DNA from: Dudresnaya verticillata | Lineage: Eukaryota | DNA: 64,000 nt | Direction of reading: 5' to 3' | Assembly (NCBI GenBank): GCA_977862235.1 | Contig: OZ374566.1 | Coordinates: 1 to 64,000 of the forward strand | In this document: piece by piece, positions 1 to 64,000 of the stretch | How the letters are laid out: each line of letters opens with the position of its first letter | How positions within the stretch are numbered: position 1 is the stretch's first letter | Translations under genes and position numbers: made by a program | Notes under the pieces: model-generated | Databases searched by the model: none | What the model was told of the DNA's origin: nothing | The model's input: only the letters and a program-made list of their open reading frames with translations

Positions 1-850
1 AACCCCTAAAACCCTAAACCCCTAAACCCCTAAACCCCTAAACCCCTAAACCCCTAAACCCCTAAACCCCTAAACCCCTAAACCCCTAAACCCCTAAACC
101 CCTAAACCCCTAAACCCCTAAACCCCTAAACCCCTAAACCCCTAAACCCCTAAACCCCTAAACCCCTAAACCCCTAAACCCCTAAACCCCTAAACCCCTA
201 AACCCCTAAACCCCTAAAACCCCTAAAACCCCTAAACCCCTAAACCCCTAAACCCCTAAACCCCTAAACCCCTAAACCCCTAAACCCCTAAACCCCTAAA
301 CCCCTAAACCCCTAAACCCCTAAACCCCTAAACCCCTAAACCCCTAAACCCCTAAACCCCTAAACCCCTAAACCCCTAAACCCCTAAACCCCTAAACCCC
401 TAAACCCCTAAAACCCCTAAACCCCTAAACCCCTAAAAAACCCCTAAAACCCCTAAACCCCTAAACCCCTAAACCCCTAAAAACCCCTAAAACCCCTAAA
501 CCCCTAAACCCCTAAACCCCTAAACCCCTAAACCCCTAAACCCCTAAACCCCTAAACCCCTAAAACCCCTAAACCCTAAAACCCCTAAAACCCCTAAACC
601 CCTAAACCCCTAAAACCCCTAAACCCCTAAACCCCTAAAACCCCTAAACCCCTAAAACCCCTAAACCCCTAAACCCCTAAACCCCTAAACCCCTAAACCC
701 CTAAACCCCTAAACCCCTAAACCCCTAACCCCTAAACCCCTAAACCCCTAAACCCCTAAACCCCTAAAACCCCTAAACCCCTAAACCCCTAAACCCCTAA
801 ACCCCTAAACCCCTAAACCCCTAAAACCCCTAAACCCCTAAACCCCTAAA
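1..850 (+). repeat. Telomeric array (CCCCTAAA)n, i.e. TTTAGGGG on the G-strand
   Basis: Continuous 8-mer repeat from base 1 to 850 with occasional extra or missing A or C. C-rich strand at the 5' end, as expected for a left chromosome end. Confidence 0.97.
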
Positions 851-1474
851 TCTTTGCTAGTAAAGGACTTCCTTCCTCAGTGTTGTCGCTGGTGTTTCGA
901 TACCCAGACAATGGATGCCTTACTGACTCGTTGTATGCCCACACGTGGTTGCCTGCAAACCTGCGGGTGGTAGAGTTAGCATTCACCACACTTGTTTCCT
1001 TCCCTGGACTTGTTGCGCATTACATGTCTACAAGTACGGAACTGAATGTGCTGAATGCTTCGTACGGTTGTCGGTCTAACGGTACATGCGGGACGGTGCC
1101 ACGCGCCCCGTTGCATTGTGTGCGCCCAACCCAATGACACACTCCCCACAGAGTTTGTTTCCGGTAGGCTTACAGGTTTATTTGCGCGCGCGCGCGCTTT
1201 TCCCGCTCTCGATTTTGTATTTCGTATTTTGGACCGCATGGATGTAGCATGCGTGCGCACGCAAATCGATATCAGCACTGCGTGCTCGACACGCGCACTG
1301 CGCCTGCTGTGTTGGTTGGCCGAAAGCAGCACGGCACCGTGTGCGCTCCGTTCCTCACAGTGTCTATTCGCCGTTAAGCATGAAGTCGGCCCTCACGGGG
1401 TCAGGAAGGCCGTTATTAAGCATGGAGTCGAAACGAATCGGCCAATGGTGGCCTATGCAGATACCCCCTCACAG

Positions 1475-1659
1475 TAGTTCGTATTGCGCGACTCGGTCCT
1501 TAACGGAATGTTGATTTGTAATTAATCTGGGCGTTTCGTCTCCATGCTTAACCCCGGATTACATATAGTTCGTATTCCGCGACTCGGTCCTTAACGGAAT
1601 GTTGATTTGTCATTAATCTGGGCGTTTCGTCTCCATGCTTAACCCCGGACTACATATAG
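1475..1659. repeat. Tandem duplication, 2 x 91 bp
   Basis: TAGTTCGTATT...CCCCGGA(T/C)TACATA starts at 1475 and again at 1566 with few substitutions. Confidence 0.9.
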
Positions 1660-1730
1660 CGCCTGTCTACGGTTCACACTGCGCACGACCAAGTGAGGAC
1701 TTGCGATGTTCGCTTCTCGGTCGAGTCGGG

Positions 1731-1983
1731 ATACCTTCTCGTCCAAATCAGCTCATTCGGTAAGAAAAGTTACCCTGGGATAACTTTTCGTCCAAATCAG
1801 CTCATTCCGTAAGAAGAGTTACCCTGGGATAACTTTTCGTCCAAATCAGCCCATTCCGTAAGAGAAGTTACCTTTTCGCCCAAATCAGCCCATTCCGTAA
1901 GAAAAGTCACTCTGGGATAACTTATCGCCCAAATCAGCCCATTCCGTAAGAAAAGTTACCCGGGATAACTTTTCGCCGAAATC
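1731..1983. repeat. 49-bp tandem array, about 5 units, with an internal imperfect palindrome
   Basis: Unit TTTTCGTCCAAATCAGCTCATTCCGTAAGAAAAGTTACCCTGGGATAAC; GTCCAAATCAG at 1741 and 1790. One unit is shortened. Confidence 0.9.
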
Positions 1984-2696
1984 GAACCTGCAAAAGCAGA
2001 AGGACACGTGGCGGGAAGTCGATGGTCCGCTAGGACACGTGTCAGTCTCTCATTGGTACAATACTGAGATGCTTTCCCGTCTTCCACTTGGCACCTCTTA
2101 ATTGGCCCACTTGGTACACCTTGCCAGGTGGCGTACCCCAGACGAAGTACAGCCTGTCTCTGCTAGACCAGCTAGTACCCTTGCTGTCGACTCTTAATTC
2201 GTGCCGAGGGCGCACCAATGGCTGTCTTTCAAAGTGATCAGGCACGGATTTGGGGTTGATTTTTAAAAATATATATTACCTGGTGACCCCATTCACAGCG
2301 CTTTGCGCTCAAAATGTGTCCTTGATTTGCATACAATTCGTGGGCTGATTTCTTTCACAAAACATGTTTTGATTCGCCTTGAGCAGTGGCCGCGAGCAAA
2401 AATACTGTATTTCTTATCATACTTGGTCCCAAACACGTTTTGGTCTCTATCTCCTTAACGAAAACAGACTTCAGAATCGCTCTATCTGTACTGGTTCGGT
2501 GGGAATCCGAAAACATGCAAAATCAGTACAGTGGAGAAGGGTTTCCCAGATGGTACTGTACAGAGCTCAGTTCGCCCGCGCCCCGTTAACCTGCGAAATC
2601 AGCCCCCATTGAAAGGTATCCAGTACATTTTTACCCAACTGCATATCAGTTCGTGTTTGCTACTCACGGTCAAGGAATTCGGATCGTTACAGAACA

Positions 2697-4928
2697 TCAT
2701 CCGAAGATGCCCACATCTCTACGTTGGTCACTTCCCTCGTCTTCATTCTCAGAATCAACTATCCCATCACTGGTGTCCATTACTTTCATCATCTCTTGAG
2801 CAATACTCTCAAAGTCGGAGCGGTCAATGGCAATATAGGTTGTGCGCAGTTGCTCTATGGAAGTGTTCATATATTTTCCCACCATGCTGAGGAATTCCTC
2901 CTCGCTGAGATGCGTGAACACCTTCTTATCGCGATATGCCTGCAGGGTCATAGTCGCGAAGCTGCTGCGCAGATTTGTAGTGGTTATTTTCTTCATATCC
3001 GGGCGCTTATCCGCTAGGAATCTCTTGACAGTGTTCGTAATCTGTGACGGATGCAGTGACTCGCCACTCGTGGTGTGAATCAACAAGGGCATATCACTCG
3101 GGGTCTCCTCCGTCTCCGTGGCGCTGATGACAACGTCACGCATCACTTCAGTGTGAAACTTCACGAAAGGCAGAACAAAACTCGGAACGAGGACATTAGG
3201 CATGTCCAGGGTCCTTCGCGTCTTCTCTTTCTTGGTCCTCATTTCGAAGAATTTCACCCTGTCCACGCTGTCCTTCATCTCTTGGAGCTCGTCACTAGAT
3301 GGAGTCTGCAGCTTGCAGTACACCTGCGGACGCTGTCCCGCCGCCGACATGATAAGAAGAATGGTGAGATTGATGAACCATTTCTTCACAACTCTCACAT
3401 CCTTGAGCTTGTGAATAGCATGAGTTCTATTGTGGGTCGCACACGTTTGGCGGTAATATTGCATGATACCCTTCAGCTCAAGGGAAGCCATGTCCACACA
3501 TTCCTTAAAATCTCTGGGGAAAAACACTACCCCCTCCATAATCCGTTGCGACATGCTTTTGCGCCTCGTAGCCTCGGACCTGCCGATGCTTTTGCTGTCC
3601 GCGAAGACCTTCGAGAAAGTAAACCGAGCCCGTTCCGCCTCGTGGTAGCGTGTTGTATCAATCCCTCCAAAACGTCTCTTCGCGTACTCCGCTATCTTGC
3701 GAAGCTGTCCAGCCTTAGTCATTACTGTAGTTGCAGCGCCCCTAGAGGAATAATGGTTCAGCAGCAATGTGCCCGTCTCGATGTCGCAGATCGCAGAAAA
3801 TAGCATCCCCCTCTTGTGAAGCTGAGAAACTGGGGACAGGCCACGCACAACTCTCAGGCGCATGAACTGCCCAGCCACAGTGGTTAGCTGTACGAAACTG
3901 GCATTGGAACCATTTTGAACCTTGGATGCATACTCAGTGACAAAGATCTCTTGCAGATCTGCATTGTTGAGCTGGGTCAAGGGAAGGCCGGCATATCCCT
4001 TCTTACCTTTGGAGCAAGGGGTTTCATCTGCTAGAGTGGCTTCCTCTGAAGTGAAGAAATCTGGCTTGCTGGCCTTCAGGATGCGAAGGTCCCGTAGCCA
4101 GTTGCTTCGAATGTTGGCATGGTCGCGGTCTTCAGCAGAAAGGAAGCCCTTCTTGCGAGCAGATGAAGGACGCGAGACTCCCAACGACGCGTTTCGACGG
4201 GTCGCGTTGGGACAAAGCCTAGTGGTCTTCCGCGACATCAATACAGAATCAATCCTCTGCGAAACACCAGCATAGTCAAACGGCTGCAAGTCGAATACAA
4301 CGTCTTCCTCATCTTCGTTGTCAGCAGCCTCCATCGCACCGCCCATCTCGTATCTGTTAGGTGTGACCGGCACGTCGACATCTACGTCCTCTTCGTCCTC
4401 ACCTTCCGCTTCTTCCTCTTCGTCCTCCTCGTCCTCTTCGTCCTCTTCGTCCTCTTCTTCCTCTTCCTCTTCTTCGTCGGAGAAGAGCAGCTCGTCGTTA
4501 ACTTGTTCCAATGACTGAGAGTCTTCACTGCGATCCTCATCTGTCTCTCTCTTCTCATCCTCATCAGTCCTTCTCCTGAGAACGTGCTGCGAGCGATATG
4601 GAATTGAATTGTCGTCGTCGTCGTCGTCGACGACGAAGTCATTGAGAAAATCACTCGGTTGGCTCCCCTTCCCACGCGCCACCTCCTCATCAATTTCGGC
4701 ATCCGACAGTTCAGCAATTACCCCAGCAGAACTGGGCGGGTCAGCCTGGGTCGGTCGCAGCCTTTTGGTGTCGGATTCCGGACGACTGCGAACTGTTCGA
4801 GCATTCTGTATCTTGCGGGCCTTCGGTAGACGCCCATCATGGAGCGGTTTGTGCGTCTTCCGCACCAGAGCTCTGCGCTTCGTCCCACGCTTGGCCTCAC
4901 GCACTTGCTTTCTTACACTCCTCGTCAT
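2697..4928 (-). CDS. Tyrosine recombinase/integrase-like protein with a basic and long acidic N-terminus; uninterrupted ORF
   Basis: 757-aa ORF (frame open to 4970; first ATG at 4928). C-terminal motifs appear in YR order: AGQRPQ (Arg), KEKTRR (Lys), TTNLRSSFAT (HxxR box with H replaced), YMNTSIEQLRTTY (H/W box replaced, Tyr nucleophile). Confidence 0.75.
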   Translation of the reverse strand: MTRSVRKQVREAKRGTKRRALVRKTHKPLHDGRLPKARKIQNARTVRSRPESDTKRLRPTQADPPSSAGVIAELSDAEIDEEVARGKGSQPSDFLNDFVVDDDDDDNSIPYRSQHVLRRRTDEDEKRETDEDRSEDSQSLEQVNDELLFSDEEEEEEEEDEEDEEDEEDEEEEAEGEDEEDVDVDVPVTPNRYEMGGAMEAADNEDEEDVVFDLQPFDYAGVSQRIDSVLMSRKTTRLCPNATRRNASLGVSRPSSARKKGFLSAEDRDHANIRSNWLRDLRILKASKPDFFTSEEATLADETPCSKGKKGYAGLPLTQLNNADLQEIFVTEYASKVQNGSNASFVQLTTVAGQFMRLRVVRGLSPVSQLHKRGMLFSAICDIETGTLLLNHYSSRGAATTVMTKAGQLRKIAEYAKRRFGGIDTTRYHEAERARFTFSKVFADSKSIGRSEATRRKSMSQRIMEGVVFFPRDFKECVDMASLELKGIMQYYRQTCATHNRTHAIHKLKDVRVVKKWFINLTILLIMSAAGQRPQVYCKLQTPSSDELQEMKDSVDRVKFFEMRTKKEKTRRTLDMPNVLVPSFVLPFVKFHTEVMRDVVISATETEETPSDMPLLIHTTSGESLHPSQITNTVKRFLADKRPDMKKITTTNLRSSFATMTLQAYRDKKVFTHLSEEEFLSMVGKYMNTSIEQLRTTYIAIDRSDFESIAQEMMKVMDTSDGIVDSENEDEGSDQRRDVGIFG

Positions 4929-5749
4929 GTTGATCCCGGAGATCGGGGGTATGGGAAAGACAGGGAACACAGTTGGTCGAGCGAGGGACTAGGGGCAGCT
5001 ACAAAACGTCTTCTTTAAGCGGGAGCACTTGGCCAGGGAACAGTTGAGGGCGGGAAGCGAAAGAGATGCACGGCGGCAGAGAGCCGAGTAGTGGCGCTTG
5101 CAAAGGAGCTCGAGGGCGGTGGTAGGGTGAAGTAGCGGCGCGCAGCGGAACGAATACGTACAGGAGCGCGGCGGTGGTGGATTATCACGGACGGAGGAAC
5201 GCAATCATAAGAGCGGGACGGCAGTGGCGGAACGCGGGGCAGAGCAAACGCGCAGAGAGCAGGATATCGTGGGGACTGAGCTGTCGCTTTGGGTAGGGTT
5301 GGGGCAGAGGTGGTCATTGGGAGCGACGACAATACCGCCGTCGGCGAGAATATCTACGAAAATTGTCGGATCCAAATCTGATCCAATGCGGCGACGACGG
5401 CGAGGGAAAGAAATTACCCTACATGCAATTGCCGAATTACCCTAGATGACATTTCCTAATTCCCCGGAAATAAACGGGAGCTGTAATTCAGAGCACGCTT
5501 GTTGATGGGCGAGCAGCAGTGCTGTAATGCAGTAGGTACAGTTGCACAGTAGTAACTCGCACGATTGTGGGACTGCAGCGCTCACATATGAGCTAAACCT
5601 ATTGTCAGTTAGGCCATTAAACCTCTATCTTTCCTGCAAATTATAAACTTGTTAATGGCGGTCAACCCGCTCATGAGCTTTACCGAAACGTATTTGAGCC
5701 CGGTGACTGGTAATGTCCCCGTCTGCTAGCCTCAATGGAACTACAATAA

Positions 5750-6480
5750 GGTGCGGAATAATCCTGTCATCCACTGAACCCGGTGGCTTTTATACACGGT
5801 GACCGCGAAAATCAGTGATACTTAAGTGCAATGACGGATGCGCTAAGCTCAGTCGCATTTAAAAGCGGTGATGGTTAAACCCAGTGGCGCTTAAATGGAA
5901 TGACTTCTTAAACTCCAGACTTCCTAAAGCCAGTAGAACTTAAATGCTTAAATACCGGGAGGGTTAATCCCCTCATAAATTTCAACCAGTTGCACTTAAA
6001 TACCGCTTCTATTAATCTCCCCATGCAGAAAACGCAGTGGAACGTAAATACCGTTACTGTTAGACTCCCATTCCTTAAATCCAGTGGTAGTTAAGTACCG
6101 TCACAGTTAATCCCTTCATGCGTTAAACCCATTGGTAATTATATACCGTGATTGTTAATCCCATCATGCGCTAAACCCATCGATAATTATATATGGAGAC
6201 CGTTACTCCCTTCATGTGCTAAACCCAATTGGTAAATCTATAGGGGGACTGTTAACCCCTTCCTGTGCCAAACCAAATGGTAATTACATACAGTCAATGT
6301 TAATCCCAACACTGTTAATTCCTCCATGCGCTAAACCCATGGGTTGTTATATTTGGTCACATTTAATCCTTTCATACGGTAAACCCATTCGTAACTACAT
6401 ACGGTCACTGCTAAACCCTTCATGCGCTAAACCCAGTGGTAATTATATATGCTGACTGTTAAACCCATACTCCATTAAAT
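5750..6480. repeat. Degenerate AT-rich tandem array, period about 47-48 bp
   Basis: Recurrent unit resembling GTTAATCCCTTCATGCGCTAAACCCATTGGTAATTATATACCGTGACT; clearest at 6050-6470, decaying leftwards. Confidence 0.75.
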
Positions 6481-6571
6481 ACAACTCTTGCTAGATTTCA
6501 TCTCAGCTACTCCCATAACCCGTTAAACCTAGTACCTACGCATCTATCTACCTTACTCCCCAGCTTCCACT

Positions 6572-6746
6572 TAAACCGTAGCTCCCTTACATACAAACAA
6601 TCCTTGCTCCCAAACTACCTAATCCGTTACTATATAATATAGAAGTATACTAAACCCCTAAACCGTAGCCCCCTTACATACAAACCATCCTTGCTCCCAA
6701 ACTACCTAATCCGTTACTATATAATATAGAAGTATAACCCCTAAAC
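6572..6746. repeat. 2 x 87-bp duplication, each copy ending in a telomere-motif seed
   Basis: TAAACCGTAGC...TATAATATAGAAGTATA at 6572 and 6659; TAAACCCCTAAACC at 6651-6664 and AACCCCTAAAC at 6736-6746. Confidence 0.85.
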
Positions 6747-6775
6747 ACACAACCGCGCTGCTACATTTCGCAGAC

Positions 6776-8716
6776 ATGACCGCGGCGAGAATGGATCTAT
6801 CTAACTCTGTGCCTTCAGGTCTTACTGTGCCTCAAAAGTACAGCTTGAAAGTGCCCGCTCTGTCGAACTCGCCAACTTTGACAGCTGCAGTGGTTACCAT
6901 AATCGCTGTAATCACAGCTCAAGAGAGATATGATATCAGGACTGAGCAGAGCTATTTGATGGAACATACCGCCGATATCGCTGCAGCTCTTGGAAAGGTT
7001 CTGCAAGAGAAAGTGAATGCTACCCTTAATCCACAGGACAAAGTAACGCTTGATCTGTCTCTAGTTCTTACGGGCAGTGGATACCGTAGACCAGTCTTCA
7101 CACGAGTTGCGGGAAGAAGTGAACGGAATGGCGATGCCAATGCCGGCGTGGCAGCCAGATACACCCATGTTTCCCAGCTCGATGCACTCCGTTCCGATAA
7201 TGACGAAGGAAATGCCATAGGCATTCCTGCTCATCAAGTATCTGTATTGCATGCAAGCAGACCTGCAGGAGATCACCATGGAGGTTTCATTGATGAAGTT
7301 GTAGTGGATGAGGGCGATGGTAGCGCGACTCCGACGGGAAATAATGCAAAGAGACTTCGAAGAGATAAGCAGATACCGGAATCTAACTCTTTTATCCTCT
7401 CCTCGGTAAGTCGTGTGGATGGAAACAGTCTTTAAATTGCGGCACTGGAGCCCGAGAGAAACCGAGCTGGGACCACTGCTGAGAGCGCTACTCGTCGCGA
7501 CCATAGTATCAACGCTGAGGCAGCATACTGGGACAATTTGGGAACGTTCAGGCTGAAGAGGTACCCCACCAGGCGAGTCACAGCGAGCAGAGGCCGCAGT
7601 GGTCCCAATACGTTCCGTTCGTACCACGCGATGGAGGAGGAGGCAGCATCTCTAGACGAAATGGTTGCGCTGCCAGACGTCTTTATTGTCAATTCATCCA
7701 TTCGACCTGCACTGCGAAGCAGACGCTGTGCCGTGCTTGGAATTAGGGAGGAGTCCCCAACTTTGGACTTTCTGACGAAGGAAGACGTCACGCAAATCAC
7801 AAAGAGCATAGAGATGTCTGCCGCGACTGCATTCAGATTGCAGTTTGATTCTTCAGCAAACGAGGCAGCATTGCGGCATCAGGCCGTTGGCCATCTGCAA
7901 CAGATGGCTGATGCGCTCTATACCAAGGGCTACGCTGTGGACCGCAGTTCTTTAACGAGAGGTTCAGATGTTGAACAAGTTGCAAGAATTGACCGCATTA
8001 TCAATTATATGGTCCCGCTGCAGGACATGAGAGAAGACACATTTTGGCACGTCATCTGCACAGACCCCAATCCGAGCCTCGCTGAAATCAAGAAGGACTT
8101 TGCGAGAAAGCCCGATGAAATGGGTGCCTTAATGCGGTGGCAGACCACAACTAAGAACTTTTCGGACATGTTGTATGAAAAGGAGCACGACGCGCCCTGC
8201 GGTGATGCGAGAAGCGAAGGTGGGGTGTTTAGGGACAAAAGCATGATCGAGGCATATCTGGCAAGGTACGTGGAGTTGCCTGGGCTTCAAGATAACACAA
8301 CGCCCATGTATATGCCTCTCCGTGGGTTGCAGCTCATATTTACAGGTCAAGAAAGCGCAAGGAAAACACCGCATTCGGACTATATGGTGCCACAACCGGG
8401 GTGGCACCCATCTGGAATTGCGATGCTCGATGCCGGAGAGCCCCCGGCTCTGGTCAACCTCACGGTAATGTTCAGCGGAGAGCAACCTTTTGCGATTCGG
8501 GTTTGGCCATATGCCCACATTCGGCAGGCAACAAGAAACGCGGAGGAGAGGAAGAAGATATTGGAGACGACGCCGTCTTGTCTGGTAACGGTCCTTTCGT
8601 ACAGTATATTGCTCTTACGCGGAGATATTATTCACGCTGGTTGCAGCGGGGTTGAGATGAAGGTCGCGTTTGGTACTGATGGTCTGCGTCCGTACCAGGG
8701 TTGTGCGGGCATTTAA
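6776..8716 (+). pseudogene. Protein with a C-terminal 2OG-Fe(II) dioxygenase-like (HxD...H) domain; in-frame stop or intron near 7433; 3' end overlapped by a hAT insertion
   Basis: ORFs 6776-7435 and 7538-8716 are in the same frame. Motifs TPHSDY (8372-8380) and LLLRGDIIHAG (His at 8633). A possible GTAAGT donor lies at 7406. hAT-type repeats start at about 8696. Confidence 0.6.
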
Positions 8717-9206
8717 TACCATAGGAATTAATGACCCCCGGGCATGGGGTCAGGGCAAGGGCATTAGGCATGCCCTTACCCGTAGGGCATCAAGTTTCGT
8801 AAAGCACGCCAAGGACTAATGTACCCTTGACCGTGTTTTTTGTGCTCGGGTTAACGTACCCATACCCGCATGCCCGTACGTTTTGTGAGCAAGAAGATAC
8901 CCCTGCCCGTGCATTAATTTAAAAAGCCTTTAGTTCAACTGACCCATGGCCGCTTGCCCTGGGGTGCTAGTTGGCGGGCCATGCACCGATGACCGCATGC
9001 CCGCCTCGTTCCGAATTTCGGCAAATGCCTGAACGGGCATGCATGACCGTCCAAGATGCCCGTCTGACATGCCGGCGCCAAAATGCCCGGAAAACCGAAA
9101 CATCTCAGTTCTACAAGTTCTTTCGCGCCAAATGTAACCCAGTAAATAACCTAAATGGGCTGTGCTGTGCGACACCTTGTTCCTCCATACCACCGCACAA
9201 AAAAAG

Positions 9207-11574
9207 ATGGACACTTCGAACGGGCCTCCCGTCGAGGCTGCTCTGCCGCCTGCGCGAGGCCCCACACCACGCGGAGAGTCAGCAGAAGCTGCAATTCCTC
9301 TAACCGAACGCATTGTTGACGCCGCGAAATTTCTGTCAAGTTCGGCTCTTGTACCGCCAATCGCAGCAATGGAAGTGCAACAATCAGAGCAAGTCGAGGC
9401 CAACCATCCAGAAGCTACATCTACGTTTAGCGTCTCCGATTCCCTCACTCGCCGCAAAATGTACAAGCTCAAAGGACGTTCAGCCGCATTCTGGTCGTTC
9501 TACATCTCCAAACCTGGCAACGTTTTTTCCTGTGTAATTTGCAAACCTTCGGAGAATGGTGCGTCCAATAAGGATAAGCGTCTGAAAAAGGGTCTCGTTG
9601 TATACAGCAGCAGTACAGGCACGACTTCTCTTAAATGGCATGTTACTCAAAACCATGCAAAAGAATTTGAGAGCCTGAAGGAGAGGATAGAGGAGATGCA
9701 GGAAGAAGAAAGTGCACGCAGACGAGGTAAGAAGAGAAAGAAGCCTACTGAGAACTTATTCAACTCTCATCAGAAATATGGAGAATATTCAGTTGTCCAG
9801 AAACGTCACGAAAAATATTTGCTTTTACTTATTGCAAAAGCAGCATTGCCACTTTCTATTGTGGAGAATGTATACCTCAAGCGGTATGTGCATGGGATTA
9901 ATCCGAGGTTAAAAGTACCCAACCGCAGCATACTCACTGATAAGATAATTACCAAGTTTATTGAGGAATGGAACAATGACTTTGTATCACCCAAGCTTAC
10001 CAGGATGGAATCAGTCACCATAACATTTGACCTTTGGATGAGTCGTGGATGTGAGGACATATTTGACCTCGTGGCCCACGGCATTGACGATAAGTTCAAG
10101 CAACATCAGGTACATCTTCGAATGGTGCAATGTAAGTCAATTACCGGCAACGATCTCGCTGAAATCCTCAAAGATGAGCTTACTAACCGAGGGATCCTGG
10201 ATAAGGTTGCATGCTGTGTCAAAGACGGCGGTTCCAACCTCAGGGCATGCACTAACGCGTTAAGGCAAATAGTGGCTTGTAGTCCACTAGGTCTTCAGGA
10301 ATGTTTTGATGGACCTTGCTTTGCACACATTCTAAGTGGTGCGTGCAATAGTTCTCTAGGTGATGTTTCATGTCATGGTTTGCAGCTTGTGTCCATCAAG
10401 AAAACCAAAGCAGCTCTTCAGAAGTGTATCACGTGGACAAAGAAGAGTGCGAAGGGAAGAGATGCTTGGTATGCCTCATGCCGCGAAAAATCAAAGAAAG
10501 AACGCGTTGTTCCGACTCCTGTGAAGAAGCCAGGAGAAGATTGAATTGAGGCAAAGGATACCCTCCACGAAGACATGGGAGACGACAAAAGCGACTGTTG
10601 AGGTACTAACCCCTGTAATGAAGGCATGTATCTTAAGTCAGAAGCGGTTTGGATGGCTCCTGAGTGATGCAGTGGCATCATTTTGCAACCTTTTCGTAAG
10701 CTGTACAAGAATGTGTGAAGAAACTTCAGCGGTTGATCAAGAAAGACTTCAAGGCATGAGCGCTTTTGGAATTGAGCTTTTACATCTGAGACATAACATC
10801 TCACGATCCATTATCCTCGGACTAAGGCCTGTCTTGGAACCATTGTTGTCCTTCCGTGCCTTGAACGGGAAATACGTCCACCACTACCTAAGCCTGGTGC
10901 TAGACCCTGAATACAAGTCTCTGCGATCTCCATTTATGAAGCTTTACCCCGGTCCGAAAGCAGATCAAGGTCGGCAGCTGGCTAAGAAATATGATTCAGA
11001 AGTTTTGGTACCGCTGCTCATAGGTTTGCAGAAAGCTAAGTCTCGTCCTGGGCGAAATGCACAAGACGAAATTTCTCGAGTCACCAAAGCTCAATCCTTG
11101 TCTCAGCAGAGCCTTATTAATGAGGCTCTATCGGACAGTGAGGAAGAATGCTTCATTCTGGATGAGGAGCCCTCAAAGGAGTTTGTAGTCAAGGTGCGGA
11201 TGGAAGAAGAGCTTTCAAGATTCAGAAAAAGGCCCTTTTCGCGTGTCCTGGATAATAAGTTGGAGTGGCTTGCAAAAAATCAGGAAAGCTTTCCTAACGT
11301 GGCATTACTGGCGAAGCACATTTTGGCGATACCTGCAACACAGATTGAGAATGAAGGAGTGTTTAGTTTTGCAGGACGTATTGCATCTCCGCTGCGAAAC
11401 CGTTTGAAAACAGACAATATTGACAATCTGGTGAGCATTGCACGACATTTTCCACATGAAGGTAGTTGGAGCGAACAAGAACGCAAGGCCCCGGTCGATC
11501 TTCTGGAATTTAGTGACTTTCTTCTGGAGCAAGAAGTGGCTAACGAAAAGGGCACCGATTCGGATTCTTCCTAG
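9207..11574 (+). pseudogene. hAT transposase (BED zinc finger, DDE, C-terminal dimerisation domain), broken near 10544
   Basis: FWSFY..CVIC..TTSLKWHVTQNH (BED), TFDLW, KDGGSN, CFAHIL (CxxH), FPNVALLAKHILAIPATQIENEGVFS. Stop and frameshift occur where the TRW/TRF motif is expected. Confidence 0.9.
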
Positions 11575-11984
11575 GTGGGTGTAACGGGTTGTTTGAGTCA
11601 AGTTATGAGTACACAATTTCAACTCACTAAACATGCTGTATAGCTGGTTTGGAGTTACGTCACATGCCTTAATCGCAGAGTTGTTTATGTCCATCTTTAT
11701 CCTTCAGCAAAAAATATGGTTCTAAACTGCTTTGCCACCAGTACACCCCCATTCGCAATGTTCTCCGTCCTGCCGATTGGACATTGTTTAGCATTACACA
11801 ATGAGTGACGCCTCGATTCTAATTCTCCTCGACGGACAAGCCACGAAAGATATTCAACACTGCCAGGGTGCTGCAAATATAGCTCCAAGTGAAACTTGAG
11901 GGGATCATCGAAAAAGAACCAGACCCCAAACGACAGACCGTTGCTTGTACTGACTCTGAATAGATTTTAGCGTACCAAGGCTTG

Positions 11985-12062
11985 AAAAGCCCTCAGTTAT
12001 GGGAATTGAACCCACGATGTTCCCGCACGGCTTCGGCTTTTACCCACTAGGCCACGCGGTCA
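11985..12062 (-). other. tRNA-derived (Pol III promoter-like) sequence inside the hAT
   Basis: The minus strand reads GACCGCGTGGCCTAGTGGGTAAAAG...CGTGGGTTCAATTCCCATAACTGAGGGCTTTT: A box TGGCCTAGTGG, B box GGTTCAATTCC, oligo-T. No clean cloverleaf. Confidence 0.55.
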
Positions 12063-13217
12063 CGTCAGCAGAAGTAGAATTTCTAATATTTATATCACAT
12101 GCCCGGGCGGGCATGCCCAAATTTGCTCAACTTTCCAATGACCCATGCCCTTGTCTATATGCCCGGGTACTTTTTTTCTTATTTTTCTTTGCCCGTGCCC
12201 GTCTTCGAAATGTGACGAAACTTTTTGGCAATGCCCTTGCCCGCCGTGCTCGTGGCTTCGCAATTTTTTAATAATAATGTGACCCCTTGCCCGTGCGGGG
12301 TCACCATGGATTAAATGCCCGTTGCCCTGCCCGTTCTTATCCTGGGTGTTCCTCACCTGACCCATGTCCGCCTATGTTTTAAAAATATTTTTCCTACATG
12401 CCCTATGACCGTGCTGAGCCAACAATAAATCCCTGGCCTGTTGTACCCATGTCCGCATGCCCGGCCTCCGAGACTTCCACACCGATGACCAATGACCCCC
12501 GGGCATATGCTGGACCAAGGCCGGCTTGTCCGGGGTTTACTCAGCATCTCAGACAGATTACCTAATATACTACGTGTGCGACGGCGGCGGGCGCGGTGCG
12601 CGGGAAGTCAGGACGCGTGCCGCGCCGTCGAGTGTATGACACGTCGTCGTCGCCATGGAGCCGCGTGCGAGGGAGCTCGGGAGTAGCTTACAGGCGTGCG
12701 TGCGAGTAATGGGTGACTTACAGGCGCATGCGTGTAGAAGTGCGGGTGATCCGGATTCGGATCCAGACCCCCGCCAGCATTGCTGGCGCGCGGCCATTAC
12801 AGGCGCGCTCCTTACATCACTGTGGATCCCGATGTCGGATCCCGATGTCCCATCCGGATCCGATCCGGATCCGGGCCAAGCTTACAGGCGTGCGCCTTGC
12901 GCCTTGTCGATCGGGATGATGCATCCGGATCTGCCCGTCCAGTGCGCGAGTGCGCCGCGCCGCGCGGGGTAAAGGCGGCCGTATGCCCGTGGGCCAATCT
13001 TCCATGACGTGTTCGCGCGCCAACGGCGGTTGAAGTGCCGTCGGCAGACGTTGGCGTATAATACGCTCAAAGCGAAAAAGGGGCAGCCCTCCCCTTGCAC
13101 CACACGACCCCCTCGCAAAACGCGAACACGTCCGCCGCTCGACGCGACTTGCCGCTTGCGTTTCTCTGTGGATCCCACTTCGTCGTGCGTGCGTTCCTGC
13201 GTTCCGGCTGTGCCGTG

Positions 13218-13995
13218 TGTGCTGCAATCCACTCGGTAGAATCGAGGATGCACCTCAGGCGGTTCGGGGGCCTGGTGGTAGCAGGTGAGGTAGTAGCGGT
13301 AGAGCAGGGGAGTAGCCCCGTAGTGCGACTGTAAAATACTACAAGACCGAGAAAGGGGGTTACCCTAGAAAGAAAGAGAAAACAAAGGAAAAATAAGAGA
13401 AAAACAGGATTCTGTAGGATGAAGAAGGGTAGCGGATGTACTGGAGTCCAGCCTAGAGAGGGAGTTTATAGGGTAGGAGGGTACGTCTCGCTGGGCCCAA
13501 GCATAGCCGTTTACTATATGAGGGCGCACCTCCGGGCCCTAATATACTATGTAGGAGGCGGGTGCGCCTTGGTGGCGGATTAAGATAGTGGAGGGGGGGC
13601 GCGCCACTTGGCATTACGTGGCGAGCGCAAATCTATACTTATCTACTAAAATATCAACTGTCAGCCTATTGGTAGTGTGGCTCGACAGTGTATGCCAAGA
13701 GGGCGCACGCGTGTACGTGTACACGTTGTCGTATTGCGGGGCCATCCTCGCTGGCAGAGGGCGCCGGGCACTGTCAGGCCGGGCGCCTTACAGGGGCACT
13801 TCCCCAGTGTCATTGCTGGTGCACTCGCGCGGTGCCAGAGCCTATTAAGAAAATTGGCTCTGAGCTCAAGCGTACGTGCAGCGGGTGATCCGCGGGTATC
13901 GGCCGTGATGGCTCGTCGTCCGCAGTCGCGTGAGTCGCGGGCGACGACCATTATGAAGAATTCTTCAGTAGGGCGCGAAGGCGATTTGCGCCACA
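13218..13995 (-). mobile_element. Solo LTR of a third family
   Basis: Termini TGTGCTGCAA...TTGCGCCACA; flanks CCGTG and TCGTG (5-bp TSD, 1 mismatch). TATAAA followed by a pyrimidine tract on the minus strand near 13360-13470. Confidence 0.6.
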
Positions 13996-14343
13996 TCGTG
14001 CTAACCTCGCGTGCTGTGTGTTGCGTCCGGCGAGCTCTCTCTCTTCACCGTGCATCATCGCCGCTGGCGCATTGTGAATCCCGTCAACGACGCCACATCC
14101 AATTCGTCGCCTGGGGCGTGTCAGTTGCATCGTCGTAGACGAGTTCTGTGAATCTCGTCGCCCAAGGTGCAAGTGTTTCCCGTCTGTGACGCAGCTCATC
14201 GTAGTCGCCTGTGGCGCGGAACAAAAAGGCGTCCTTGACGTAAGCAAAAAGTATAACCGCCTGTGGCGTTGGGCAAGAGTCGTAGTTGACGTTTGTTTGA
14301 CCTTAAGCGCCAGGGGCGTGAACGAAATTGCGTCGCTGACAAT

Positions 14344-14721
14344 ATGCCGACGTTCAATGGTGTTCAGGTCGCGGCGCCCCTGGCCGCGCCGGTATACTTG
14401 CCGCCGTACGACTTTGTCGGGAAGAACCCGCAGGATCACGGGGAGATCCTCGCGCAGGTCCCCTGGTTTGACCAGGAGGCCTTGCGCAATGAGGAGCTCA
14501 TTGCTCATTACGCTACCAGCGGACTTTTGCCGGGGGAACTCTCCCTTGCCGTCGTCTGGACGATGGATTGGAAGTTGCGCTGCGCAGTTCCGCTCGAGTG
14601 GCTGTGGGTTCGCGCAGGGCAATCGCGTGCGGGCGTTCACGCCAAGTTCGTCGCAGACGTCTATCGTCACTCCACGCGTTATCCACGCTCGGCGCTAACG
14701 CTAGCCATCTTTGAGTTTGAT
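14344..14721 (+). pseudogene. Unknown ORF truncated by the Gypsy-1 5' LTR
   Basis: Globular-looking sequence MPTFNGVQ...LAIFEFD runs directly into the LTR at 14722. Confidence 0.35.
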
Positions 14722-15589
14722 TGTGGCATAGCTGTAAGACCAGCTGTGCCACGCACGTGCAGCTGTAAGACCAGCTCTGCCACGCACGCGCAGCTGTAAG
14801 ACCAGCTGCGCCACGTGTGCACTGCTGTGCGCACGCTGTCAGCCGGTGGTGCCGAAGCCCGCCTGAACTGTAAGGAAGTGCGTAGTGGCGCCAGCGTGCG
14901 CACGCGTACACGTGTGACACTGAAACTCCCATGTAATTTCTACGTTTATTGTTTTGTAGTGTACAGCACCGTCTAAGTGCAAGCGGCGGTCGAACGCCCT
15001 GCTGCCCTGCGCGCTGCGCGCACGCACTCCGGCGCAGAGCCGTTGAGTACGTGACACGCGCGCGCGCACTCCGGCGTCGAGCCGTTGAGTACGTGTGGAC
15101 CGTTTCGCCCACGCGCGCCCCCGGGTTTCCGATACCCGTACGCGTCGACGCGTGTTGGGGCGCGCCGGCGCACCTTCTGGGATGGTGCCGCCGCAGGCCC
15201 TGTAGTATATCTAGTAGTCGCCCCGCTGGGCTTCAGTAAACCAGGCAAGCCAGCCTACGCCAGGCTTGCCCTTTCTGCTTTGGGTTTCTTTCCCAGTCCT
15301 TCGCCCTACGGCTTCCCTCTTTCCCTAGCCGTCTAGGCTTTCCTTTTCCTTTCCCTACCGTCGGCTTCGTGCCGCCCCACGACGGGGGCGCAGGGATCCG
15401 GCCGCTGCCGCCCGCGTACGGTACGCCCCGTGCGCGCTCAGGCTTCGACGCCGTTGATCCGCGACCGTCGACGGCGCGCGCGGCCGACACCGCCGCTCTA
15501 CCACCACAGCTACCACCCTTCGACGGGTCTGGGTGCGACTGATCGACCAGCGCAGCTAGACGTCAGTTCGACCTGATGTCTATGCCACA
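14722..15589 (+). repeat. Gypsy-1 5' LTR (868 bp)
   Basis: TGTGGCATA...TATGCCACA terminal inverted repeat; near-identical to 27174-28114. Confidence 0.93.
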
Positions 15590-15590
15590 C

Positions 15591-15608
15591 TGGTCTCCCG
15601 ACCTAGAA
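15591..15608 (+). promoter_or_regulatory. Primer-binding site TGGTCTCCCGACCTAGAA (probably tRNA-Tyr)
   Basis: Starts with TGG 1 nt after the LTR; the same 18-mer occurs in Gypsy-2. Confidence 0.8.
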
Positions 15609-15735
15609 GTCGCAGAAGACCCTATCACCTCTCGCATCGACGCGATCGAGGCCAATAATTCCGCCGCTACCTACTTCGGCTGCTGCCGGTTCGGCAGACG
15701 CCGCGGCAGGTGAAGTTGGCGGTCGACACACTTCC

Positions 15736-17834
15736 TTGCTGAGTAACGTCGGCGTCTCAGGAGCTCCCCTAGAGGGACCGCGCATCGAGCGCTGGGCGGC
15801 TATTGCCAAGGCCCTAGGAGGGACAACGGTCTCTGCGACCGACTTCCAACTACTCTACGAGGAGACGATGGACTCACTTTCGGAAGTGTACGACACCGGC
15901 ATGGCCTCAGTCGCAGACGCGCGGGCACAAGGTCAACGTGACCTGGAGTCGCTTCGACGCGGAACCCTCGCCTCCGTCGAGGAAGGATTAACCCGAACTC
16001 AAGGGCTCCTCGACGAGCTACGTCAACGCGTTGAGTTGATTGAGCACGCACCGGCGCGGTATGACCGACGGGCGCCTAGCCCGTCGCCGGTGCGGAGCCG
16101 CCCTCCGCGATCGCCGTCTCAAGCGGATCCGGTTCGCGAACTGGCCAAAGCCCTCCTCGCTGAGCGTCATGCTCAGCGAAACCCCTTTTCTCCACCGGCC
16201 TCTCCGCCTAGGAGTGGGCAAGGGTCCCCTCGCCCTACAAGAGATGACGACCCCTTCTACGGGGTCGACCCCAAGCTACTACAACGCACTCTCGACGGGC
16301 GCGGAGTTGGAGGGGCGACTAGCCCCTCACCACACGAAGGTCCCGTGTCGGCCTACTGGCACTGGGGGCCATTGATGCCGGGCGTCGAGCCGCTGAGCAC
16401 CTTGGTCCCCGAATTCGCAAAGGCGATCGACTACCGCTCCTATCGTCTAGACGACATAAGACAGCGGGACAATCAGCAGCAAGTCTGCAATGGCAACACC
16501 GCCAAGATTGTCAGTCGGGTGAAGGCTCTCATGCCGCGGCTAGATCGCTACGACGGCAAGGAGCCCATCCGCTTGCTTGGCGTGCTTAGAGAGCTACGCC
16601 AAGCCTTCAACGGCGTCGGCCTGTCGGAAGGCGCAGCGGCGCGGGTGGTGTTCTGGTTACTAGACGGAACGGCATCCCAGGTGTATTCGAGTCACCTTTT
16701 CTCGGGGGTCCGGACGACTAGTCGCGGCACCCCCCCCCATGCTGGGCCTCGGTGATCAATACCCTCGTCGAGAGGTTCGTCACCGACGACGTGATCGCCG
16801 ACGCGCACGACCGACTGACCACCGCCCGGCAGCGGGACGCCGAGTCAGAACTCGAGTTCGCCTCTCGTCTAGAGGGCTACGCAGATGACTGTGCCGGCGT
16901 CTACTCCGACGAGAACCTGACGCACCAGTTCCTGCGTGGTCTGCTCCGACCACCCGACCCGCAGTAGCGGAGAAGGTAAGGCAGATGCCAATGGTCGAGC
17001 AGACCAACTTCAGTACCGTTCGTCGGATCGCCCACAGTGAGGGCACAACCTACCGCGCCCGCATGGCCAAGGCGTCGACGCCGGCCATCGTTTCGGGGCG
17101 CGGTAGGGGAAGCAGTTCGCCAAGCGGCCGCACACTGCTTATCGAGGCGCCACACACACCCGATAGGGAAGCGGCCTTCGACGGCACGATGTTGGTGGCG
17201 CCCGATGACGATGGTTTCGAACCCGTCATGGTCGTGCCCGCGCTATCGACAGCCAGGGCGGCGCAAACCGAGGAGACCCTCGACATCTCAGGACGCATCG
17301 ACGACGTCCTGCCTAGGAGGATCCCTCCACTCGCAAGAGGCAATGGCCCGCGCTGTCACCCCTGATCTACAGGGGTGGTACATCTGCTGGTTCTGTCGAG
17401 AACTTGGACACATCATGTACTCGTGCCCATTCCTGACTAAGTAACAGCAGTTGTACTGCGCGTATGCGAACTGCAACCATAGACTGGAGACGCAGCCGCA
17501 CGCGAACAACAACTTGCAGCAGCTCATCGACGAGCGCATGCTGGCAGACGCCAAGGCAAGTTACCCCGCAAGACGCTTCGACACGCAGCGGGGTGGGGCC
17601 CGACGCTTCGACGCGAGGGGTCCCCCGCAGCGCTTCGACTCGCAAAAGTATCGGGGGAGCCGCGACAGTACCGCGGGGATCGTCGAGATCCGCGCCGCGA
17701 ATACCGAAGGGCAGACGTCCCGCGGTTCCTCACTCGCGACAAGCGGGTCGGGTTTGACGACCAAGCCGGTCGCCAATCTCGGGCGTCGACGCCCTCGAGG
17801 CCCGACCCGCAGCGCGAACTGCTTCGGGCAGTGA
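15736..17834 (+). pseudogene. gag: Gypsy-1 gag, frameshifted
   Basis: DYRSYRLD motif, capsid-like YDGKEPIRLLGVL..., zinc knuckle CWFCRELGHIMYSC; split over several ORFs. Confidence 0.8.
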
Positions 17835-18324
17835 TGACCGTGCAGGAGCACACCGGGCTAGCAGCCGACGAGTGGCTCCCGCGAGCGCTCGACGCGCAGA
17901 GCAAGGGCGAGTCCACCCGGGGGCAGGTTGAGCAGCCCTCGCTCCTTTTTGACACGCCGCCGCGATCGACGCGAGGCGCCGGCCCGGCCCCTAGCCAGCC
18001 AATGGGATCCGAGGAAGATAGCTCGGATTCCGAAAATAATTTTGACCGGGTCGAACCGGAAAAGAGTAAAGGCGGCGCCGTTCGTGCGGTCGCGAGCACC
18101 GTCTCTCTCTACCACAGACCCACCATCCTCCGCCAAGCCGTCGATGGCCAGGACCCCCTCACCAAGCAGCGCTGAGGTACCCCTCCGGGAAGAGCCATCG
18201 AAAGCCACGCGCTCCAGGCCACCTTGGCCCCCGCGGCGTCGATGCAAGCGACAGGCACGACGCCGAGCGCGTAGGGATCCGTCGACGGATCCCGAGGCAC
18301 CCTCCGCTCGACGCGAAGGTGCCA

Positions 18325-21300
18325 TGGCTCACTGCGTCGACGCGGAGCCGGCCACTTCCCCAGACGGGTATGTGTGCCTCTTGTCCTCGGAGATATACCG
18401 CGTGTCTGGGTCGCTAGGCGCTGACCCAGGGGTAATGATACCCCACACCATTGCGGTGGACACCGGCTCCGGTTACAACCTCATCGCGAAGCGGGCGCTG
18501 CCGCCCGGATGGGATCAGCACGCGGCGGTGATGGAGTCGACTCCTCGCCTCGCCGGGGCTGATAAGACCCCACTGAGCCTATCAGGAGTAGCGCACCTCT
18601 CGATGAGGTTGGGGAACACGACGTTCCGCGTGCCATTCATAGTGGCAGACACCTTTGCCGTCGACGTCCTGGTGGGAACGCAGTTCCTCAATGCGCACGT
18701 GCGAGGCATCGACGTCGAATCGAAACGCCTATCGCTCCGACGCGGGGGCTCGGTGCCCCTCCTCAAGCGCAGTAGACCTGCCGAGGACCGCAAGCCGGCA
18801 TCGAAGCCGAAGAACCCGTCAACGGGTTTGTCGAGGAAGCACCAGAGGGAGCTCCTCGACTGGGATCACGACACCCACACCATCCGCCTCTCTAGGCAGA
18901 TGATGCTCCCAGCCTATTCCCAAAGGCTCGTCTCCGTGACGTCAGGAGCAAGTGGACTGATCCACACCGAACCCAAACCCTCGTTGCAGTCCCGCCACGG
19001 CGTGAGACTTACCAACGGGGTGCACGACGTCGAGTCGATGCGACCCTTCGGGGTCATCGTCGTGAACTTCACCGAAAAGCCTCGGACCCTGCCGAAGGGC
19101 ACCGTTGTCGGCTACGCGGTTAGGAACCCGGTGGCGCTGATAACTCCAGACCGCAAAGTCGCGGAGGAGTTTGGGCGGGTGATGAACATCACCACCCTAC
19201 CACCACGGGGGCAGAGGCCCCCGGTAAATCAGGATGCCGTGGAACCATCCACCTCGCCGTCGACGGCAAAGGGCACCGACGCCCAGCCGCTGCAGGGCGC
19301 AGCTACCGCCGCAGCGAAGGCCAACCCGTCCATCGAAGACTGGGAGTCGCAGGTCGATCTCTCGTCTATCGAAGACGAGGTGACCCGCAAGGAGGTCCTC
19401 TCCATGCTCAGGAAGCATCAGTCCATGTGGAACGGGAGGCTGGGCACTATTGCCACCACCAGACACCACATCGACGTGGAACGGGGCACTCGCCCCATCC
19501 GCTCCATGACCTACCGACAGGGCCCTGCCATGCGCAAGCTGGTGCAGGACGAGGTGGATACCATGCTTCGTGCAGGGGTTATCGAACCCGCCACCTCGGA
19601 ATGGGCATCACCAGTAGTCCTCGCGCCCAAGAAGGACGGCACACGTAGGTTTTGCGTGGACTATCGACTTGTCAACACGAAAACACTAAGTGATGCGTAC
19701 CCCCCTCCGAGGATGGACGACTGCATCGACAGTCTAGGCGACGCAGCCGTCTTCTCGACGTTGGACTGCAACGCGGGGTACTGGCAAATCCCTGTCGCAG
19801 AGGCTGACAGGGATAAGACAACGTTCACTTCGTTCTTAGGGACGTTTCGCTACTTGCGAATGCCCTTCGGGCTGAAGAACGCCCCCGCGACTTTCCAGCG
19901 GGCACTGGACATAATCCTCAGCGGAGTCCGATGGCAGTGTTGCCTGATCTATCTAGACGATGTGATCATTTTCTCGCGGTCGATCGCGGAGCACGTTGGT
20001 CATCTGGACCAAGTGCTGACTCTGTTGCACAAGGGAGGAGTATCCCTGAAACTGAAGAAGTGCCACTTCTTTCAGTCTCGCGTTGGCTATCTAGGCCACT
20101 TCATCGAACCGGGGAAGCTACGCATGGCGCAGACGAGCAGCGACGCTTTCCGCCATGCGCAGTTCCCGACCTCCCTGACTAAGGTGAGGTCGTTCCTCGA
20201 CGCGTGCAATGTCTATCGCCGCTTCGTGCGCAACTTCGCGAAGATCGCGCGTCCTCTGACGAACATGACCCGCAAAGACGCGGATGTGGATTTCGACAAT
20301 CCAAGCGCCGACGCGCTCGAGGCATATGAGACGCTCAGAGCGAAGCTCATATCGCCCCCTATCGTACGGCTCCCCAAGACGGGTAGACCCTACGTCCTCG
20401 ATACGGACGCATCGGCTTATCAGCTCGGATGCGCCCTACTGCAGGAACAGGAGGACGGCCAGCTACATCCAGTCGGGTACTGGTCCTACTCGCTCAACTC
20501 GGCGGAGCGCAATTACTCCGCCACTTAGCGTGAGTGCTTCGCAATGGTGTGGTCGATCACAACCCTGCGGCCCTACATCGAAGGCACGCGATTCACGGTT
20601 CGAACCGATCACGATGCGCTTCGATGGCTGATGTCGCTGACCAACTCTTCGGGTCGACTGACCCGGTGGCGCCTGCGGCTCGCGGAATTCGACTTCCAGA
20701 TCGAGTACCGCCCCGGGCGGGTACACCAAGTCCCGGATGCCCTGTCCCGCTTGGTTCGGCGCCAGCGAAAACAGGAGGAGGTTGACGACGACGTCCCTAC
20801 CTTTGACCCCCCGACGATCGACCGCCCGCAAGGGGAGTCCTCGGCTGAGACGCCGGTGGCACGCTCGGGTACAGAACCCGCGGCTCCCGTCTTGGTCATG
20901 ACACGCTCGCGGGCCAATGCATCTACGCGTTCGGCCCCAGCGCAGCCCATCCCGAAGCCAGTCCGGGGAAACAGCACCGGCACCGCGCCCAAGACGGTCG
21001 CGGCAGACGAACCCCCGGACTTGGCCGACGCAGCGGCGTGGGACGACACCGACGACTTCGACCTCTTCGATCTCCTCCGCGTCGACGCGAGAGATGAGCC
21101 ATCGGACTTGACGTCCGTGGCGCCAGTGAAGCTCCCTTCACCTATTTCCGTCGAGGAATTTGTGGACGCGCAGCGGCACGACTCCTGCCAGACCGTACTG
21201 GCCAGGCAGTCCCGTCGACGGGATAGCCATTTTTACGAGGACGGGGATGGGCTTCTATACCGCCATCATCCGGTCATAGCTTCGCTAGACCAGATAGTGG

Positions 21301-22656
21301 TGCCCGAGTCGTTACAGCCTCGGCTGCTCACGCTCGCGCACCACTCCCTCCTCGCGGGCCACCCAGGGCAGAACAAGATGTTCTATTCCCTGCGTGAGAC
21401 CTACTACTGGCCGCATATGGCGGCCAGCATCGCCATGACAGTAAGAAACTGCAGGCACTGTGCCCGTGACCGCATTCGACTGCGAAGACACCTTCATAGA
21501 CTGAAGCTGTTCCCGGGCACCAGGCCGCTGGAATCCGTCGCTATCGACATACTGGGCCCCTTGCCCAAGACCAAGTCTGGTCGCAAATTCCTCGTCGTCA
21601 TGACGGACCGCTTTACTAAGCTGACCAAGTCGCGCCTCTGCGCACCATTACGGCTTACAACGTCGCAGTTGTCTTCTGTGAACAGTGGGTCTTCCACTAC
21701 GGGCCCCCTAGGTCCTTGCTTTCCGATAACGGAAAGCAGTTCACATCGAAGTTCTTCCAAGCCATCTGCCGGTATTTCGGTTTGAACAACGTGTTCACCT
21801 CCGCGTATCATCCCCAGTCGAATGGACAGGCTGAACGCTACAACCGGACCGTCATAGCCATGTTGAGGAACTACGTCAACGATCACCAAAACGATTGGGA
21901 TCGATACGCCTCTGCGTTGATGTATTCCTACAACTGTCACGTGCACCGCTCGACGCGGACGACTCCATTCAGCTTAGTGCTGTCACGGCCTCCGCCGGAA
22001 TTTACTAAGTTCCACTCGGCGGTCGACCGCCCGAAACCTAGTGAGGATGTCCGAACGGACTTCCTCAAGCGGTTAGACACCGCTATGGGCCTGGCTTCGG
22101 CCGCCCTGGCCAAAACGCAGAGGCGTTATAAAAAGGACTTTGACCGACGGGTCCGGAAGGTCAACTCCCGCATCAAGGCCGGGGACTACGTCTTCATCGA
22201 CGCAACAGACGGGGTGACGAAACCACCGAAGTTGAAGAGCCCGGCCATCGGGCCTTATTGCGTGCTGCTCAACGACGAGCGCACGTTTTTATCGACAGAG
22301 ACGGCCTGGTCGAACGCATCGCAGCGGACCGAGCCGTCTTCTGTCCCCCGCCTCTGGGGGAAGATACTGCGCGTCGAAGCGCGTACTTGCCCACCGCCGA
22401 CGATCTCGCGTCCAAGGCCGTCGACGGCCCGCGGTTCGTGGTGGACAAGATGCTTGACCATGGCACGGCCGAAGACGGCACGCTGCTCTTCCAGGTCAAG
22501 TGTACCGGCTACTCTAAGCCGACTTGGGAACCTCGATCCCATTTGCCGGGGGAGATGGTGAGCCAATACTTCCGCGCGCAGAAGCGTCGGAAGGGCTCTT
22601 GGCTCGACGCCCCATCCCCTCCACTGACCCCCTCGGCGGGGGCGCCTCGTGCTTAA
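18325..22656 (+). pseudogene. pol: Gypsy-1 pol: protease, RT, RNase H, integrase, chromodomain; stop at about 20526 and frameshifts
   Basis: VDTGSG, RFCVDYR, YLDD, LDTDAS, GHPG...CRHC, IDILGP, SDNGKQF, AERYNR, FVVDKMLDH...TWEPRSHL. Confidence 0.93.
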
Positions 22657-24037
22657 GGAGGGGGCCCCAGTCATTCTTTGCCTGTTATTGCCCTCATCCA
22701 GGCATCCTTTGCCTTTTCAAGCGACGGGAACACGTGGGGCCTAAGCCCCACGACAAGGGCATGAATTGCGGCTGCCTAAGCCGGCGGCCCAAGCCGAAAG
22801 CACCCCGCCCCAATAGCCAAGGAGCAGGGGTGCTCTGCGAACTGCGCATCGCAGGGACTCTGGACACGACGTCTTTCGAAACTACCGGCTCGACGCCCGG
22901 CAGTAGCGACGTCCCGATACGCGAAAGACAACCCGCACCGTGGGGGGTTGTCTGGCCAACGCCGCCGCGAAGCCGCGCACAGGTGGCGAAGGGAAGGAGG
23001 CCCCCTTCTCCACCGCCATGCGGCAGCCCAGGCAAAAAACGAGCGTCGAAGCTCGACGCGACCCAGCTGGAGAAGCCACTGAGCCATCCCAGCCGAAGCG
23101 CCACCGAGGTCGACGTCAAGTGGCGGCGGCACGCAGATTGGCGAAGGGCAGGCGTCGACGCCCCCTTCGCCAACGCCGCGCCGCAGCCGCGCGTAATCTT
23201 CGGCCAACACCCACCGCCCTGGTGCCTAGCCGGGCGGGGTGCCAACGCGCACAGCCCCCACGTCGATGTGGGGCGCCAGAGCCAAGGAGGCTGGCGTCCG
23301 TCGAGCTTGCACCGCTGCGCTTCGACGCGTGAGCGGCACAACCACCTCGACGATGGGAAGACCGAGGGCACCGCGGCAGACGACCGGCCCCTGCCAAATA
23401 TAGGCGCGCGCTTACCCATATTTGGGACGCGTGCGCCCCACAAGCGCAGAGGCGCAGATTTGTGTTCAGGCTACAGTGTCTACTGTAGCCAAAACACAAA
23501 TAATTGGGAACGCCCAATGGGGTGCGACACCCCCGGGCCTCTGCCCACTCATCCAGGGGCATCGACGCCCCTGGCCGGGGGTTGGCTGCGCAAGCCGCCA
23601 CCACGCTCTTGGCCACTCCCCGGATCGGACCGCTTCGACGCGGTCCCCTCCGGCGCGCGAAGCGTCAAACGCCACTGGGGGCCCCCGCTCCGCGCTGGCG
23701 CTCCGCATCGACGCGGCGTTGCGCGCGCTGGCAGTCCCCTGTGTGGCGTCAACGCCGGCACTGCGGACCGCCACCCGCTTCGACGCGGGTCAGGCACAAT
23801 GGCACCCATGGTGAGGTGGGGCGTCGAAGCCCCACCACCTGCTACAGCGAGCATAGCTCGGACGCAGCCGCGCGGTCGAAGGCGCAGCTGTTGAAAACGC
23901 GTCGACGCGGACCGAAGTCTTCGCCCACCCCTTGCCCTTTAATGAACCAGACACGCAGAGGCGGTCTTAAAACTAGCGAGGCGATCGACCGTCCCTCGAA
24001 CTAGGATGGTTTTACAGCATAAGCCACTACGGCATAA

Positions 24038-26906
24038 CTACTGGGCGGCCTCGCCCCCAGGACCCACGCCGGGAAAGGCGGGCGCAGAGCCCGCTGCCCC
24101 CGGCGCCGCGGGAACATAGCCCTCAACCACAGTTGTGGTTGCCGCTGGCGCCGGTGGAAGACCCCCGGCGGGAAGCGGAGGCGCCGAGCCTCCATACACC
24201 ACTGCGCTCCCACCTATGGGAGCCGCAGGGCGATAAGGGCCCATCGACGGGCCCCTCACTTGCGGAAGAACCACTTGCTGTGGCACGACGCCTGCAGCAC
24301 TGGGCGGCGCGCCTGCGCCGCCCTGAGCGCCTGGGTACATCAGTTGCCCGGCGCCTTGCCAAGGGGCAACCGGGCCAGAAGGGCCCGGAGCGTACGACTG
24401 CATCGGCTGCATCGACGCATACGCCGTCGGGGGCGGCTGGTATTCCTCGGGCAGCCTCTTGCGCACCGGCGCATAAGACATGCGCTGGACTTCCCCGCGG
24501 AGCCTCTGCACCTCGCGGGAAAAGCCGTCCCGCTCGTCGCGGTATCGAACCGCAACGGCATTGGAGGCGTTGACGTCCTCCTGCAGCACCACTGCGCTCG
24601 ATGCCAGGGCCTGCAGGAGCGTGCGTGTCGATACGCCTTGCCCGACGCGCGCCAAGGAGGCCGCGCTGCGGACAGTCGGATCGGCCCAGACTGCCGCACT
24701 CACCGCCTCGTCCAGTGGGTCGACCACTGGAGGGGGTGGGACATAGGCCACCGCCGGCGACCCATACGGGGCCGGCGGGAGCTGGTACACCTCAACGGCA
24801 GCGGCCGGAGGGGCGCGGGCCATCGACGGCTCCGTGGCAGACGGTCCTCCAACTGCCGCAGGGGCGGCGGGCGCACAACGCGCGGAAGCCCTTGGGGGCG
24901 GCGGGATGTACGACTCGGTCTCCGCCGCCATGACGGCCGCGGCTGACCCAGGGTTAGCACCCACGCCACGACGGCGACGTCCGGCGCGCTCAGCGCGGGC
25001 CATGTCGGCCATCGAGGCGAACCCGGAGCGCTCGATGCGCTCCCGTCGGTCGCGCGTGCCCCGATTGCGCTGGATCTTATAGAGGGCCCCTGTCTCTGGC
25101 AAGAAGCCACACACGAACGCGTCGACGCGTGAAGAGAAGTGACGCCTCCGCGTGTGCTTCTCGGTTGCCGCAGCTACTCGGCGGACTGCGCTGAGCAGCT
25201 AGCCGAACCCAAACGACTTGCCATCCGAAGGACGGAGCAAGTCCGGGAAACACGGCCTCTCGCTTGACCAGCCGGTCGCGAGCAAATTGATCAGGCGGTC
25301 GTCGAAGACCCAGCCTGTCCCCTTCGCGAGGAGCTCGCTGCAGTAGCGGCGGCCCACCTCGAAGGCGTACTCATCTGAGCGCCTAGCCAGGAGCTCACGA
25401 CGAGCAGCTACGCGACCGACTGGTGCGTAGTGGAAATACCGGTCTACGGTTATCCACGGGATAGTGAATCCCGATGGCGTCTCACGGTGGGAGTACCACT
25501 CCGCCGATGGCAACCAGGCCGCATCGAGCGCCGGGTGCAACTTGCACCCCTTTGACGGGCGTCCTTCGCCCGGGGCCTTGCACACATCCCAGTCCCGCTC
25601 CCCGAAGCACACCCCAAAGAGGCGGCGCGCAGAGTCGGCATCGGCCAGACGGTGCGCGAGATCCACGGGCTCGTCTACGGGCACCGTGCGCATCTCTGGG
25701 ATGGTGGCAGGCAGGGGCGGGGCCCACTTATCGGCGGGTGTCAGGAAGAGGGCATCGGCTGCCCTGTCCACCCGCCGAAGCTCCTCAAGGGAGGCGACGT
25801 AAGAAACGTCGCAGGGTAACCCCAACGGCGTGAGCCAGACTATGGCGTCCGCTGGGAGGAAAGCGGCATAGGCTGCCGCCCCTCCGTCCAAGCTCGCGTG
25901 GGCCACCCTCAGGAGCCGCCGGACGTCTGCCCGAGGCTCCTGCAGCCCGCGCCACTGATCCAGCGGGATCTGGTGGCGCGGCACCCCCAGGCGAAGACCG
26001 TCTCGGTCGGGGGCGCGTGCGGTCCAGGGGGCGCCTGGCCCATGAGGGGCAGTCCGACTGAGACCGACACCCCAACAAGAGGCACGACGGGCGCAGCGGT
26101 GGACTCACCCACGCCCGCCGGCTCCCCCTCTGCGTTGGCAGACGCCACGGGAGACGGCGTCGGGGCCGTCGACGGCCCCATGCCAGCAGAATCGCGCGGC
26201 ACAAAGGGTGCCGCCGCTGCGGGGACTTTCCCCGATCCGGATGGCGTGGGCGACCTCGACGGACTCAGGTCGAGCACCCTCGCCACCATCGGCACCGCGG
26301 AGCGCGAAGGCTGCTCCGCGGGTGCCCCTCCTCGCGTCGACGCGGGTTGATTGCTGGGAGCCTTAGGCCCTGCGCGAGGTGGGCCAGTCGGCTGAAAGAC
26401 CCGAGCCGCCGCTACTGGGCGCGGGGCGGCAGAGGCCGCCCCACTCGGGTCCTTCACTCTCTTGCCCTGCGGCGCAGGGCAAGGGCCACCGCCTCTGACA
26501 AGACGTCAGCGGCGGGCGTTGGGGTGGGGTTGGCGTCGACGCCACCCGCCCCGGCGGAAGAAGCTGGCGCCGGAGCAGGCCCGGCCTTGCCCAGCGCACC
26601 CGTCGATGGGGGCGCTTCTTCTGGCGCAACCGTCCAAGGTTGCGCCTCTTCTGTAGCGACCATCGAAAGTCGCTCTGCGGTTGGCGCGGCCGTCGAAGGC
26701 CGCGCCTCCCCGCCCGCCGGCGCCTTTGGCACCGGATCGGCAGGCCCACCCCCTACGACTGACTCAGTCGAGGAGGTGGGCTTGGTAACCGGCGTCCCCT
26801 CGCGCGGGGGCGCCGTCCGCGATCGGTTCACGTGACTCCATCGCCGCGTCGACGCTGGCGATGGGGGAGGAGGTTGAGAGCGTCGAAAGCTTGGAGCGTA
26901 TGGCAC
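24038..26906 (-). pseudogene. Gypsy-1 antisense accessory ORF: Pro/Ala-rich N-terminus, unknown globular domain, coiled-coil and Pro-rich C-terminus; fragmented
   Basis: Four consecutive minus-strand ORFs (26454-26906, 25909-26457, 25199-25984, 24038-25114) between pol and the 3' LTR. The globular part aligns by eye with ORF 51942-54674. Confidence 0.6.
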
Positions 26907-27173
26907 TGGTCTACAGGCAGCCGTACGCGTGGGGAGGGAGTGTTGGTGGTCGTGGTGAGCGATGACCAGACCACCCCACCCCTCAGAGCCGCAGAGGCGG
27001 CTCTCTAAATAGCCCGTCGCGGCTCAGCGCGGGCACACCCGACGTGGCATCGACGCCCGTCACCGACGGACGTCCGGGGGGCCGCTGGCCAATCCCGGGC
27101 GCCGTATTGGCCACCCCACAGCGTGCGCGTCGTAACGGTCGCGACCGAGGCGTTCGCGCTTGAGGGGGTGTTG

Positions 27174-28114
27174 TGTGGCATAGCTGTAAGACCAGCTGTG
27201 CCACGCACGCGCAGCTGTAAGACCAGCTGCGCCACGTGTGCACTGCTGTGCGCACGCTGTCAGCCGGTGGCGCCGAAGCCCCGCTGAACTGTAAGGAAGT
27301 GCGCAGTGGCGCGTGCAGCTGTAAGACCAGCTGTGCCACGTGAGCCCTGCTGTGCGCGCGCTGTCAGCCGGTGGCGCCGAAGCCCCGCTGAACTGTAAGG
27401 ACGTGCGCAGTGGCGCCAGCGTGCGCACGCGTACACGTGTGGCACTGAAACTCCCATGTAATTTCTACGTTTATTGTTTTGTAGTGTACCGCACTGTCTA
27501 AGTGTAAGCGGCGGTCGAACGCCCTGCTGTCCTGCGCGCGGCCCGCACGCACTCCGGCGCAGAGCCGTTGAGTGCGTGACACGCGCGCGCGCACTCCGGC
27601 GTCGAGCCGTTGAGTACGTGTGGACCGTTTCGCCCACGCGCGCCCCCGGGTTGCCGTTACCCGTACGCGTCGACGCGTGTTGGGGCGCGCCGGCGCACCT
27701 CCCGGATTGGTGCCGCCGCAGGCCCTTTAGTATATCTAGTAGTCGCCCCTCCAGGCTTCAGTAAACCAGGCAAGCCAGCCTACGCCAGGCTTGCCCTTTC
27801 TGCTTTGGGTTTCTTTCCCAGTCCTTCGCCGTACGGCTTCCCTCTTTCCCTAGCCGTCTAGGCTTTCCTTTTCCTTTCCCTACTGTCGGCTTCGTGCCGC
27901 CCCACGACGGGGACGCAGGTATCCGGCCGCTGCCGCCCGCGTACGGTACGCCCCGTGCGCGCTCAGGCTTCGACGCCGCTGATCCGCGACCGTCGACGGC
28001 GCGCGCGGCCGACACCGCCGCTCTACCACCACAGCTACCACCCTTCGACGGGTCTGGATGCGACTGATAGACCAGCGCAGCTAGACGTCAGTTCGACCTG
28101 ACGTCTATGCCACA
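27174..28114 (+). repeat. Gypsy-1 3' LTR (941 bp)
   Basis: TGTGGCATA...TATGCCACA; differs from the 5' LTR in the number of CTGTAAG-containing subrepeats. Confidence 0.93.
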
Positions 28115-28649
28115 ATATTAATATATACCCCGGGACTCTGAGAAGAATAATGAGACCGAGGAATTTTCCTGTACCGTCGCGGAAGGGGCCGTTCTTGGCC
28201 CAAACGTGATGGGGCGGCCACCCATGGCAAGAAAAAGGCGTGTCCCTCCCGGAAAGGTCGACGACGAACACCGTTACAGTGGCTGACGGGGTGTTCAGAG
28301 CGATTTCCGTGACGGAAGAGTGCCGCATAAGCGGTGGAACCTGGGCAGAGTACGCCGGCTGCGATATTGCGGAAAAACGAGAGTACCGTTTCGGGAAATG
28401 GGTCGCGTCTTCAGCAGGGTACGCGACCCACGCTGGCAAAATCCGTGACGGAGCGGTATGCCCCAGTTTGAGCAACAACGAAATCCCGTAACGGTAGCAG
28501 GCGTCGACAAGACGCAGTTCCCGTAACCGGGTCGCCACATCGCGGGGAGTTGCGATTACCGCAAGCGACAGTAGCTTGTTTTCCGTTACGGTTAGCGGCG
28601 TACCTTGGCTGGGCGTCGCAGTGGCTTTCCCTTAGCGGAGCTCTTGCCT

Positions 28650-31600
28650 TTTTGCTTTCAATAGCGGTAGATGAAGTTCTGCGGCAATTCCTCGGCGGGT
28701 TCGTAGGTATCCTGATCCGGAGGGTAGCCTTACCAGCGGACTTTGTACGTCATCCCAGTAGGTTCGTCGCGGTGACCGACAATCTTGTCGATCACATATT
28801 CCGTATCGGCTTGTAGTGGTTCCGTCGCGGAGGGAGTAGTACCTTCAGAAGGAGATACTACTGTAGTACCTTCTGGATGTGGCACTACTTCTCCGTAGAC
28901 GGTTGATGGCATGACAGGCGGCACTAGTAAGGGTGCCAGCTGAACCGCAACTCCGATCGGAACCTTCGTGATGCGATCGATACTTACGGGAATCAATACC
29001 CCTTCCTTTCGGATTGTGACAACATGTTCTGTTGCGGATTCCACTTCATGAGGCCCCGTGGCTCTCGGAAGGAGTTTCTTCATTTCCTGAGCCACCTCGC
29101 CCACATCATCCGGTTTGCCTTCCAATCGGTCCCGTTCACGGCGTTCGGCAGGCCGCAAGTTATGGGGCGGCCTGTCGACATAGACTTGATCTCCGTTACG
29201 GATTATGGGCCTAAAGCGCACCTTACGGTCAAACAGTGCCTTGGCTTTTTGCTGAGCCACTGTTTGCTTCGTGCGCGCTGTTTGGAGCGCATACCGTAAA
29301 TGGCGCATGGTGCTCCGCTTCTGTAGCACCGGGGTCATACCCCCTTCCGTAACGGTTTCTTGATGCTCGACAGGAGCCCCTCGTACAACAATGTCCGATG
29401 GGTGGTGTGTCAGCACCAAATCAAATGGCGTTGTTTCCGTAATACGGTGTACCTGCATGTTGTACGCATATGTCAACGGTTGCAGGTACAGATCCCAATC
29501 GGAGTGATGATCCTCAACGTAATGGCGCAAACGCTGAGCGATTGTCTTATTAAATCGCTCAGCTTGCCCATTTGTCTGCGGATGGTAGGCAGCGGTGAGC
29601 AGGTGCCTGACTCCAGTAAGGAACACACCGTATCGAAGAACTTAGCAGTAAACTGCGGTCCGTTATCGGTTAGGACAAATTGGGGTGCGCCGTAGGCGTA
29701 CACCCCAAAGTCCAGAAAGGCGTTAGCCACCACAACGGCTGTTGTTGTCCGTAACGGAATACAGCGCGTCAGCTTAGAGAACCGATCGGTTATTACCAAA
29801 ACGTAGACATGACCCCGTTTTGTCTTCGGAAGTGGCCCGAGAATGTCTATAGCGACAAACTCCAAAGGTCCGCTAGCGGGGAAGAGTTTCATAAACCTTT
29901 GATTCCGAAAGCGGGTTCCCTTTGTCTTCTCGCAGGAGCGACATGTCCGAACGGATTCAAATACATCGTTGGCCATATGAGGCCAATAATAATCCTGTCG
30001 GAGTGTGTAATACATCTTAATTCCGCCTGGGTGACCCGACATCAGGGTGTAGTGGGATAAATACAATACCCGTCCACGGAGTTCGCTTGGTACCACCTTC
30101 TGCAGAGCACCATCCAATTGGGACGTGCGCACCAAGAATCCGTTACGGTCATAGTCAAACTGGGATCCAGGGGAGCCTACCGTATCGGCTTTGAGACGAC
30201 AGAAAGGGTCTCTGGCTTGCCCTTCGAGGAACTCCTCCCTGGTAATTGTCTCATCCTTGACGTCGGATTCTTGGATTACAGTAAACCGTGACGGTATTGC
30301 GTCGGGCTTGTCGGGGGAGGCGGATGCACTCCCACTGGCGGGCTCCACGGCGCATATTACGTTATTTTCCGTAGCGGTTTCTTGTGATGTGGCCCAATCG
30401 GTTAAATATACTCCATGCTCATATAACCCGTCGACGGTGTTTTCGGCGACAAAGCAAGGTATTTCTTCATCCAAAGGTCTATCGTCACCGCCATCCGTTC
30501 GGAGTCGCGACATCCCATCGGCGAGTTGATGCTTAATTCCAGGACGGTATTGCACCTCGAATTCAAATTCCGATAGGCGGAGCCTCCACCTGGCTAGGCG
30601 GCCAGATGAGCCTGCGAGGTTCAGGATCCACCGCAGGGTATCGTGATCCGTTCGGAGAATAAACTTATCACCGTAAAGGTAGGGTCGGAGTGTTAACATG
30701 CTCCAGACCACGGCTAGGCATTCCTTTTCGGTTGTCGTATAGTTTTTCTCCGCATCGGTGAGGCTTCGGCTCTAGTATCCAATAGGGAGGTGATCGCCAT
30801 TCGGTTGTTCCTGCAGAAGTACACAGCCAACTTGGTGGTCACATGCGTCAGTGTCCAACGTATATTTATTTCCGTGACGGGGTAGAGCCAATATAGGTGA
30901 AGAGATAAAGCGTCTCTTCAGTTCCTCGAAGGCTTCATATTCCGTATCGGATAATATTCCAAACTCAAAGGGTGAGCCCTTGCCGGTTTTCTTATTTAGC
31001 GGTGCTGAAATCCGAGCGAAGTTGGGTACAAAGCGACGATACACGTTGCACATTCCCAAGAAGGATCGCAATTCCGTCTGGTTAGTCGGCGGCTTCGCGA
31101 CCTTAACGGATTGGATATTCCGATTATCCACTTCTAATTTTCCGGGACGGATAACATGCCCTAGGTATTGTACAGACGCGTTGAAGAAGTCACACTTTGA
31201 AAATTTCAACGTTACCCCAGCAGATCGTAAAAGCGTAAGGACTTCCTTCAGGTGGTGGAAATGTTCCGTAACGGTTTTTGAGTAGACAATTACGTCGTCT
31301 AGGTAGACGAGGGCAAATTGCCATTTAACCGTAGAAAGGATTATATCCACTGCCCGTTGGAAGGTTGCCGGTGCATTTTTCAATCCGAATGGCATTCTCC
31401 GAAAACGGTATACGCCAAAATGGCTAGTAAAGGTAGTTTTGTCCCTTTCCTCTTCCGGAATCTCGACTTGCCAATATCCGCTATTGCAATCCAGGGTGGT
31501 AAATACAGTAGCTTCCCCAAGGGAATCTATGCCCTCATCCATCCTGGGTAAGGGCTATGAGTCCCTAACCGTTACTGAATTGAGCCTTCTATAGTCAGCA

Positions 31601-32852
31601 CAGAACCGCATGGTGCCGTCCTTTTTTGGAACGAAAACCACGGGGCTGGCCCACTCCGATGAGGCTGGTTCAATTACCTTAGCGGAAAGCATGCGATCGA
31701 TCTCTGTCTTTTCGATATCTCGCTGCTTATGTCCGGCACGGCATGGAGCTTGATATACTGGCTTCGCTCCGGGAGTTAACTCGATGCGGTGCTTGGCAGC
31801 TGTAATGTTGCCAAGATCGCCACTCCACATCGATTTATATTCCTCGAGTAGGGTTAAAATCCGTTTGCGGAGCGATGCTTCTTCTGTGCCGATCTGGACT
31901 TGATCCTTCCAGTCGGTAGTATTTGTATTTTCCGTTACGGGGCTGCTTACTTCCTTGTCGTGGGGGGAGATACTGCTGGCCTTTTCGGAGGTAGGGTTAG
32001 AATTAAATGATTGAATAATTCCTCCCCCTCCTTAAATGGAGGTATACCGTTGACGGTAAAAATAGCAGAAGGGGCAGCAGTAGCGAGGCCCACGACAGTA
32101 TATTTGGGCGACCGTACCGGCTTGTTAGAAACATTAGAGACCCAGATCCGAAACGGTTTGTTAGGTACAATATCCATAATACCATTAGCCATTAACGTGA
32201 GGTGCTTAAAAGCCGGCTTAGGATGATTTTGTAGAAAGCATAACCCACCCGTGGGGGTATTAACCGTTACGGTGGTTTGCGTCATAGGGGGAATAAGGGT
32301 AGATTTGGCTAAACGAATTTTCTGAGAAACCGTAGCGGCAGAAAGAGGTGAGGGCTGTAGGGTGGCAGTGGGTCCCGTCTTCGGAATTTTGGCTTGACCA
32401 ACAAGGGATACCGGTGGGTAATGATGAAAAACAACTTTCCGTAACGGAGGGAGGATTGCCTTCACGTAGATGAAGGTAATTCCCAAAATACAGGGAGCCG
32501 CCAAGTTCGCGACCACTAGAAAATGGACGCGAGCACGGAGCTCTCCGATACGGACGAAAAGTTGGATCTGACCAAGAGGGCGTATAGCGCGATTAGACGC
32601 ATCCCATAATGGAGGACTGGTTGCTGGGCGTATGAGTGGGAGCCATTGGCGCGGAAGGCGCCTGGCACTAATGAGATTGGGCCCAGCGCCAGAGTCCAAG
32701 ACGGAGATTAAAGGAAGCATCACGCTATCTGTCCGTCCCACGGTAATTTGCATCTTGTAATTTTGATGTTGCATAAAGAAGACAGTATCATTAGTCTGAT
32801 AAGCCAATGGGAGTTCCGTAACGGTATCTCGCCGATCCCCTGGCGGGTCCAC
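28650..32852 (-). pseudogene. pol: Gypsy-2 pol (PR, RT, RH, IN, chromodomain) with several stops and frameshifts
   Basis: LDSGAG, RFCADYR, YLDD, LDTDAC, GHPG...CRSC, TDNGPQF, AERFNK, EYVIDKIVGH...YKVRW. Confidence 0.93.
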
Positions 32853-32896
32853 ACTCGCGAGAGGTGGAAAGCCGTGAGGCGGGGATGGCGGCGCCC

Positions 32897-35376
32897 TTAC
32901 GCATCCCCCCTTGAGTTTTCCGAATTCAAGGTTGCACCAGTCGGATCCGCCTCCATGGGCTCGCGCAATTCTGCGATTTCCACTCCGTCATGGTCCTCCA
33001 CCGATAGTATCGGGGCATTCCGTTGCGGAGGGGGCGTATGCGGCTTGCCCCGATTCCCTTGCGGATTCGAACTGGTTCCTACTACGAACCTGCGACCTAC
33101 AGGGTAGTGCTTCTGGAAGTTGCGCTCTCGCTCTTCCACAAGCCTAACCCGATCGGAGTCATGTATCCATGGGCAGACAACGTGCTCTGGCGAAAGGCAG
33201 ATGCGACAGTTACCACTTCCGTAAAGGCGTCGGACCCGAGGATCCGACTCATCCCGTAGCGGAGGAGCTGGTTGCTGCTGTCCTCGCCCATCGTGGGCAT
33301 TATTTCCGTGACGGTGACTCGGCTGCTGTTGGGGGCCAGGAGCCGGGCGAGATCCACCATAGGGGGGACCTTGCCTGCGTGGCATCCTGGGCGGAGTAGG
33401 GTGGACGCTTTGCGGGGGCGAGGAGTACGGGGTAGAAAAGGTAAACCCCGTGCTCGTACCCGTAGCGGCACCGTGGCCTCCCTCGACGGCTAGCACCTGA
33501 TTATCCGTAGCGGAAAGATTCCCTTGCGACTCATAGTGTACATCCGATACGGAATCCAGCGACAACACCTTAGACGGGCGCGCTTTAGTGCGCCCATCAA
33601 AGATGTGAGCCGGAACGGTTTGGCGTTGAGCTACCCGATGGGACTGACCCAGACCAGTCGCATAGCGAGTGATGGCCTGATAATCCAACTGGGAATGCGT
33701 CGCCAGATAATTTCTCATCTGTTGACGAGTACCCGGTAGGAGTCCTTCAACGAACAGTGACTTCAATGCCCGATCGGAAAATACTGTACCGCAACGGAGA
33801 GCCTTGGCCCAGAGCTGGTTCGAGAACTGCTCTTCCGTCATGGTGGATGTTTGCCTGAAGTTGCTGACATCCGTATAGGCTTCAGCAATCACTTCATCCG
33901 TAGCGTAGGTTCTCAATAAAAGTTCACCACCTCGGAATATGTGCGGAGCATCTCGGCCTGCTCCACGTCAACCGCCATGGTACCTCCAGCAAGCCTAGCC
34001 TGTAGAAGGGCTTCGGCCTGTCCTTTAAGGAAAAACTGGAAGCACCAGACGGCAACCCCTTCGGCGATGCCGTTGATGTTACAACCGTCACGGAATTTAG
34101 CGAGAAATCCCAAGACGGTAATAGGGTCCGTCCCATCGAATGTATGGGAGGACATCTGGACGTCGAGTTTCTTCCGTATACGGCTCATGTTTTGTGAGAA
34201 CTTAGAGCCGTATGTCTTACTCCTCTTATCCAATCGGTAGGTGCGGTAGTCCAGCGCCTTGACAAACTTGTCATGTAGCGGCCGGATTACCTTCACCTTT
34301 CCGGATTTGGCACCGTGTTTTCTGGCCCGGTGCCTATTCTCTCTATCCGTTACGGAAGAACTCTCTGAGTCTGAATCCGTAGAGATAGAGGAGTCATGCC
34401 TTTTTTCGCGTTTCCGCGATCTTCTGTTTCTCCTCTTACGGCGGCGGTGTTGGCTATCCTCTGAGCTGCTCTCATTGGATTCCATACCGGATTGGTGGTG
34501 TCGTCGCTGGGTGTGGTCGCCCATGTGCGACCGACGGGGAGGGTCAGAGCGGGAGTGTCGGGCATCTCGTTTATGCCGACCTCGACCGGTCCTCCGACTC
34601 GGATGGGGTGAGCTGGACGCATCGCTGAGATGGTCGCTGCCTCCACCTGATCGAACCGGAACGGTATAGCGCTCTTGCTGATAGCGCCCTGGCGTAGGCA
34701 CATCTACGTGTCCAGGAGAATACCGTAACGGTGGCTGAGTGTTTGTTGGTCCCGTAGGGGCTTGTTGATGTTGAGAATCCGTTACCGGAGCCGGTGGCAG
34801 TGGCCCAGAGGGTACTGTGCCCGGCGGAAATCCCATAACGGGGGGTTGTTGCGGCTGCTGCGTTCTTCCCTCGACCGGGAATTCATTCCATAACGGTGGT
34901 TGCTCAGTGAAAGCTTCCGTAGCGGGAGGCCTTGCCATGCCGGGAGCAATCTGGCTCTCGAGCTCGGCGGCCACCTTTTCCTGTAGGATCAAAGCTTGCA
35001 CTATCCGAGGAAGGTGCTGCTCCAGATAGGAATTAACCAAAGACGGAACCGTTTCCGAGAGGGATATCTCCACCTCTTTTACCATTCCAGGTTGTACTTC
35101 CAATCGGAGATGCTCTAACACCCTGAGAAGGACCTCCGACAGGACCCAGTGGACCCGATGGGATTACGGCTTGGGTTGCGGAGCTGCCTTCTTCGAGGCG
35201 TCTGATCCGACACGGGAACGGGGAGCTTTACCAGCAGCACCCTTTAGGATGTCTTCTGGGTTCTCCACTCCGGAACGGATTTCACCTCCTTCACTGCGTA
35301 GACTGCGCGCAGTGGGGGTAGTGTCACCCGCTTTAGGTCCCGTAACGGGAGGGTCTGCGTGTTCTTCGTTCTGCAT
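32897..35376 (-). pseudogene. gag: Gypsy-2 gag, frameshifted
   Basis: DYRTYRLD, FDGTDPITVLGFL, degenerate knuckle CRICLSPEHVVC. Confidence 0.82.
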
Positions 35377-35501
35377 GATACCTTAACGGAACACAACGGT
35401 TGTTCTTGCTTGTCTATCCAATATTCCGTAACGGGTTGTCGGTACAGCCGAATTCCTACTGTAGCGGATTTCGACGGCTGTTTCTGCCAACCGTGACGGT
35501 G

Positions 35502-35519
35502 TTCTAGGTCGGGAGACCA
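35502..35519 (-). promoter_or_regulatory. Gypsy-2 primer-binding site TGGTCTCCCGACCTAGAA
   Basis: Reverse complement lies 5 nt inside the LTR boundary; identical to the Gypsy-1 PBS. Confidence 0.8.
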
Positions 35520-35524
35520 AAAGA

Positions 35525-36199
35525 TGTGGTGTAGTGAAAACCCACGAACTCCGAGACGGACAGCTGGCCTGACTTTCCTTAACGGACGAGAGCAACACTA
35601 CCTCCACGGGGTGGTAGAGCAGTTCGCACCGAGACGGGAGAACAGCGAGCGGCTAACCGAGACGGATATTGGGAAGCAACAGACAAGGGGGTGGTACAAG
35701 TGCCGGGACGGACTCCGTAACGGTGGTGGTGGTAGACCGCAACGGGCCCGGCGCGGGGAAAACCGTAAAGGATTGGGCTAAGGTTGCTTACCCGTTTACC
35801 TTAGGAGCCGCTGCGGTGCCGCCCTGATATACAAGTCAGGGTGGCACCGAGCGGTCCGGTCCGTGGGGGCCAGACCCTAGTGGTCTGGTCCTATGGTGGA
35901 ATCGGCCCTGCTGGTCCCAATCTCCGACACGGACATGCGCAGCATTCTCATTGGCTGGCGCGCTACTCTACACACTTTGCACAGACTCACTAAAAATAAA
36001 GAATAAATACTACAAATACTCCGATATGGTTGGTGCGCTTCACTGTTGTACAGCAATGCGTACCGGCGTACAGCAATGCGTACGACATCCGACACGGTTA
36101 CACGTTGCCAGATCATCAGCGTGGCGTATTGCCACATCACCCGTTACGGTTGGCTCGCCGTCGGCGTGCCGCGTGCGCGCCACGGCTCACTTCACCACA
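35525..36199 (-). repeat. Gypsy-2 5' LTR (675 bp)
   Basis: TGTGGTGTAG...CTTCACCACA imperfect terminal inverted repeat adjacent to the PBS. Confidence 0.75.
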
Positions 36200-36802
36200 G
36201 GTTTTAGGAGTCGCCCAAAGTACTCGCACTCGCACGTTGATTAAATGTTGTGGGGACGGGGACGGTACTGTAAGGCATTTTGTGCTGGTGGGACAGGTCT
36301 TCATTACAGTACTGGACGCTGCATCGAACCCAGTAGTGACGATAGATCTCGCGCGACAACAAAACTGTTACGTAGTGCGGCACAGCCTTGACTGGGTCAG
36401 GTGCGCTTTACAAATAATCCCGCGTTTCCGAAGCAGTCCCATACCCATACGTTACCGCACATGACAAATGACTCTATGTCTCTTGTCCCTAACACGGTCT
36501 TCCCGCTAATCATCACACTACTGAAATTGATCTCCACATCCCTAGGGAGGAACGAGAGTCGCAGGAGCAAGGAAGGGATATAGACAGCGCTGATGGACCC
36601 AGTGCTCCCGGATTGGGAACTGAAGGTGGCGGAAAGGGTGTGAATAGAGCGATGTCGGGAGACCTGGCTGGAGCCGTACTCCCACGTGCACGCAGACAAA
36701 GCTTCAAGGACAGGAGGAGGTGAATGAAGGGGAAGAGAGACATGGTTCGAAGGGGAATGGGCAAGGTGAGAGCAAAGGTGGGGAAGTGGGAGTGCCGGGG
36801 GG

Positions 36803-37990
36803 TTGGACGGCAAGGGGCATGGTCTCCGACCGAATGGGCGCGATTTTTCTGAGATGAGTCGAGAAGAGATGGCTGATCTGTTCAGGAAGTGTCTGGTGGC
36901 CATCTCGGAATGGGATGAGAGAAAGAAGGCTTACGAGGACGAAACGCGGCACACCGAGAAGAAGGAAAGCGATAATATTGGAGGATTGGGTGATCAACTC
37001 ACGTCAGATGCAGCACGTGGCCGCTCTGATAAGGATAAAAGTACAGTCGGAGCTCGCAAAGCGGAGCGTGAGGCTTCAATTGCACGGCGTATACAGGAAT
37101 GCCTTGCGCACGCTGTTCGGGACCGTGATGCCGAGTTCAAAAGCGAAGAACAAAAGCTGGCAATGGAAGTTGTATTGCGCAAAGAGAGTGATGCATTAAT
37201 TGTGCTGAGGACAGGAGGTGGGAAAACCGCGGTGGTTTTCGGGTCCGCTCTAACTGAACAAGGAGTGACTATTTATATATGCCCCCTTCGATCACTACGG
37301 GAGGAGATCAAGGTGCGATGTGATGATATCAGGCTGCCCGTTGTGGATATTGAAGACTTGGACAACAACGAAGTTGAGAAGCGCTTGATGCCGAGAGGTA
37401 TAATCCTTGCATCTCCTGAGAGCGTGTCCTGTCGAAAGTATAATTCGGTGCTGAGGAAACTGTACGGAGAAGGGAAGTTGATGCGTGTTGTTGTTGACAA
37501 GGCTTACATCGTTGTTTTCAGTGCCCACTATCGCGACTGTATGTTACGTATGCGGCATGCAAGGCTGGATGGTGTCCAGGTACCGATCATTATGATGACG
37601 GCCACTGCGCCGCCACATTTGGAGAACCGTATTATAGCTTGAAACGGAGCTGAGGTCGGGAATACGAAGTTGATTCGTGGCAGCCTCCGCCGGGACAACG
37701 TAATTTATACAGTGGAACGGCTTGCGAAAACAACTGAAGAGGAGGTGGGGCACTGTATCAGACATGTTGTCTTCCATGCCGTGAGTGAAGCATTTATTGT
37801 GCGTGGTGGCGGGAAAGTTCTTGTTAGTGTTCTTACGAAGGGCGAGGCTGATCAAGTGCATACACTTCTCGAGCGGAGAAGAATATTCTCGAAAACATGG
37901 CATATTATAGTCTGCAAGTACCATAGTGGGATGAGTGATGAAGCACGGCGGAACAGTGTTGCCAAATGGGGCCGAAACGGGGCCCTATAG
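36803..37990 (+). pseudogene. RecQ-family SF2 helicase, telomere-linked-helicase-like; inactivated and truncated
   Basis: FKSEEQ (motif 0), LRTGGGKT (Walker A), ICPLRSL (Ia), SPES (Ib), VVVDKAY (mutated DEAH), MTATAPP (III). In-frame stop at 37640; cut after YHSGMS by a repeat at 37983. Confidence 0.85.
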
Positions 37991-39190
37991 CTATGCCGCA
38001 TAGGAAGTGCAACGAGAGGTAAGGGAATCAACGTTTGTCGGTTGACAACGTAGCGTCAGCCCTGACACAGAAACGTTGCACAGAGCTCCAAAACGCAGAA
38101 AGTGCCTGTTTCAACCTTTCCAACGGAATACGTTGCAGAGCCCCCCGTGCTCCCCGTTTTCATTTCGCCCTTTTCATCGATGAAAACCCCGCTTTCATCA
38201 ACGTCTCGGCTATTGGTCCACTTAGGCAAAACCCTCCTCTCCCATTGGACAGTCCTTGTATGCTCCCCTTCCCCCTACTCACCATACATGTAACCAGCGT
38301 AAACGACCCCTGGTCGCAACGTACGCCTAAACACCCCTACCGCAACGTATGCTCTAGACGCCTCTGCAGCAACGTACCCTCTACACGCCTCTGCCGCGAC
38401 ATACGCTCTATCTAAACGCTCCTGCGGCAACCTAGGCCTAGGTCTAACCCTCCTGCGGCAACGTGGGCCTAAACAGTGCCTTGCCCCCACGCCCCCGCCC
38501 CAACCTACCCTCTCCTTTATCCACTATCTACTGTAATCACTCCCTATAGCTATGCCGAATAGAAAATGCAACGAGCGGTACCAAAAACAACGATTGTCAG
38601 TTGACAACGTAGCGTCAGACCTTACGGAAAAACGTTGCACAGAGCCTCCAAACGCACAAAGTGCCTGTTTCATTGCTTCCCACGGGAAACGTTGCACATC
38701 ACCCCAAACTCCCCATTTTCACTTCGCCCTTTTCATCGGTGAAAACCCCGCCTTCATCTACGTTTCGGCCATTCGCCCACTTGGCAACAACCTCCTTTCC
38801 CATTGGCCACCCGTTGTAAGTACCCCTTCCCTCCCGCCTACCCTACATGTAACCGGCCTAAACGGCCCCTAGCCGCAACGTACCTAACCCCCCTCCACCG
38901 CAACGTACCCTCAAAATTCCCTCTACCGTAACGTACCCTCTACCGCAACGTACCCTCAAACTGCCCTCTACCGCAACGTACCCTCAAAATGCCCTCTACC
39001 GAAACGTACCCTCAAAATGCCCTCTACCGCAACGTACCCTCTACCGAAGCGTACCCTCAAAATGCCCTCTACCGAAACGTTCCCTCAAAATGCCCTCTAC
39101 AGCAACGTATCCTCTAGACGCTGTCTACGGCAACATAGGCCAAAACATCCTCTACCGCAACTTACCTTCTCAACACCCCTACCACAACAT
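37983..39190. repeat. Two diverged copies of a unit of about 559 bp, each ending in a CCCTCTACCGCAACGTA-type minisatellite
   Basis: CCCTATAGCTATGCCG...GTTGACAACGTAGCGTCAG at 37983 and 38542; 16/28-bp subrepeats at 38320-38470 and 38870-39190. Confidence 0.85.
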
Positions 39191-39570
39191 ACCTGACGTG
39201 CCTGACGTGCTTAACCACCTCGAGCCACGTCTCCTCTTACAATGGAAGTCGTCACGCACTGGCAGCATTCACAGCTCGAGAGCAGAGGCCACCTGTCACT
39301 CGACGGGCCACTGTAAACCAACGCTGTAAGGCAGGAAGTACCCCGGGACTACTTTGCCTTACAATTGAAGGACAGCTGGCACTGTAAAGCATGAAGAACC
39401 AGTGACCCAGTTTGTCCATCCGGCAAAACCCCGACTTTCTTGTAAACCGCAGAGAACTTCCTTTTTGCATCACGGGAGGTCACCGATGGACACCGACAAT
39501 GCTGCCGGTCTTCTTCCGATTGAGGATTGTCTTCCCGTCAGCAACTGCTAGCCGATCTTCACCTCTCAAG

Positions 39571-39935
39571 GCGGAAGCTCTTGTAGTCCTACAAGTGCTT
39601 GCGGTGACCTTCGGGCATGAACTGCTTCCTCAGCAGACTTGTGGCCGTTGCTATCATATTTGCTCATATGAGCTTCACCACGCCTGAGTGTGAACGGAAG
39701 CGTTTGTCGGTGCACATCTCCTTCCGCTGATCATCGGTCAACAACTGTCAGCTGTCCTTCACCTGTTCACCTGTCAGGGCGGAAGCTCTTGTCGTCGTAC
39801 AAGTGCTTGCGGCGACCTTGGGGCATGAACTATTCTGCCAGCGGACTTGTGGCCGTTTCTCTCGTGTTTGCTCCGGTGAGCTTCAACCATGCCTGAGTGT
39901 GAGCGGAAGCGTCTGTCGCTGCATATCTCCTTCCG
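39571..39935. repeat. Two diverged copies, period about 208 bp
   Basis: GCGGAAGCTCTTGT...CATCTCCTTCCG at 39571 and 39779. Confidence 0.8.
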
Positions 39936-40024
39936 GCAAGTTCCCTCAACAGCTGCCAGCAAAGGTGTCATTGTCATGCCTTACAATGACACGTGACCCA
40001 CGCGTAACTGTAAGACCAGGTATG

Positions 40025-40245
40025 CCTGTAAGACAAGATGATACTCCGGTCCTCTTTGCCTGACAGTTGAAGGTCAAGTCTCACTGTAAGACAAGATGAG
40101 ACTCTGGTCCTCTTTGCCTGACAGTTGAAGGCCAAGTCTCACTGTAAGACAAGATGAGACTCTGGCCCTCTTTGCCTGACAGTTGGAGGCCAAGTCTCAC
40201 TGTAAGACAAGATGAGACTCTGGTCCTCTTTGCCTGACTGTTGAC
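40025..40245. repeat. 58-bp tandem array, about 4 units
   Basis: CACTGTAAGACAAGATGAGACTCTGGTCCTCTTTGCCTGACAGTTGAAGGCCAAGTCT at 40082, 40140 and 40198. Confidence 0.9.
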
Positions 40246-40780
40246 AGGTGCAGACCACGGGTGACTGGAAAATGGCTGAGTCGTGCGGTACTTCCAACGT
40301 TACAACTGGAAGTACCGCTCCCATTGCGGAGTTCGGACGCGGCACTACGAGGTCAGTTTTGATTTCAGCAATAATTTTCCCCGTTCCCAGGCATTTAAAT
40401 TGAATGCTGAAAATTACCACAGAAATTAGTCGTCTCTATGTGCCAGAAACACTACTTCAGACCAAACATATTACCTACATATGGCAATACCTGTTTTGAT
40501 TCGTGGACCGTTCCTTTCCGTGATGGAGATCACGAGCTTTCACTGGATCCAGTTACTAATTTACGTTGTGTTAGCACGATTCGAGGGTGGCCAGACTCTC
40601 CACACTGCCGCACACCCGCGGACGGGCACGCGGCAGCTGCCGCGTGCCAGTTACGTGCCCGCTACCATCGACGAGCGTCTCAACCCCTATCGGGGATTCA
40701 TCGCCCCCCGTATTGTACCACTCTGCTCAACCTGGCCACCGCGCGCGAAGAGCGGACATGCGCGCGGTGGCCCGCTTAAG

Positions 40781-40970
40781 CGACGAGTGTCAAATCGCTC
40801 CCGGTTGGGCCTCCATCACACTATCTCGCCAACTTCACCCACGCGGGCGTGCCTACGCTTCTCCCCACTCTACGAGCGACGACGAGCGTCACATCGCCCC
40901 CGGTTGGGCCTACATCACACTATCTAGCCAACTTCACCCATGCGGGCGTGCCTACGCTTCGCCCCACTCG
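40781..40970. repeat. 2 x ~99-bp duplication
   Basis: CGACGAG.GTCA.ATCGC.CCCGGTTGGGCCT.CATCACACTATCT at 40781 and 40880. Confidence 0.85.
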
Positions 40971-41129
40971 GCGAGCGGCACAGCATCTATATAGATGCTG
41001 TGCAGTTCGCGGGCGCGCGTATATATACAAGATTGTACTGAAGTATATATTCGCGCGCGCGAACTGCCAAAGTCGCTCCCGTGCTCTTTGGCAAACCGAG
41101 TACTATTTCGGCGCTTTAGTTAGTCTTTA

Positions 41130-42995
41130 CTAATCATCCGGTAAACGATCGTTCCCTCGACTGAAGCGCAGCGCTACTTTCTCCAGTACATCTTCGTTCG
41201 CTAAATGCGCAAGCTCCCCGCAGAGTTGCTTTCCGCGAGCCTGTACAAAGGGTAGACTGAAGTCCAGGGTTCCAAGGTTGGACGTTTCTCGAGAGAGACG
41301 GTTGGACCACATCTTTGTGCTCAGCTTCGTCGTTCGACGCCAAGTGAGAACAATTTGTTGGAAACAGTGACTTTCTGCTTCGTGGGGATCGTGTATAAAT
41401 GCTTCCCTCTGCGTAAGTTTCAAGCGACTGTGAAACCTACCATCCACGACGTTGAACTTTCTTGTTCTTCGCGTCAGTACTACTGTAGGCCCCACCTTTT
41501 GATGACAGCAAGACTCCGTGGATCCACTCCCGTGACTCTTCGGACAGAAGACGGCGCTGTGTCCCATAAACAGATGAGCAGGAGCTTCATCATTCTCTTC
41601 ATCAAAGACGTATCCGCCGAGAATACGGAGAAGATCTTAATTCACTCCTGACCCACACTTTCGCATCATATCCATTCTGTCGGTTACACCAGGTATGTCA
41701 AGGTGCGTGCACAGATCGTCGAACGACGCGAAAACTATATGAAAGCGGGGACAGTCTTGCGCTGGAGATTGTGTGTGGCTGAAGCCCGGATAGAAGAAAA
41801 CCCTGTCCCTTGTTCGGACATCGGCTCGTATACATCGCGCGATGCTTTCAAACTCACCCAGTCCGCAGTCGGCAGTTGTTCGCATAACGAAGGAAGATAG
41901 TTTGTCCTTCCGAGGAACCAAGGTGATACCATCCATTCCCTGGCGCTTGCTCCTATCTTGAGTCATGTGCACAGTTGTCTTCAGTGCCGCTTGCAACCGT
42001 ACAGCTAGACGTGTTCGCAGGCATGACATGACTCGCTCGAGGCATTGTCGGTCACGGTTGGGACGGTCTCCCTCTTCCAGCCTAGAAAGCCTACGTTCGA
42101 AGAAACTTTTGTAGCGGAGTAGCTCTACTCTTACTTCTGCGTAGTTGTCACGGAGCCGTTGTATTTCCTCCATGCAGTTGCAAATATGACCTGTAGTAGA
42201 TGTTCTCAGGCGTTTAGAAACTGGCTCCCTCCACTCCCCGTCTTCATCCGATTCTTTTTCATTCTGACGATCGTCTCTAGCTGCAAAACGCCAAGATAGT
42301 TTCGGGTTTCCATTGCTTTCATCTCTGGAATTATCCAGGTCATTCGAAACGTCTTCACCTTGAGGAGCCTCGTCGTGACACGATAGCAGATACCCTGGGT
42401 AGAACAAAACTTTGTCGACCTACGCAGGGTAGTCATTTTCGGGAAGATAGTGGATTACTCCAGTGCCCAGTGCGCCTCCCTGTCCGAGAAGTGGCTCCAC
42501 AAGTAGGAGATCCGCTGTGCACCACACATCAGGGCATTCTGGATAGTGGTCCATTGTCCATAGGACCTGTATCAATGAAGCTCGTGACGGCAAGCCCGCT
42601 CGCGACCTCGTAATTCGCCCACCCCCCATGAGATGCAGAAAATACCTTGAGGTGTCGTTGACGTCCAATTCTACGCGAAGCTCTTCTAGACCCTTGAAGT
42701 TCGAATTCTTTCCAGTGGCCGGCAAAGTTCCGCCTGTTCGTTTCCACACGAACCACGGGCTCTCATACTTAAATCTGTTGTGGGAAGATAAGTCAGGCCT
42801 GACGCTCGTCAAAGAAGAGTCCGACAGCACTCTAGTCGTGCGACTACAGCCACCGTAGCCGCGGGAAAGGCGAGTTGTTCTGCTACGTGCGCTCAGAGAT
42901 AATGCGCTACAGTACACGTAAAAGGACCGGCCAGGGAAGGGAACAGAGTTTCCAGAGGTCTTAGAATGCACAGAAGACCGATGGACTGCATACAC
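41130..42995 (-). pseudogene. Unknown protein, fragmented (probable transposon accessory gene)
   Basis: Consecutive minus-strand ORFs 42420-42995, 41637-42407 and 41130-41567; coiled-coil segment MEEIQRLRDNY...LSRLE. Confidence 0.45.
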
Positions 42996-43800
42996 CCTTG
43001 CACATAAATCATCGCCGCTGCGATTGGTTGCATTAATGATACTGATGTATACTTCTATATATGTGGCGCCACGACTACCGTTCTATGAGCTCGTTCTTAG
43101 GTTCTGGCCCAGTCATTACCTCAATTTCTCCGATGCAGCAAGGATATGATTTGCACGCAATGCATTTCTCGTGTAGTAGGTGTAAGTATTAGTTATCTTG
43201 CTCAAAAACAGTCCTCAATAGCTCTTGCCTGGGCTCATACTGTGATGGACGTCCATAGTTGAAGATATCGTTGAGCGCAATTGATGCTCTCCAGACTGCT
43301 GACGCGCGTCGCTGCGCCGTTTACCTGTTCGTCTTGAAATGGGCGGGAACTTCTAACCATGCGAATCATGCTGTTCACAGCGTCTGTCTACTCAAGTGCG
43401 TGTGGCTCATCGCACTATCGAAACCAGAACAATGTTTGCCGCGAAAAAAGGCTGCCGCCGATGCTCAGCGCAGCATGTTGGCAATACTGCCAGTCAATAC
43501 CGCGTGTTACGAAGTTGTGGGGCCACATTCTATTCTTTGCACTGAACATATGTTGTTTAAGTGAGCAAACAACAGCTTCCTCCGCAATACGAGACGATCT
43601 TTTTCGCGCGAAATAATAGCTCATGTTGCCACCGAAACGATAACAGGATAGTCTGTGGTGACGTGGGAATCCCACGTTGGCGTTGTGTAGAAGACATACC
43701 ATCATCAACCGCAAAAAGGACATTGATCGAGGAATCTTGAAGCCGGTCTGGCCGCATCTACCTCCGAGTATAAATTCCCACTTTTGTTAACCAACCCCTC

Positions 43801-46348
43801 ATGAACCGTACGGTCGCACCCCCGGAACACTTCTCCCTTCTCTTCTGGGCACGACGTGCAGCTTCCCGAGAACGAGGGGATTACGTAATGGCTCCAGCAA
43901 GGCAGAAGCCATCCGCCCGGCAGCGCGGGCGACCCAAAAACACTTCGCAAAAGCTTGCGAAGTTCCGTGAGGATTTCGAGGCGCAAGAGCTTGCAAGCGG
44001 AAAGACTACTCAGGGCAGTCAGCCGAGTTCTGGGAAGGCAACGCCATCACCAAATTCGCGGAGGAGAACCAGACAATCTCCGTCGAGTTCCGGCGGCTCA
44101 GCCAATCCTCGAAGAAAATTCATCCTGGACTCAATTGATGACGCAACCGACATCCCACGCACAACAAAATCTTTATCACTACGGAAGAGGCGTGTGCAAG
44201 GACCCAGAGTCCCACCAGTATCTGGTAAAAAGCGCTTTCTACCTGTTTCAAAAGGTCATGAGGAGGATCTTGCCGACTCGGATCACAGTAGGTTGCGCAA
44301 CAATGGAGAAGAGTGCACGCAATCGATCGACAAGGAATTGACACGCCCATCGAAGAAAAGGAAGGAATATCTCACACCCGAACGCAGGCGTAATTCCCCT
44401 CTCAACTCGAGATTAATGTCCGGTAGCGCTACCAATTCAGATCGGCCATCGCCGATCGCCAGTCGACCAGGAGTTGGTGTTGAAGGTGCTCCTCGCGAAG
44501 ACTGCTCTTATGGGGAGGAAGCAGGGGAACAATACCCAGAATTTATTGATGAAGATGAAGATGTTCGTGCTAGTTCAGTACCAGGATCAGCCATGAGGAC
44601 ACGTAGAGGTGATGTCACAGAGGAGCCTCTGGCCAAAGGTAGCATTCTGCCCGCTTGTTCCCGCGATGATGATTTAGTCGGTCAAGAAATTAATTGCTCA
44701 ATTGAGCCTATCGTCACCACCGATGGTTTTCCACGTCCTCGGACTCCTACAGATACCGATTTTCTGTCCAGGCTTATATCCTCTGTGGCAAGAGATATAT
44801 CTCGACAAAATGAAGATCTTCACAAGGCATGTTTGGCAGCAATCAGGATGTTTGAAAGCAAACTCTCCTCGGAGATGAAGACGCTTCGAGAGGAGACTGC
44901 TGATATGGTTGTATCGATGCCTAAGGGTCGGAGTCCTCGTGGACTTTCGCAAGTCAAGAATGAGGTTAAAACCACTTTGGGACAATGGGAAAAAATTGAA
45001 TGACCTCACCCCTTTCAAAAACCTTGTGTTCTGCTCGTCCGTGTTTTCGCGAGTACTCGTCTATAATGTCCCTCTTATCATTGTGCAGATCTGCAAGGAG
45101 GTTCGTACTGGGTTACCCAGAGCGAGCGGTAAACGGGAGGCCGTTCTTCAGAATGCTTCAGAGGCGTTGTCCACACTGATGTTCAGTCTTATGCCTAACG
45201 AATCTTGTAAGAAATTCGAAGAAGGTATCGGGAAGAGGCACGGGAACTTCAGGTTTACAGTTATGCAAAATGCTTTCTATAATGTCCAACGAGACAGCTT
45301 TGGCTTCTTCAAGAAATCAGGCAGTTGTTCTTCACCTGGAACCAGTTCACATACGCCGAAGTCGACAACCGATGGCCCCGTCGACCAACCTTTGTGGACT
45401 AAGCCCGGTTACGTCACTTTGAATTCATTACACGCCGCTCGGCAACAACTGGAACAGAAGAAGGACACTCGTAAGACGAGAGTGAAGGACATCCCAGCCA
45501 AATCAGATGTGGCTACACATGCAGCCACGAAAGGATTTCGTTATCTTATCTCGCATCTTCATGACGGACGCGAGAGGCTCCGTTCTATGTTTTTCCAAGA
45601 TCTTGGATATCTTCTCGTGAACTGGAATGAGTTTATCCCAGATGTGGACCAGCGGAATCTCAAGCTGAGCTGGATGGATCAAGTCACAGTCGATTTGGAT
45701 ATGGAGAGAAGATATCTGTCGCTCGACGATGTTCCGGAAATGAATGTGCACCGTGGAGGCCCGACCACAGAAACAGATGCTAAGAACAAAGCAGAGTTGG
45801 AGGACTTCTTTGCTGAATGCCCGGAGATGACGCTTGTCGCTGAGCATGAAGTTTTTGTTCTGTCCGGTCCTCCCAATAAGTCAAGACAGAGGAAACATTC
45901 TGGTGGTGAGAACAAGGTAATCCGCCATAAGATCAATCTTATTGACGTATCCTGGAACTTTATCAGCGACTATACGAAGGCTGAAGATGGATGGTCTTTC
46001 CTTCGAGCGTAAGCGTTAGCTTTGAAGAGCATTTAAGCGACCGCAATGGTTCTGAGAGAGCTGGTAGATATTTACATCCGGTCGCTCGACCCGAGCACTG
46101 GAATTCGTCCAAAGTTAGAATCGATCGAGATAGGACCCACTAGCATAGCCTTGCTCATGCCCGGCAGAGGGACTCAGGGAACGCTCATAGGGAGTCTTTG
46201 TATTCGATTGACTGAGGCAGAGTTTGCTGCCCTACACCAGCCCATGTTCGATCGAAACGAGAATGAGGAAAGTCCCCTTGAGGATGAAAGGGATGACGCA
46301 ATGGTTGAGGTTTCAGACGACGTGGGTGTTGTTGCACTTGCAATTTGA
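43801..46348 (+). pseudogene. Unknown protein (disordered basic/Ser-rich N-terminus, helical C-terminus) with frameshift and stops
   Basis: ORFs 43801-45003, 44909-46012 and 46046-46348 form one coding-like run. Confidence 0.55.
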
Positions 46349-47197
46349 GTTTAAAATACTCAGCACTAAATGCAGTGGCGCCACTGGGCGCCCTTGATCA
46401 GACAAGGCATAGAGCAATCAAACTAAGTTTTTGCAAGCACAACGAGACATATATGTATCACGCGATGATAAGAATTCGTATCCATGCAGGCATGCCTATA
46501 CGCATACATGCATTAACCAGCGTAGGTTTGTGCAGAGTAGTCTGAATAATGAATGGTGCTTCTCAAATCAATAAAGGGGTATTAGTTTCCATGAAAGATG
46601 AGCCGTTTTTGTCTCCTAGCTTGAGCCTAGCTTGAGCCCGGCTTCTGGCTGAAAACGAGCGTCTGAGAAGAATGGTTGGGAACGTGCGAGCTTGATGGTT
46701 CAGTGATGATGTCCCGCACGGAGATTTGACCTTCTACCGAGTCTTTCTGCTGTTGTTACTGTAGGAGGTGATACATTGCGGATATTGGCCAGAGGATAGC
46801 AATCAATTGTGAAACGCTAGTACGAGGGTGGAAAATCTCGATCGAGATTACTTCGAACCAATGACCGTGCAAGCGCTCACTTTCCAGCAATGAAAATGTG
46901 AATTGGTAAGCGTTACTGATTAGACTCCTAGTCCAGCAGGCAATACCATCCACAAGTGCCCCGGGGCACGGCGGAACTCGTGCGTGTGCAATGGGGCACT
47001 GCATGCAGCTGCTGTAGCTAGTGCTAGCAGCTGCTAGTGAGTGCTGTAGCATGGAGATGGTGTTCTGGAGTGGAGTATTGCATGCGCATGCCATGCGTCA
47101 TAGCGCGTTGGGAGGCCACCCTCAACTCAGCGCAGGTAATAATATCAATGCGGGTATCCGGATATGCTGCGTTTTATTAGTGACATTACAATACACA

Positions 47198-50100
47198 CTA
47201 CCCCATTCTTGGTGGGAATCCCTGTGATCTGCTTTGAAATCTCATCTTGGAACCTCTTAGAATGCTGCCACGATGTAGAACCTTACCCGTATTTCGATCG
47301 TAAGGACATAACTTGCCGTCTTCAGATCTGCAGTCGTGGTATAATGATATTCTTCTAACGCTATCACCTATTCTCATCCATTGGGCCGCATCCGAACTCA
47401 GTGGCTTTTCCATCATAATCATGTTGGACTCCTTTATGCAGCGCTGCACCAGAATCCAGCTATCGCCATGTCGAATCTGAGCCATGCCGATGACAACATA
47501 TTGTTGCAATTGGGCACCATTCTTGGAAGTGCAACAAAAAATCTTATTATTCATATCTCCTGGATGTACAAGAGCTTGAATGGCATTCCCTGGGCATATT
47601 ACATTATATCCGCCGACCGAGGAGATGTTGTTCCCGTCTTCTGGTTCCGACTGGACTCTTTTACAAGTATTAAACAGCGTCAGCTCCGATTTCACGACTT
47701 CGTGCCCGTGAATTGTAGGGTTCCACTCTCGAAGGCAATTAATGCAACTTTCAACGATAGCATTCACTTCCTCCGGTCGATCGACAATATATTCAGATGC
47801 AGTAGTCCTTTCTTTGATGCATTTCCATACCGTAGCATTCGGCGACGAGAAGTTGGATACCAGTGACCTTCCTTTCAAGAGCCTCTTGACTGGTGCGGAA
47901 AGTTGACCATTGAGGCAGTTGTCAATTTTCGCAATTATTGCAGGATGCTCATCTTCTACCAGTCCTTCTGCCACTGCCCCTAGCATGAACTTCCGTAGTT
48001 CTCGTCGAGCGACCTTGTTATTACTGACTTCTTCAGCTGTTAACTGCCTGGAGACATTGGCAAGACGACCTTGCCAGTCATTTCCAATGCAGTGCTCCAC
48101 TGCAGAGACATGTGCCTTCCGGTAGTTCGATCGAGCGATACATCTCTTTAGCGGCTGATGAGCATGTTCAAATAAAAGCTCGGTAAATTCTCGGACGTGC
48201 CCCATGATAGGGATGGAATGAAAATAGAGTTCTAGAAGCCTGTGTAGATTCGGTTTGTCCAGAAACCCTTTCAGATCAGGAAACTTGGAGCAAACGCGAT
48301 TCACTGATGATACATAATCCTTCGCCATAGCCTGTAGCTCCTGAGTATATATTGAGCGACCGGTGCCACACACGAAACTCACAGCTCTCCCTCCATCCAC
48401 ATCTTTTTCAGGCCACCAGTACGTATAACCTAATAATTTCTGAAGCTTCTGCAGTAGTCGAACGAGTCGACGTGGAAGATCCGTTTCATTTGTCGAGTGA
48501 CTTCGTAAGGGTAGCATTATGTCCATCACCTGGGAAGCGACGCAAACGACACAAAAGAGACTGGACAGGCTCATGCTGTTCATCTTCTTTGACGCTGGGT
48601 TATAAACTCTCTTCTGCTTGAGCAAGCCGTTTCCTGACAAAGCATGAACTATGTACCTGTCGGCAACGAGCCGTAGCCCTTTCGGAAATGCATTGAAGAT
48701 TGTATCCATTATATTGCTGGCAAAACCGGACAGAAGGTGGTCAGGGGCGACAAAGTTCGAGCGATATGCATCAAACAATCCTGAAACGACGGCGCTCCCC
48801 GAAATAGACCTTGGAATGAGATTTTGTACCTCCTCGAATCGTTCCTGTATATATAGCAACGGGCAGCTTTCTTCATCCACTCTAACTGCTGGTTTCATGC
48901 CCAGAATATTAGCATTTCTGTCACTCAGACCAGCATCTCGGAGTGCTCCTTGCCTTTCCCCTGTTCGAGCGAACGCAGAATCCTGACAATGTATCAGAGT
49001 AGTGTATCCATTCTGTGTCGATTCATCGTGATTACGTTTCTCCTTCCTGAATGTACAAAGAGTGCATGGAGTTTTTGCAATGTGTCCTAGTAGATCTACG
49101 ACATGGGCTGATGCAGGATAGTCCCCGATAAAACCGACGGCATCGATGAATATCCTGACGTCTTCACCACTGGGTGTTTTTCCCTGTATTCCATCTACCA
49201 TGGCCTTCATGAGATCATCAACAATAAAATGCAATACCTCATTAGTAGAAACGCCCGTTGGTGTGAGAGAAATAATTCGAACTGCCGAAGTGCTTCGTCG
49301 AGATTCTGCAGCAAGCCCAATTGGGAGCATGTAGCAACCTCCGGCAGAGCCTTGGGGAAACAATGAGGAACCCGGCTTAAAGTCGTCACAATAAAGTAGA
49401 ATTCTATATACAACGTACTGGGTACCATCTTGCAGAATCCCTTTGTTGGGCTCCGAATCTGCCAACTGATGAGGCTCCTCTTCGCTGGTCAGGTTGCGTA
49501 GTTTTTGAACAACTTGCCTGAGCATGGGTTTAAAGACTCCCTCTTCTTGTTATTTGGTTACCCAAAGCAAGGAAAGTGAAGGGATGCTGTCATTTTCTCT
49601 CATGTGTGCATGAACAATTATTATATAGGTTCTGGCGGTACTTTGTTCCTTCGGTTTCAACAAAGTACACTGATCTCCAGGGAACAACGAAAGGATGCGT
49701 TCCATAGCTGTAAAGTGCCCCTTGTCCATAACAGAACCTGAAAACAGCTTGACGACCGTCTTCTCATCCGCTGTCAATTCGGTCAGGGCGACGGCTTCCT
49801 TAAAGCTTCTATTATGTTTCTCCTTGTGTCCAACGCACCAAACGCGGAGCATCTTAGCTCTAATTCGAAACGAGCTTGAGGTGGTTGAAATTTTGTAGCT
49901 TTGGTAGAGGGCTGGCACTTGCCCTGAGACAACTAGCTCTAGATGACATCCTGGACCTGCTTGCTTCAGGAACCCTGAAGCATCTTCTACAAAAATATGT
50001 TGCCCCTGTAACAGGACTTTCTTCCGAGACTTGACAAGGGCTGAGCTCTCAAACGTCCTCTTAAAAACTCTAGTGCCTGACGGTCGTTGCTCACCGACTC

Positions 50101-51193
50101 CTGCGTACAGCTGGTCGTAAACACAGCTTGTTGCAATATCTAGAAGCGCCCATGAAGACGGCAATACAATACGCACCTCACCAATTCCGGGTCCCGTCTG
50201 TCTACTCGAGCGAGTCAGCTCCATTTCAGGACTCTGAGTAAACTGCACTTCTGCAGGGTCGACTTGTTCATTAAGCTGGTCGTTAATCACTCGTAAATCT
50301 TCTAATGGGAAGAACTTGATGACGCTCTTCGGGAATACCGTGCGAAGCAGCCTATCATAGAACCTTTTAACTGCTTTGTAGGAAGGAAGAGCTTCCTCGT
50401 GGTCCATACTGTTCACAATTGATCTGACAATATCAAACTGTTCAACCGAAAACCTCACACTGCTAGTTACCATTAACGTAGAAAGTAATCGGTTCTTGTT
50501 AGACCACTTCTTAAGTTCCCTTTCCAGAATACGTAAGTCTATGCCTAGTGATGTCGATCGACACGATTTTGCCACACCTGCCAAGTCTGATGAGCCTCCA
50601 AACTCCTTTTCGGCATCTCCCTCATCGTGTACTAGGTCTAGCATCTCGAGATGATCATCTTCCTCATCACTGCTCCGATGCTCATCACGTCCTGCGCTTC
50701 CCTCAATTTCCGAGCTGAAAGGGAGAAAGTCTACCCCGGACTCCCTATTATGTCGTTCGACTCTAAGTTGTTCTAATATGACTTCCGATGCAAGCGCTGT
50801 AGAACCTTGAGGCCGTCGAGTGCTGGATTCAGCTCCTTCAATGACTTCTTCGTCATAAAATGGTTCCTGTAATTTGTCAATATCCCTGTTCGCAATCGTG
50901 CCTATTGTGGATGGGAATCCCCTGTCTTGAGGTAAATCGGTACTGGCAGGTTCGTGCCTGTCTTCATCTCTTTCCTCGTCGAGTGCTGCGGACTGCCACG
51001 GCGGTGCTTCAGGAATTTCTTCTGCGTGGTCTTCCAAGTGTATATCGCTCGATACGACTGCTTGCTGATCGTGACCTCTTCTCTCCCGATATGGATCGAA
51101 TCTAGATTGTGCAAGACTCTGGAGCCATGTGGAGTTCTCAGAATATCTCTTCCGCTTCCGAGGCATGACCGAGGAGATCGAAATATAATACAA
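47198..51193 (-). pseudogene. CACTA/EnSpm-Plavaka-like (CMC-type) DDE transposase, about 1330 codons, with one in-frame stop at 49550
   Basis: LLYCDDF, FIGDYPA...PCTLC, VAPDHLLSG (D-x-H box), KPNLHRLLEL, ELLFEHAHQPLK. ORFs 49550-51193 and 47198-49525 are in the same frame, 24 nt apart. Confidence 0.75.
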
Positions 51194-51941
51194 TGACTCG
51201 AGTCACTGTTCACAGAATCCAAAAATGTTGCAGAGCTGTGCAACAAGGAGTTGAGATGAACAGGTAGTGCGATCGCACGATCTTTATGATGACTTCTGAG
51301 CTCAGCCGTAGGGTTGCATGTCCAATAATAACAGGGTAGACCAACAATGACATTGTTCTCCAGGCAAACCGTGGCTTGGTTTTTGAAGGCACGCGCGCGT
51401 CATTGTCGTTTGATCATACCGCACGATAATGGCATTAATCTCCATTGCTCCAGGCCATGATGTGCATTGTCTGCAGCATTTCATTGGCCAAGATCGATCT
51501 CGATTCTGCTGGCGAAAGCTCATGCGTGCTGTCGCGGGGTACATACCAGCGAAAAACCAGATGGCATGCCGCTGCAAAAGCTGTTACCAGCTAGCTGCTG
51601 CCAGCACTGTGTATGTGCCGGCACATGCTGGCTCGAGCCAGCTGCAGCAGCACTATGCGTATGCCATGTGACAACCTCAGCAAACAGCTCAAACCGCAAG
51701 CGTGCAGGACCCTGCGTCGACGCAATGTTAAGCATAATGGGGAACATCGATTCGAAGCAGGTTCCGATTCCGGGGCAAGAGTCGAGCGACGAAAATGTTG
51801 ATACTCTACTCCATACAAAAAGGGTTTTCCTTGAAGTATTTGAATATTGTGGGCTGTTGTCCAGGAGCATTGTCCATTAGAAGAGCCGCGAGAGTGTCGA
51901 GAACTTAGTTCAGTACTAGTGCCATGTGGTGCTAGCAACAT

Positions 51942-54674
51942 ATGGAAGCGGTGTGGCGCGTAAACACTCACAATTGTCATGTTGAACCAATATTGAATGC
52001 AATGATGCAACGGCTTAACGCGCCTGCCCCCGCCGTGTTGACTTCCGCGGCGCTTGCTCCACCAGCTGCAAAGACGCTCGTCTCCGCACCGGCTTCCGCC
52101 GACGCGTCTGCTCCACCAGTTCTACCGACGCTCGTCTCTATGCTGGTTGCTCCGCTTGCTTCTACCGCTCAGGGAAGTGCTCGAGCGAGCGCTGTACCAG
52201 GTCGGCATGCTGCAAGCTCTGTATCTGTTTTGGCTTACGTGCCGGCTTCCCCCGCCGCGCCTCCAGCACTGGAATCACCGACGAGTGCATCCACGCCGGT
52301 CGCCAATCCTGTGCCACCTGCTTCTACCGCTGCTGTAAGTGCTCGTGTGTCTACAGATGGATCACGTCAAGTTGCTACGCCGGCTTCCGCCGCCGCACCT
52401 TCCGGACAAGTGATAACGACGCTCGTTGCTATTGCCCCAACTACAGATACGCTCGAGAGTACAGAGCCTGTTCGCGCCGCACCATCGACGCTCGACACGG
52501 AACCGGTCGCCGCCGCTGCGCCTGCTCATCCAGCTGCGCCTCCTTTGTCCGCGGCCACACCTTTTTCTGGAGTCGCGTCAACAGCGCCTAACTCCACAGC
52601 TGTGCCTGCTCGGCCTTGCGCGCCCAGTGCTCCAGTTGCGGAGAGCCTGCCAGCCGGTTTCATTAGCGCACGTGGACCCAAGGATGCAGTCGATCCAGCC
52701 GCCATTACAGATCCTCATCACCTCAAGCGAACTAGAGATTTGCAGCAGCCGTCGTCTGTTCTCCAGTACGCCATTGAGGTCGGCATTGAGAAGGCGAGTT
52801 CGTCTAAGTTTGGAAGCAGTGTCGCGCAGCCAGTTCCCCTGTCAAAGGGTATCGCGCCATATCCGGGTACTCGCGCGACAAACGTTCTTTATCCAGAGAA
52901 AAGAAGGCCCCCGTCAGTGCTGAATCATCTTCGCCTGCAAGGTGTGCATCAGTGGTCCTATGAGCCTGTGCAAAGGCTCTCCTACAAGACCTATGTTGTT
53001 GAGAACGACAACCCACGAGCAGACATAGCTCGACTCAAGTATCTCGCGTCGCTCGACACTCGGTGTGCACGGGTATCGCTGCAAACATGGCAGGAGTATT
53101 GTGAGGAGCCTCGTTATCGTGTTCCATTCACGCTGTATTGCGACCGTACCTTTTGTCGTGACGGATTTGAGGCGTACTATCTTTATGCCATGGACATCTT
53201 GCTGAGTAATGATGACCTGGAGATCACAATGGAAAACCTCCCGCTGCTGAAGGACAGGGTGACCGATAGAAGGTGGTTTGCATTTGCCCAGCGGCCCGTA
53301 TTCTTCCGGGAACTGCACAACCGGATCTTGCACGACGTTTGGATTGCGTCGGATAGCTGCACGAGTCGCGAAATCGACACCCTCCCTCTATCTACTCTGC
53401 GGGATGACTTCCCAACACCTCCGAAATGGCTCGAGCAGTTCCACCAGCCGGCCGGACTCCCGGTACCGGCTCCTTTGGTTCTGTACTACTATCATAGGGA
53501 GCTTCGTTCGCAAGATGACGCTCGTCGTACGAAGAGGGTGGATAAGCTGCAGAAGGCCTTGAAGCTGGAATACGTCGTCATGTTTGTGGCTGCATGGTTC
53601 TTGGAAGCTGCTTTAGGGTCCAGGCAGTTCATTGTCCCGTTTGAAACCATTGAGGAGCCCGGAAAAATAATTGGGGATGTGACGATCGTCAAGAATGTCT
53701 CCAACGCGTATATTCTGTCCTTGATGCGCCTCGCCGCTGTGTCGGATTCCAAGCTGTACAACTGCTTCCACTTCGTGCGTTACTCGTGGATGATGGCTCA
53801 AAATGTTCGCGACACAAAGCCACCGGTTCCAGACAGTATCTTCTTGTGGGCGAAGAAAGGGACAGGAATCATGGACACGCAGGAGCCTTCCGGGAAGTTA
53901 TGCTTTGCCTCTTTGTGGACGAGGAATATGTCTGGAGCCGTGAAGACTGCGAAAAGGTGCGAAGAAGATTGGAAGTCTGCTCTTGACGCAGTGCTGCGTA
54001 CAGAAGACTACGACAGGGTGCCAGGTTTAAAGACTCTAATTCGCGCTCGGGGTTGGGATCAGTCGAGCGACCTTACTGTTGGAGATATTATCAAGAATCT
54101 CCTCGGGGTTCACAAGCAGTCCTTGAACACGTCCATGCGAACTGCGAATATGTACAATGACGATCGTCAACAGCAAGGATATGGCGATGATGGATACTAT
54201 GACCGCGGTCAGAAGCGCAGGTTGGGGGTTGGGTATCGTGATGCTTATTATGGAAATACGGGCAATGACGGTTACAGTTCCCAGCGCCATCGTATTTCGT
54301 ACGATGGATGGGACAATGCTGTGGATGGGAGAACTCTTCGTACTTCGGATGCCAGGCGTGGTTATGACTCTCGCTACAACCAAGAGTTCACTTCCTGGCG
54401 TCAGAATCTAAGCAGTCCTTATCATGGGTTGGAAAGACGTCGAAGCATCGGAGCAGGCTACTATGACGAGCGTCGTGCCGAGGGACGCCCCAGTACTGGA
54501 GCAATTGCTCCAGCGCCGTTGGAAGATGAACCGCGGCCGAGGACGGGCACTCCAGCACAAGTTGTTGACTGCACTGCTGCACGGGTAGACCGCAGCGGCA
54601 GCCGAGATCCGACGATGATGGAGAATAGGCATCCAAGCTCCTTCCGTGACTACTTTGCCAACTCTGAAAAGTAG
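51942..54674 (+). CDS. 910-aa unknown protein: Pro/Ala-rich N-terminus, aromatic-rich globular core, Gly/Tyr/Asp/Arg-rich tail
   Basis: Long uninterrupted ORF; its core aligns by eye with the Gypsy-1 antisense ORF 25199-25984. Confidence 0.75.
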   Translation: MEAVWRVNTHNCHVEPILNAMMQRLNAPAPAVLTSAALAPPAAKTLVSAPASADASAPPVLPTLVSMLVAPLASTAQGSARASAVPGRHAASSVSVLAYVPASPAAPPALESPTSASTPVANPVPPASTAAVSARVSTDGSRQVATPASAAAPSGQVITTLVAIAPTTDTLESTEPVRAAPSTLDTEPVAAAAPAHPAAPPLSAATPFSGVASTAPNSTAVPARPCAPSAPVAESLPAGFISARGPKDAVDPAAITDPHHLKRTRDLQQPSSVLQYAIEVGIEKASSSKFGSSVAQPVPLSKGIAPYPGTRATNVLYPEKRRPPSVLNHLRLQGVHQWSYEPVQRLSYKTYVVENDNPRADIARLKYLASLDTRCARVSLQTWQEYCEEPRYRVPFTLYCDRTFCRDGFEAYYLYAMDILLSNDDLEITMENLPLLKDRVTDRRWFAFAQRPVFFRELHNRILHDVWIASDSCTSREIDTLPLSTLRDDFPTPPKWLEQFHQPAGLPVPAPLVLYYYHRELRSQDDARRTKRVDKLQKALKLEYVVMFVAAWFLEAALGSRQFIVPFETIEEPGKIIGDVTIVKNVSNAYILSLMRLAAVSDSKLYNCFHFVRYSWMMAQNVRDTKPPVPDSIFLWAKKGTGIMDTQEPSGKLCFASLWTRNMSGAVKTAKRCEEDWKSALDAVLRTEDYDRVPGLKTLIRARGWDQSSDLTVGDIIKNLLGVHKQSLNTSMRTANMYNDDRQQQGYGDDGYYDRGQKRRLGVGYRDAYYGNTGNDGYSSQRHRISYDGWDNAVDGRTLRTSDARRGYDSRYNQEFTSWRQNLSSPYHGLERRRSIGAGYYDERRAEGRPSTGAIAPAPLEDEPRPRTGTPAQVVDCTAARVDRSGSRDPTMMENRHPSSFRDYFANSEK

Positions 54675-56789
54675 TTACCAATTAGCATGGCCTGATGTAG
54701 AGCTACAGTAGACATCAACTGCAGTTCGCATTCCAAACAAGAAAAAGGCGCCTGAACATCTTCATGAATAACATGACCCGTTTGTACTAATGTATTGCTC
54801 GAGCATCTGACCTTGTCCCACCTATCCAGCAAGTCCCTCCTTAAGCACGTGCTCGCGCGCATATACTGCCCGAACTCGCGAGTCATCGTAAATATCCAGA
54901 GCTCAATACCGGCTTTCCCATTGTCCGCGAGGTTAATCAGCAGCACATCTTCGGCGGCGGCGGCAGCCTTTTCCCCATTCTTCTGCGTACCTGCTATTTG
55001 CCGTGCTCCACTGCAGTTGGCAATGCGGGCTCATGCAAGCAACTCACACAAGCCGGGCGGCGCTCCAAGGTGGTCTCCGAAGAGCTCTCGGCCGTCTCAT
55101 TCTCATATGCCCATACGGTTAGATATATCTAACCGTATAGGCGACGCGGGGGTAGTCGGGGGTGGGGAGACCGCGCGGTCTCTGCGTGCGCACGCAGCTC
55201 AATAATGCGAATGAGTGCAGTCTGTCGGTGGCCGAGCCAGTAATGAATGGTGAGCGGGGTGGAGCACGGGGTGGTGACGTCGGCGCCCTCAACGCGCAGA
55301 AAGCCGCTCCAACGGCCATTGGTGAGGGCGAGCGCCTGGCCACGCAGAAAGTACATGGAGAGCAGGCCCGCCCGGGCGCATTGCGGGTAGGTATGGGTGT
55401 GGGGCTCCCATTGCCATTTGGCTTAAGTTAATAGCAATAACAATTATTGCACGGTCGACCGTCGACAGTGCTCACTCGACATTGCACAGTGATAGGTGCC
55501 TGCAGTTGTGCAGATGTGAGAAAAGCATAGATTCTGATGCTCCCGGTGCCGCGGCCCAAATCAACCACATTGTTGGCATTGTTGCGATTGCGGCATATCA
55601 CCACGTGGGGCGCTACATTTCGTGCAGCGATCACAAAGCGCTGCCGGAAAGAATCACAGGGGGTCGATTTCAAATCAATGGCTGCTGTTCGGGGTCACAG
55701 TATGGGTTGAAAATTTAGAGTCAGCCATTGGTTGCCCGTGACCGAAAGGGGAGGTCAATGCCACTTGTAATAGCTTGCCATCGATTTTAGGCGGACTTTG
55801 CCTCGACACAAGCGACGAGCTTCAGACTGTAACAGACTTTCTGGCACTCGAGCTTGCTCGGAAGCCCCCACCCTTGATCAAGCAGACTTTCACATCATGA
55901 CGCCCAGATTCGATACAGCGCCAGATTCCACAAGTGCACAAGCCCAGCTACGACACAAGAGACGAGCGTCGGACGAGACTTGCAGTTGAAGCATGCATGG
56001 AAAAGAAACTCTGTGAAATGCCGGCCATCCGGATGGCTCTCAAGGCGAGCGTCGATCCATCGGCAAAGGCGATAACGACAAGTTGTGAATTCACATATTC
56101 CGTAAGTAACATCGGCGCTGGCGAGTCTCGGTGGGTAATGCACTCTATCACTCACACTAACATGAACTTTTGTCATAACTTGAAAGTTCCGCGGGGAGTA
56201 TGTGTGCTATTCTTTCGCACAACTGCAGGTGCACATGACCTTGAAGGAAGTGGAAGATCCTCAACGTGTACTGGGGAATGACTGCGGCAGTCTTCAGCAG
56301 CTTACTAATACTGAGATCATATGCAGACTATCTGGAGACGCTTCCCTTTGACATTTTGGAATAAGCAGAATGCATTGCCATGGCGCTGCATGGCCCGATT
56401 ATCTAACCTTCCCTGTGCTAACCGCTCTTTCGCCTTTCACGTTAAGGAGAAATCTGTCGAGCGACATTACCTTGTCATGTCACAACGATTTCATCAGGTT
56501 AACTTGGGAACGACCTTGCGAAGTGTAAGTGCTCATTGTCCTTTAGCATGCCACGTTTTGTCGAGCAAATGTATCTTGTTAACAACGGAGTTCCATCTTT
56601 CGGGATCTGCAGCTCCCCAAAAACGGAACAAGATACCGTGCCTACGATCATTCTAATTTCAAGTGCTGACTTTCTAGGTGCCGTCGCAATGTGCTACGCA
56701 ATCGCCGTCACGCTGAGTATCCAGCGCCGAATACACGCACCTGTGTGGGTTTGGTTCCTGTTTCTATAACTACTTACGCGACTTCAACT

Positions 56790-57360
56790 GGAGTCGTGCA
56801 ACGGGGCGAGGTACGGTCAACGAGCAATGCATCAAGTGTAGTTGAACAACTGCGACAGTAGGACAAGGAGCAATTCATCAAGTGTAATCGAACAAAGGCG
56901 ACAATTGGACAACGGTGAATGTATCAAGTGTAGTCGCACGACGGCGACAGTGGGACGATGAGAAATGGATCAAGGGTAGTCGAACGACGGCGAGAGTGGG
57001 ACAACGAGCAACGCATCAAGAGTAGTCGAGTGACGGCGAGAGTGGGACAATGAGCAATGGATCAAGGGTACTCGAACGAAGGCGAACGACGGCGAGAGTG
57101 GGACAATGGATCAAGGCGAGAGTGGGAGCAATGGATCAAGGGTAGTCGAACGACGGTGAACGACGGCGAGAGTGGGACAACGAGCAATGCATCAAGAGTA
57201 GTCGAACGACGGCGAGAGTGGGACAACGAGCAATGCATCAAGAGTAGTCGAGCGAGGGCGAGAGTGGGAAAAAGAGCAATGTATCAAGTGTAGTCGAACG
57301 GCGGCGACAGTAGGACAACGAGCAATGTATCAAGTGTAGTAGAATGACGGCGACGGTAGG
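56790..57360. repeat. 46-bp minisatellite, about 12 diverged units
   Basis: ACAACGAGCAATGCATCAAGAGTAGTCGAACGACGGCGAGAGTGGG; period 46 (57001, 57047). Confidence 0.9.
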
Positions 57361-58274
57361 AATACAAAGTAAACCTTGCTATGGAGACCTTCCTGCATCG
57401 CATTCTTAGCGACGAATGAGTCGTCCGGTACCAACAGAATGAATATCTGCAGAGCTAGGCGGTTGTAGGGTAGCATCAACGATATGAATACGTGCTAGCC
57501 TTTGCCGACATCGTGCTGCGACGGAATGGCCGGAGCTGCCAAAGGAATGACGGGAAGGTCTCAAGTCAATACAGATCATCGTCATCGCAATGACGCGCGT
57601 CACATTCGAATCCGTATCAACGCCAGGCTCTGAAAACGAGCAACGTAGTACATCGCAGTCAGACAGTCGCACGATAGCGATTCAATGCGAGGATTGACTC
57701 GGAGCAAGCGATTCATGCGCTGTGGTTGTGATATGTCGAATCAGTGCAGACGACGGGCGTCATCACCTGCGCCCCACTGATCTCATGGGGCTGCATGTGA
57801 AAAATTACCTGTCATTTTATCAATAATAGATTGCTGGAAATTACGTGCGCAAAGATATGTACCGACAAATTTGAATGCCTTGATTTCGAACACAAATGGC
57901 GCGCGCCAATGCAGTACGTCTTTCAATGTATTGAATCGGTCAGAAAATGACCTTGTAGTGGGCCGCGTTGCCGAGTCGTGGCTGCGCGGATCGGGTGCCT
58001 ATCGTGCCCGCCGCCGAAGCCGTGTCGCGCGGCTCAGGTTAGCCCGGCGCGGTGTGGCGGGTGGCAGGGATCACATCGCGCGGCCGAATTGGGGCCCCAC
58101 GGGTGTTCGGAGTCCTGCGGATGGCGGGGTGTCTGGCGATGCGGATGCTGGAACGGAGGTGCAGCAGTGAGGATCGCGGTGCGGGTACGGATGGCGCTGC
58201 GAACAGACAACGCGTTACGGATGGCGCCACATGCGGGTAGCGGTGCGGCGCTGTGGATGGCGGTGCGGCGCTGT

Positions 58275-58634
58275 GGATGGCGCCGCGGATGGCGCCGCGG
58301 ATGGCGGTGCGGATGGCGGTGCGGATGGCGGTGCGGATGGCGGTGCGGATGGCGGTGCGGATGGCGGTGCGGATGGCGGTGCGGATGGCGGTGTGGATGG
58401 CGGTGTGGATGGCGGTGCGGATGGCGGTGCGGATGGCGGTGCGGATGGCGGTGCGGATGGCGGTGCGGATGGCGGTGCGGATGGCGGTGCGGATGGCGGT
58501 GCGGATGGCGGTGCGGATGGCGGTGCGGATGGCGGTGCGGATGGCGGTGCGGATGGCGGTGCGGATGGCGGTGCGGATGGCGGTGCGGATGGCGGTGCGG
58601 ATGGCGGTGCGGATGGCGGTGCGGATGGCGGTGC
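58275..58634. repeat. 12-bp minisatellite (GGATGGCGGTGC) x ~30
   Basis: Nearly perfect array, open in all six frames. Confidence 0.95.
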
Positions 58635-60008
58635 GGTGGTGCGGAAGTGCGGCGGTGGGGATGGCTCCGAAACGGTGAGACGGTGCGGAAGTGTGGCGGT
58701 GGAGATGGCTCCGCGACGGTGCGGTGGTGCCGATGGCGTTGTGCACAGCAAGGGGCTACGCGAGCGCTGCAGATGGCGTTGCGGTAGCTGCGATGCGGAA
58801 GACGGTGGGGGTGGAACTTTCCTGGTCGAGGAAGGCAGGGAGTGTTCACTCTCCACCCACGGTACTTCCCAGCGCCAGCGGGCGCGCGCTAAGTCGAAGG
58901 GTAACAGTCCCGGGGTCGAGATACGCAACGTCGTCATCGAGAGCTGACTCACCCGCGTACGTATCAGGGTGTTCCAAGCCTTGGCTTCTGCCCTCTTCCC
59001 GCCCAAGCGGCGTATCTCATCCCGATTGGCCCCTGCCCGGGGGCCTCACATGGTTCAGGTCTGTACGCACCTGCCAGTCGCGGCTGGCCGCTATGTCCGC
59101 GGGAACGCCTCCCGCCACCACGGAGACCGGCGCCACATTGTCGGAAGACCCTGGCTGTCCATACTGGAAGTGCGGATTCACGGGCATGGTGCCAAGGTGT
59201 GAGTGGCTCTCGAAGAACTTCTGTAGTTCTCCTGCAACGGGCCTGGCCCGGAGGTCTTCTTCTGGCAACTGCAAAGTCGCTGACTTGACCAGACGGTCGG
59301 CCGTGGAGGATAATGCGCGTTGGGCGTGAAGCTGTCCGCGTTGGGCGACCGGCTCGCGGTGAATATCCGTACTGCGTGGAGACGCAAGTCGGCGACGAAG
59401 ACGCGCGCGCGGAGTTGACACGCAGAGATTGCCGAAGAGGCGCACCCGCGGAGGAAGTGTGGAAGGAAGGCGCTGCACGCGCTCGAGGAATGAGGACGAC
59501 AATGCCGCGATGTGTGCGCGAGTTGGGATGGGTACCGGTGCAAAACACCTTGTGACGACGCGGGTGCAGACCCCGATATGAGCCCACGATTTCGGAGCGC
59601 TGGCTCAGAGTGCGGGACTTCTCGTCGACGGAGTCCCAGTCGCAGACGTTACAATACGCCGGCTTTGGCCCGAAAAATCTGGCGGGACGCCAATGCAAGT
59701 TGGAATCGGCTCAGACCTCGCGGGGCTCTCGGTCTTACGAGGGGAACCGTGTGGCACAACGGCGATTTGCGCCAAATGGGCCTTCGACGCTGTAAGTAGT
59801 AACGGGCCAATGCCCTGTAAGAAGCTGTCATTGTTGGGCTGCGCCATGATGCGACACGTGATTGGCGCCTGGCGCAAAATCATCTGCGCCTCAGACATGC
59901 AATTGGCGCCTGATCATTGGTGCGGCACTGGGATATTTCCCGATTATACGCCGCCACATGGGCGTAGATCCGCCTCCCATTGCTCAATGTAATTCGTGTA
60001 CAGTACAC

Positions 60009-60926
60009 TGTGGTAGTTAGTATTAGCACGGGCATAAGCCCTATTTATTGGTCCTCTGAATAGCAGGGCACCCCTGATTGAACCGTACGGGGAGTTTCTC
60101 GGACTTGACCATTTTCTGGATTCCGGGCGCTTCCCGTTTCCTTTTTGGACGCCAACTACAGGCTCGTCACCGTACGGCAGGTTCCCTGCGGAATACCGGG
60201 TCGCGTCCCCCCTTTTTCCTTTTCCCTTTTCCTTGGCCTAGCGACATTCTACCAAGCCTCTACCACACCCCAGCTACCCGTGAGCACGACGGTTCCGGAC
60301 AGGTGTCCTTTGTCATTTTTGCTCTTCCTGGGCTGGACCCGTTGTGCTACATAAGGCCCAAATGCATTGCTGGCCACTTCGTATGGCATTGCTGGGAACA
60401 GCACAACGCCAATGAGATGGCTAGCCGTGATTGGCTGATTTACAATGGCCTTACGCGCAAGAGCGCGCCGGAGTCATAGGCACCTTAAGTGCGCAGGGCG
60501 GAGTACGACCGCTCACTACCTCATTGTAATTATTAACGCTACTTTCAATAGCTTAGAATAGGAATAGCGGCGAAGGCGCTTTCGGCCTTCGCCATATTTA
60601 TTGCGCCCCTGACTAGCAGGGGTCTGCTGAATAGAACCCTACGGTGGGTTTCGGGTCTGTACCCTTTCTTTGGTCTACACGGGCTCGCCGTAATCCCCTT
60701 TCCAGGTGCTTTACAAGCTTTAGCCTCGTACGGCTTTGTACTCTACGAGTGTTAGGGTGGCGCCGCCCCTTTTTCCTTTACTTCAGGCACGCTAGCCTTT
60801 TTCCCCTTTTCCCTCAAAGTCTCTACCAACTCCCCATTGAGCTACCCTCGTTAGGGTGTGTGCGCGCACGGGACAGCTGTCCTTGCCGTTTAGCGGGCTA
60901 CTGGCTCGTCGCGCCATACTACTACA
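60009..60926 (+). mobile_element. Possible solo LTR
   Basis: TGTGGTAGT...ACTACTACA imperfect terminal inverted repeat and pyrimidine tracts like the other LTRs here; no TSD found. Confidence 0.35.
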
Positions 60927-61725
60927 CGTGGGTGTGGTCATCGCGATGAAATGTGATTTGATGCGCCGCCGACGCTGGCGCGCCGCGCCAAATCCCCCCC
61001 GCGTCGCCGGCCGAACAGAAGAGCGCGCTTTCGGGTGTCACGACCTGTCACTCTTGTCACACCCAACACGTGTACAACGCGTACAGCGGGCAGCTGCCGC
61101 GCCGTTGGTCTCAGGGGTGTGTGGGGGTGTGGGACATGCGCCGTGAGAAGGATGATTGGCGTGGAGGTGGGACACGCGTCCTTAGCTGCGGACGAAACGG
61201 ATGTGGGGCTCGTGGTTGGCCAAGAGTGGTCAATCAACTAGCTGGGGACGAAACGAGGGGAGCCAATGGGATGCCAAGTTTAGCTGGGGACGAAAAGCTA
61301 TTGACCAATCACCGGGCTGGGGAGAAACTTGATTGAAACCTCTGGCACCCCAGGTGCCATGGCACACGCCCCACTGTATGTACACAATTTTCGATGTCGA
61401 GACTACATTTAAAAAAGAGCCTCCATTCAACCGCGACTCAATGCTCTCACCATTGACGCGAAGCTCTGTGTTGCGAAGGAATCTGTGGATTCTATAGCTC
61501 TTGCTCCATAAGAGCTCAAATCGACACCATGTAAAATATTGGACAACTGAGTTTTGACGATTCGTTTCAGTGCCGTGATCCAAATACCCCTGGAAGGTAG
61601 ACTACGTTGGGTATTGAACGCGCCAAGAATAACCCATCATTCCCATTGCATTCATGCCCATGAGGTAGCTATGTAGCACGGGAGAAAGTTTTACTAAGGA
61701 ACCCAGAGCTGTCGAAGATGGCAAC

Positions 61726-64000
61726 TTATGGGTAGTAGCTCCCTTGCTGAGGCCAGTACCCGTTAAGAGCTCCAGCAGGAGCTGTAGCGTACAGCTGCGA
61801 GTGCTGCGAACTCGCGGGTGCGGAATTTGCAACGGAAGTACCAGTGGAGCGATCTGTCCGTTCCGAGCTTGACAACCGGTTCCAGCTCGCATGCGTCCCA
61901 CCAACATTGAGACCGCTGCTCGTCGCTCCGGCAACGCTGCCCGAGTACTCAGCATATGCCAGGCCGTGTACGATACCACTTGCCATTCCAACACCACTTA
62001 GACTACCGCTGGGGTGGGGACCGGGTAATTGCTTGTGTGGAACATCGTTTGCTGCTTTCTGAGGTCCTGCGAGACTCCCCGAAGTGCTTAGGTAACCAGG
62101 GGTATACATACTGTCCCCGAGACCACCACTGGTCCTAGAGTTGTTCAGGATTGTCCCAGTTCCATCGTCGAAACCAAAACCACGAGTAGACTGGGAAGCA
62201 ACCTGTCCAGCCGGTGGGTAGGGGAACGGATTCGTCCCTGGTGGCGGAGGGATGGCATGAGGAGGATATCCTGCATTCGGGAAGGTAAACATATGTGGGT
62301 ATTGGATCGATGGATAACCTGGCATGATATAAGGAGGATTCAGAGGGTCCATATTAGCAGCTAGGGATCCCAGAGTGCTGGTCTTTTCCATATCACCGCT
62401 TCCGCGCACTGCTTCCTTCCCAATCCCGTTCGGCATTGTAGTGAGTGTACTCGTGTCTCCAAGACCAGGAATTCCATTGTACTTCCCGCTTCCGGCAGTC
62501 ACTGGGGGCATATTCGTTAGTTCATAGGAAGGTACGGATCCCGGTGGCGGGACATTAGAGGTGCCAGGAGTTCCTACATCCCCGGGGGAATCGAATGGAG
62601 CAATAGCAGGCGAGTAAGCATGCACTGCTGGCATCATGTAAGGGTTTCCATAGCTTGGTGGGAAGCTCCCACCGGGCGGGAGTGGGAGAACTGGAAACAT
62701 TCCTGAGCTCCTGACTCCAACTGAAGACGGCGATCGCGACTTTGACCGCAAAGTCTCATCTGACGTTTTGCTGCCGGGAAGGCCGCTTCCTCCCGTTGTC
62801 CTTGGCAACGATGCAGAAGGAACCTCGACGGCATGAGAATCAGATGTTTTCATGAACTGCCTTTCTGTACTGGGTGTAACCACAGCAGTGTCAGGGCCAG
62901 GTATATGCTCACTGCGGATGGAGCTCCCCGGCACTGGTTCTGACGATTTCCCAGCGGTTGACCAATTCACATTATCCAGCCCACTTAACCCGAACGATCC
63001 GAACTGAAGGCTCAGAGAATCTCCGGCACTTCGTTCCGCATGCACAGATACATCATCTGTGTCCTCATCGATATCATTGTCGCCGTTCGTAGTGGGAACA
63101 GGCCCGTGTGATCCCCATCCTTGCGGTATTGCTCCATTAGGATCTCGGTGGACATTTACAGACTCTTCCGGTGCAGAAACAGTCGATAGAAAATCGTCTC
63201 CAGGTAAGGCCTCCGCTCTTGAAGGTGCTTCATCTTCGCTAGGCACACGGGATGGATCCTCCTGCTCCGTGTGTGTGCTTCCCTGCCCCTCAGTCGTGAA
63301 AGATTGTTTTTTGGTAACGCTGGGCTCTACAGCTTGAGAACCATCCGCTGTGTTGCACAATATCGAATCGGCTTCCGTCGGGAGCGTCAATAATGAGGCT
63401 GGAACTGGCGCAGGTTGCGCTTCGGTAGTGACTGGGATTTGCTTTGCGTGGCTGGTGCCCGCGGCCGCGACCGCAGCATAATTGAATTTCCTCTTAACAC
63501 TTGTGGGTAAGAGGACGGCCTGCTTCTGATTTGACTTTTGGATTGATGAAGGTAGTAGCCGCACATCGTCGCATTCACGGTCGTCAAGTGCCGGAATACT
63601 GGCGATCTCCTCCCCAGGAACTCGCAAAGTCCAATGCTGTTTCGATACGACGGAATGTGTGGCATCTTCCCAAGCATTTTCGGCTGAGTCTGTCGCTGCA
63701 TCCATGTGGTTAGTCTCAGGCCAGGGATCCGGTTTCCCGGTTGGCCGCTCTCCCCACATGCTATCTTTTGGGTTGCTTTCCCCCGGCCATGTTTGGGTAT
63801 GACCTGGAGACGTCCAAGTCTGCGTCGATGGCTCCGCAAGAGCTTTTGACCCATTCTCCAAGCGCAATTCACCACTCTGAGAAGGGTGCTTCTTCAATGC
63901 CAGACCGTCTTTCGCTTTGACCCGTGTGGAATAGTTTCGAGACCCACGGCGAAAGCCGGTAGGACAGTGGGTATCGTGACAGCATGAGCGATCGTTTTCT
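61726..64000 (-). CDS. Host gene, 5'-incomplete: low-complexity Pro/Gly/Ser/Tyr-rich protein resembling the UBAP2/Lingerer/GIP1 family
   Basis: At least 723 aa, with the frame open to the window edge. LSLQFGSFG motif followed by PYxMP/YP-rich segments and a C-terminal GYWPQ. Confidence 0.6.
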   Translation of the reverse strand, partial: ENDRSCCHDTHCPTGFRRGSRNYSTRVKAKDGLALKKHPSQSGELRLENGSKALAEPSTQTWTSPGHTQTWPGESNPKDSMWGERPTGKPDPWPETNHMDAATDSAENAWEDATHSVVSKQHWTLRVPGEEIASIPALDDRECDDVRLLPSSIQKSNQKQAVLLPTSVKRKFNYAAVAAAGTSHAKQIPVTTEAQPAPVPASLLTLPTEADSILCNTADGSQAVEPSVTKKQSFTTEGQGSTHTEQEDPSRVPSEDEAPSRAEALPGDDFLSTVSAPEESVNVHRDPNGAIPQGWGSHGPVPTTNGDNDIDEDTDDVSVHAERSAGDSLSLQFGSFGLSGLDNVNWSTAGKSSEPVPGSSIRSEHIPGPDTAVVTPSTERQFMKTSDSHAVEVPSASLPRTTGGSGLPGSKTSDETLRSKSRSPSSVGVRSSGMFPVLPLPPGGSFPPSYGNPYMMPAVHAYSPAIAPFDSPGDVGTPGTSNVPPPGSVPSYELTNMPPVTAGSGKYNGIPGLGDTSTLTTMPNGIGKEAVRGSGDMEKTSTLGSLAANMDPLNPPYIMPGYPSIQYPHMFTFPNAGYPPHAIPPPPGTNPFPYPPAGQVASQSTRGFGFDDGTGTILNNSRTSGGLGDSMYTPGYLSTSGSLAGPQKAANDVPHKQLPGPHPSGSLSGVGMASGIVHGLAYAEYSGSVAGATSSGLNVGGTHASWNRLSSSERTDRSTGTSVANSAPASSQHSQLYATAPAGALNGYWPQQGSYYP

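Follow-up and report, generated by a model that had tools for sequence, protein, structure and literature searches.

Telomere-specific insertion is known for retrotransposons. Among elements that carry a single tyrosine recombinase gene, the closest described systems are the Cryptons, which have terminal direct repeats of 4-6 bp (PMC3212892) and a transposition mechanism that lacks experimental demonstration (PMC13565253). CryptonV families, described from cnidarians, target microsatellites (PMC8869645), and the recombinases of two nimavirus groups, majaniviruses and pemoniviruses, insert into telomere motifs (PMC10871703). A small recombinase-only DNA transposon with telomere-specific insertion was not found in the literature searched. 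CryptonC and CryptonR, the red-algal Crypton groups in Repbase, may be the recombinase family described below. The literature searched, in which neither Repbase Reports nor Kojima's review of 2020 was included, gave no account of the family, nor of a red-algal Crypton that targets telomeres.

The window analysed here, by which we mean the whole 64,000-nt stretch of the Dudresnaya verticillata contig, starts with a telomere tract, and an unbroken recombinase gene lies close to it. Our leading reading, to which we give slightly less than even confidence, is that a Crypton-type DNA transposon of 5.8 kb (851-6649) was inserted into telomeric repeat at this locus.

Results

Gene model and predicted fold

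The gene and its parts are as follows.

2697..4928, minus strand: tyrosine recombinase gene, 743 aa, from ORF, alignment and structure models
Residues about 1-260: recombinase N-terminus, low-complexity, basic then acidic
Residues about 320-460: helical core-binding-like domain
Residues about 500-720: catalytic domain with R533, K569, R572, R654, N688/T689 and Y698

ORF analysis identified 763 codons without a stop on the minus strand (2697-4988, stop to stop). The original prediction had drawn the gene at 2697..4970; the open frame stands, and the start has been moved, as position 4970 is GTG, an unlikely start codon in a eukaryote, and the first ATG is at 4928. The stop codon lies 1,847 bp from the terminal tract (1-850), in agreement with the 1.85 kb given before. 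Two sequencing runs contained identical pieces of 189 bp and 170 bp within the gene and none across the junctions of the proposed element.

The catalytic domain was modelled with a pLDDT of 94.6 and a pTM of 0.87. The best 26 structural matches were all recombinase or topoisomerase IB folds, and the best were XerA (Z 13.4, rmsd 4.7, 160 aligned), XerH (Z 11.4, rmsd 3.9, 167 aligned) and Cre (Z 10.8, rmsd 4.4, 167 aligned). Bacterial topoisomerase IB reached Z 9.5, and protelomerases were far weaker than Xer and Cre (TelA Z 5.5, TelK Z 4.8). A two-domain model, in which the helical core-binding N-terminal domain characteristic of tyrosine recombinases is present, aligned to Cre residues about 20-333 and XerA residues 6-275, with a high rmsd that stems from domain orientation. 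At the sequence level, the Pfam PF00589 match was 15-16 bits (cut-off 27.1), and PDB searches by sequence or profile returned low-complexity matches alone. The ORF is predicted from these models to fold as a two-domain, Xer/Cre-like tyrosine recombinase, the fold on which the original prediction depended.

Catalytic residues and related proteins

The family profile gave no significant match to the single sequences of Cre, lambda Int and TelN, and the residue register was therefore taken from motif spacing, together with the model's placing of K569 within a strand-loop-strand hairpin, rather than from residue-level superposition. The register comprises R533, K569, T651 at the His-I place, R654, T689 at the His-II place and Y698. 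T689 lies 9 residues before the tyrosine, as do Cre W315 relative to Y324 and lambda Int H333 relative to Y342. The tail after Tyr698 is 45 residues long, and it is short and variable within the family.

Conservation was counted over 157 aligned best matches, with the rows covering each column as denominators. R533 is kept in 137/140 family proteins, K569 in 137/139, R654 in 129/134 and Y698 in 122/127 (96-99% for these four residues). An extra arginine, Arg572, is nearly invariant (134/138), and the His-II box reads Asn-Thr, with N688 in 124/127 proteins and T689 in 120/127. At the His-I place methionine occurs in 107 of 134 proteins and histidine in none; the recombinase itself has T651. The pattern R-K-R-x-R-N-Y is complete in 89 of the 93 near-complete members, which share 21-50% identity with the query; the collections searched contain nothing but open frames, and these counts are biased toward intact active sites. 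It is well supported that hundreds of diverse relatives keep the Tyr, Lys and Arg residues and that the aligned ones lack His-I and add the invariant Arg. Judged from these alignments, the absent histidines are a trait of the recombinase family and not the decay of one copy. The atypical boxes reported earlier (R, K, R and Y kept, both His replaced) were recovered, as a feature fixed across the family.

Profile searching returned 606 clusters at E<=1e-3 and 204 at E<=1e-30, and the family is divided among hundreds of clusters with identities under 50%. Pfam applied to 60 relatives matched 1/60 at E<=0.001, and that one under the cut-off, so members of the family go unannotated; the names of 30 cluster proteins offered nothing beyond 'hypothetical protein'. 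DUF3504 had no match at E<=0.5 in 11 members and none at E<=0.001 in the 60, neither DUF3435 nor GCR1_C gave a Pfam match in the query or the 60 relatives, and PHROGs gave nothing meaningful on 11 family proteins. Relatives were found neither in viral contigs (two alignments as query) nor in prokaryote genomes, the left junction had no match in viral contigs, and there were no longer fused forms of the recombinase among proteins of 1,711-4,885 aa. Five related metagenome loci were compared. Four, all from one assembly, are frameshifted or contain stops, as expected of a transposon, and a pair of the loci is 74.8% similar across 1,022 nt. No CnTAn-type telomere repeat was seen at the five loci, four of which have less than 0.6 kb or nothing downstream, with upstream coverage of 0-2.9 kb.

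Telomere repeats and extent of the proposed element

The following features bear on the boundaries.

1..850, plus strand: terminal telomere tract (TAAACCCC)n, reading TTTAGGGG on the gene strand
851..6649, no strand: proposed element, with ends drawn from one copy
1475..1659, no strand: two 91-bp tandem copies, 96-97% alike
1728..1983, no strand: 49-bp tandem array, 5.4 copies
5830..6520, no strand: 48-bp array, degenerate, containing TAAACCC motifs and a palindrome that is imperfect except in one copy (6334-6345)
6572..6736, no strand: 87-bp tandem duplication, 97% alike
6650..6664, plus strand: inner telomere-repeat match 1, 15 nt, perfect, in the orientation of the terminal tract
6736..6746, plus strand: inner telomere-repeat match 2, 11 nt, perfect, in the orientation of the terminal tract

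The terminal tract contains 104.2 copies at 95% matches. Canonical units make up 85 of 104, the variants differ in the length of the A or C run, and the inner edge is abrupt, with no degenerate zone before unique DNA. Outside the tract, just two telomere-repeat matches of at least 9 nt occur in 63 kb, namely the two inner matches, which lie 1.7 kb upstream of the recombinase gene and belong to the same duplication, so that they are not independent. Because they are in telomere orientation, the unit 851-6649 is bracketed by telomere repeat. One match to the repeat 12-mer with at most one mismatch was found outside 1-850 (chance mean 0.09). Markov simulations produced a 15-nt match in 0 of 120 runs for the whole region and in 1 of 4,000 with local training. 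The inner match is nevertheless short, and one of 11 nt, which appeared in 0-25% of whole-region and 1-3.5% of local simulations, is not rare. Ten of the 11 TAAACCC heptamers outside the tract fall within 5876-6657; the inner match sits at the edge of a TAAACCC-rich array and just upstream of the ATG of the neighbouring gene, and may be a promoter or array motif. The inner telomere-repeat matches and the family-wide loss of histidine were both absent from the original prediction.

Five base pairs, CTAAA, are common to both junctions (846-850 and 6650-6654), as read from one copy, although repetitive flanks would give a degree of overlap in any case. Between the two inner junctions there is a 4-nt difference, with a shared core of 5 bp at one and 2 bp at the other. 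Exact restoration of repeat phase on excision was considered as proof of insertion and discarded, being automatic for any junction. The proposed ends are not connected by inverted arms, and among the repeats listed none of the terminal inverted or long direct kind links them; the longest inverted arms found by a palindrome scan of 851-8716 are 9 bp. The putative telomere link of the unit comes from one copy.

The 49-bp array holds a 9-bp inverted repeat, GAAAAGTTA / TAACTTTTC, around a 7-8-bp spacer, and these repeats are candidate protein-binding sites. Each 87-bp copy ends in an AT-rich palindrome followed by a telomere-repeat match. A relationship of the 49-bp and 48-bp arrays as subterminal repeats was rejected (score 22, shuffles 29.4, p 0.83), and Rfam gave 0 matches on 851-13000.

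Neighbouring genes

6779..8716, plus strand: predicted 2-oxoglutarate oxygenase-like gene (H-x-D ... H), divergent

This gene has an in-frame stop at 7433-7435, which a putative GTAAGT intron from 7406 would remove. A PhyH lead was obtained (score 0.90, 25% of members), and neither a Pfam match nor a homologue by word search was found. Its best placement is outside the element, with a passenger role as the main rival, and the 48-bp array could belong to the element or to this gene.

The recombinase had been called the only intact mobility enzyme in the window, which is mostly borne out. The hAT is split across two frames, stops interrupt both Gypsy pol regions, and the RecQ-like helicase runs into a stop. 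The exception is a Plavaka-like transposase with a single in-frame stop (49550-49552, possibly in an intron) and an open catalytic part of 783 codons. There is no RT or gag in 851-8716, and the nearest RT, in ORF 17862-20528, is part of a Gypsy element bounded by LTRs of its own at about 14722-15589 and 27174-28114, which upholds the earlier exclusion of DIRS/Ngaro.

Discussion

An unbroken recombinase gene on a stretch with telomere repeat on both sides is likely a mobile-element enzyme, and the recombinase is likely the transposase of the unit 851-6649; its element may insert into telomeres. Of the two alternatives offered originally, a recombinase-mobilised subtelomeric element is favoured by the predicted fold, by the large family with decayed multi-copy relatives and by the flanking repeat. 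A domesticated enzyme acting at chromosome ends is disfavoured, since protelomerases are weak matches and the relatives behave like transposon copies.

By analogy with the Crypton model, Tyr698 would cut DNA, the unit would excise as a circle through crossover in the short shared core CTAAA, and the circle would reintegrate at CTAAA, which is present once per telomere repeat. Insertion 1-2 repeats from the inner edge of the telomere would leave a long tract outside and an 11-15-nt remnant inside, in agreement with the observed arrangement. Contacts with the scissile phosphate that went with the histidines may be made instead by Arg572 and Asn688, both of them near-invariant. As for the 87-bp duplication, it could derive from an earlier copy whose right end broke at its TAAACC and was healed by telomerase, or it could reflect simple slippage. 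Tentatively, and with less confidence than in the insertion itself, we propose a non-viral DNA transposon of red seaweeds whose tyrosine recombinase, with an active site rebuilt to work free of histidine (Arg-Lys-Arg-Arg-Asn/Thr-Tyr), directs it to the telomere repeat; it would found a family of several hundred unannotated enzymes and would remodel the chromosome ends of its host through repeated insertion, breakage and telomerase healing.

The same type of enzyme and transposon might be present with the telomere incidental, an explanation we regard as rather unlikely though the strongest of the competing ones. A larger element with the oxygenase-like gene as passenger would have lost its left part by a break, telomerase would have healed the end at 851, and the inner match would be an array or promoter motif. 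The abrupt edge between tract and unique DNA is as after healing, a TATA-like stretch stands before the inner match, and the entire window is a nest of transposons. The model for such a passenger is PAG3 of red algae, a 2OG oxygenase domain found beside inverted-repeat tandem arrays and moved among many transposon families (bioRxiv 10.1101/2025.02.11.637652); the neighbour has an H-x-D...H motif, a PhyH-like lead and the adjoining palindromic 48-bp array, but the ParB-like domain that is part of the PAG3 definition was not detected in it. The perfect 15-nt match is rare even under the array-trained model, and no oxygenase-like sequence was found at the five related loci, although these are short. 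Yeast Y'-type repeats have a terminal position and an inner telomere remnant, as does this locus, and the recombinase gene is intact amid decayed neighbours; a Y'-like subtelomeric repeat or host-kept gene, copied from one chromosome end to another through break-induced replication or ordinary recombination, with the recombinase as a passenger or domesticated protein instead of the mover, is nevertheless improbable, since several decayed, diverged relatives in one assembly and a family of hundreds of clusters that stay under 50% identity are more in keeping with transposons than with a single host gene.

A DNA-binding factor that derives from a recombinase and is catalytically dead, like animal DUF3504 proteins or Ndc10, would account for the loss of both pentad His places in every aligned member, and an N-terminus that is acidic and disordered would be in keeping with a regulator. 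We consider it very improbable: the nucleophile, the Lys and both Arg rank with the most strongly conserved positions, whereas domesticated DUF3504 proteins are without most of the R-H-R-Y tetrad (PMC3212892), and Cre variants at His-289 retain activity, so that His-I is dispensable there (PMC4381057). Scarcely any probability, marginally less again, is left to a telomere resolvase of protelomerase type, a topoisomerase IB-like end processor or an endogenous giant virus remnant. Feldmannia virus proteins are weak matches (E 3e-4 to 8e-4), an 'EsV-1-213-like' cluster is among the feature neighbours (score 0.96) and bacterial topoisomerase IB has a Z of 9.5, but TelA and TelK fall well under Xer and Cre, the chromosome end is a telomerase-type tract and not a hairpin palindrome, and no other viral gene was seen nearby.

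If active, the family would show how recombinase chemistry runs without either histidine. For a test of the Crypton mechanism, an element that has one intact gene and a defined simple-repeat target would serve directly as substrate, and it might become an integration tool in seaweeds.

Comparison with known systems

Protelomerases (TelN, TelK and TelA) act on a long palindromic target that is absent here, where the chromosome end is a simple repeat, and the linked gag and RT-RNaseH of DIRS, Ngaro and VIPER are absent from 851-13000. XerA, XerH and Cre are the best structural matches over both domains, but catalytic-domain identity is 7-19%, His-I and His/Trp-II are replaced and about 260 extra N-terminal residues are present. 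Starship captains are likewise eukaryotic stand-alone recombinases, placed at the margin of an element that may carry cargo; they differ in the DUF3435 match that the query and 60 relatives lack, and the telomere and neighbouring genes suggest a host other than a fungus here. Nimaviruses also tie a tyrosine recombinase to telomere motifs; theirs too is short of key residues, keeping only five of seven (PMC10871703), has zinc-finger and arm-binding regions and resides in crustacean viral genomes of 278-401 kb, whereas the present unit is 5.8 kb with one gene and no viral genes.

Cryptons (CryptonF, S, A and I; Kojima and Jurka 2011, PMC3212892) resemble the present unit in that their single recombinase gene is accompanied by neither RT nor gag and in lacking terminal inverted or long repeats. 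A short shared core at the proposed ends may be a further likeness. Here the R-H-R-Y tetrad is without His, and an extra Arg and an Asn-Thr box are conserved. The C-terminal GCR1_C domain of CryptonF gives way to a short C-terminal tail, and the DUF3504 profile match of CryptonA is absent. CryptonS has termini of TATGG and a conserved C-terminal region, in contrast to the junction core CTAAA at the putative ends and the short variable tail found here. CryptonV, likened by description, is also a recombinase-only transposon with proposed simple-repeat insertion; in the present case the target would be the telomere repeat and the host probably a red alga.

Recombinase gene and predicted fold

An ORF scan placed the recombinase frame on the minus strand close to the chromosome end.

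1-850: telomere tract, (TAAACCCC)n
1728-1983: array of 49-bp units, 0.7-1 kb beyond the 3' end of the recombinase gene; 9-bp inverted repeat whose arms are separated by a 7-8-bp spacer
2697-4988, minus strand: open recombinase frame

The tract's repeat is similar to TTTTTAGGGG of Bostrychia. The original prediction of an intact recombinase about 1.85 kb from the telomere was confirmed, with the frame open throughout and 1,847 bp between its stop codon and the tract; the codon at its stated edge, 4970, is GTG, and the first ATG, at 4928, gives a protein of 743 aa. The inverted repeat and spacer of the 49-bp array are shaped like a recombinase core site.

Pfam returned PF00589 alone for this protein, below threshold, at residues 522-689. 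A model of residues 262-720 (11 sequences; pLDDT 79.5) had Cre as its top Foldseek match and aligned with both domains of XerA (Z 15.1) and Cre (Z 12.8), the rmsd being high because of domain orientation. The catalytic-domain model, covering residues 500-720 (107 sequences; pLDDT 94.6), gave Z scores of 13.4 for XerA, 11.4 for XerH, 10.8 for both Cre and integron integrase, 9.5 for bacterial topoisomerase IB, 5.5 for TelA, and 4.8 for TelK. On these Foldseek and Z scores, both models predict the recombinase fold on which the original prediction had been staked; judged by the models, the protein almost certainly has a tyrosine recombinase fold, predicted to be Xer/Cre-like.

Active site and relatives

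The catalytic register was set by motif spacing against the Cre and lambda Int sequences, by which R533 is the putative Arg-I, K569 the Lys, R654 the Arg-II, and Y698 the nucleophile, with T651 at the presumptive His-I place and T689, 9 residues ahead of Y698, at that of His-II. The expected retention of R, K, R, and Y and replacement of both His residues thus held in this register. A word search found 9 relatives with 32-50% identity to the recombinase, and a profile search returned 606 clusters at E<=0.001, of which the best 150 were considered; the resulting alignment comprised 157 proteins (the query, the 9 word-search relatives, and 147 new), with 4 cluster duplicates excluded. Counted only over rows covering the given column, and biased to intact sites because the protein collections hold open frames only, conservation was 137/140 for R533, 137/139 for K569, 129/134 for R654, 122/127 for Y698, 124/127 for N688, 120/127 for T689, and 134/138 for an extra arginine, R572. 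The His-I place was occupied by Met in 107 of 134 proteins and by His in 0 of 134, and 89 of the 93 near-complete members had the pattern R-K-R-x-R-N-Y. The catalytic boxes described earlier as atypical are so relative to the pentad, but these family-wide counts make them the normal state of the whole family and not a peculiarity of one copy. Cre variants without His-289 are described as recombination-competent (PMC4381057), which makes activity of the His-free enzyme plausible; R572 and N688 may take over the His contacts.

Five related loci were recovered from metagenome contigs among 257 candidate stretches. Four belong to one common assembly, carry frameshifts or stops, and are mutually diverged (L001 versus L002, 74.8% over 1,022 nt), and multiple decaying copies within one assembly have the appearance of a transposon. 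The recombinase frame of locus L003 is open, and its contig end (4560-5031, 2.7 kb downstream of the gene) holds two successive 8-bp tandem arrays, the G-rich one first, with degenerate versions of their motif ahead of them. These arrays match no known telomere repeat and are a possible simple-repeat target; the other four loci are too short for comparison on this point. In L005, a 32-bp array upstream of the gene (1918-2117) is built from a near-palindromic TGTCGGACA motif, which recurs within the coding region as short tandem copies in L001 (1126-1158) and L002 (47-86). Searches of viral contigs and of prokaryote genomes found no relatives of the recombinase. Among 60 long relatives, Pfam detected PF00589 in one, sub-threshold, and DUF3435, DUF3504, and GCR1_C in none.

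Telomere repeat and extent of the proposed element

Outside the terminal tract, the repeat 12-mer (<=1 mismatch) matched the window once, at 6651 (chance mean 0.09), and the only telomere-repeat matches of at least 9 nt were 6650-6664 (15 nt) and 6736-6746 (11 nt), both in the orientation of the tract. These were counted once because each ends one copy of an 87-bp duplication (6572-6736). The 15-nt match was reached in 0/120 whole-region and 1/4,000 locally trained simulations, and the 11-nt match in 0-25% and 1-3.5%, respectively. The recombinase gene therefore lies on a 5.8-kb unit (851-6649) with telomere repeat at each end and CTAAA at both junctions, the layout that an element inserted close to a telomere's inner boundary would show. 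Counting against such an insertion, the two inner junctions differ by 4 nt, no inverted arms joining the proposed ends were found, and the 49-bp array and a 48-bp array (5830-6520), compared as possibly related sequences, proved unrelated.

Alternatively, the element may be larger than 851-6649, with the telomere added at a break. The inner match adjoins the 48-bp array, which has most of the window's TAAACCC heptamers, and sits a short distance upstream of a divergent gene.

6779-8716, plus strand: orphan oxygenase-like gene, about 630 aa with a putative GTAAGT intron (from 7406) removed

PAG3 oxygenase genes are described as riding in red-algal transposons beside inverted-repeat arrays (bioRxiv 10.1101/2025.02.11.637652), and the neighbour, which has an H-x-D...H motif and a PhyH-like lead, resembles these passenger genes; a ParB domain was looked for in it and not found. 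It is this parallel, together with the array-edge position, that raises the larger element. Insertion of the 5.8-kb unit by telomere targeting is put tentatively, at slightly under an even chance; precedents are described for CryptonV in microsatellites (PMC8869645) and for nimaviruses in telomere motifs (PMC10871703).

Other mobile genes in the window

8722-12560 (approximate): hAT transposon, transposase in two frames, split at 10525-10544
14722-28114: GC-rich Gypsy element, LTRs about 95% alike
28730-35163, minus strand: second Gypsy element, broken, opposite orientation
36770-38050, plus strand: RecQ-like DEAD/DEAH helicase, broken, 36 kb from the telomere
47198-51202, minus strand: Plavaka-like transposase, one in-frame stop
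56818-57354: 46-bp tandem array
58247-58636: 12-bp tandem array, about 33 copies

The recombinase had been called the only intact mobility enzyme. The hAT transposon, the two Gypsy elements (interrupted by stops), and the RecQ-like helicase (also with a stop) are all broken, but the Plavaka-like transposase keeps 783 open catalytic codons despite its stop, so the description holds with that reservation. The hAT transposon begins a few bases past the stop of the oxygenase-like neighbour, and two additional minus-strand frames (24038-26104) lie between the pol and 3' LTR of the GC-rich Gypsy element. Tandem arrays of 28, 58, and 99 bp follow the helicase; telomere-linked helicases occur in fungi. 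Long orphan frames flank the Plavaka-like transposase (43774-46012 and 51936-54674), and the whole stretch 43774-54674 may be a giant Plavaka element that carries accessory genes. The Plavaka group is described from red seaweeds (bioRxiv 10.1101/2025.02.11.637652). This transposase and the likeness of the telomere repeat to that of Bostrychia make a red seaweed the probable host.

Comparison with known systems

Repbase includes red-algal Crypton groups, among which this recombinase family may already be catalogued; literature searches turned up neither a description of an active site lacking His nor one of telomere targeting for this recombinase group. Bostrychia is reported to carry Cryptons (bioRxiv 10.1101/2025.02.11.637652). 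The gene is probably the active transposase of a Crypton-type element: the recombinase would excise the unit as a circle via a short core, and the circle would reintegrate into telomere repeat, as in the model proposed for Cryptons (PMC3212892), which is itself described as lacking experimental proof (PMC13565253). The enzyme differs from CryptonF, CryptonA, CryptonS, and Starships in the domains that define them, and from Cryptons in departing from R-H-R-Y, but it is like Cryptons in its proposed mode of action.

Follow-up and report, generated by a model that had tools for sequence, protein, structure and literature searches.

What is the short palindrome that recurs throughout one retrotransposon of the red alga Dudresnaya verticillata, and what might read it? 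The question is raised by a window comprising the first 64,000 nucleotides of contig OZ374566.1 (assembly GCA_977862235.1), the whole stretch of DNA analysed here. The element concerned, Gypsy-1 (14722..28114), is a decayed Ty3/Gypsy LTR retrotransposon with two TG...CA LTRs, a primer-binding site and a pol in the order PR-RT-RH-IN (the protease match being weak, E about 0.1). Its parts are:

14722..15589, plus strand: 5' LTR, TG...CA; it contains two perfect CGTCGACG sites and repeated hairpins whose loop is TAAGAC
15591..15608, plus strand: primer-binding site, 18 nt identical to that of the neighbouring Gypsy-2
15607..17500, plus strand: gag-like region, split over several frames and weakly similar to the gag of Gypsy-2 and of relatives
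18372..22290, plus strand: pol, with aspartic protease (weak), RT, RNase H and integrase; a stop and frameshifts interrupt it
22435..22569, plus strand: chromodomain-like C-terminus of the integrase (Pfam Chromo E 0.00096, 19.5 bits, below the 25.1 cut-off)
22657..24037, no strand: non-coding spacer where tags are densest (the 22-24 kb bin has 13 armed cores)
24038..26903, minus strand: antisense accessory ORF, interrupted by a stop and by what look like frameshifts; at about 24950-25990 it has a conserved domain that belongs to no known family
27174..28114, plus strand: 3' LTR
14722..28114, no strand: dispersed tags, in which a GTCGAN/NTCGAC core stands between freely varying, paired arms of 3-4 bp; G[TC]C[GT]A and AG[AC]G are minor cores

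The two LTRs show 36 differences over 801 aligned bases. No target-site duplication was found, as the sequences flanking the two LTRs differ; the element was likely rearranged after insertion, because Gypsy-2 is cut off at the Gypsy-1 3' LTR. The primer-binding site is presumably tRNA-Tyr-like, by the C1-G72/A73 identity rule, and the chromodomain-like integrase end is conserved in relatives. Reading frames were guessed for the gag start and for two N-terminal pieces of the accessory ORF.

An earlier note on this DNA had described the palindrome as a fixed 8-mer, CGTCGACG, with 20 perfect copies in Gypsy-1, and every coordinate that it listed is exact; 20 of the 24 matches in the whole window (expectation 1.53) fall in 14722-28114, and since two of the sites are LTR duplicates, 18 are independent. 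The number expected in Gypsy-1 rises with Markov order from 0.48 through 0.84, 1.37, 5.3, 9.6 and 12.0 to 15.6 (orders 0-6). None of 150 simulated runs at orders 1-4 had as many as the 16 internal copies; these are not above simulation at orders 5-6 (10.2±3.1 and 11.7±3.5), a comparison that is circular because models of those orders learn the sub-words of the motif itself. The possibility that a higher-order Markov model accounts for the count, which the note itself had named as refuting, thus holds for the bare 8-mer at orders 5-6 but never for cores flanked by 3-bp complementary arms, of which 48 are present against at most 4.9 expected (max 10) at any order from 0 to 6. When synonymous codons are permuted within the Gypsy-1 ORFs, the motif is found 27 times against 6.3 (max 14 in 2000 permutations), and sites with arms of 2+ bp 19 times against 1.4. 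Inverted repeats of all kinds with arms of 5+ bp number 175 against 84±10, in a permutation count that left out one Gypsy-2 fragment (13 stops in the frame used), and mirror and direct repeats are at the null level. Composition or codon bias was rejected as the origin of the armed sites by both the Markov and the codon-permutation nulls.

The copies are real, but the fixed word is an incomplete description of them: position 2/7 of CGTCGACG is nearly free, being altered in 37 of 53 one-mismatch sites, and the flanks co-vary. At the 18 perfect sites the flanking bases pair with frequencies of 0.94, 0.83 and 0.56 at successive positions (0.50, 0.38 and 0.24 when shuffled), and position 4 is at background. 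Pairing is also above chance at 35 one-mismatch sites, and the same arm test detects none beyond chance in the remaining window outside Gypsy-1. The tag unit is a short inverted repeat: its core hardly changes (GTCGAN and words related to it), and the 3-4 bases flanking the core are variable yet Watson-Crick paired. A perfect CGTCGACG is the case of a core satisfied on both strands. Within 14722-27173, 54 of 110 cores are armed, and tag sites sit inside the pol coding frames. The arm triplets are as diverse as expected were their positions independent (22 distinct against 19.3), so that a mixture of a few fixed palindromes is ruled out.

Core words are even between the strands (11/13 in Gypsy-1 and, in relatives, 10/10 in L089, 13/14 in L031 and 7/5 in L085), and the arms show no excess of G-T over A-C mismatches, either across 31 loci (635 against 715) or when oriented by the loop (33 against 33). 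The relatives L031 and L045 lean toward G-T (12 against 4). The sense and antisense strands of Gypsy-1 fold alike. By itself a stem of 3-4 bp has hardly any stability (-1.1 to -1.6 kcal/mol), and the tags could be extruded only with the help of a protein or in single-stranded DNA. No even spacing was found for the Gypsy-1 8-mer alone or for the 6-nt cores alone; spacing is more even than random only for the post-hoc set of all loop words (P 0.0007).

Two further elements follow in the window:

28115..36199, minus strand: Gypsy-2, with one LTR (36199-35524), the same primer-binding site as Gypsy-1 and the palindrome CCGTNACGG; cut off at the Gypsy-1 3' LTR
40500..56500, no strand: RT-free element, with cores GAGC/GCTC/GATC/GCGC and 3-bp free complementary arms; 74 sites
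47198..49549, minus strand: transposase-like ORF of 783 aa in the RT-free element (Pfam Plavaka PF18759 E 0.014, 15.1 bits, below the 26.3 cut-off)
51936..54674, plus strand: open 912-codon ORF in the RT-free element, a profile-level homologue of the Gypsy-1 antisense accessory domain; the domain spans about residues 290-630 of its product

CCGTNACGG occurs in Gypsy-2 at 69 sites with up to 1 mismatch, and the arm test applied to Gypsy-1 detects no co-variation around it. The codes of Gypsy-1, Gypsy-2 and the 40.5-56.5 kb element are mutually exclusive and end at the element borders. These codes, together with the other core words found in relatives, bear out the claim of a family-restricted signature with lineage turnover, and the primer-binding site said to be common to the two Gypsy neighbours is indeed identical over 18 nt. 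The further claim that each neighbour has its own CpG-rich palindrome is right as to separate signatures; CpG richness is not general, and the two neighbours have tags of different type.

The third element is likely a DNA transposon of the Plavaka/CACTA type. Searches for RT, integrase or gag in it were negative (tblastn with the Gypsy-1 RT, IN and gag was empty, and Pfam detected no RT in its ORFs); no terminal inverted repeats of 10+ bp were found between candidate end zones, and its ends were not found. Its ORFs contain 51 tag sites against 4.2 expected (max 13 in 1000), and its tags are spaced more evenly than expected (CV 0.70 against 0.98, P 0.0008).

The two tagged elements also have a gene in common, a candidate for the protein that, in the inference of the earlier note, would co-evolve with the motif. 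The antisense accessory ORF of Gypsy-1 is conserved and fast-evolving, with 8 homologues found, and is present across the clade; subclades B-F and L088/L091 have its domain antisense and downstream of pol, and the closest relatives of Gypsy-1 are on contigs too short to contain the ORF. A homologue of the domain lies about 25 kb away in the RT-free element by profile search (E 5e-11; probability 95% over 229 columns), a homology seen at profile level only, as pairwise BLASTP is not significant (E 0.098). Both a Gypsy and an RT-free element thus combine this accessory domain with tags of their own, the single cross-class example. Pfam, PHROG and PDB searches with the domain gave no match, and no DNA-binding fold could be recognised in it; two word-index searches limited to longer proteins, which are weak evidence, were also empty. 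Two AlphaFold models (pLDDT 61 and 66) have no Foldseek match, the first giving at best a VIA Z of 5.1 at rmsd 10.6. A glycosyltransferase-6 identity (ESM Atlas, 0.90) was not accepted, as only 129 of 256 features are common, and nothing usable was returned for P0122.

Relatives were drawn from metagenome, viral and MAG contigs, Gypsy-1 itself having no close copy, and were placed on RT trees from quick IQ-TREE runs without bootstrap or named reference elements, one of which used 38 chosen rows. Fixed-word scans of sequences of 3 kb or more gave a strong palindrome only in Gypsy-1, Gypsy-2 and L031, and the rarity of the trait that they first suggested was overturned by arm-aware scans. Seven of the nine closest relatives of Gypsy-1 have core words of their own, sister taxa having similar ones, and several are CpG-free; TGAA and AGCAA are among the CpG-free cores, as is GAGC of the RT-free element. 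CpG or methylation-site mimicry was rejected as a general rule, given these cores and a CpG o/e of about 1.0-1.1. Hairpin excess, computed as ratios on whole loci with flanks included, follows the RT subclades. In L088-L091 the arms are about 4 bp long and their outermost C is conserved (p from 1e-7 to 3e-12). Facing compensatory changes make up 32% in subclade C and 24% in D against 13% in the tag-free E/F, and the signal is weak in A (13%) and B2 (11%), all from pair counts that are non-independent. Subclade F has fixed palindromes without arm co-variation.

The reading that we favour, to which these sequence patterns give slightly less than an even chance, is that the tags are selected DNA stem-loops serving as self-tags and read by the accessory protein, with a logic like that of VANC but coded in structure. 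Gypsy-1 is covered on both strands, inside and outside genes, by family-specific cores with freely varying paired arms; the protein that it encodes in antisense would probably recognise these as small DNA stem-loops, and this recognition would likely keep copies of the element out of host silencing. From the sharp arm length, the outer C-G of one clade, the single-pair compensation and the even spacing, we infer that the tags are selected for binding; that the accessory protein is the reader and that it sees an extruded hairpin is suggested more weakly, as is the anti-silencing outcome, which is argued by analogy. A broader version, in which a mobile, fast-evolving protein of new fold, common to red-algal transposable elements of more than one class, reads a DNA shape code (a family loop word on any paired stem), is possible but rather doubtful.

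Several known systems resemble parts of this picture. Single-stranded DNA hairpins with a variable stem and few fixed bases are recognised in integron attC sites, REP/TnpA-REP hairpins and the hairpin promoters of phage N4, as is proposed for the Gypsy-1 tags, but these are prokaryotic, have longer stems, form discrete sites instead of a gene-wide carpet and are read by unrelated proteins. HIP1, the highly iterated palindrome of cyanobacteria, is likewise short and over-represented in all reading frames; it differs in being a fixed word, genome-wide and not element-specific, without co-varying arms. In Arabidopsis, VANC anti-silencing proteins are described as targeting motifs in VANDAL (Mutator-like) transposons, the motifs being fixed non-palindromic 8-9-mers (YAGTATTAY, AGTTGTCC) in non-coding tandem repeats that are bound double-stranded (PMC5735166). 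As in that account, Gypsy-1 has an element-encoded accessory gene for a fast-evolving protein and short motifs within the element that are specific to its family and differ from those of related ones; unlike the VANC words, its sites are dispersed, lie in coding frames and consist of a core with free complementary arms, and Pfam scans of the accessory domain show no VANC similarity (the scans were empty, and there is no PDB match of any kind either). Plant Gypsy elements of the Retand/Tat group are described with an antisense ORF, TRP28, between pol and the 3' LTR that is possibly DNA-binding (PMC11963269). The long pol-3' LTR region, conserved antisense ORF and family-specific repeats of that description recall Gypsy-1, but Retand is a non-chromovirus lineage whose repeats are tandem arrays, and TRP28 (PF04195) is not matched by the Gypsy-1 accessory ORF in a Pfam scan. 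Closer in host are the Plavaka accessory genes PAG1-3 of red algae, presented as mobile and common to several transposon families, with PAG3 beside tandem inverted-repeat arrays for which self-binding is proposed, and PAG1 without a detected domain (bioRxiv 10.1101/2025.02.11.637652). The likeness, compared by description, lies in red-algal elements with an accessory gene common to several families and, for PAG1, in a domainless protein; the differences are that the arrays beside PAG3 are tandem, whereas the sites here are dispersed, within genes and variable-armed, and that the main text does not report PAG1-3 antisense in Gypsy elements, unlike the Gypsy-1 ORF. A literature search outside most subscription journals and Repbase reports found no published description of such core-plus-paired-arm sites.

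Self-marking and escape from silencing are known in detail for very few transposon systems, and TE silencing in red seaweeds is stated to be unexplored (bioRxiv 10.1101/2025.02.11.637652). The mark proposed here is legible from sequence alone, family-specific, and crosses the divide between retrotransposons and DNA transposons together with one uncharacterised gene. If the proposal is true, then with only the loop fixed an element could fill its coding sequence with tags and change their key by altering a few loop bases, each family would obtain a private licence against host silencing, and eukaryotic transposons would have a self/non-self system read through structure for which no counterpart among them has been described. 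It predicts binding that needs the core and paired arms but no particular arm sequence, and an open candidate accessory gene and its 74 predicted sites both lie in the window. Most such codes would escape standard motif finders because the arms vary; a core-plus-paired-arm scan could uncover them in other genomes.

The alternative that survives best, though unlikely, retains selected DNA structures and assigns their reading to a host chromatin or transcription factor or to a core protein (integrase, transposase or Gag). The accessory gene and the tags do match imperfectly, since subclade E has the domain with no hairpin excess and no fixed palindrome detected, and subclade A has hairpin excess with an antisense ORF of its own that is not matched to the domain; transposases are moreover described as activating cognate copies sequence-specifically (10.64898/2026.08.24.746577). 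One host factor, however, would not yield three exclusive codes in adjacent elements, and Gypsy and the RT-free element have no common core protein, yet share the accessory domain.

Quite unlikely as well is selection of the core word only, as an ordinary binding or modification site, with arms that are scars of fold-back template-switching repair. Such switching is described as able to produce perfect stems and to keep them perfect (PMC8794818); it would leave arms that pair perfectly, are alike on both strands and lack a G-T excess, and core words alone are mildly enriched in the RT-free element (196 against 166-168) and in L089 (97 against 87-88). Against it, the multi-base one-arm signature was rejected, as such changes show no excess between relatives (same-arm share 0.37-0.43 in subclades A-D against 0.44 by chance); arm length is sharp; the palindromic cores of Gypsy-2 gain no arms in the same genome; and the conserved outer C-G of L088-L091 counts for selection because copying cannot create it.

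That the tags are RNA stem-loops, acting as packaging or dimerisation signals spread along the element or shielding it from small-RNA silencing, is improbable. RNA packaging signals classically combine a constant loop with a paired stem of variable sequence, as the tags do; Gypsy-1 forms stronger folds than its shuffled versions, GNRA-like loops occur in subclade B1, and there is the G-T lean of L031/L045. The loops are, however, equally frequent on both strands whatever the gene direction, there is no overall G-U excess, B1 has GNYA besides GNRA loops on both strands, and the RT-free element has a matching design, its tags and accessory homologue arguing against both RNA-packaging and reverse-transcriptase origins. 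A neutral by-product, whether snap-back errors of a lineage-specific RT or GC3/codon composition, is very improbable indeed: the hairpin excess tracks RT subclades, in-frame sites often encode a hydrophobic residue plus Asp, and the bare 8-mer is absorbed at orders 5-6, but the codon-permutation and Markov nulls fail for armed sites, the sites occupy all three frames, the matching design recurs in the RT-free element, and GTCGA is strongly enriched in Gypsy-1 (135 against 37-56).

The window is a TE-packed subtelomere that opens with a telomere of TTTAGGGG units (1–850), related to the unit reported as TTTTTAGGGG for the red alga Bostrychia (10.1101/2025.02.11.637652), which makes a red-algal host likely. 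Gypsy-1 (G1, 14722–28114) is a decayed Ty3/Gypsy element with gag, then pol encoding RT, RNase H and integrase, a weak chromodomain match and, beyond it, a 4.5-kb stretch with a long antisense ORF; no target-site duplication was found at its flanks. Other features are:

2697–4988, minus strand: open frame of 763 codons, weakly matched by the tyrosine-recombinase family (PF00589, E 0.023), possibly part of a Crypton-like element
6700–11600: hAT transposon remnant (PF05699 match), used as control
14722–15589 and 27174–28114: LTRs of G1 (36 differences in 801 aligned bases)
24038–26903, minus strand: accessory ORF of G1, conserved domain at about 24950–25990
28115–36199, minus strand: Gypsy-2 (G2), a second Gypsy element truncated at the 3' LTR of G1
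36770–37642, plus strand: DEAD/DEAH helicase fragment
37950–40300: tandem arrays adjoining the helicase fragment (spacings 28, 58, 208 and 559 bp)
40500–56500: third, RT-free element, with uncharacterised ORFs at 41130–43082 (minus), 43774–46012 (plus) and 49550–51202 (minus)
56750–58750 and 61729–63999 (minus): 46-bp and 12-bp tandem arrays, listed with a 757-codon open frame running past the window end

The 20 copies of CGTCGACG that the earlier note had counted in G1 are all in place; the window holds 24 matches (1.53 expected), and with LTR duplication accounted for 18 of the 20 sites are independent. The count exceeds Markov orders 1–4 (150 of 150 simulations each) and is absorbed by orders 5–6, which is circular because these models are trained on its own sub-words. 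The 8-mer itself is not the unit: the same position differs in 37 of 53 one-mismatch sites, and the flanks pair. At the 18 perfect sites flank complementarity at positions 1–3 is 0.94, 0.83 and 0.56 (0.50, 0.38 and 0.24 after permuting left against right flanks), falling to background at the fourth; pairing recurs at 35 C[ACT]TCGACG sites in G1 and is absent at 36 such words in the rest of the window. The unit is thus an armed core, GTCGAN/NTCGAC between self-complementary arms, whose triplets (22 distinct among 54, 19.3 expected) have the diversity of independent positions. Armed cores number 48 in the G1 internal region (at most 4.9 expected, maximum 10, Markov orders 1–6), and the motif occurs 27 times in open frames, in all three frames (6.3 by synonymous-codon permutation; maximum 14 in 2000 permutations). 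Inverted repeats in general (arms ≥5 bp, loops 3–8) are twice as numerous as expected (175 vs. 84 ± 10), mirror and direct repeats showing no such doubling. The minor cores G[TC]C[GT]A and AG[AC]G follow the pattern of the main core.

G1 and G2 share a PBS identical over 18 nt, as had been noted, and each does carry its own palindrome, although that of G2 is of another type: CCGTNACGG (69 sites at ≤1 mismatch) occurs in all frames with A/T-rich flanks, and no arm co-variation was found at its sites. The 3' part of G2, where an accessory gene would be sought, is missing. A weak fixed palindrome, CCNCGNGG, likewise with no co-variation found, marks RT subclade F of the related Gypsy loci (L009, L011, L012, L032, L046, L060), with 20–43 sites per locus vs. 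2–7 in L019, L036, L053 and G2.

The third element has a code of its own, 74 sites with cores GAGC/GCTC/GATC/GCGC and 3-bp paired arms, of which 51 lie in ORFs (4.2 by codon permutation), more evenly spaced than random (CV 0.70 vs. 0.98, P 0.0008). Codes are confined to their own elements, the family restriction proposed earlier: per 2 kb there are 6–13 G1-type sites at 14–28 kb, 10–17 G2-type at 28–36 kb and 7–12 of the third type at 40–56 kb, with 0–3 elsewhere, and no hairpin or palindrome code was found in the hAT element or other window segments. In the third element, which contains an open 912-codon ORF (51936–54674), no RT, integrase or gag was found; a transposase-like ORF has a weak Plavaka match (E 0.014, under cut-off), and the element is likely Plavaka-type.

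With X in place of its stop, the G1 accessory ORF finds 8 homologues in a set of 1.84 billion representatives; none of them is named, and no family match of theirs passes the cut-off. A profile built from them was searched against 9821 open stretches (103 sources) and matches ORF 51936–54674 (E 5e-11); hhalign gives 95% over 229 columns, pairwise BLASTP E 0.098. Iterated, it retrieves antisense ORFs of L088, L091 and subclades B–F, the best reversed decoy scoring E 0.008. The domain is predicted to be mostly helical, and structure comparison of the prediction found no match. This ORF is the one gene found common to G1 and the RT-free element.

Among relatives (81 loci and a further 21, scored on whole loci) hairpin excess tracks RT subclades (A 1.2–2.2, B 1.7–2.9, C 1.9–3.4, D 1.6–2.1) and is low in E (0.9–1.5) and F (0.7–1.3); it is 1.35–3.2 in the ten closest loci of at least 2.5 kb (L082–L091, RT identity 57–65%). 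Measured against each sequence's own arm rate, a core word reaches p < 1e-5 in 16 of the 93 sequences that are at least 4 kb long, including 7 of the 9 closest loci and one AT repeat (L063); the best null was 1e-3.1 (24 simulations). Words akin to G1's occur in its sisters (NYCGAA in L085, GCGAA in L083, CGAG in L084), the next clade has TGAA/AGAA (L088, L089), AGCAA and GGCA (L090), and subclade D has GAGTY, so that the signature is a lineage trait, as proposed, with words differing by lineage. Arms in L088–L091 are about 4 bp with the outer base mostly C. Hairpins of subclade B1 (L004, L005, L008, L010, L021, L049, L067, L068) have more G-N-N-A loops than expected on either strand (85 vs. 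35; 65 vs. 35), and these include GNYA besides GNRA; in E neither hairpin tags nor a fixed palindrome was found. Distant loci L061, L074, L062 and L072 (RT identity ~41%) have hairpin excess of 2.2–2.7 or enriched words (a CGAAAG core; CGTGAG/TCACG), and similar codes may exist beyond G1's clade. L082–L092 are eukaryote-type Gypsy contigs placed in bacterial MAGs, likely host contamination.

Selection on structure is indicated by several features together: arms of set length, an outer pair that is conserved, compensatory changes at single pairs, and even spacing. Facing compensatory changes (pairs not independent) reach 37/116 in C, 58/239 in D and, less raised, 39/227 in B1, vs. 13% in E/F, and are not raised in A or B2. 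Between relatives in A–D, though not in E/F, the stems vary less than do loops or flanks, which shows only that the stems are ancestral. With the accessory ORF as the one shared gene, this selection leads us to propose, tentatively, that the tags mark the element as self and would be read by the accessory protein, probably as small stem-loops, likely for escape from silencing; we infer both the step from co-occurrence to binding and that from binding to anti-silencing. Several points stand against this reading: subclade E carries the gene but no tags were found in it, subclade A has hairpins and an unmatched ORF, G2 and subclade F use fixed words, and arms of 3–4 bp are barely stable alone. 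Subclades E and A speak for a different reader of the tags, which we consider unlikely. Slightly less likely again is a reading in which only the core is selected and the arms are scars left by repair: template switching (PMC8794818) leaves one-arm blocks as its mark, and these are not in excess between relatives. RNA structure is quite improbable. L031/L045 lean to G-T (12 vs. 4), but G-T and A-C mismatches oriented by core are 33 vs. 33 overall, there is no G-T excess in 31 hairpin-rich loci (635 vs. 715) or G1 (36 vs. 52), sense and antisense fold equally, and asymmetric cores are strand-balanced (G1 11/13, L089 10/10, L031 13/14) independently of gene direction; judged from sequence, the tags would act at the DNA rather than the RNA level. 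That an element lacking RT has this design too speaks against RNA packaging and against errors of reverse transcriptase. A neutral by-product is scarcely credible.

The tag system resembles, in logic, the VANC/VANDAL anti-silencing system of Arabidopsis, whose targets, unlike G1 tags, are described as invariant words located in tandem repeats outside coding sequence (PMC5735166). In Retand, as in G1, the interval from pol to the 3' LTR holds antisense ORFs, but their domain is a different one (PMC11963269). The Plavaka accessory genes of red algae are described as mobile and resemble the candidate reader gene; PAG1, reported as having no known domain, may be the accessory protein of G1, going by its published description (10.1101/2025.02.11.637652). 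A literature search, mostly of titles and abstract openings, found no published description of core-plus-paired-arm sites. We regard the signature as real, lineage-specific and structure-coded, and as shared, along with an unclassified gene, between classes of transposon; that it is a categorically new, shape-read self-recognition system is rather doubtful. The original observation stands, and its interpretation as lineage-specific motif turnover is partly supported and extended. Separately, same-direction complementary 4-mers are mildly in excess in the G1/G2 ORFs (356 vs. 287 ± 19; 174 vs. 129 ± 13), less so at 5-mers, and short direct repeats are in deficit in the ORFs of both elements.

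What the first reader, a model, noticed from the sequence alone, without database searches (positions are those of the whole stretch)
25199..54674. One unannotated protein domain is shared by the Gypsy-1 antisense ORF and the 910-aa ORF next to the CACTA-like transposase
Seen: three blocks align without internal gaps by eye (about 25285-25620 minus vs about 53295-53655 plus). LF-x8-WDV vs FF-x8-HDV; WYSHRETPSGFTIPWITVDRYFH vs WLEQFHQPAGLPVPAPLVLYYYH; then ARR...EYAFEVGRRYCSELLAKGTGWVFDDRLI vs ARR...EYVVMFVAAWFLEAALGSRQFIVPFETI. Both proteins have a Pro/Ala-rich N-terminus, this core and a low-complexity tail. I do not recognise the domain. Inference: a TE accessory family present in both retroelement and DNA-transposon contexts, and a candidate reader of the dispersed palindromes (anti-silencing or targeting factor). 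The link to the motifs is a hypothesis.
Basis: partly seen in the sequence, partly recalled or inferred. Interest (0 to 1): 0.85.

Follow-up and report, generated by a model that had tools for sequence, protein, structure and literature searches.

The report
Orphan domain shared by algal transposons
A retrotransposon and a DNA transposon in what is likely a red seaweed each carry a distant copy of the same unnamed protein domain and each is studded with its own short DNA palindrome, which the protein is predicted to read and which would help the element escape silencing.

Summary
The shared domain is real, although the direct comparison is not significant (BLAST E 0.2). A search of 1.84 billion proteins found 32 relatives, 27 like the 912-aa protein and 5 like the Gypsy protein; none of the 30 looked up has a name. 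Profiles of the two groups, built without either window protein, align at 99.2% probability (E 1.8e-19). There is no Pfam match for the core. The model is confident (pLDDT 86) but has no clear structural match. The 912-aa gene is intact and lies in a 17.6-kb CACTA-ended, Plavaka-like transposon. The Gypsy copy lies antisense between pol and the 3' LTR and is broken. Each element carries its own CpG palindrome, also inside coding DNA: CGTCGANG in Gypsy-1 (57 of 70 sites) and WCGAKCGW in the CACTA element (41 of 44). That the protein binds these motifs and counters silencing, as plant VANC/PMD proteins do, is inferred and untested (about 0.4). It may be the already named, function-unknown red-algal gene PAG1, whose sequence I could not obtain.

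The parts
14722..28114 (+). Gypsy-1 LTR retrotransposon (gag, PR-RT-RH-IN, weak chromodomain match), decayed; no target-site duplication
   Evidence: LTR pair 95.4% over 806 nt; RVT_1, RNase H, integrase, Chromo E 0.002 below cut-off; flanks TTGAT / ATATT differ
14722..15589 (+). Gypsy-1 5' LTR
27174..28114 (+). Gypsy-1 3' LTR
24038..26841 (-). Antisense accessory gene of Gypsy-1 between pol and the 3' LTR; broken by frame changes upstream of the core and an in-frame TAG. The start at ATG 26841 and the continuation into 25198-24038 are inferred
   Evidence: frames; only ATG between 27049 and 26701 and a TATA-like site at 27011; the continuation is only weakly supported
25127..25981 (-). Shared domain, Gypsy copy (profile match runs across the TAG at 25201-25199)
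   Evidence: 70.3 bits, iE 2.7e-21, profile of 32 relatives
40343..57960 (.). 17.6-kb CACTA-ended, Plavaka-like DNA transposon; 16-nt imperfect terminal inverted repeats (14 of 16 match), GG on both flanks read as a 2-bp target duplication
47198..51202 (-). Plavaka/EnSpm-like transposase, split by an in-frame stop at 49552-49550
   Evidence: PF18759 E 0.014, below cut-off; C-x2-C motif in the translation
51936..54674 (+). Intact 912-codon ORF (P0002; first ATG 51942), divergent from the transposase: Pro/Ala-rich residues 1-318, folded core 319-735, low-complexity tail
52920..53912 (+). Shared domain, DNA-transposon copy
   Evidence: 239 bits, iE 1.1e-72
53955..54122 (+). Small C-terminal helical domain (residues 674-729), also present in 7 P0002-type relatives; weak structural likeness to MerR/excisionase-type folds
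   Evidence: 38.8 bits, 0 of 300 shuffles; Z 3.0-4.3
41130..43082 (-). Second orphan accessory gene of the CACTA element (three in-frame segments separated by stops)
   Evidence: no informative Pfam match
43774..46012 (+). Third orphan accessory gene of the CACTA element (two overlapping frames)
   Evidence: no informative Pfam match
40671..57255 (.). 41 dispersed WCGAKCGW sites (W=A/T, K=G/T), signature of the CACTA element, many inside coding DNA
   Evidence: 41 of 44 in the window; P0002 12 vs 1.5 and transposase 10 vs 1.2 expected, 0 of 300 synonymous shuffles each
14722..28114 (.). 57 dispersed CGTCGANG sites, signature of Gypsy-1
   Evidence: 57 of 70 in the window; CGTCGA 96 vs 13.6 expected, 0 of 200 shuffles
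28115..36200 (-). Gypsy-2, cut off at its 3' side by the Gypsy-1 LTR; carries its own palindrome CCGTNNCGG but no copy of the domain in the window
   Evidence: 55 of 63 sites; 33 vs 4.2 in coding DNA, 0 of 300; no domain match

Best explanation
Both genes encode distant members of one unnamed, folded protein domain carried as a passenger by an LTR retrotransposon and a CACTA-type DNA transposon, and each protein is predicted to bind the short CpG palindrome scattered through its own element, which would shield that element from host silencing. Shown: homology, location in the two elements, a confident fold, element-specific palindromes that reach into coding DNA. Inferred: DNA binding, pairing of each protein with its own motif, the anti-silencing effect, and that selection for more sites wrote the motif into the element's codons. 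The Gypsy copy in this window is dead; an intact family member would act in trans.
For: Homology. The two window proteins fall in separate deep subfamilies (split 100/100), as expected if each has a long history with a different target. Both carrier elements have their own motif. In the CACTA element the pattern TCGNNCGA ranks 1 of 1669 in the transposase ORFs and 2 of 1438 in P0002, scored independently. The motifs occur in all three codon phases, so amino-acid choice does not explain them. In a blind motif search of 11 coding sets only Gypsy-2 gag-pol, the transposase and P0002 beat all 60 shuffles. The architecture (low-complexity arms around a folded core, coiled-coil-like stretch in some relatives) and the antisense position between pol and 3' LTR parallel plant TRP28/PMD genes (PMC11963269, PMC5418596). 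VANC binds element-specific short motifs and removes methylation (PMC5735166), and is reported to share a fold with the PMD protein MAIN (PMC13547354).
Against: No DNA-binding fold was found for the main core (best Z 3.2), and the MerR/excisionase-like hits of the small C-terminal domain (Z 3.0-4.3) are within background. That small domain is not shown for the Gypsy protein. Only two elements link domain and motif. Gypsy-2 has the strongest motif and no copy of the domain in the window; it is truncated where the gene would lie, so the case is open. Gypsy-1 gag-pol did not beat the blind-search null (z 3.9-4.1 vs maximum 4.9), 10 of its 14 coding sites share one phase, and the Gypsy core itself has no excess (1 vs 0.5). 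VANC motifs sit mainly in non-coding tandem repeats, unlike these. The relatives were retrieved with a hybrid profile of both window proteins, which favours cross-matching sequences, and the P0002-type profile scores P0001 directly at only 4.2 bits (best of 500 shuffles 1.0).
Confidence: 0.42

Rival explanations
1. The domain is a real shared accessory protein but works through protein contacts (chromatin adaptor, cofactor or silencing suppressor); the palindromes are read by something else, such as the transposase, another accessory gene or a host factor.
For: No DNA-binding fold for the core. Two further orphan genes in the CACTA element. Gypsy-2 has a motif with no domain in view. Earlier unchecked notes describe element-specific palindromes beside ParB-like genes in other genomes.
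Against: Gypsy-1 has no transposase and no other detected accessory gene, yet it has its own motif; the shared domain is the only gene found in both motif-bearing elements. Three different motifs in three neighbouring elements are hard to assign to one host factor.
Confidence: 0.33
2. The domain is an enzyme of unrecognised fold that marks or unmarks CpG DNA or chromatin at the motifs, like the methylase, SET and oxygenase cargo of other red-algal Plavaka elements.
For: PAG2 and PAG3 are predicted modifying enzymes (10.1101/2025.02.11.637652, section 8). All three motifs hold two or more CpGs. R361, D363, R366, C402, E412 and E545 are conserved in both subfamilies.
Against: No likeness to any enzyme by sequence or fold. 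C402 is kept in only 15 of 21 P0002-type rows, and most of the best-conserved positions are Pro, Trp and Tyr, which suggests a structural role.
Confidence: 0.17
3. The Gypsy copy is a functionless captured piece of a DNA-transposon or host gene, and the domain is a host family.
For: The Gypsy copy is broken. No DNA context was obtained for any relative.
Against: P0001 belongs to its own subfamily, with three relatives that span the whole core without a break (P0013, P0027, P0033), far from the P0002 type. Its gag and pol are broken too, so the whole copy is decaying. None of the 30 clusters looked up has a named member.
Confidence: 0.07
4. The likeness between the two ORFs is chance.
For: BLAST E 0.2; shuffle z at most 3.5.
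Against: Profile-profile 99.2%, with two separate thirds significant and the reversed control at 0.04%; the P0001-type profile scores P0002 at 49 bits against at most 5.9 for 300 shuffles.
Confidence: 0.01

Closest known systems
Giant red-algal Plavaka elements and accessory gene PAG1 (bioRxiv 10.1101/2025.02.11.637652; abstract, passages and section 8 read, supplements not seen)
   Same: Size (17.6 kb vs 17.4-19.1 kb), EnSpm/CACTA lineage, three accessory genes, one with no detectable domain; PAG genes are reported to move between transposon families.
   Different: No N6-methylase or SET domain was found in this element's long ORFs. The text read does not mention an antisense LTR-retrotransposon copy or palindromes inside coding DNA. 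Whether P0002 is PAG1 could not be tested.
Plant mobile domain (PMD) proteins: PMD-A in Gypsy elements, PMD-C in MULEs and host MAIN/MAIL (PMC5418596 and 10.1101/2024.09.27.615353; passages read)
   Same: One accessory domain shared by Gypsy retrotransposons and DNA transposons; host members associate with short motifs, one of them palindromic, and oppose Polycomb silencing.
   Different: No Pfam PMD match in 34 aligned members; PMD is described in flowering plants; binding is not shown here.
VANC anti-silencing proteins of VANDAL transposons (PMC5735166 and PMC13547354; passages read)
   Same: A transposon-encoded accessory protein together with a short motif specific to that element family.
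   Different: VANC motifs lie mainly in non-coding tandem repeats; here they are dispersed CpG palindromes that also sit in coding DNA. No VANC structure appeared in the fold searches. VANC is confined to DNA transposons of eudicots.
TRP28 antisense ORFs of plant Retand/Grande/RIRE2 Gypsy elements (PMC11963269 abstract and discussion; PMC7264820 first 10,000 characters)
   Same: Antisense gene between pol and the 3' LTR, of unknown and possibly DNA-binding function.
   Different: No Pfam match to that domain. Retand is a non-chromovirus lineage, whereas Gypsy-1 has a weak chromodomain match. The Retand paper found no likeness of TRP28 to other known transposons, whereas this domain is also in a DNA transposon.

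Membership tests
PAG1 (red-algal Plavaka accessory gene 1) | Sequence similarity to Bostrychia PAG1 | not testable with these tools
PAG1 (red-algal Plavaka accessory gene 1) | Domain-less accessory gene inside a 17-19 kb Plavaka-type element | tested here: met
   17.6-kb element; no Pfam family; two other orphan genes fit this description equally well
Complete PAG1-3 cassette | PAG2 with N6-methylase (PF01555) and SET (PF00856) domains in the element | tested here: not met
   Neither family in the element's main long ORFs; shorter and overlapping frames were not scanned
EnSpm/CACTA (CMCT) transposon | CA..TG termini and a 2-5 bp target duplication (PMC12730594, passages) | tested here: met
   CACTAC at both ends, GG on both flanks
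Plavaka lineage | Plavaka transposase (PF18759) and lineage termini | tested here: inconclusive
   E 0.014, 15.1 bits against a cut-off of 26.3; termini differ from fungal PlavakaA (TGT) and PlavakaB (CATCA); no transposase tree built
PMD / VANC | Sequence match to a Pfam model of the plant mobile domain | tested here: not met
   No such family among 34 members at E up to 1
PMD / VANC | Shared fold with VANC21 / MAIN | tested here: inconclusive
   Not listed in Foldseek or VIA searches; whether VANC21 is among the chains compared was not checked, and no AlphaFold DB library was on hand
VANC-type system | Short motif enriched specifically in the cognate element | tested here: met
VANC-type system | Motifs mainly in non-coding tandem repeats | tested here: not met
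   22 of 41 CACTA-element sites lie in the transposase and P0002 ORFs; spacing is indistinguishable from random
VANC-type system | Protein binds the motif and lifts silencing | not testable with these tools
   Needs DAP-seq or EMSA and expression in vivo
TRP28-type antisense ORF | Antisense position between pol and 3' LTR | tested here: met
TRP28-type antisense ORF | TRP28 (Transposase_28) domain | tested here: not met
   No Pfam match; a likeness of the middle motif recalled from memory was not tested by profile comparison
DUF6698 / DUF6532 (fungal) | Pfam match or a repeatable language-model match | tested here: not met
   Atlas 0.92 with 152 of 256 shared features for P0002 320-740, not repeated with relative P0005 (best 0.78); no Pfam hit

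The most novel reading that the evidence does not exclude
A new-fold family of transposon-encoded, sequence-specific DNA readers that has moved between LTR retrotransposons and DNA transposons in red algae, each version co-evolving with its own CpG palindrome that selection has written even into the element's codons: an independently evolved counterpart of the plant VANC/PMD anti-silencing system, and the first such reader-motif pair in a retrotransposon.
Probability: 0.3. Interest if true: 0.9.

Novelty: new variant of a known kind. Interest (0 to 1): 0.72.

Why it matters
How transposons escape silencing is worked out for few families, mainly the plant VANDAL/VANC system, and how red seaweeds silence transposons is described as unexplored (10.1101/2025.02.11.637652, section 8). 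This window gives a directly testable pair: an intact protein with a confident model (P0002) and a predicted 8-bp target specific to its own element, with the neighbouring elements' motifs as built-in controls. If binding holds, it would give a function to an orphan accessory family (possibly PAG1) and to a retrotransposon antisense ORF, add a possibly new DNA-binding fold, and explain element-specific palindromes hidden in coding DNA.

Tried and rejected
No whole genome is held for this window, so copy number and intact family members could not be examined. Word-indexed protein searches found nothing for either core and 1 protein with the family alignment. No sequencing run was listed, which says nothing about expression. 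DNA context of relatives: none in viral contigs, metagenome contigs or prokaryote genomes; a degenerate pattern gave 56 loci, and 0 of 56 matched the family profile beyond the motif itself. The single-sequence fold failed (pLDDT 31). Fold searches gave no match: Foldseek PDB and viral, 0 at E up to 0.001; VIA wide, 0 of 48,161 at Z 5 or more; VIA second look, 0 of 93 at Z 2 or more. This does not show the fold is new; the model is over 400 residues and its domains were not folded alone. No P0001-type protein was folded, so the two folds were not compared. The Gypsy ORF was not searched in the Atlas. The DUF6698/DUF6532 lead was dropped. The LRLxGV likeness in the two-sequence alignment is spurious: it lies upstream of the frame change. 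That ORF 25198-24038 continues the same protein is only weakly supported (15 of 500 and 6 of 500 shuffles reached the score for two relatives, 111 of 500 for a third; tail profiles gave at most 1.2 bits; the tail ranges were badly chosen and redone). One pol segment was out of frame and redone. Literature searches with no paper describing this domain or these motifs: 0 papers; only the Bostrychia preprint bore on it; the library lacks most subscription journals. Earlier-finding look-ups by sequence, place or words were blank.

Full report
Setting. The window starts with a telomeric array (AAACCCCT, 1-850) followed by nested transposons. The host is inferred to be a red alga: the repeat resembles the TTTTTAGGGG telomere of Bostrychia, and giant Plavaka elements are described from red seaweeds. 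No genome is held, so the host was not determined.

The two genes. P0002 (51936-54674, plus) is an uninterrupted ORF of 912 codons: residues 1-318 are 36% Pro+Ala, then a core, then a low-complexity tail. It lies divergent from a Plavaka-like transposase (51202-47198) inside an element whose ends I located: CACTAC-starting inverted repeats at 40343 and 57960 (14 of 16 match) flanked by GG, 17.6 kb in all. Two more orphan genes lie in the element. P0001 (26104-25199, minus) lies antisense between pol and the 3' LTR of Gypsy-1 (14722-28114; LTRs 95% identical, no target duplication). This gene is broken: its Pro/Ala-rich start is in other frames (33% Pro+Ala), the F-x-W motif kept in all five close relatives sits in a different frame near 25990, and a TAG at 25201-25199 falls inside the profile match. 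Gag, pol and the CACTA transposase also carry stops or frame changes.

Is the likeness real? Pairwise it is borderline (E 0.20; z -0.5 to 3.5 over 20 settings). A profile of the two cores searched against 1.84 billion proteins gave 32 hits at E up to 0.001. Scored against each window protein alone, 27 are P0002-type and 5 are P0001-type; all 5 and nearly all 27 are significant for their own seed at library scale. Profiles of the two groups without the window proteins align at 99.2%, E 1.8e-19; the first and middle thirds are each significant, the last third is not, and a reversed control scores 0.04%. The P0001-type profile scores P0002 at 49 bits (300 shuffles, best 5.9). The P0002-type profile scores P0001 at only 4.2 bits (500 shuffles, best 1.0), so P0001 is tied in mainly through its five relatives. 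The hybrid search favours cross-matching sequences, which inflates these numbers somewhat but cannot create two colinear significant regions. A tree of 27 rows (25 of 32 hits; 7 short fragments left out) separates the two types by a long branch with 100/100 support, which argues against a recent exchange between these two elements. Positions conserved in both types include W340, R361, D363, R366, P397, C402, E412, P436, P511 and E545 (P0002 numbering).

What is the domain? The core has no Pfam family in 34 members (only coiled-coil and chance hits), no NCBIfam family for the window proteins and no solved relative by sequence. None of the 30 of 32 clusters looked up has a named member; nine further cluster members showed no fused known domain. 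With the 34-row alignment AlphaFold2 gives a confident, mostly helical model (pLDDT 86.2, pTM 0.79; 31 without alignment). Fold searches found no clear match. The best rows (Z 4.3 down to 3.0) cover mainly a small C-terminal domain, residues 679-735. They include 6hn7, TorI, a putative excisionase and GlnR-DNA, which I recall as MerR/excisionase-type DNA-binding folds. The tool rates such scores as background, so this is a lead only, and the small domain is not shown for the Gypsy protein.

The motifs. It survives synonymous-codon shuffling in pol (10 vs 3.2, 1 of 1000) and gag (4 vs 0.5, 0 of 1000) but not in the P0001 core. The CACTA element has a different signature, WCGAKCGW, with 41 of 44 sites inside its ends: 12 vs 1.5 in P0002 and 10 vs 1.2 in the transposase (0 of 300 each). 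These motifs were picked from the same data; as a guard, TCGNNCGA ranked 1 of 1669 patterns in the transposase and 2 of 1438 in P0002 when each was scored alone. Gypsy-2 has a third, CCGTNNCGG (55 of 63; 33 vs 4.2 in coding DNA). In a blind search of 11 coding sets, three beat all 60 shuffles (Gypsy-2 gag-pol, transposase, P0002) and eight did not, among them Gypsy-1 gag-pol, the two other CACTA accessory genes, hAT, the recombinase and the host-like ORF. Sites fall in all three codon phases and are spaced as at random.

Mechanism. Homology, placement and motifs are shown; binding, pairing and anti-silencing are inferred from two elements and from the VANC/PMD precedent. I put it at 0.42, ahead of a protein-contact role with another reader (0.33), an unknown enzyme (0.17), a functionless capture or host family (0.07) and chance (0.01). 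Gypsy-2 is the open case: strongest motif, but cut off where an antisense gene would lie.

Comparison with what is known. It would work like VANC and PMD proteins, but membership fails by sequence and is inconclusive by fold. A domain shared by Gypsy and DNA transposons is known for PMD (PMC5418596, passages). VANC binds element-specific motifs in non-coding repeats (PMC5735166, passages) and resembles MAIN in fold (PMC13547354, passages). Host PMD proteins associate with motifs and oppose Polycomb (10.1101/2024.09.27.615353, passages). Antisense ORFs of plant Gypsy elements are of unknown function (PMC11963269, abstract and discussion; PMC7264820, first 10,000 characters). Red-algal Plavaka elements of 17.4-19.1 kb carry PAG1-3, PAG1 without a known domain, and these genes move between transposon families. 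P0002 may be PAG1; the preprint's Supplemental Table 6 and Figure 13, which I could not see, bear directly on this and on whether LTR carriers are already known. Terminal features come from PMC12730594 (passages); 10.64898/2026.08.24.746577 was seen as abstract and outline only. My searches found no paper describing this domain in a retrotransposon or such palindromes in red-algal elements.

Verdict. Observation confirmed and extended; interpretation partly supported. New variant of a known kind; interest 0.72.

Noticed in passing
window 28115-36200: Gypsy-2 carries the palindrome CCGTNNCGG about every 150 bases, in all three codon phases of gag and pol; the strongest coding-embedded motif in the window.
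   Followed up: partly
window 6725-8716 (+) beside 2697-4988 (-): A tyrosine-recombinase-like ORF (PF00589 E 0.023) and a divergent ORF pair whose C-terminal part has an H-x-D...H pattern recalling 2OG-Fe oxygenases, with 48- and 49-bp tandem repeats nearby; could be a Crypton-like element with a PAG3-like gene. No Pfam, NCBIfam or PDB support.
   Followed up: partly
window 8700-12500: hAT element (PF05699) with ATGCCCG concentrated at its ends (13 of 21 copies) rather than in the coding DNA, a contrast to the dispersed palindromes.
   Followed up: partly
window 36770-37940 (+): Truncated DEAD/RecQ-like helicase gene (PF00270 E 1e-9) followed by 27/28-bp and longer direct repeats.
   Followed up: no
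window 14722-14830, 27174-27420, 40012-40244, 12540-13800: The word CTGTAA/TTACAG recurs in tandem repeats at the start of both Gypsy-1 LTRs, in a 58-bp array and in an unexplained GC-rich stretch left of Gypsy-1 that may be the remnant of another LTR element.
   Followed up: no
window 56818-57354 and 40781-40977: 46-bp and 99-bp tandem arrays inside the CACTA element, 440-600 bases from its ends, sharing a related word in opposite orientation.
   Followed up: no
window 14722 and 28114: Gypsy-1 has no target-site duplication and abuts a 3'-truncated Gypsy-2, which suggests a deletion or recombination after insertion.
   Followed up: partly
window 61726-63999 (-) and 58247-58636: An open host-like ORF without Pfam match, and a 12-bp tandem array of 33 copies.
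   Followed up: no

Follow-up and report, generated by a model that had tools for sequence, protein, structure and literature searches.

Known Systems With Accumulated Motifs

Escape from host silencing, one transposon family at a time, has been worked out mainly for the VANDAL/VANC system. VANDAL elements are Mutator-like DNA transposons with short family-specific motifs that differ among related families, and their kin carry accessory genes (PMC5735166). In red algae, where transposon silencing is largely unexplored, the Plavaka accessory genes PAG1-3 are mobile across transposon families, self-binding has been proposed for the system, and the elements measure 17-19 kb (bioRxiv 10.1101/2025.02.11.637652). 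The proposed PAG targets are tandem inverted-repeat arrays beside PAG3, and coding DNA saturated element-wide is not mentioned in the portions consulted (bioRxiv 10.1101/2025.02.11.637652). In Retand/Tat Gypsy elements of plants, a long stretch carrying an antisense gene, TRP28, whose product is possibly DNA-binding, separates pol from the 3' LTR; these are angiosperm elements without a chromodomain, and the portions consulted describe no body-wide motif (PMC11963269). Cyanobacterial HIP1 is a hyper-abundant dispersed palindrome lying within and between ORFs, but it occurs throughout the genome, has no internal gap, and is linked to host methylases (PMC4390886). Finally, Zn2Cys6 proteins bind spaced CGG half-sites, as in CCG-N4-CGG for Leu3 and CCGCGG (N0) for Pdr3 (PMC10954478).

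The window analyzed here is the whole 64,000-nucleotide stretch of Dudresnaya verticillata contig OZ374566.1, in which a Gypsy retrotransposon, Gypsy-2, carries a motif that resembles and departs from each of these. The earlier note compared it with VANDAL, an analogy that holds for the accumulation of a family-specific motif but not for the form of the sites: VANC motifs are asymmetric, non-coding, and tandem-built (PMC5735166), whereas the retrotransposon Gypsy-2 has a dispersed spaced palindrome, most of whose sites (40 of 59) fall in gag and pol, none of them covered by a tandem array, and this copy has no accessory gene detected. Its motif is dispersed like HIP1, yet belongs to one element and is gapped and graded. 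Half-site, orientation, and a preferred spacer are shared with Zn2Cys6 sites (PMC10954478), from which Gypsy-2 differs in its spacer of 3 and in the dozens of sites spread over its coding DNA; the element yielded no zinc-cluster protein. The PAG system likely comes from the same host group, and its elements match the window's Plavaka-like neighbor in length, although the Gypsy-2 sites are dispersed. Many relatives of Gypsy-2, like Retand, have a long post-pol region with an antisense gene.

Anatomy of Gypsy-2

Gypsy-2 (28115-36199; this element and all its features lie on the reverse strand) is a decayed, 3'-truncated chromodomain Ty3/Gypsy element containing 59 CCG-N3-CGG sites, 24 of them exact copies of CCGTNACGG. 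Its 5' LTR (35525-36199) is bounded by TG...CA within a short terminal inverted repeat and is the densest segment, with 11 CCG-N3-CGG sites (16 per kb versus 5.4 in pol). The 3' LTR is missing, the 3' end having been replaced by the LTR of a neighbor, Gypsy-1, at 28114, and self-BLAST found no second copy of the Gypsy-2 LTR in the window. The element is thus a truncated copy without paired LTRs and a target-site duplication, retaining only the 5' LTR and a likely primer-binding site (35502-35519), whose 18 nt are identical to those behind the left LTR of Gypsy-1 (15591-15608).

A leader (35377-35524) with two exact copies of CCGTNACGG (35426 and 35491) separates the LTR from gag (32900-35376), which has 17 CCG-N3-CGG sites (6.9 per kb), is broken by one in-frame stop and one frame change, and is recognizable by a weak Retrotrans_gag match (E=0.067) and 25-38% identity to the gag of relatives. 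In-frame stop codons and frameshifts likewise interrupt the pol region (28658-32987; 23 sites). It matches Pfam RVT_1, RT_RNaseH, Integrase_H2C2, and rve in the RT-RNase H-integrase order of Ty3/Gypsy, with a Chromo domain (PF00385, E=2.9e-12, stop read as X) after the integrase, and it likely includes a protease region. The non-coding post-pol tail (28115-28657), cut by the right LTR of Gypsy-1, holds six sites, four of them exact. The named relatives of Gypsy-2 are red-algal (the RT tree is a quick version), and no relative of its RT was found among viral contigs. A tRNA scan was empty.

A Graded, Spaced Palindrome

The earlier note reported at least 24 copies of CCGTNACGG between 28307 and 36149 and noticed none elsewhere in the window. 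On recount all 24 coordinates were exact, and the other 56 kb contained none. When the window was shuffled 100 times with dinucleotides preserved, this number was never reached (mean 1.24, maximum 5). Within Gypsy-2 the expectation is 0.16-0.26 copies under Markov models of order 0-2, 1.0 at order 3, 3.0 at order 4, and 11.9 at order 5, the last leaving just a two-fold excess because the order-5 model absorbs most of the motif. The copies do spread through LTR, untranslated, and coding DNA (two in the 5' LTR, two in the leader, 16 in gag/pol, and four in the tail), and they are dispersed rather than tandem, as that note had also said: none of the three tandem-repeat rows in 27-37 kb overlaps a site, and the flanks of the copies are unrelated to each other.

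As a description of the full unit, CCGTNACGG proved too narrow, being the best sites of a broader, graded CCG-N3-CGG that occurs 59 times against about 5 expected, a roughly 10-fold excess. The spacer is sharply set, with counts of 0, 3, 8, 59, 15, and 4 for CCG-Nx-CGG with spacers of 0 to 5 (about 5.3 expected for each), and in coding DNA the CC-N5-GG core around the motif reaches 110 against 43.5. The top site is W-CCGTNACGG-W, within a symmetric graded profile that has a soft A/T preference in the flanks. Inner near-matches are enriched in graded fashion (13, 11, 7, 6, and 4 versus 0.3-1.0 expected each), while those short of an outer base are under-represented (5 versus 16 and 4 versus 15). 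Non-coding DNA of the element contains 19 CCG-N3-CGG sites against about 1 expected. Mean spacing is approximately 140 bp, its evenness barely exceeding that of random placement (p=0.053), and no helical or nucleosome periodicity was detected among the sites (R<=0.16). All of these statistics describe one element copy in one 64-kb window.

The emphasis on the two CpGs of the motif finds no support, as none of nine window segments is depleted in CpG (observed/expected 0.90-1.16) and the G of the motif's CpG tolerates change (10 near-matches versus 0.7 expected), whereas near-matches altered at the outer C are absent (0 versus 1.0). Protection from CpG decay is ruled out by the same absence of CpG depletion in the window.

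The Motif Is Written Into gag and pol

The enrichment survives shuffles that preserve codons and dinucleotides, under which the earlier note would have counted its loss as a refutation. The 6,441 nt of Gypsy-2 coding DNA contain 40 CCG-N3-CGG sites, compared with 5.65 (maximum 14) in 2,000 synonymous shuffles and 7.9 (maximum 17) in 1,000 shuffles keeping the protein, the codons, and all dinucleotide counts; the RT-RNaseH-integrase core alone has 10 versus 2.1 expected. Every codon phase is used (20, 11, and 9 sites). Peptide contexts that permit CCGTNACGG are exploited in 15 of 20 cases in Gypsy-2, versus 11 of 138 in 91 related loci, and the contexts themselves are over-represented (20 versus 4.8, maximum 13, in 1,000 residue shuffles). 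At site 31266, motif-permitting residues occur in 0 of 87 aligned homologues. The protein sequence of Gypsy-2 is bent toward motif-compatible peptides.

Neighboring Elements Carry Different Motifs

Gypsy-1 (14722-28114, forward strand) has LTRs at 14722-15589 and 27174-28114 that are 95% identical; their flanking bases show no target-site duplication. Its motif is CGTCGA-N-G rather than CCG-N3-CGG. A Plavaka-like DNA transposon region of about 17 kb (40400-57800, ends approximate; weak Pfam Plavaka match, E=0.014) is saturated with W-CG-N2-CG-W (74 versus 19.5 expected); its transposase had no match in five MAGs. Three adjacent elements thus bear three motifs without cross-enrichment. The earlier note had asked whether host genes or unrelated transposons are equally rich in the motif; in this window CCG-N3-CGG is not enriched in other transposon ORFs or in the host-like gene, whose ORF (61729-63999) has no site.

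An Antisense Accessory Family

Many relatives of Gypsy-2 carry an antisense accessory gene farther along the post-pol region. The family is present in 29 of 91 related loci, mostly without a strong motif, and a homologue lies in the Plavaka-like region (ORF 51936-54674, forward strand). This ORF was recovered at E of about 1e-5 with 3/3 seeds, among 913 six-frame ORFs and with profiles built without window proteins, and at E=4e-21 with a deeper accessory profile that is not fully independent. By these profile matches, the accessory family is common to related Gypsy elements and the Plavaka-like region. No such gene was detected in the Gypsy-2 copy, where the best tail match in a profile search had E=1 and a six-frame search of the tail against related loci gave nothing at E<0.1.

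The accessory family does not track motif strength. Gypsy-1 has a motif, yet its antisense ORFs gave no match to the family; conversely, locus L113 has the family but lacks CTC-N6-GAG, a motif present in 25 copies in each of L001 and L002, two Gypsy contigs from another host. The family had no Pfam or PDB-sequence match and no match to TRP28, and when its accessory domain was modelled with AlphaFold (pLDDT 69 and 56), Foldseek returned nothing at E<=0.001 from the PDB or viral libraries; these searches lend no support to DNA binding by the family. ORF 51936 alone as query found no homologues, a homologue search with the L002 accessory core returned two proteins, and the ESM Atlas offered no usable match for that core or for a Gypsy-1 antisense ORF. 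We would guess that the accessory protein is a candidate element-encoded reader of the motif.

What Could Read the Motif

Our leading but tentative reading, to which we give slightly less than even confidence, is that the Gypsy-2 sites are binding sites accumulated by selection for a likely family-specific, probably self-encoded dimeric protein that would keep the whole element in expressible chromatin. The motifs of the two neighboring transposons would likewise be likely docking sites for proteins specific to their own families. The earlier note proposed a dimeric binder, and two-fold symmetry, a fixed spacer, and independent half-sites fit that proposal; the protein itself is a putative one. 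Selection among copies, which we infer over biased repair, would have written CCG-N3-CGG through LTR, leader, gag, pol, and tail, and the protein would bind the sites as double-stranded DNA. It may be encoded by the element, the candidate gene lying in the antisense accessory region that this copy has lost, and it might counter host silencing along the element body. Such body-wide counter-silencing would explain sites every 140 bp or so rather than at the promoter alone.

That the sites were selected as docking points for a dimeric host protein of the Zn2Cys6 type, acting as a transcription factor or opening chromatin, with each family adapted to a different host factor, is unlikely, although it deserves serious weight. 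The geometry of the sites is that of zinc-cluster everted repeats, CCG-Nx-CGG, with specificity set by the spacer (PMC10954478); the spacer-4 form CCG-N4-CGG is likewise enriched (13 versus 4.3 expected), sites are densest in the LTR, and no element-encoded binder was found in Gypsy-2. However, three adjacent elements would each need their own host factor, the single host-like ORF tested is free of sites, and two-thirds of the sites lie in coding DNA at an amino-acid cost. A Pfam scan of 28 window ORFs gave no Zn_clus match. Distinctly less probable is a drive of the HIP1 kind, in which a sequence-specific methylase or a repair bias turns near-matches into full sites and function is not required. 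HIP1 has been modelled in this way (PMC4390886), a putative adenine methylase, PAG2, is an accessory gene in red-algal transposons (bioRxiv 10.1101/2025.02.11.637652), and outer-base near-matches are depleted, but selection at the same codon contexts would also deplete them. Moreover, graded inner near-matches and soft A/T flanks resemble an affinity profile rather than an all-or-none enzyme site, the drive must act on one family alone, and HIP1 itself is apparently maintained by selection (PMC5861425).

We regard as about as improbable, or marginally more so, that the sites act on RNA or cDNA, as dispersed Gag packaging hairpins or as places on the cDNA where integrase or an accessory protein binds. 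Sites are dispersed along the whole transcript, and in L001 and L002 the innermost arm positions of CTC-N6-GAG covary (18/25 and 14/25; p=0.0002 and 0.0012) with a hairpin probability of about 0.5. In Gypsy-2, by contrast, none of seven symmetric position pairs covaries, hairpin probability is equal on the two strands (0.21 versus 0.20), and few sites fold as hairpins (11 of 59 on the sense strand, 10 on the antisense) within a strand-symmetric profile; the Rfam scan was empty, and the adjoining DNA transposon region, which has no RNA genome to package, shows motif saturation of a like kind. With neither a hairpin nor a tandem signature in Gypsy-2, a dimeric protein on double-stranded DNA fits best. 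We assign a negligible chance to codon bias, repetition within the protein, tandem expansion, or misassembly: the two-fold excess left at order 5 could be taken in their favor, but that model has absorbed the motif, and the use of all codon phases, the enrichment that persists under shuffling, the unrelated flanks, the lack of a tandem array over any site, and the 19 non-coding sites all speak against them.

The selection inferred here, acting on a 9-bp DNA word, would be powerful enough to skew amino-acid usage in gag and pol. Should the element itself encode the reader, as in our leading account, that protein would belong to a new class that opens chromatin at specific sequences. A bolder version, which we consider doubtful, is that in two red-algal transposon classes, Gypsy and Plavaka-like, each family encodes a mobile accessory protein, its fold so far undescribed, and has spread that protein's spaced palindrome over its whole body, coding DNA included, as a barcode against silencing, at a cost in amino acids. 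Family motifs are exact probes, and one oligonucleotide pull-down per family could reveal the reader.

Motifs Among Related Gypsy Loci

Synonymous shuffling for spaced palindromes is a simple screen that can be applied to any transposon library. CCG-N3-CGG is not enriched in any of 85 related loci. Alignable CTC-N6-GAG sites of L001 are retained in 10 of 18 cases, versus 48% of synonymous third positions kept; CTC..GAG with other spacers is retained in 10 of 35 and 10 of 24, and the spacer-specific retention excess is therefore modest. Within one clade of relatives, GAC-N5-GTC reaches a pooled count of 37 versus 8, mostly as 4-7 copies per element among near-copies.

Gypsy-2 Is Saturated With a Spaced Palindrome

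All 24 copies of CCGTNACGG that the earlier note had counted in Gypsy-2, a decayed chromodomain Ty3/Gypsy element, match exactly at their coordinates, and they make up the whole set in the window, lying within 28307–36149. By comparison, 100 dinucleotide shuffles of the window gave a mean of 1.24 copies (max 5), and Markov models of the element predict 0.16–0.26 (orders 0–2), 1.0 (order 3), or 3.0 (order 4). The exact sequence forms the peak of a broader motif, CCG-N3-CGG, which occurs 59 times in 28115–36200 against 5.3 expected. The spacer is specific, as spacers of 0–5 give 0, 3, 8, 59, 15, and 4 copies. The inner bases T and A are both present in 24 of the broad sites, one is present in 31 and neither in 4, a split that matches the prediction for independent half-sites. 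Flanking A/T is preferred, and G before the core and C after it are avoided. The sites are dispersed rather than tandem, as had been proposed: mean spacing is 137 bp, their positions show no periodicity, and no tandem array overlaps them. Per kb, the LTR holds 16 sites, the leader 14, the tail 11, gag 6.9, and pol 5.4; there are none in the 700 bp past the LTR or in the adjoining LTR of Gypsy-1, the neighboring element (14722–28114, plus strand).

Gypsy-2 reads on the minus strand from a 5′ LTR (36199–35525) through a likely primer-binding site common to Gypsy-1, gag (beginning at 35376), and pol, which encodes RT, RNase H, integrase, and then a chromodomain. Its decay shows in four in-frame stops and in several changes of frame, and the 3′ LTR is absent. 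The right LTR of Gypsy-1 is reached at 28114, 540 bp past pol, and the flanks of the Gypsy-1 LTRs form no target-site duplication, which suggests that the Gypsy-2 3′ LTR was lost through recombination. In the tail (28115–28490, plus strand), an A/T-rich box precedes short frames that include a basic RKRR stretch; these frames matched nothing and might be what is left of an antisense gene. Among the 120 matches listed of 393 protein matches, those with a species name come from Chondrus crispus and Agarophyton chilense; together with the telomere repeat at the start of the window, they point to a red alga as the probable host.

Coding Sequence Is Bent to the Motif

Taken piece by piece, the 6,441 coding bases of Gypsy-2 hold 16 exact sites, compared with 1.04 in 2,000 synonymous shuffles (max 5), and 40 broad ones, compared with 5.65 (max 14). 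The enrichment survives shuffles that keep codons and every dinucleotide count (n = 1,000; exact 1.65, max 6; broad 7.9, max 17), and under such shuffles the RT–RNase H–integrase core alone has 10 sites against 2.1. Broad sites fall in every codon phase (20, 11, and 9). Where the peptide permits it, the exact motif is realized at 15 of 20 positions in Gypsy-2 versus 11 of 138 in 91 related loci, and the broad motif at 37 of 64 versus 250 of 1,623. Permissive peptides are themselves commoner than expected (20 versus 4.8; max 13 in 1,000 residue shuffles), and the residues at one RT site could encode the motif in none of 87 aligned homologues. Together these observations argue that the motif has skewed the choice of amino acids in addition to that of codons.

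A Few Related Loci Carry Other Palindromes

The related loci comprise 11 from contigs of metagenome-assembled genomes (MAGs) and the best 80 of 547 metagenome matches. CCG-N3-CGG was enriched in none of the 85 with at least 1,200 coding bases, many of which are near-copies, and the two nearest loci in a quick RT tree have no copy in 3,396 bases. Two Gypsy elements whose gag and pol are open (L001 and L002, 73% identical) instead each carry 25 copies of a different spaced palindrome, CTC-N6-GAG. Between them 10 of 18 alignable sites are retained, compared with 10/35 and 10/24 for other-spacer words and 48% for synonymous third positions. Of 15 contigs checked in the same MAG, two other clade members show it more weakly (15 versus 4.4; 8 versus 2.5) and 11 contigs do not show it. 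One further related locus has a marginal palindrome (p = 8e-6). Two distant relatives, L009 and L010, are enriched contig-wide in CCGGCGAA (10 and 9 copies versus 0.2), with no enrichment in pol coding DNA. At least 14 contigs of one bacterial MAG (G001) are eukaryotic-type retrotransposons, likely host-alga contamination, and similar contigs occur in G002–G004.

An Accessory Family as Candidate Reader

A long antisense ORF lies downstream of pol in many related Gypsy elements. These ORFs form one family (335 representatives at E ≤ 0.001), with Pyropia the only named cluster among 10 looked up; members include L002 7213–10233 (minus), L115 10134–12692 (minus), and L113 3–2447 (plus). Among 913 ORFs, profiles built without window proteins matched the window ORF at 51936–54674 (plus), inside a Plavaka-like DNA transposon region, with E about 1e-5; the next match had E ≥ 0.22. 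By this match the family links the retrotransposon clade with a motif-saturated DNA transposon. It has no Pfam or fold match; the predicted fold is mostly helical, and several members carry an extra coiled coil and basic tail. The family was not detected in the present Gypsy-2 copy or in Gypsy-1, and it is present in 29 loci, mostly without a strong motif; as motif reader it is a lead, short of identification. Antisense ORFs past pol are already known from plant Retand elements (PMC11963269). Red-algal Plavaka elements have mobile accessory genes, for which binding to tandem inverted repeats has been proposed (bioRxiv 10.1101/2025.02.11.637652), and our family may already figure among them.

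Neighboring Elements Have Their Own Motifs

Gypsy-1 is enriched in CGTCGA-N-G (57 versus 6.0), with CGTCGA at 30 versus 11.5 in its coding DNA. Two antisense ORF pieces lie past its pol (24038–26104), without detectable family. The Plavaka-like region (40400–57800, about 17 kb), whose transposase has a weak Pfam match, is enriched in W-CG-N2-CG-W (74 versus 19.5; max 29 in 100 simulations), and its coding DNA in TCG-N2-CGA (11 versus 1.4). A 46-bp tandem array inside it (56751–57407) also contains W-CG-N2-CG-W. The motifs of the three elements do not cross over, and no comparable motif was found in the hAT, recombinase-like, helicase, or host-like ORFs of the window.

Possible Explanations

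The saturation is real and not ordinary, and an artefact is a negligible prospect. We regard it as a variant of transposon self-marking with a proposed mechanism. In our best reading, to which we give slightly less than an even chance, selection among copies would have filled Gypsy-2 with sites for a dimer, specific to the family and probably encoded by the element, that would keep the element body expressible. Binding of a protein to the DNA, in this or a host form, is probable; a host factor with zinc-cluster-like geometry is in itself unlikely. RNA or cDNA signals are more doubtful still. The 7 symmetric position pairs of the Gypsy-2 sites show no covariation, and the core has similar hairpin probabilities in sense (0.21) and antisense (0.20), a pattern favoring a two-fold symmetric protein that would read double-stranded DNA. 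Unlike in Gypsy-2, the innermost arm bases of CTC-N6-GAG covary in L001 and L002 (18/25 and 14/25, all four pair types), which counts against a DNA reading. Methylase or repair drive, as proposed for HIP1, is improbable, if marginally less so than RNA or cDNA signals. The two CpGs stressed in the earlier note do not look central: the G of CpG is changeable (10 near-matches versus 0.7 expected) and the outer C fixed (0 versus 1.0), and none of 9 segments shows CpG depletion (o/e 0.90–1.16).

The analogy with VANDAL elements and their VANC proteins holds for a short, element-confined motif and breaks down in that ours is palindromic, mainly coding, and non-tandem. VANC targets are asymmetric, non-coding, and tandem, whereas 40 of 59 Gypsy-2 sites are coding and the sites dispersed (PMC5735166). 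Enlarged CACTA elements are noted in Chondrus (PMC6431247). Our literature search, in which subscription papers were thinly covered, turned up no account of spaced palindromes, specific to a family, that run through transposon coding DNA.

Other Features of the Window

Built from (AAACCCCT)n, an 8-bp unit similar to the Bostrychia repeat, a telomere array occupies positions 1–700 and makes the window subtelomeric. Near it, a tyrosine-recombinase-like ORF (2697–4988, minus; weak Phage_integrase match, E = 0.013) is possibly a Crypton-type element. ORFs at 6725–8716 (plus) have an H-x-D...H pattern, reminiscent of a 2-oxoglutarate oxygenase, and no Pfam match; with the adjoining tandem repeats (5807–6514) they resemble the layout that red-algal transposons are described as having around PAG3. 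ATGCCC clusters on either side of hAT transposase pieces (9150–11574), 11 per 2-kb bin over 8001–14000, are likely subterminal binding repeats. Directly past the Gypsy-2 LTR lies a DEAD/DEAH helicase fragment (36770–37642, plus), presumably RecQ-like.
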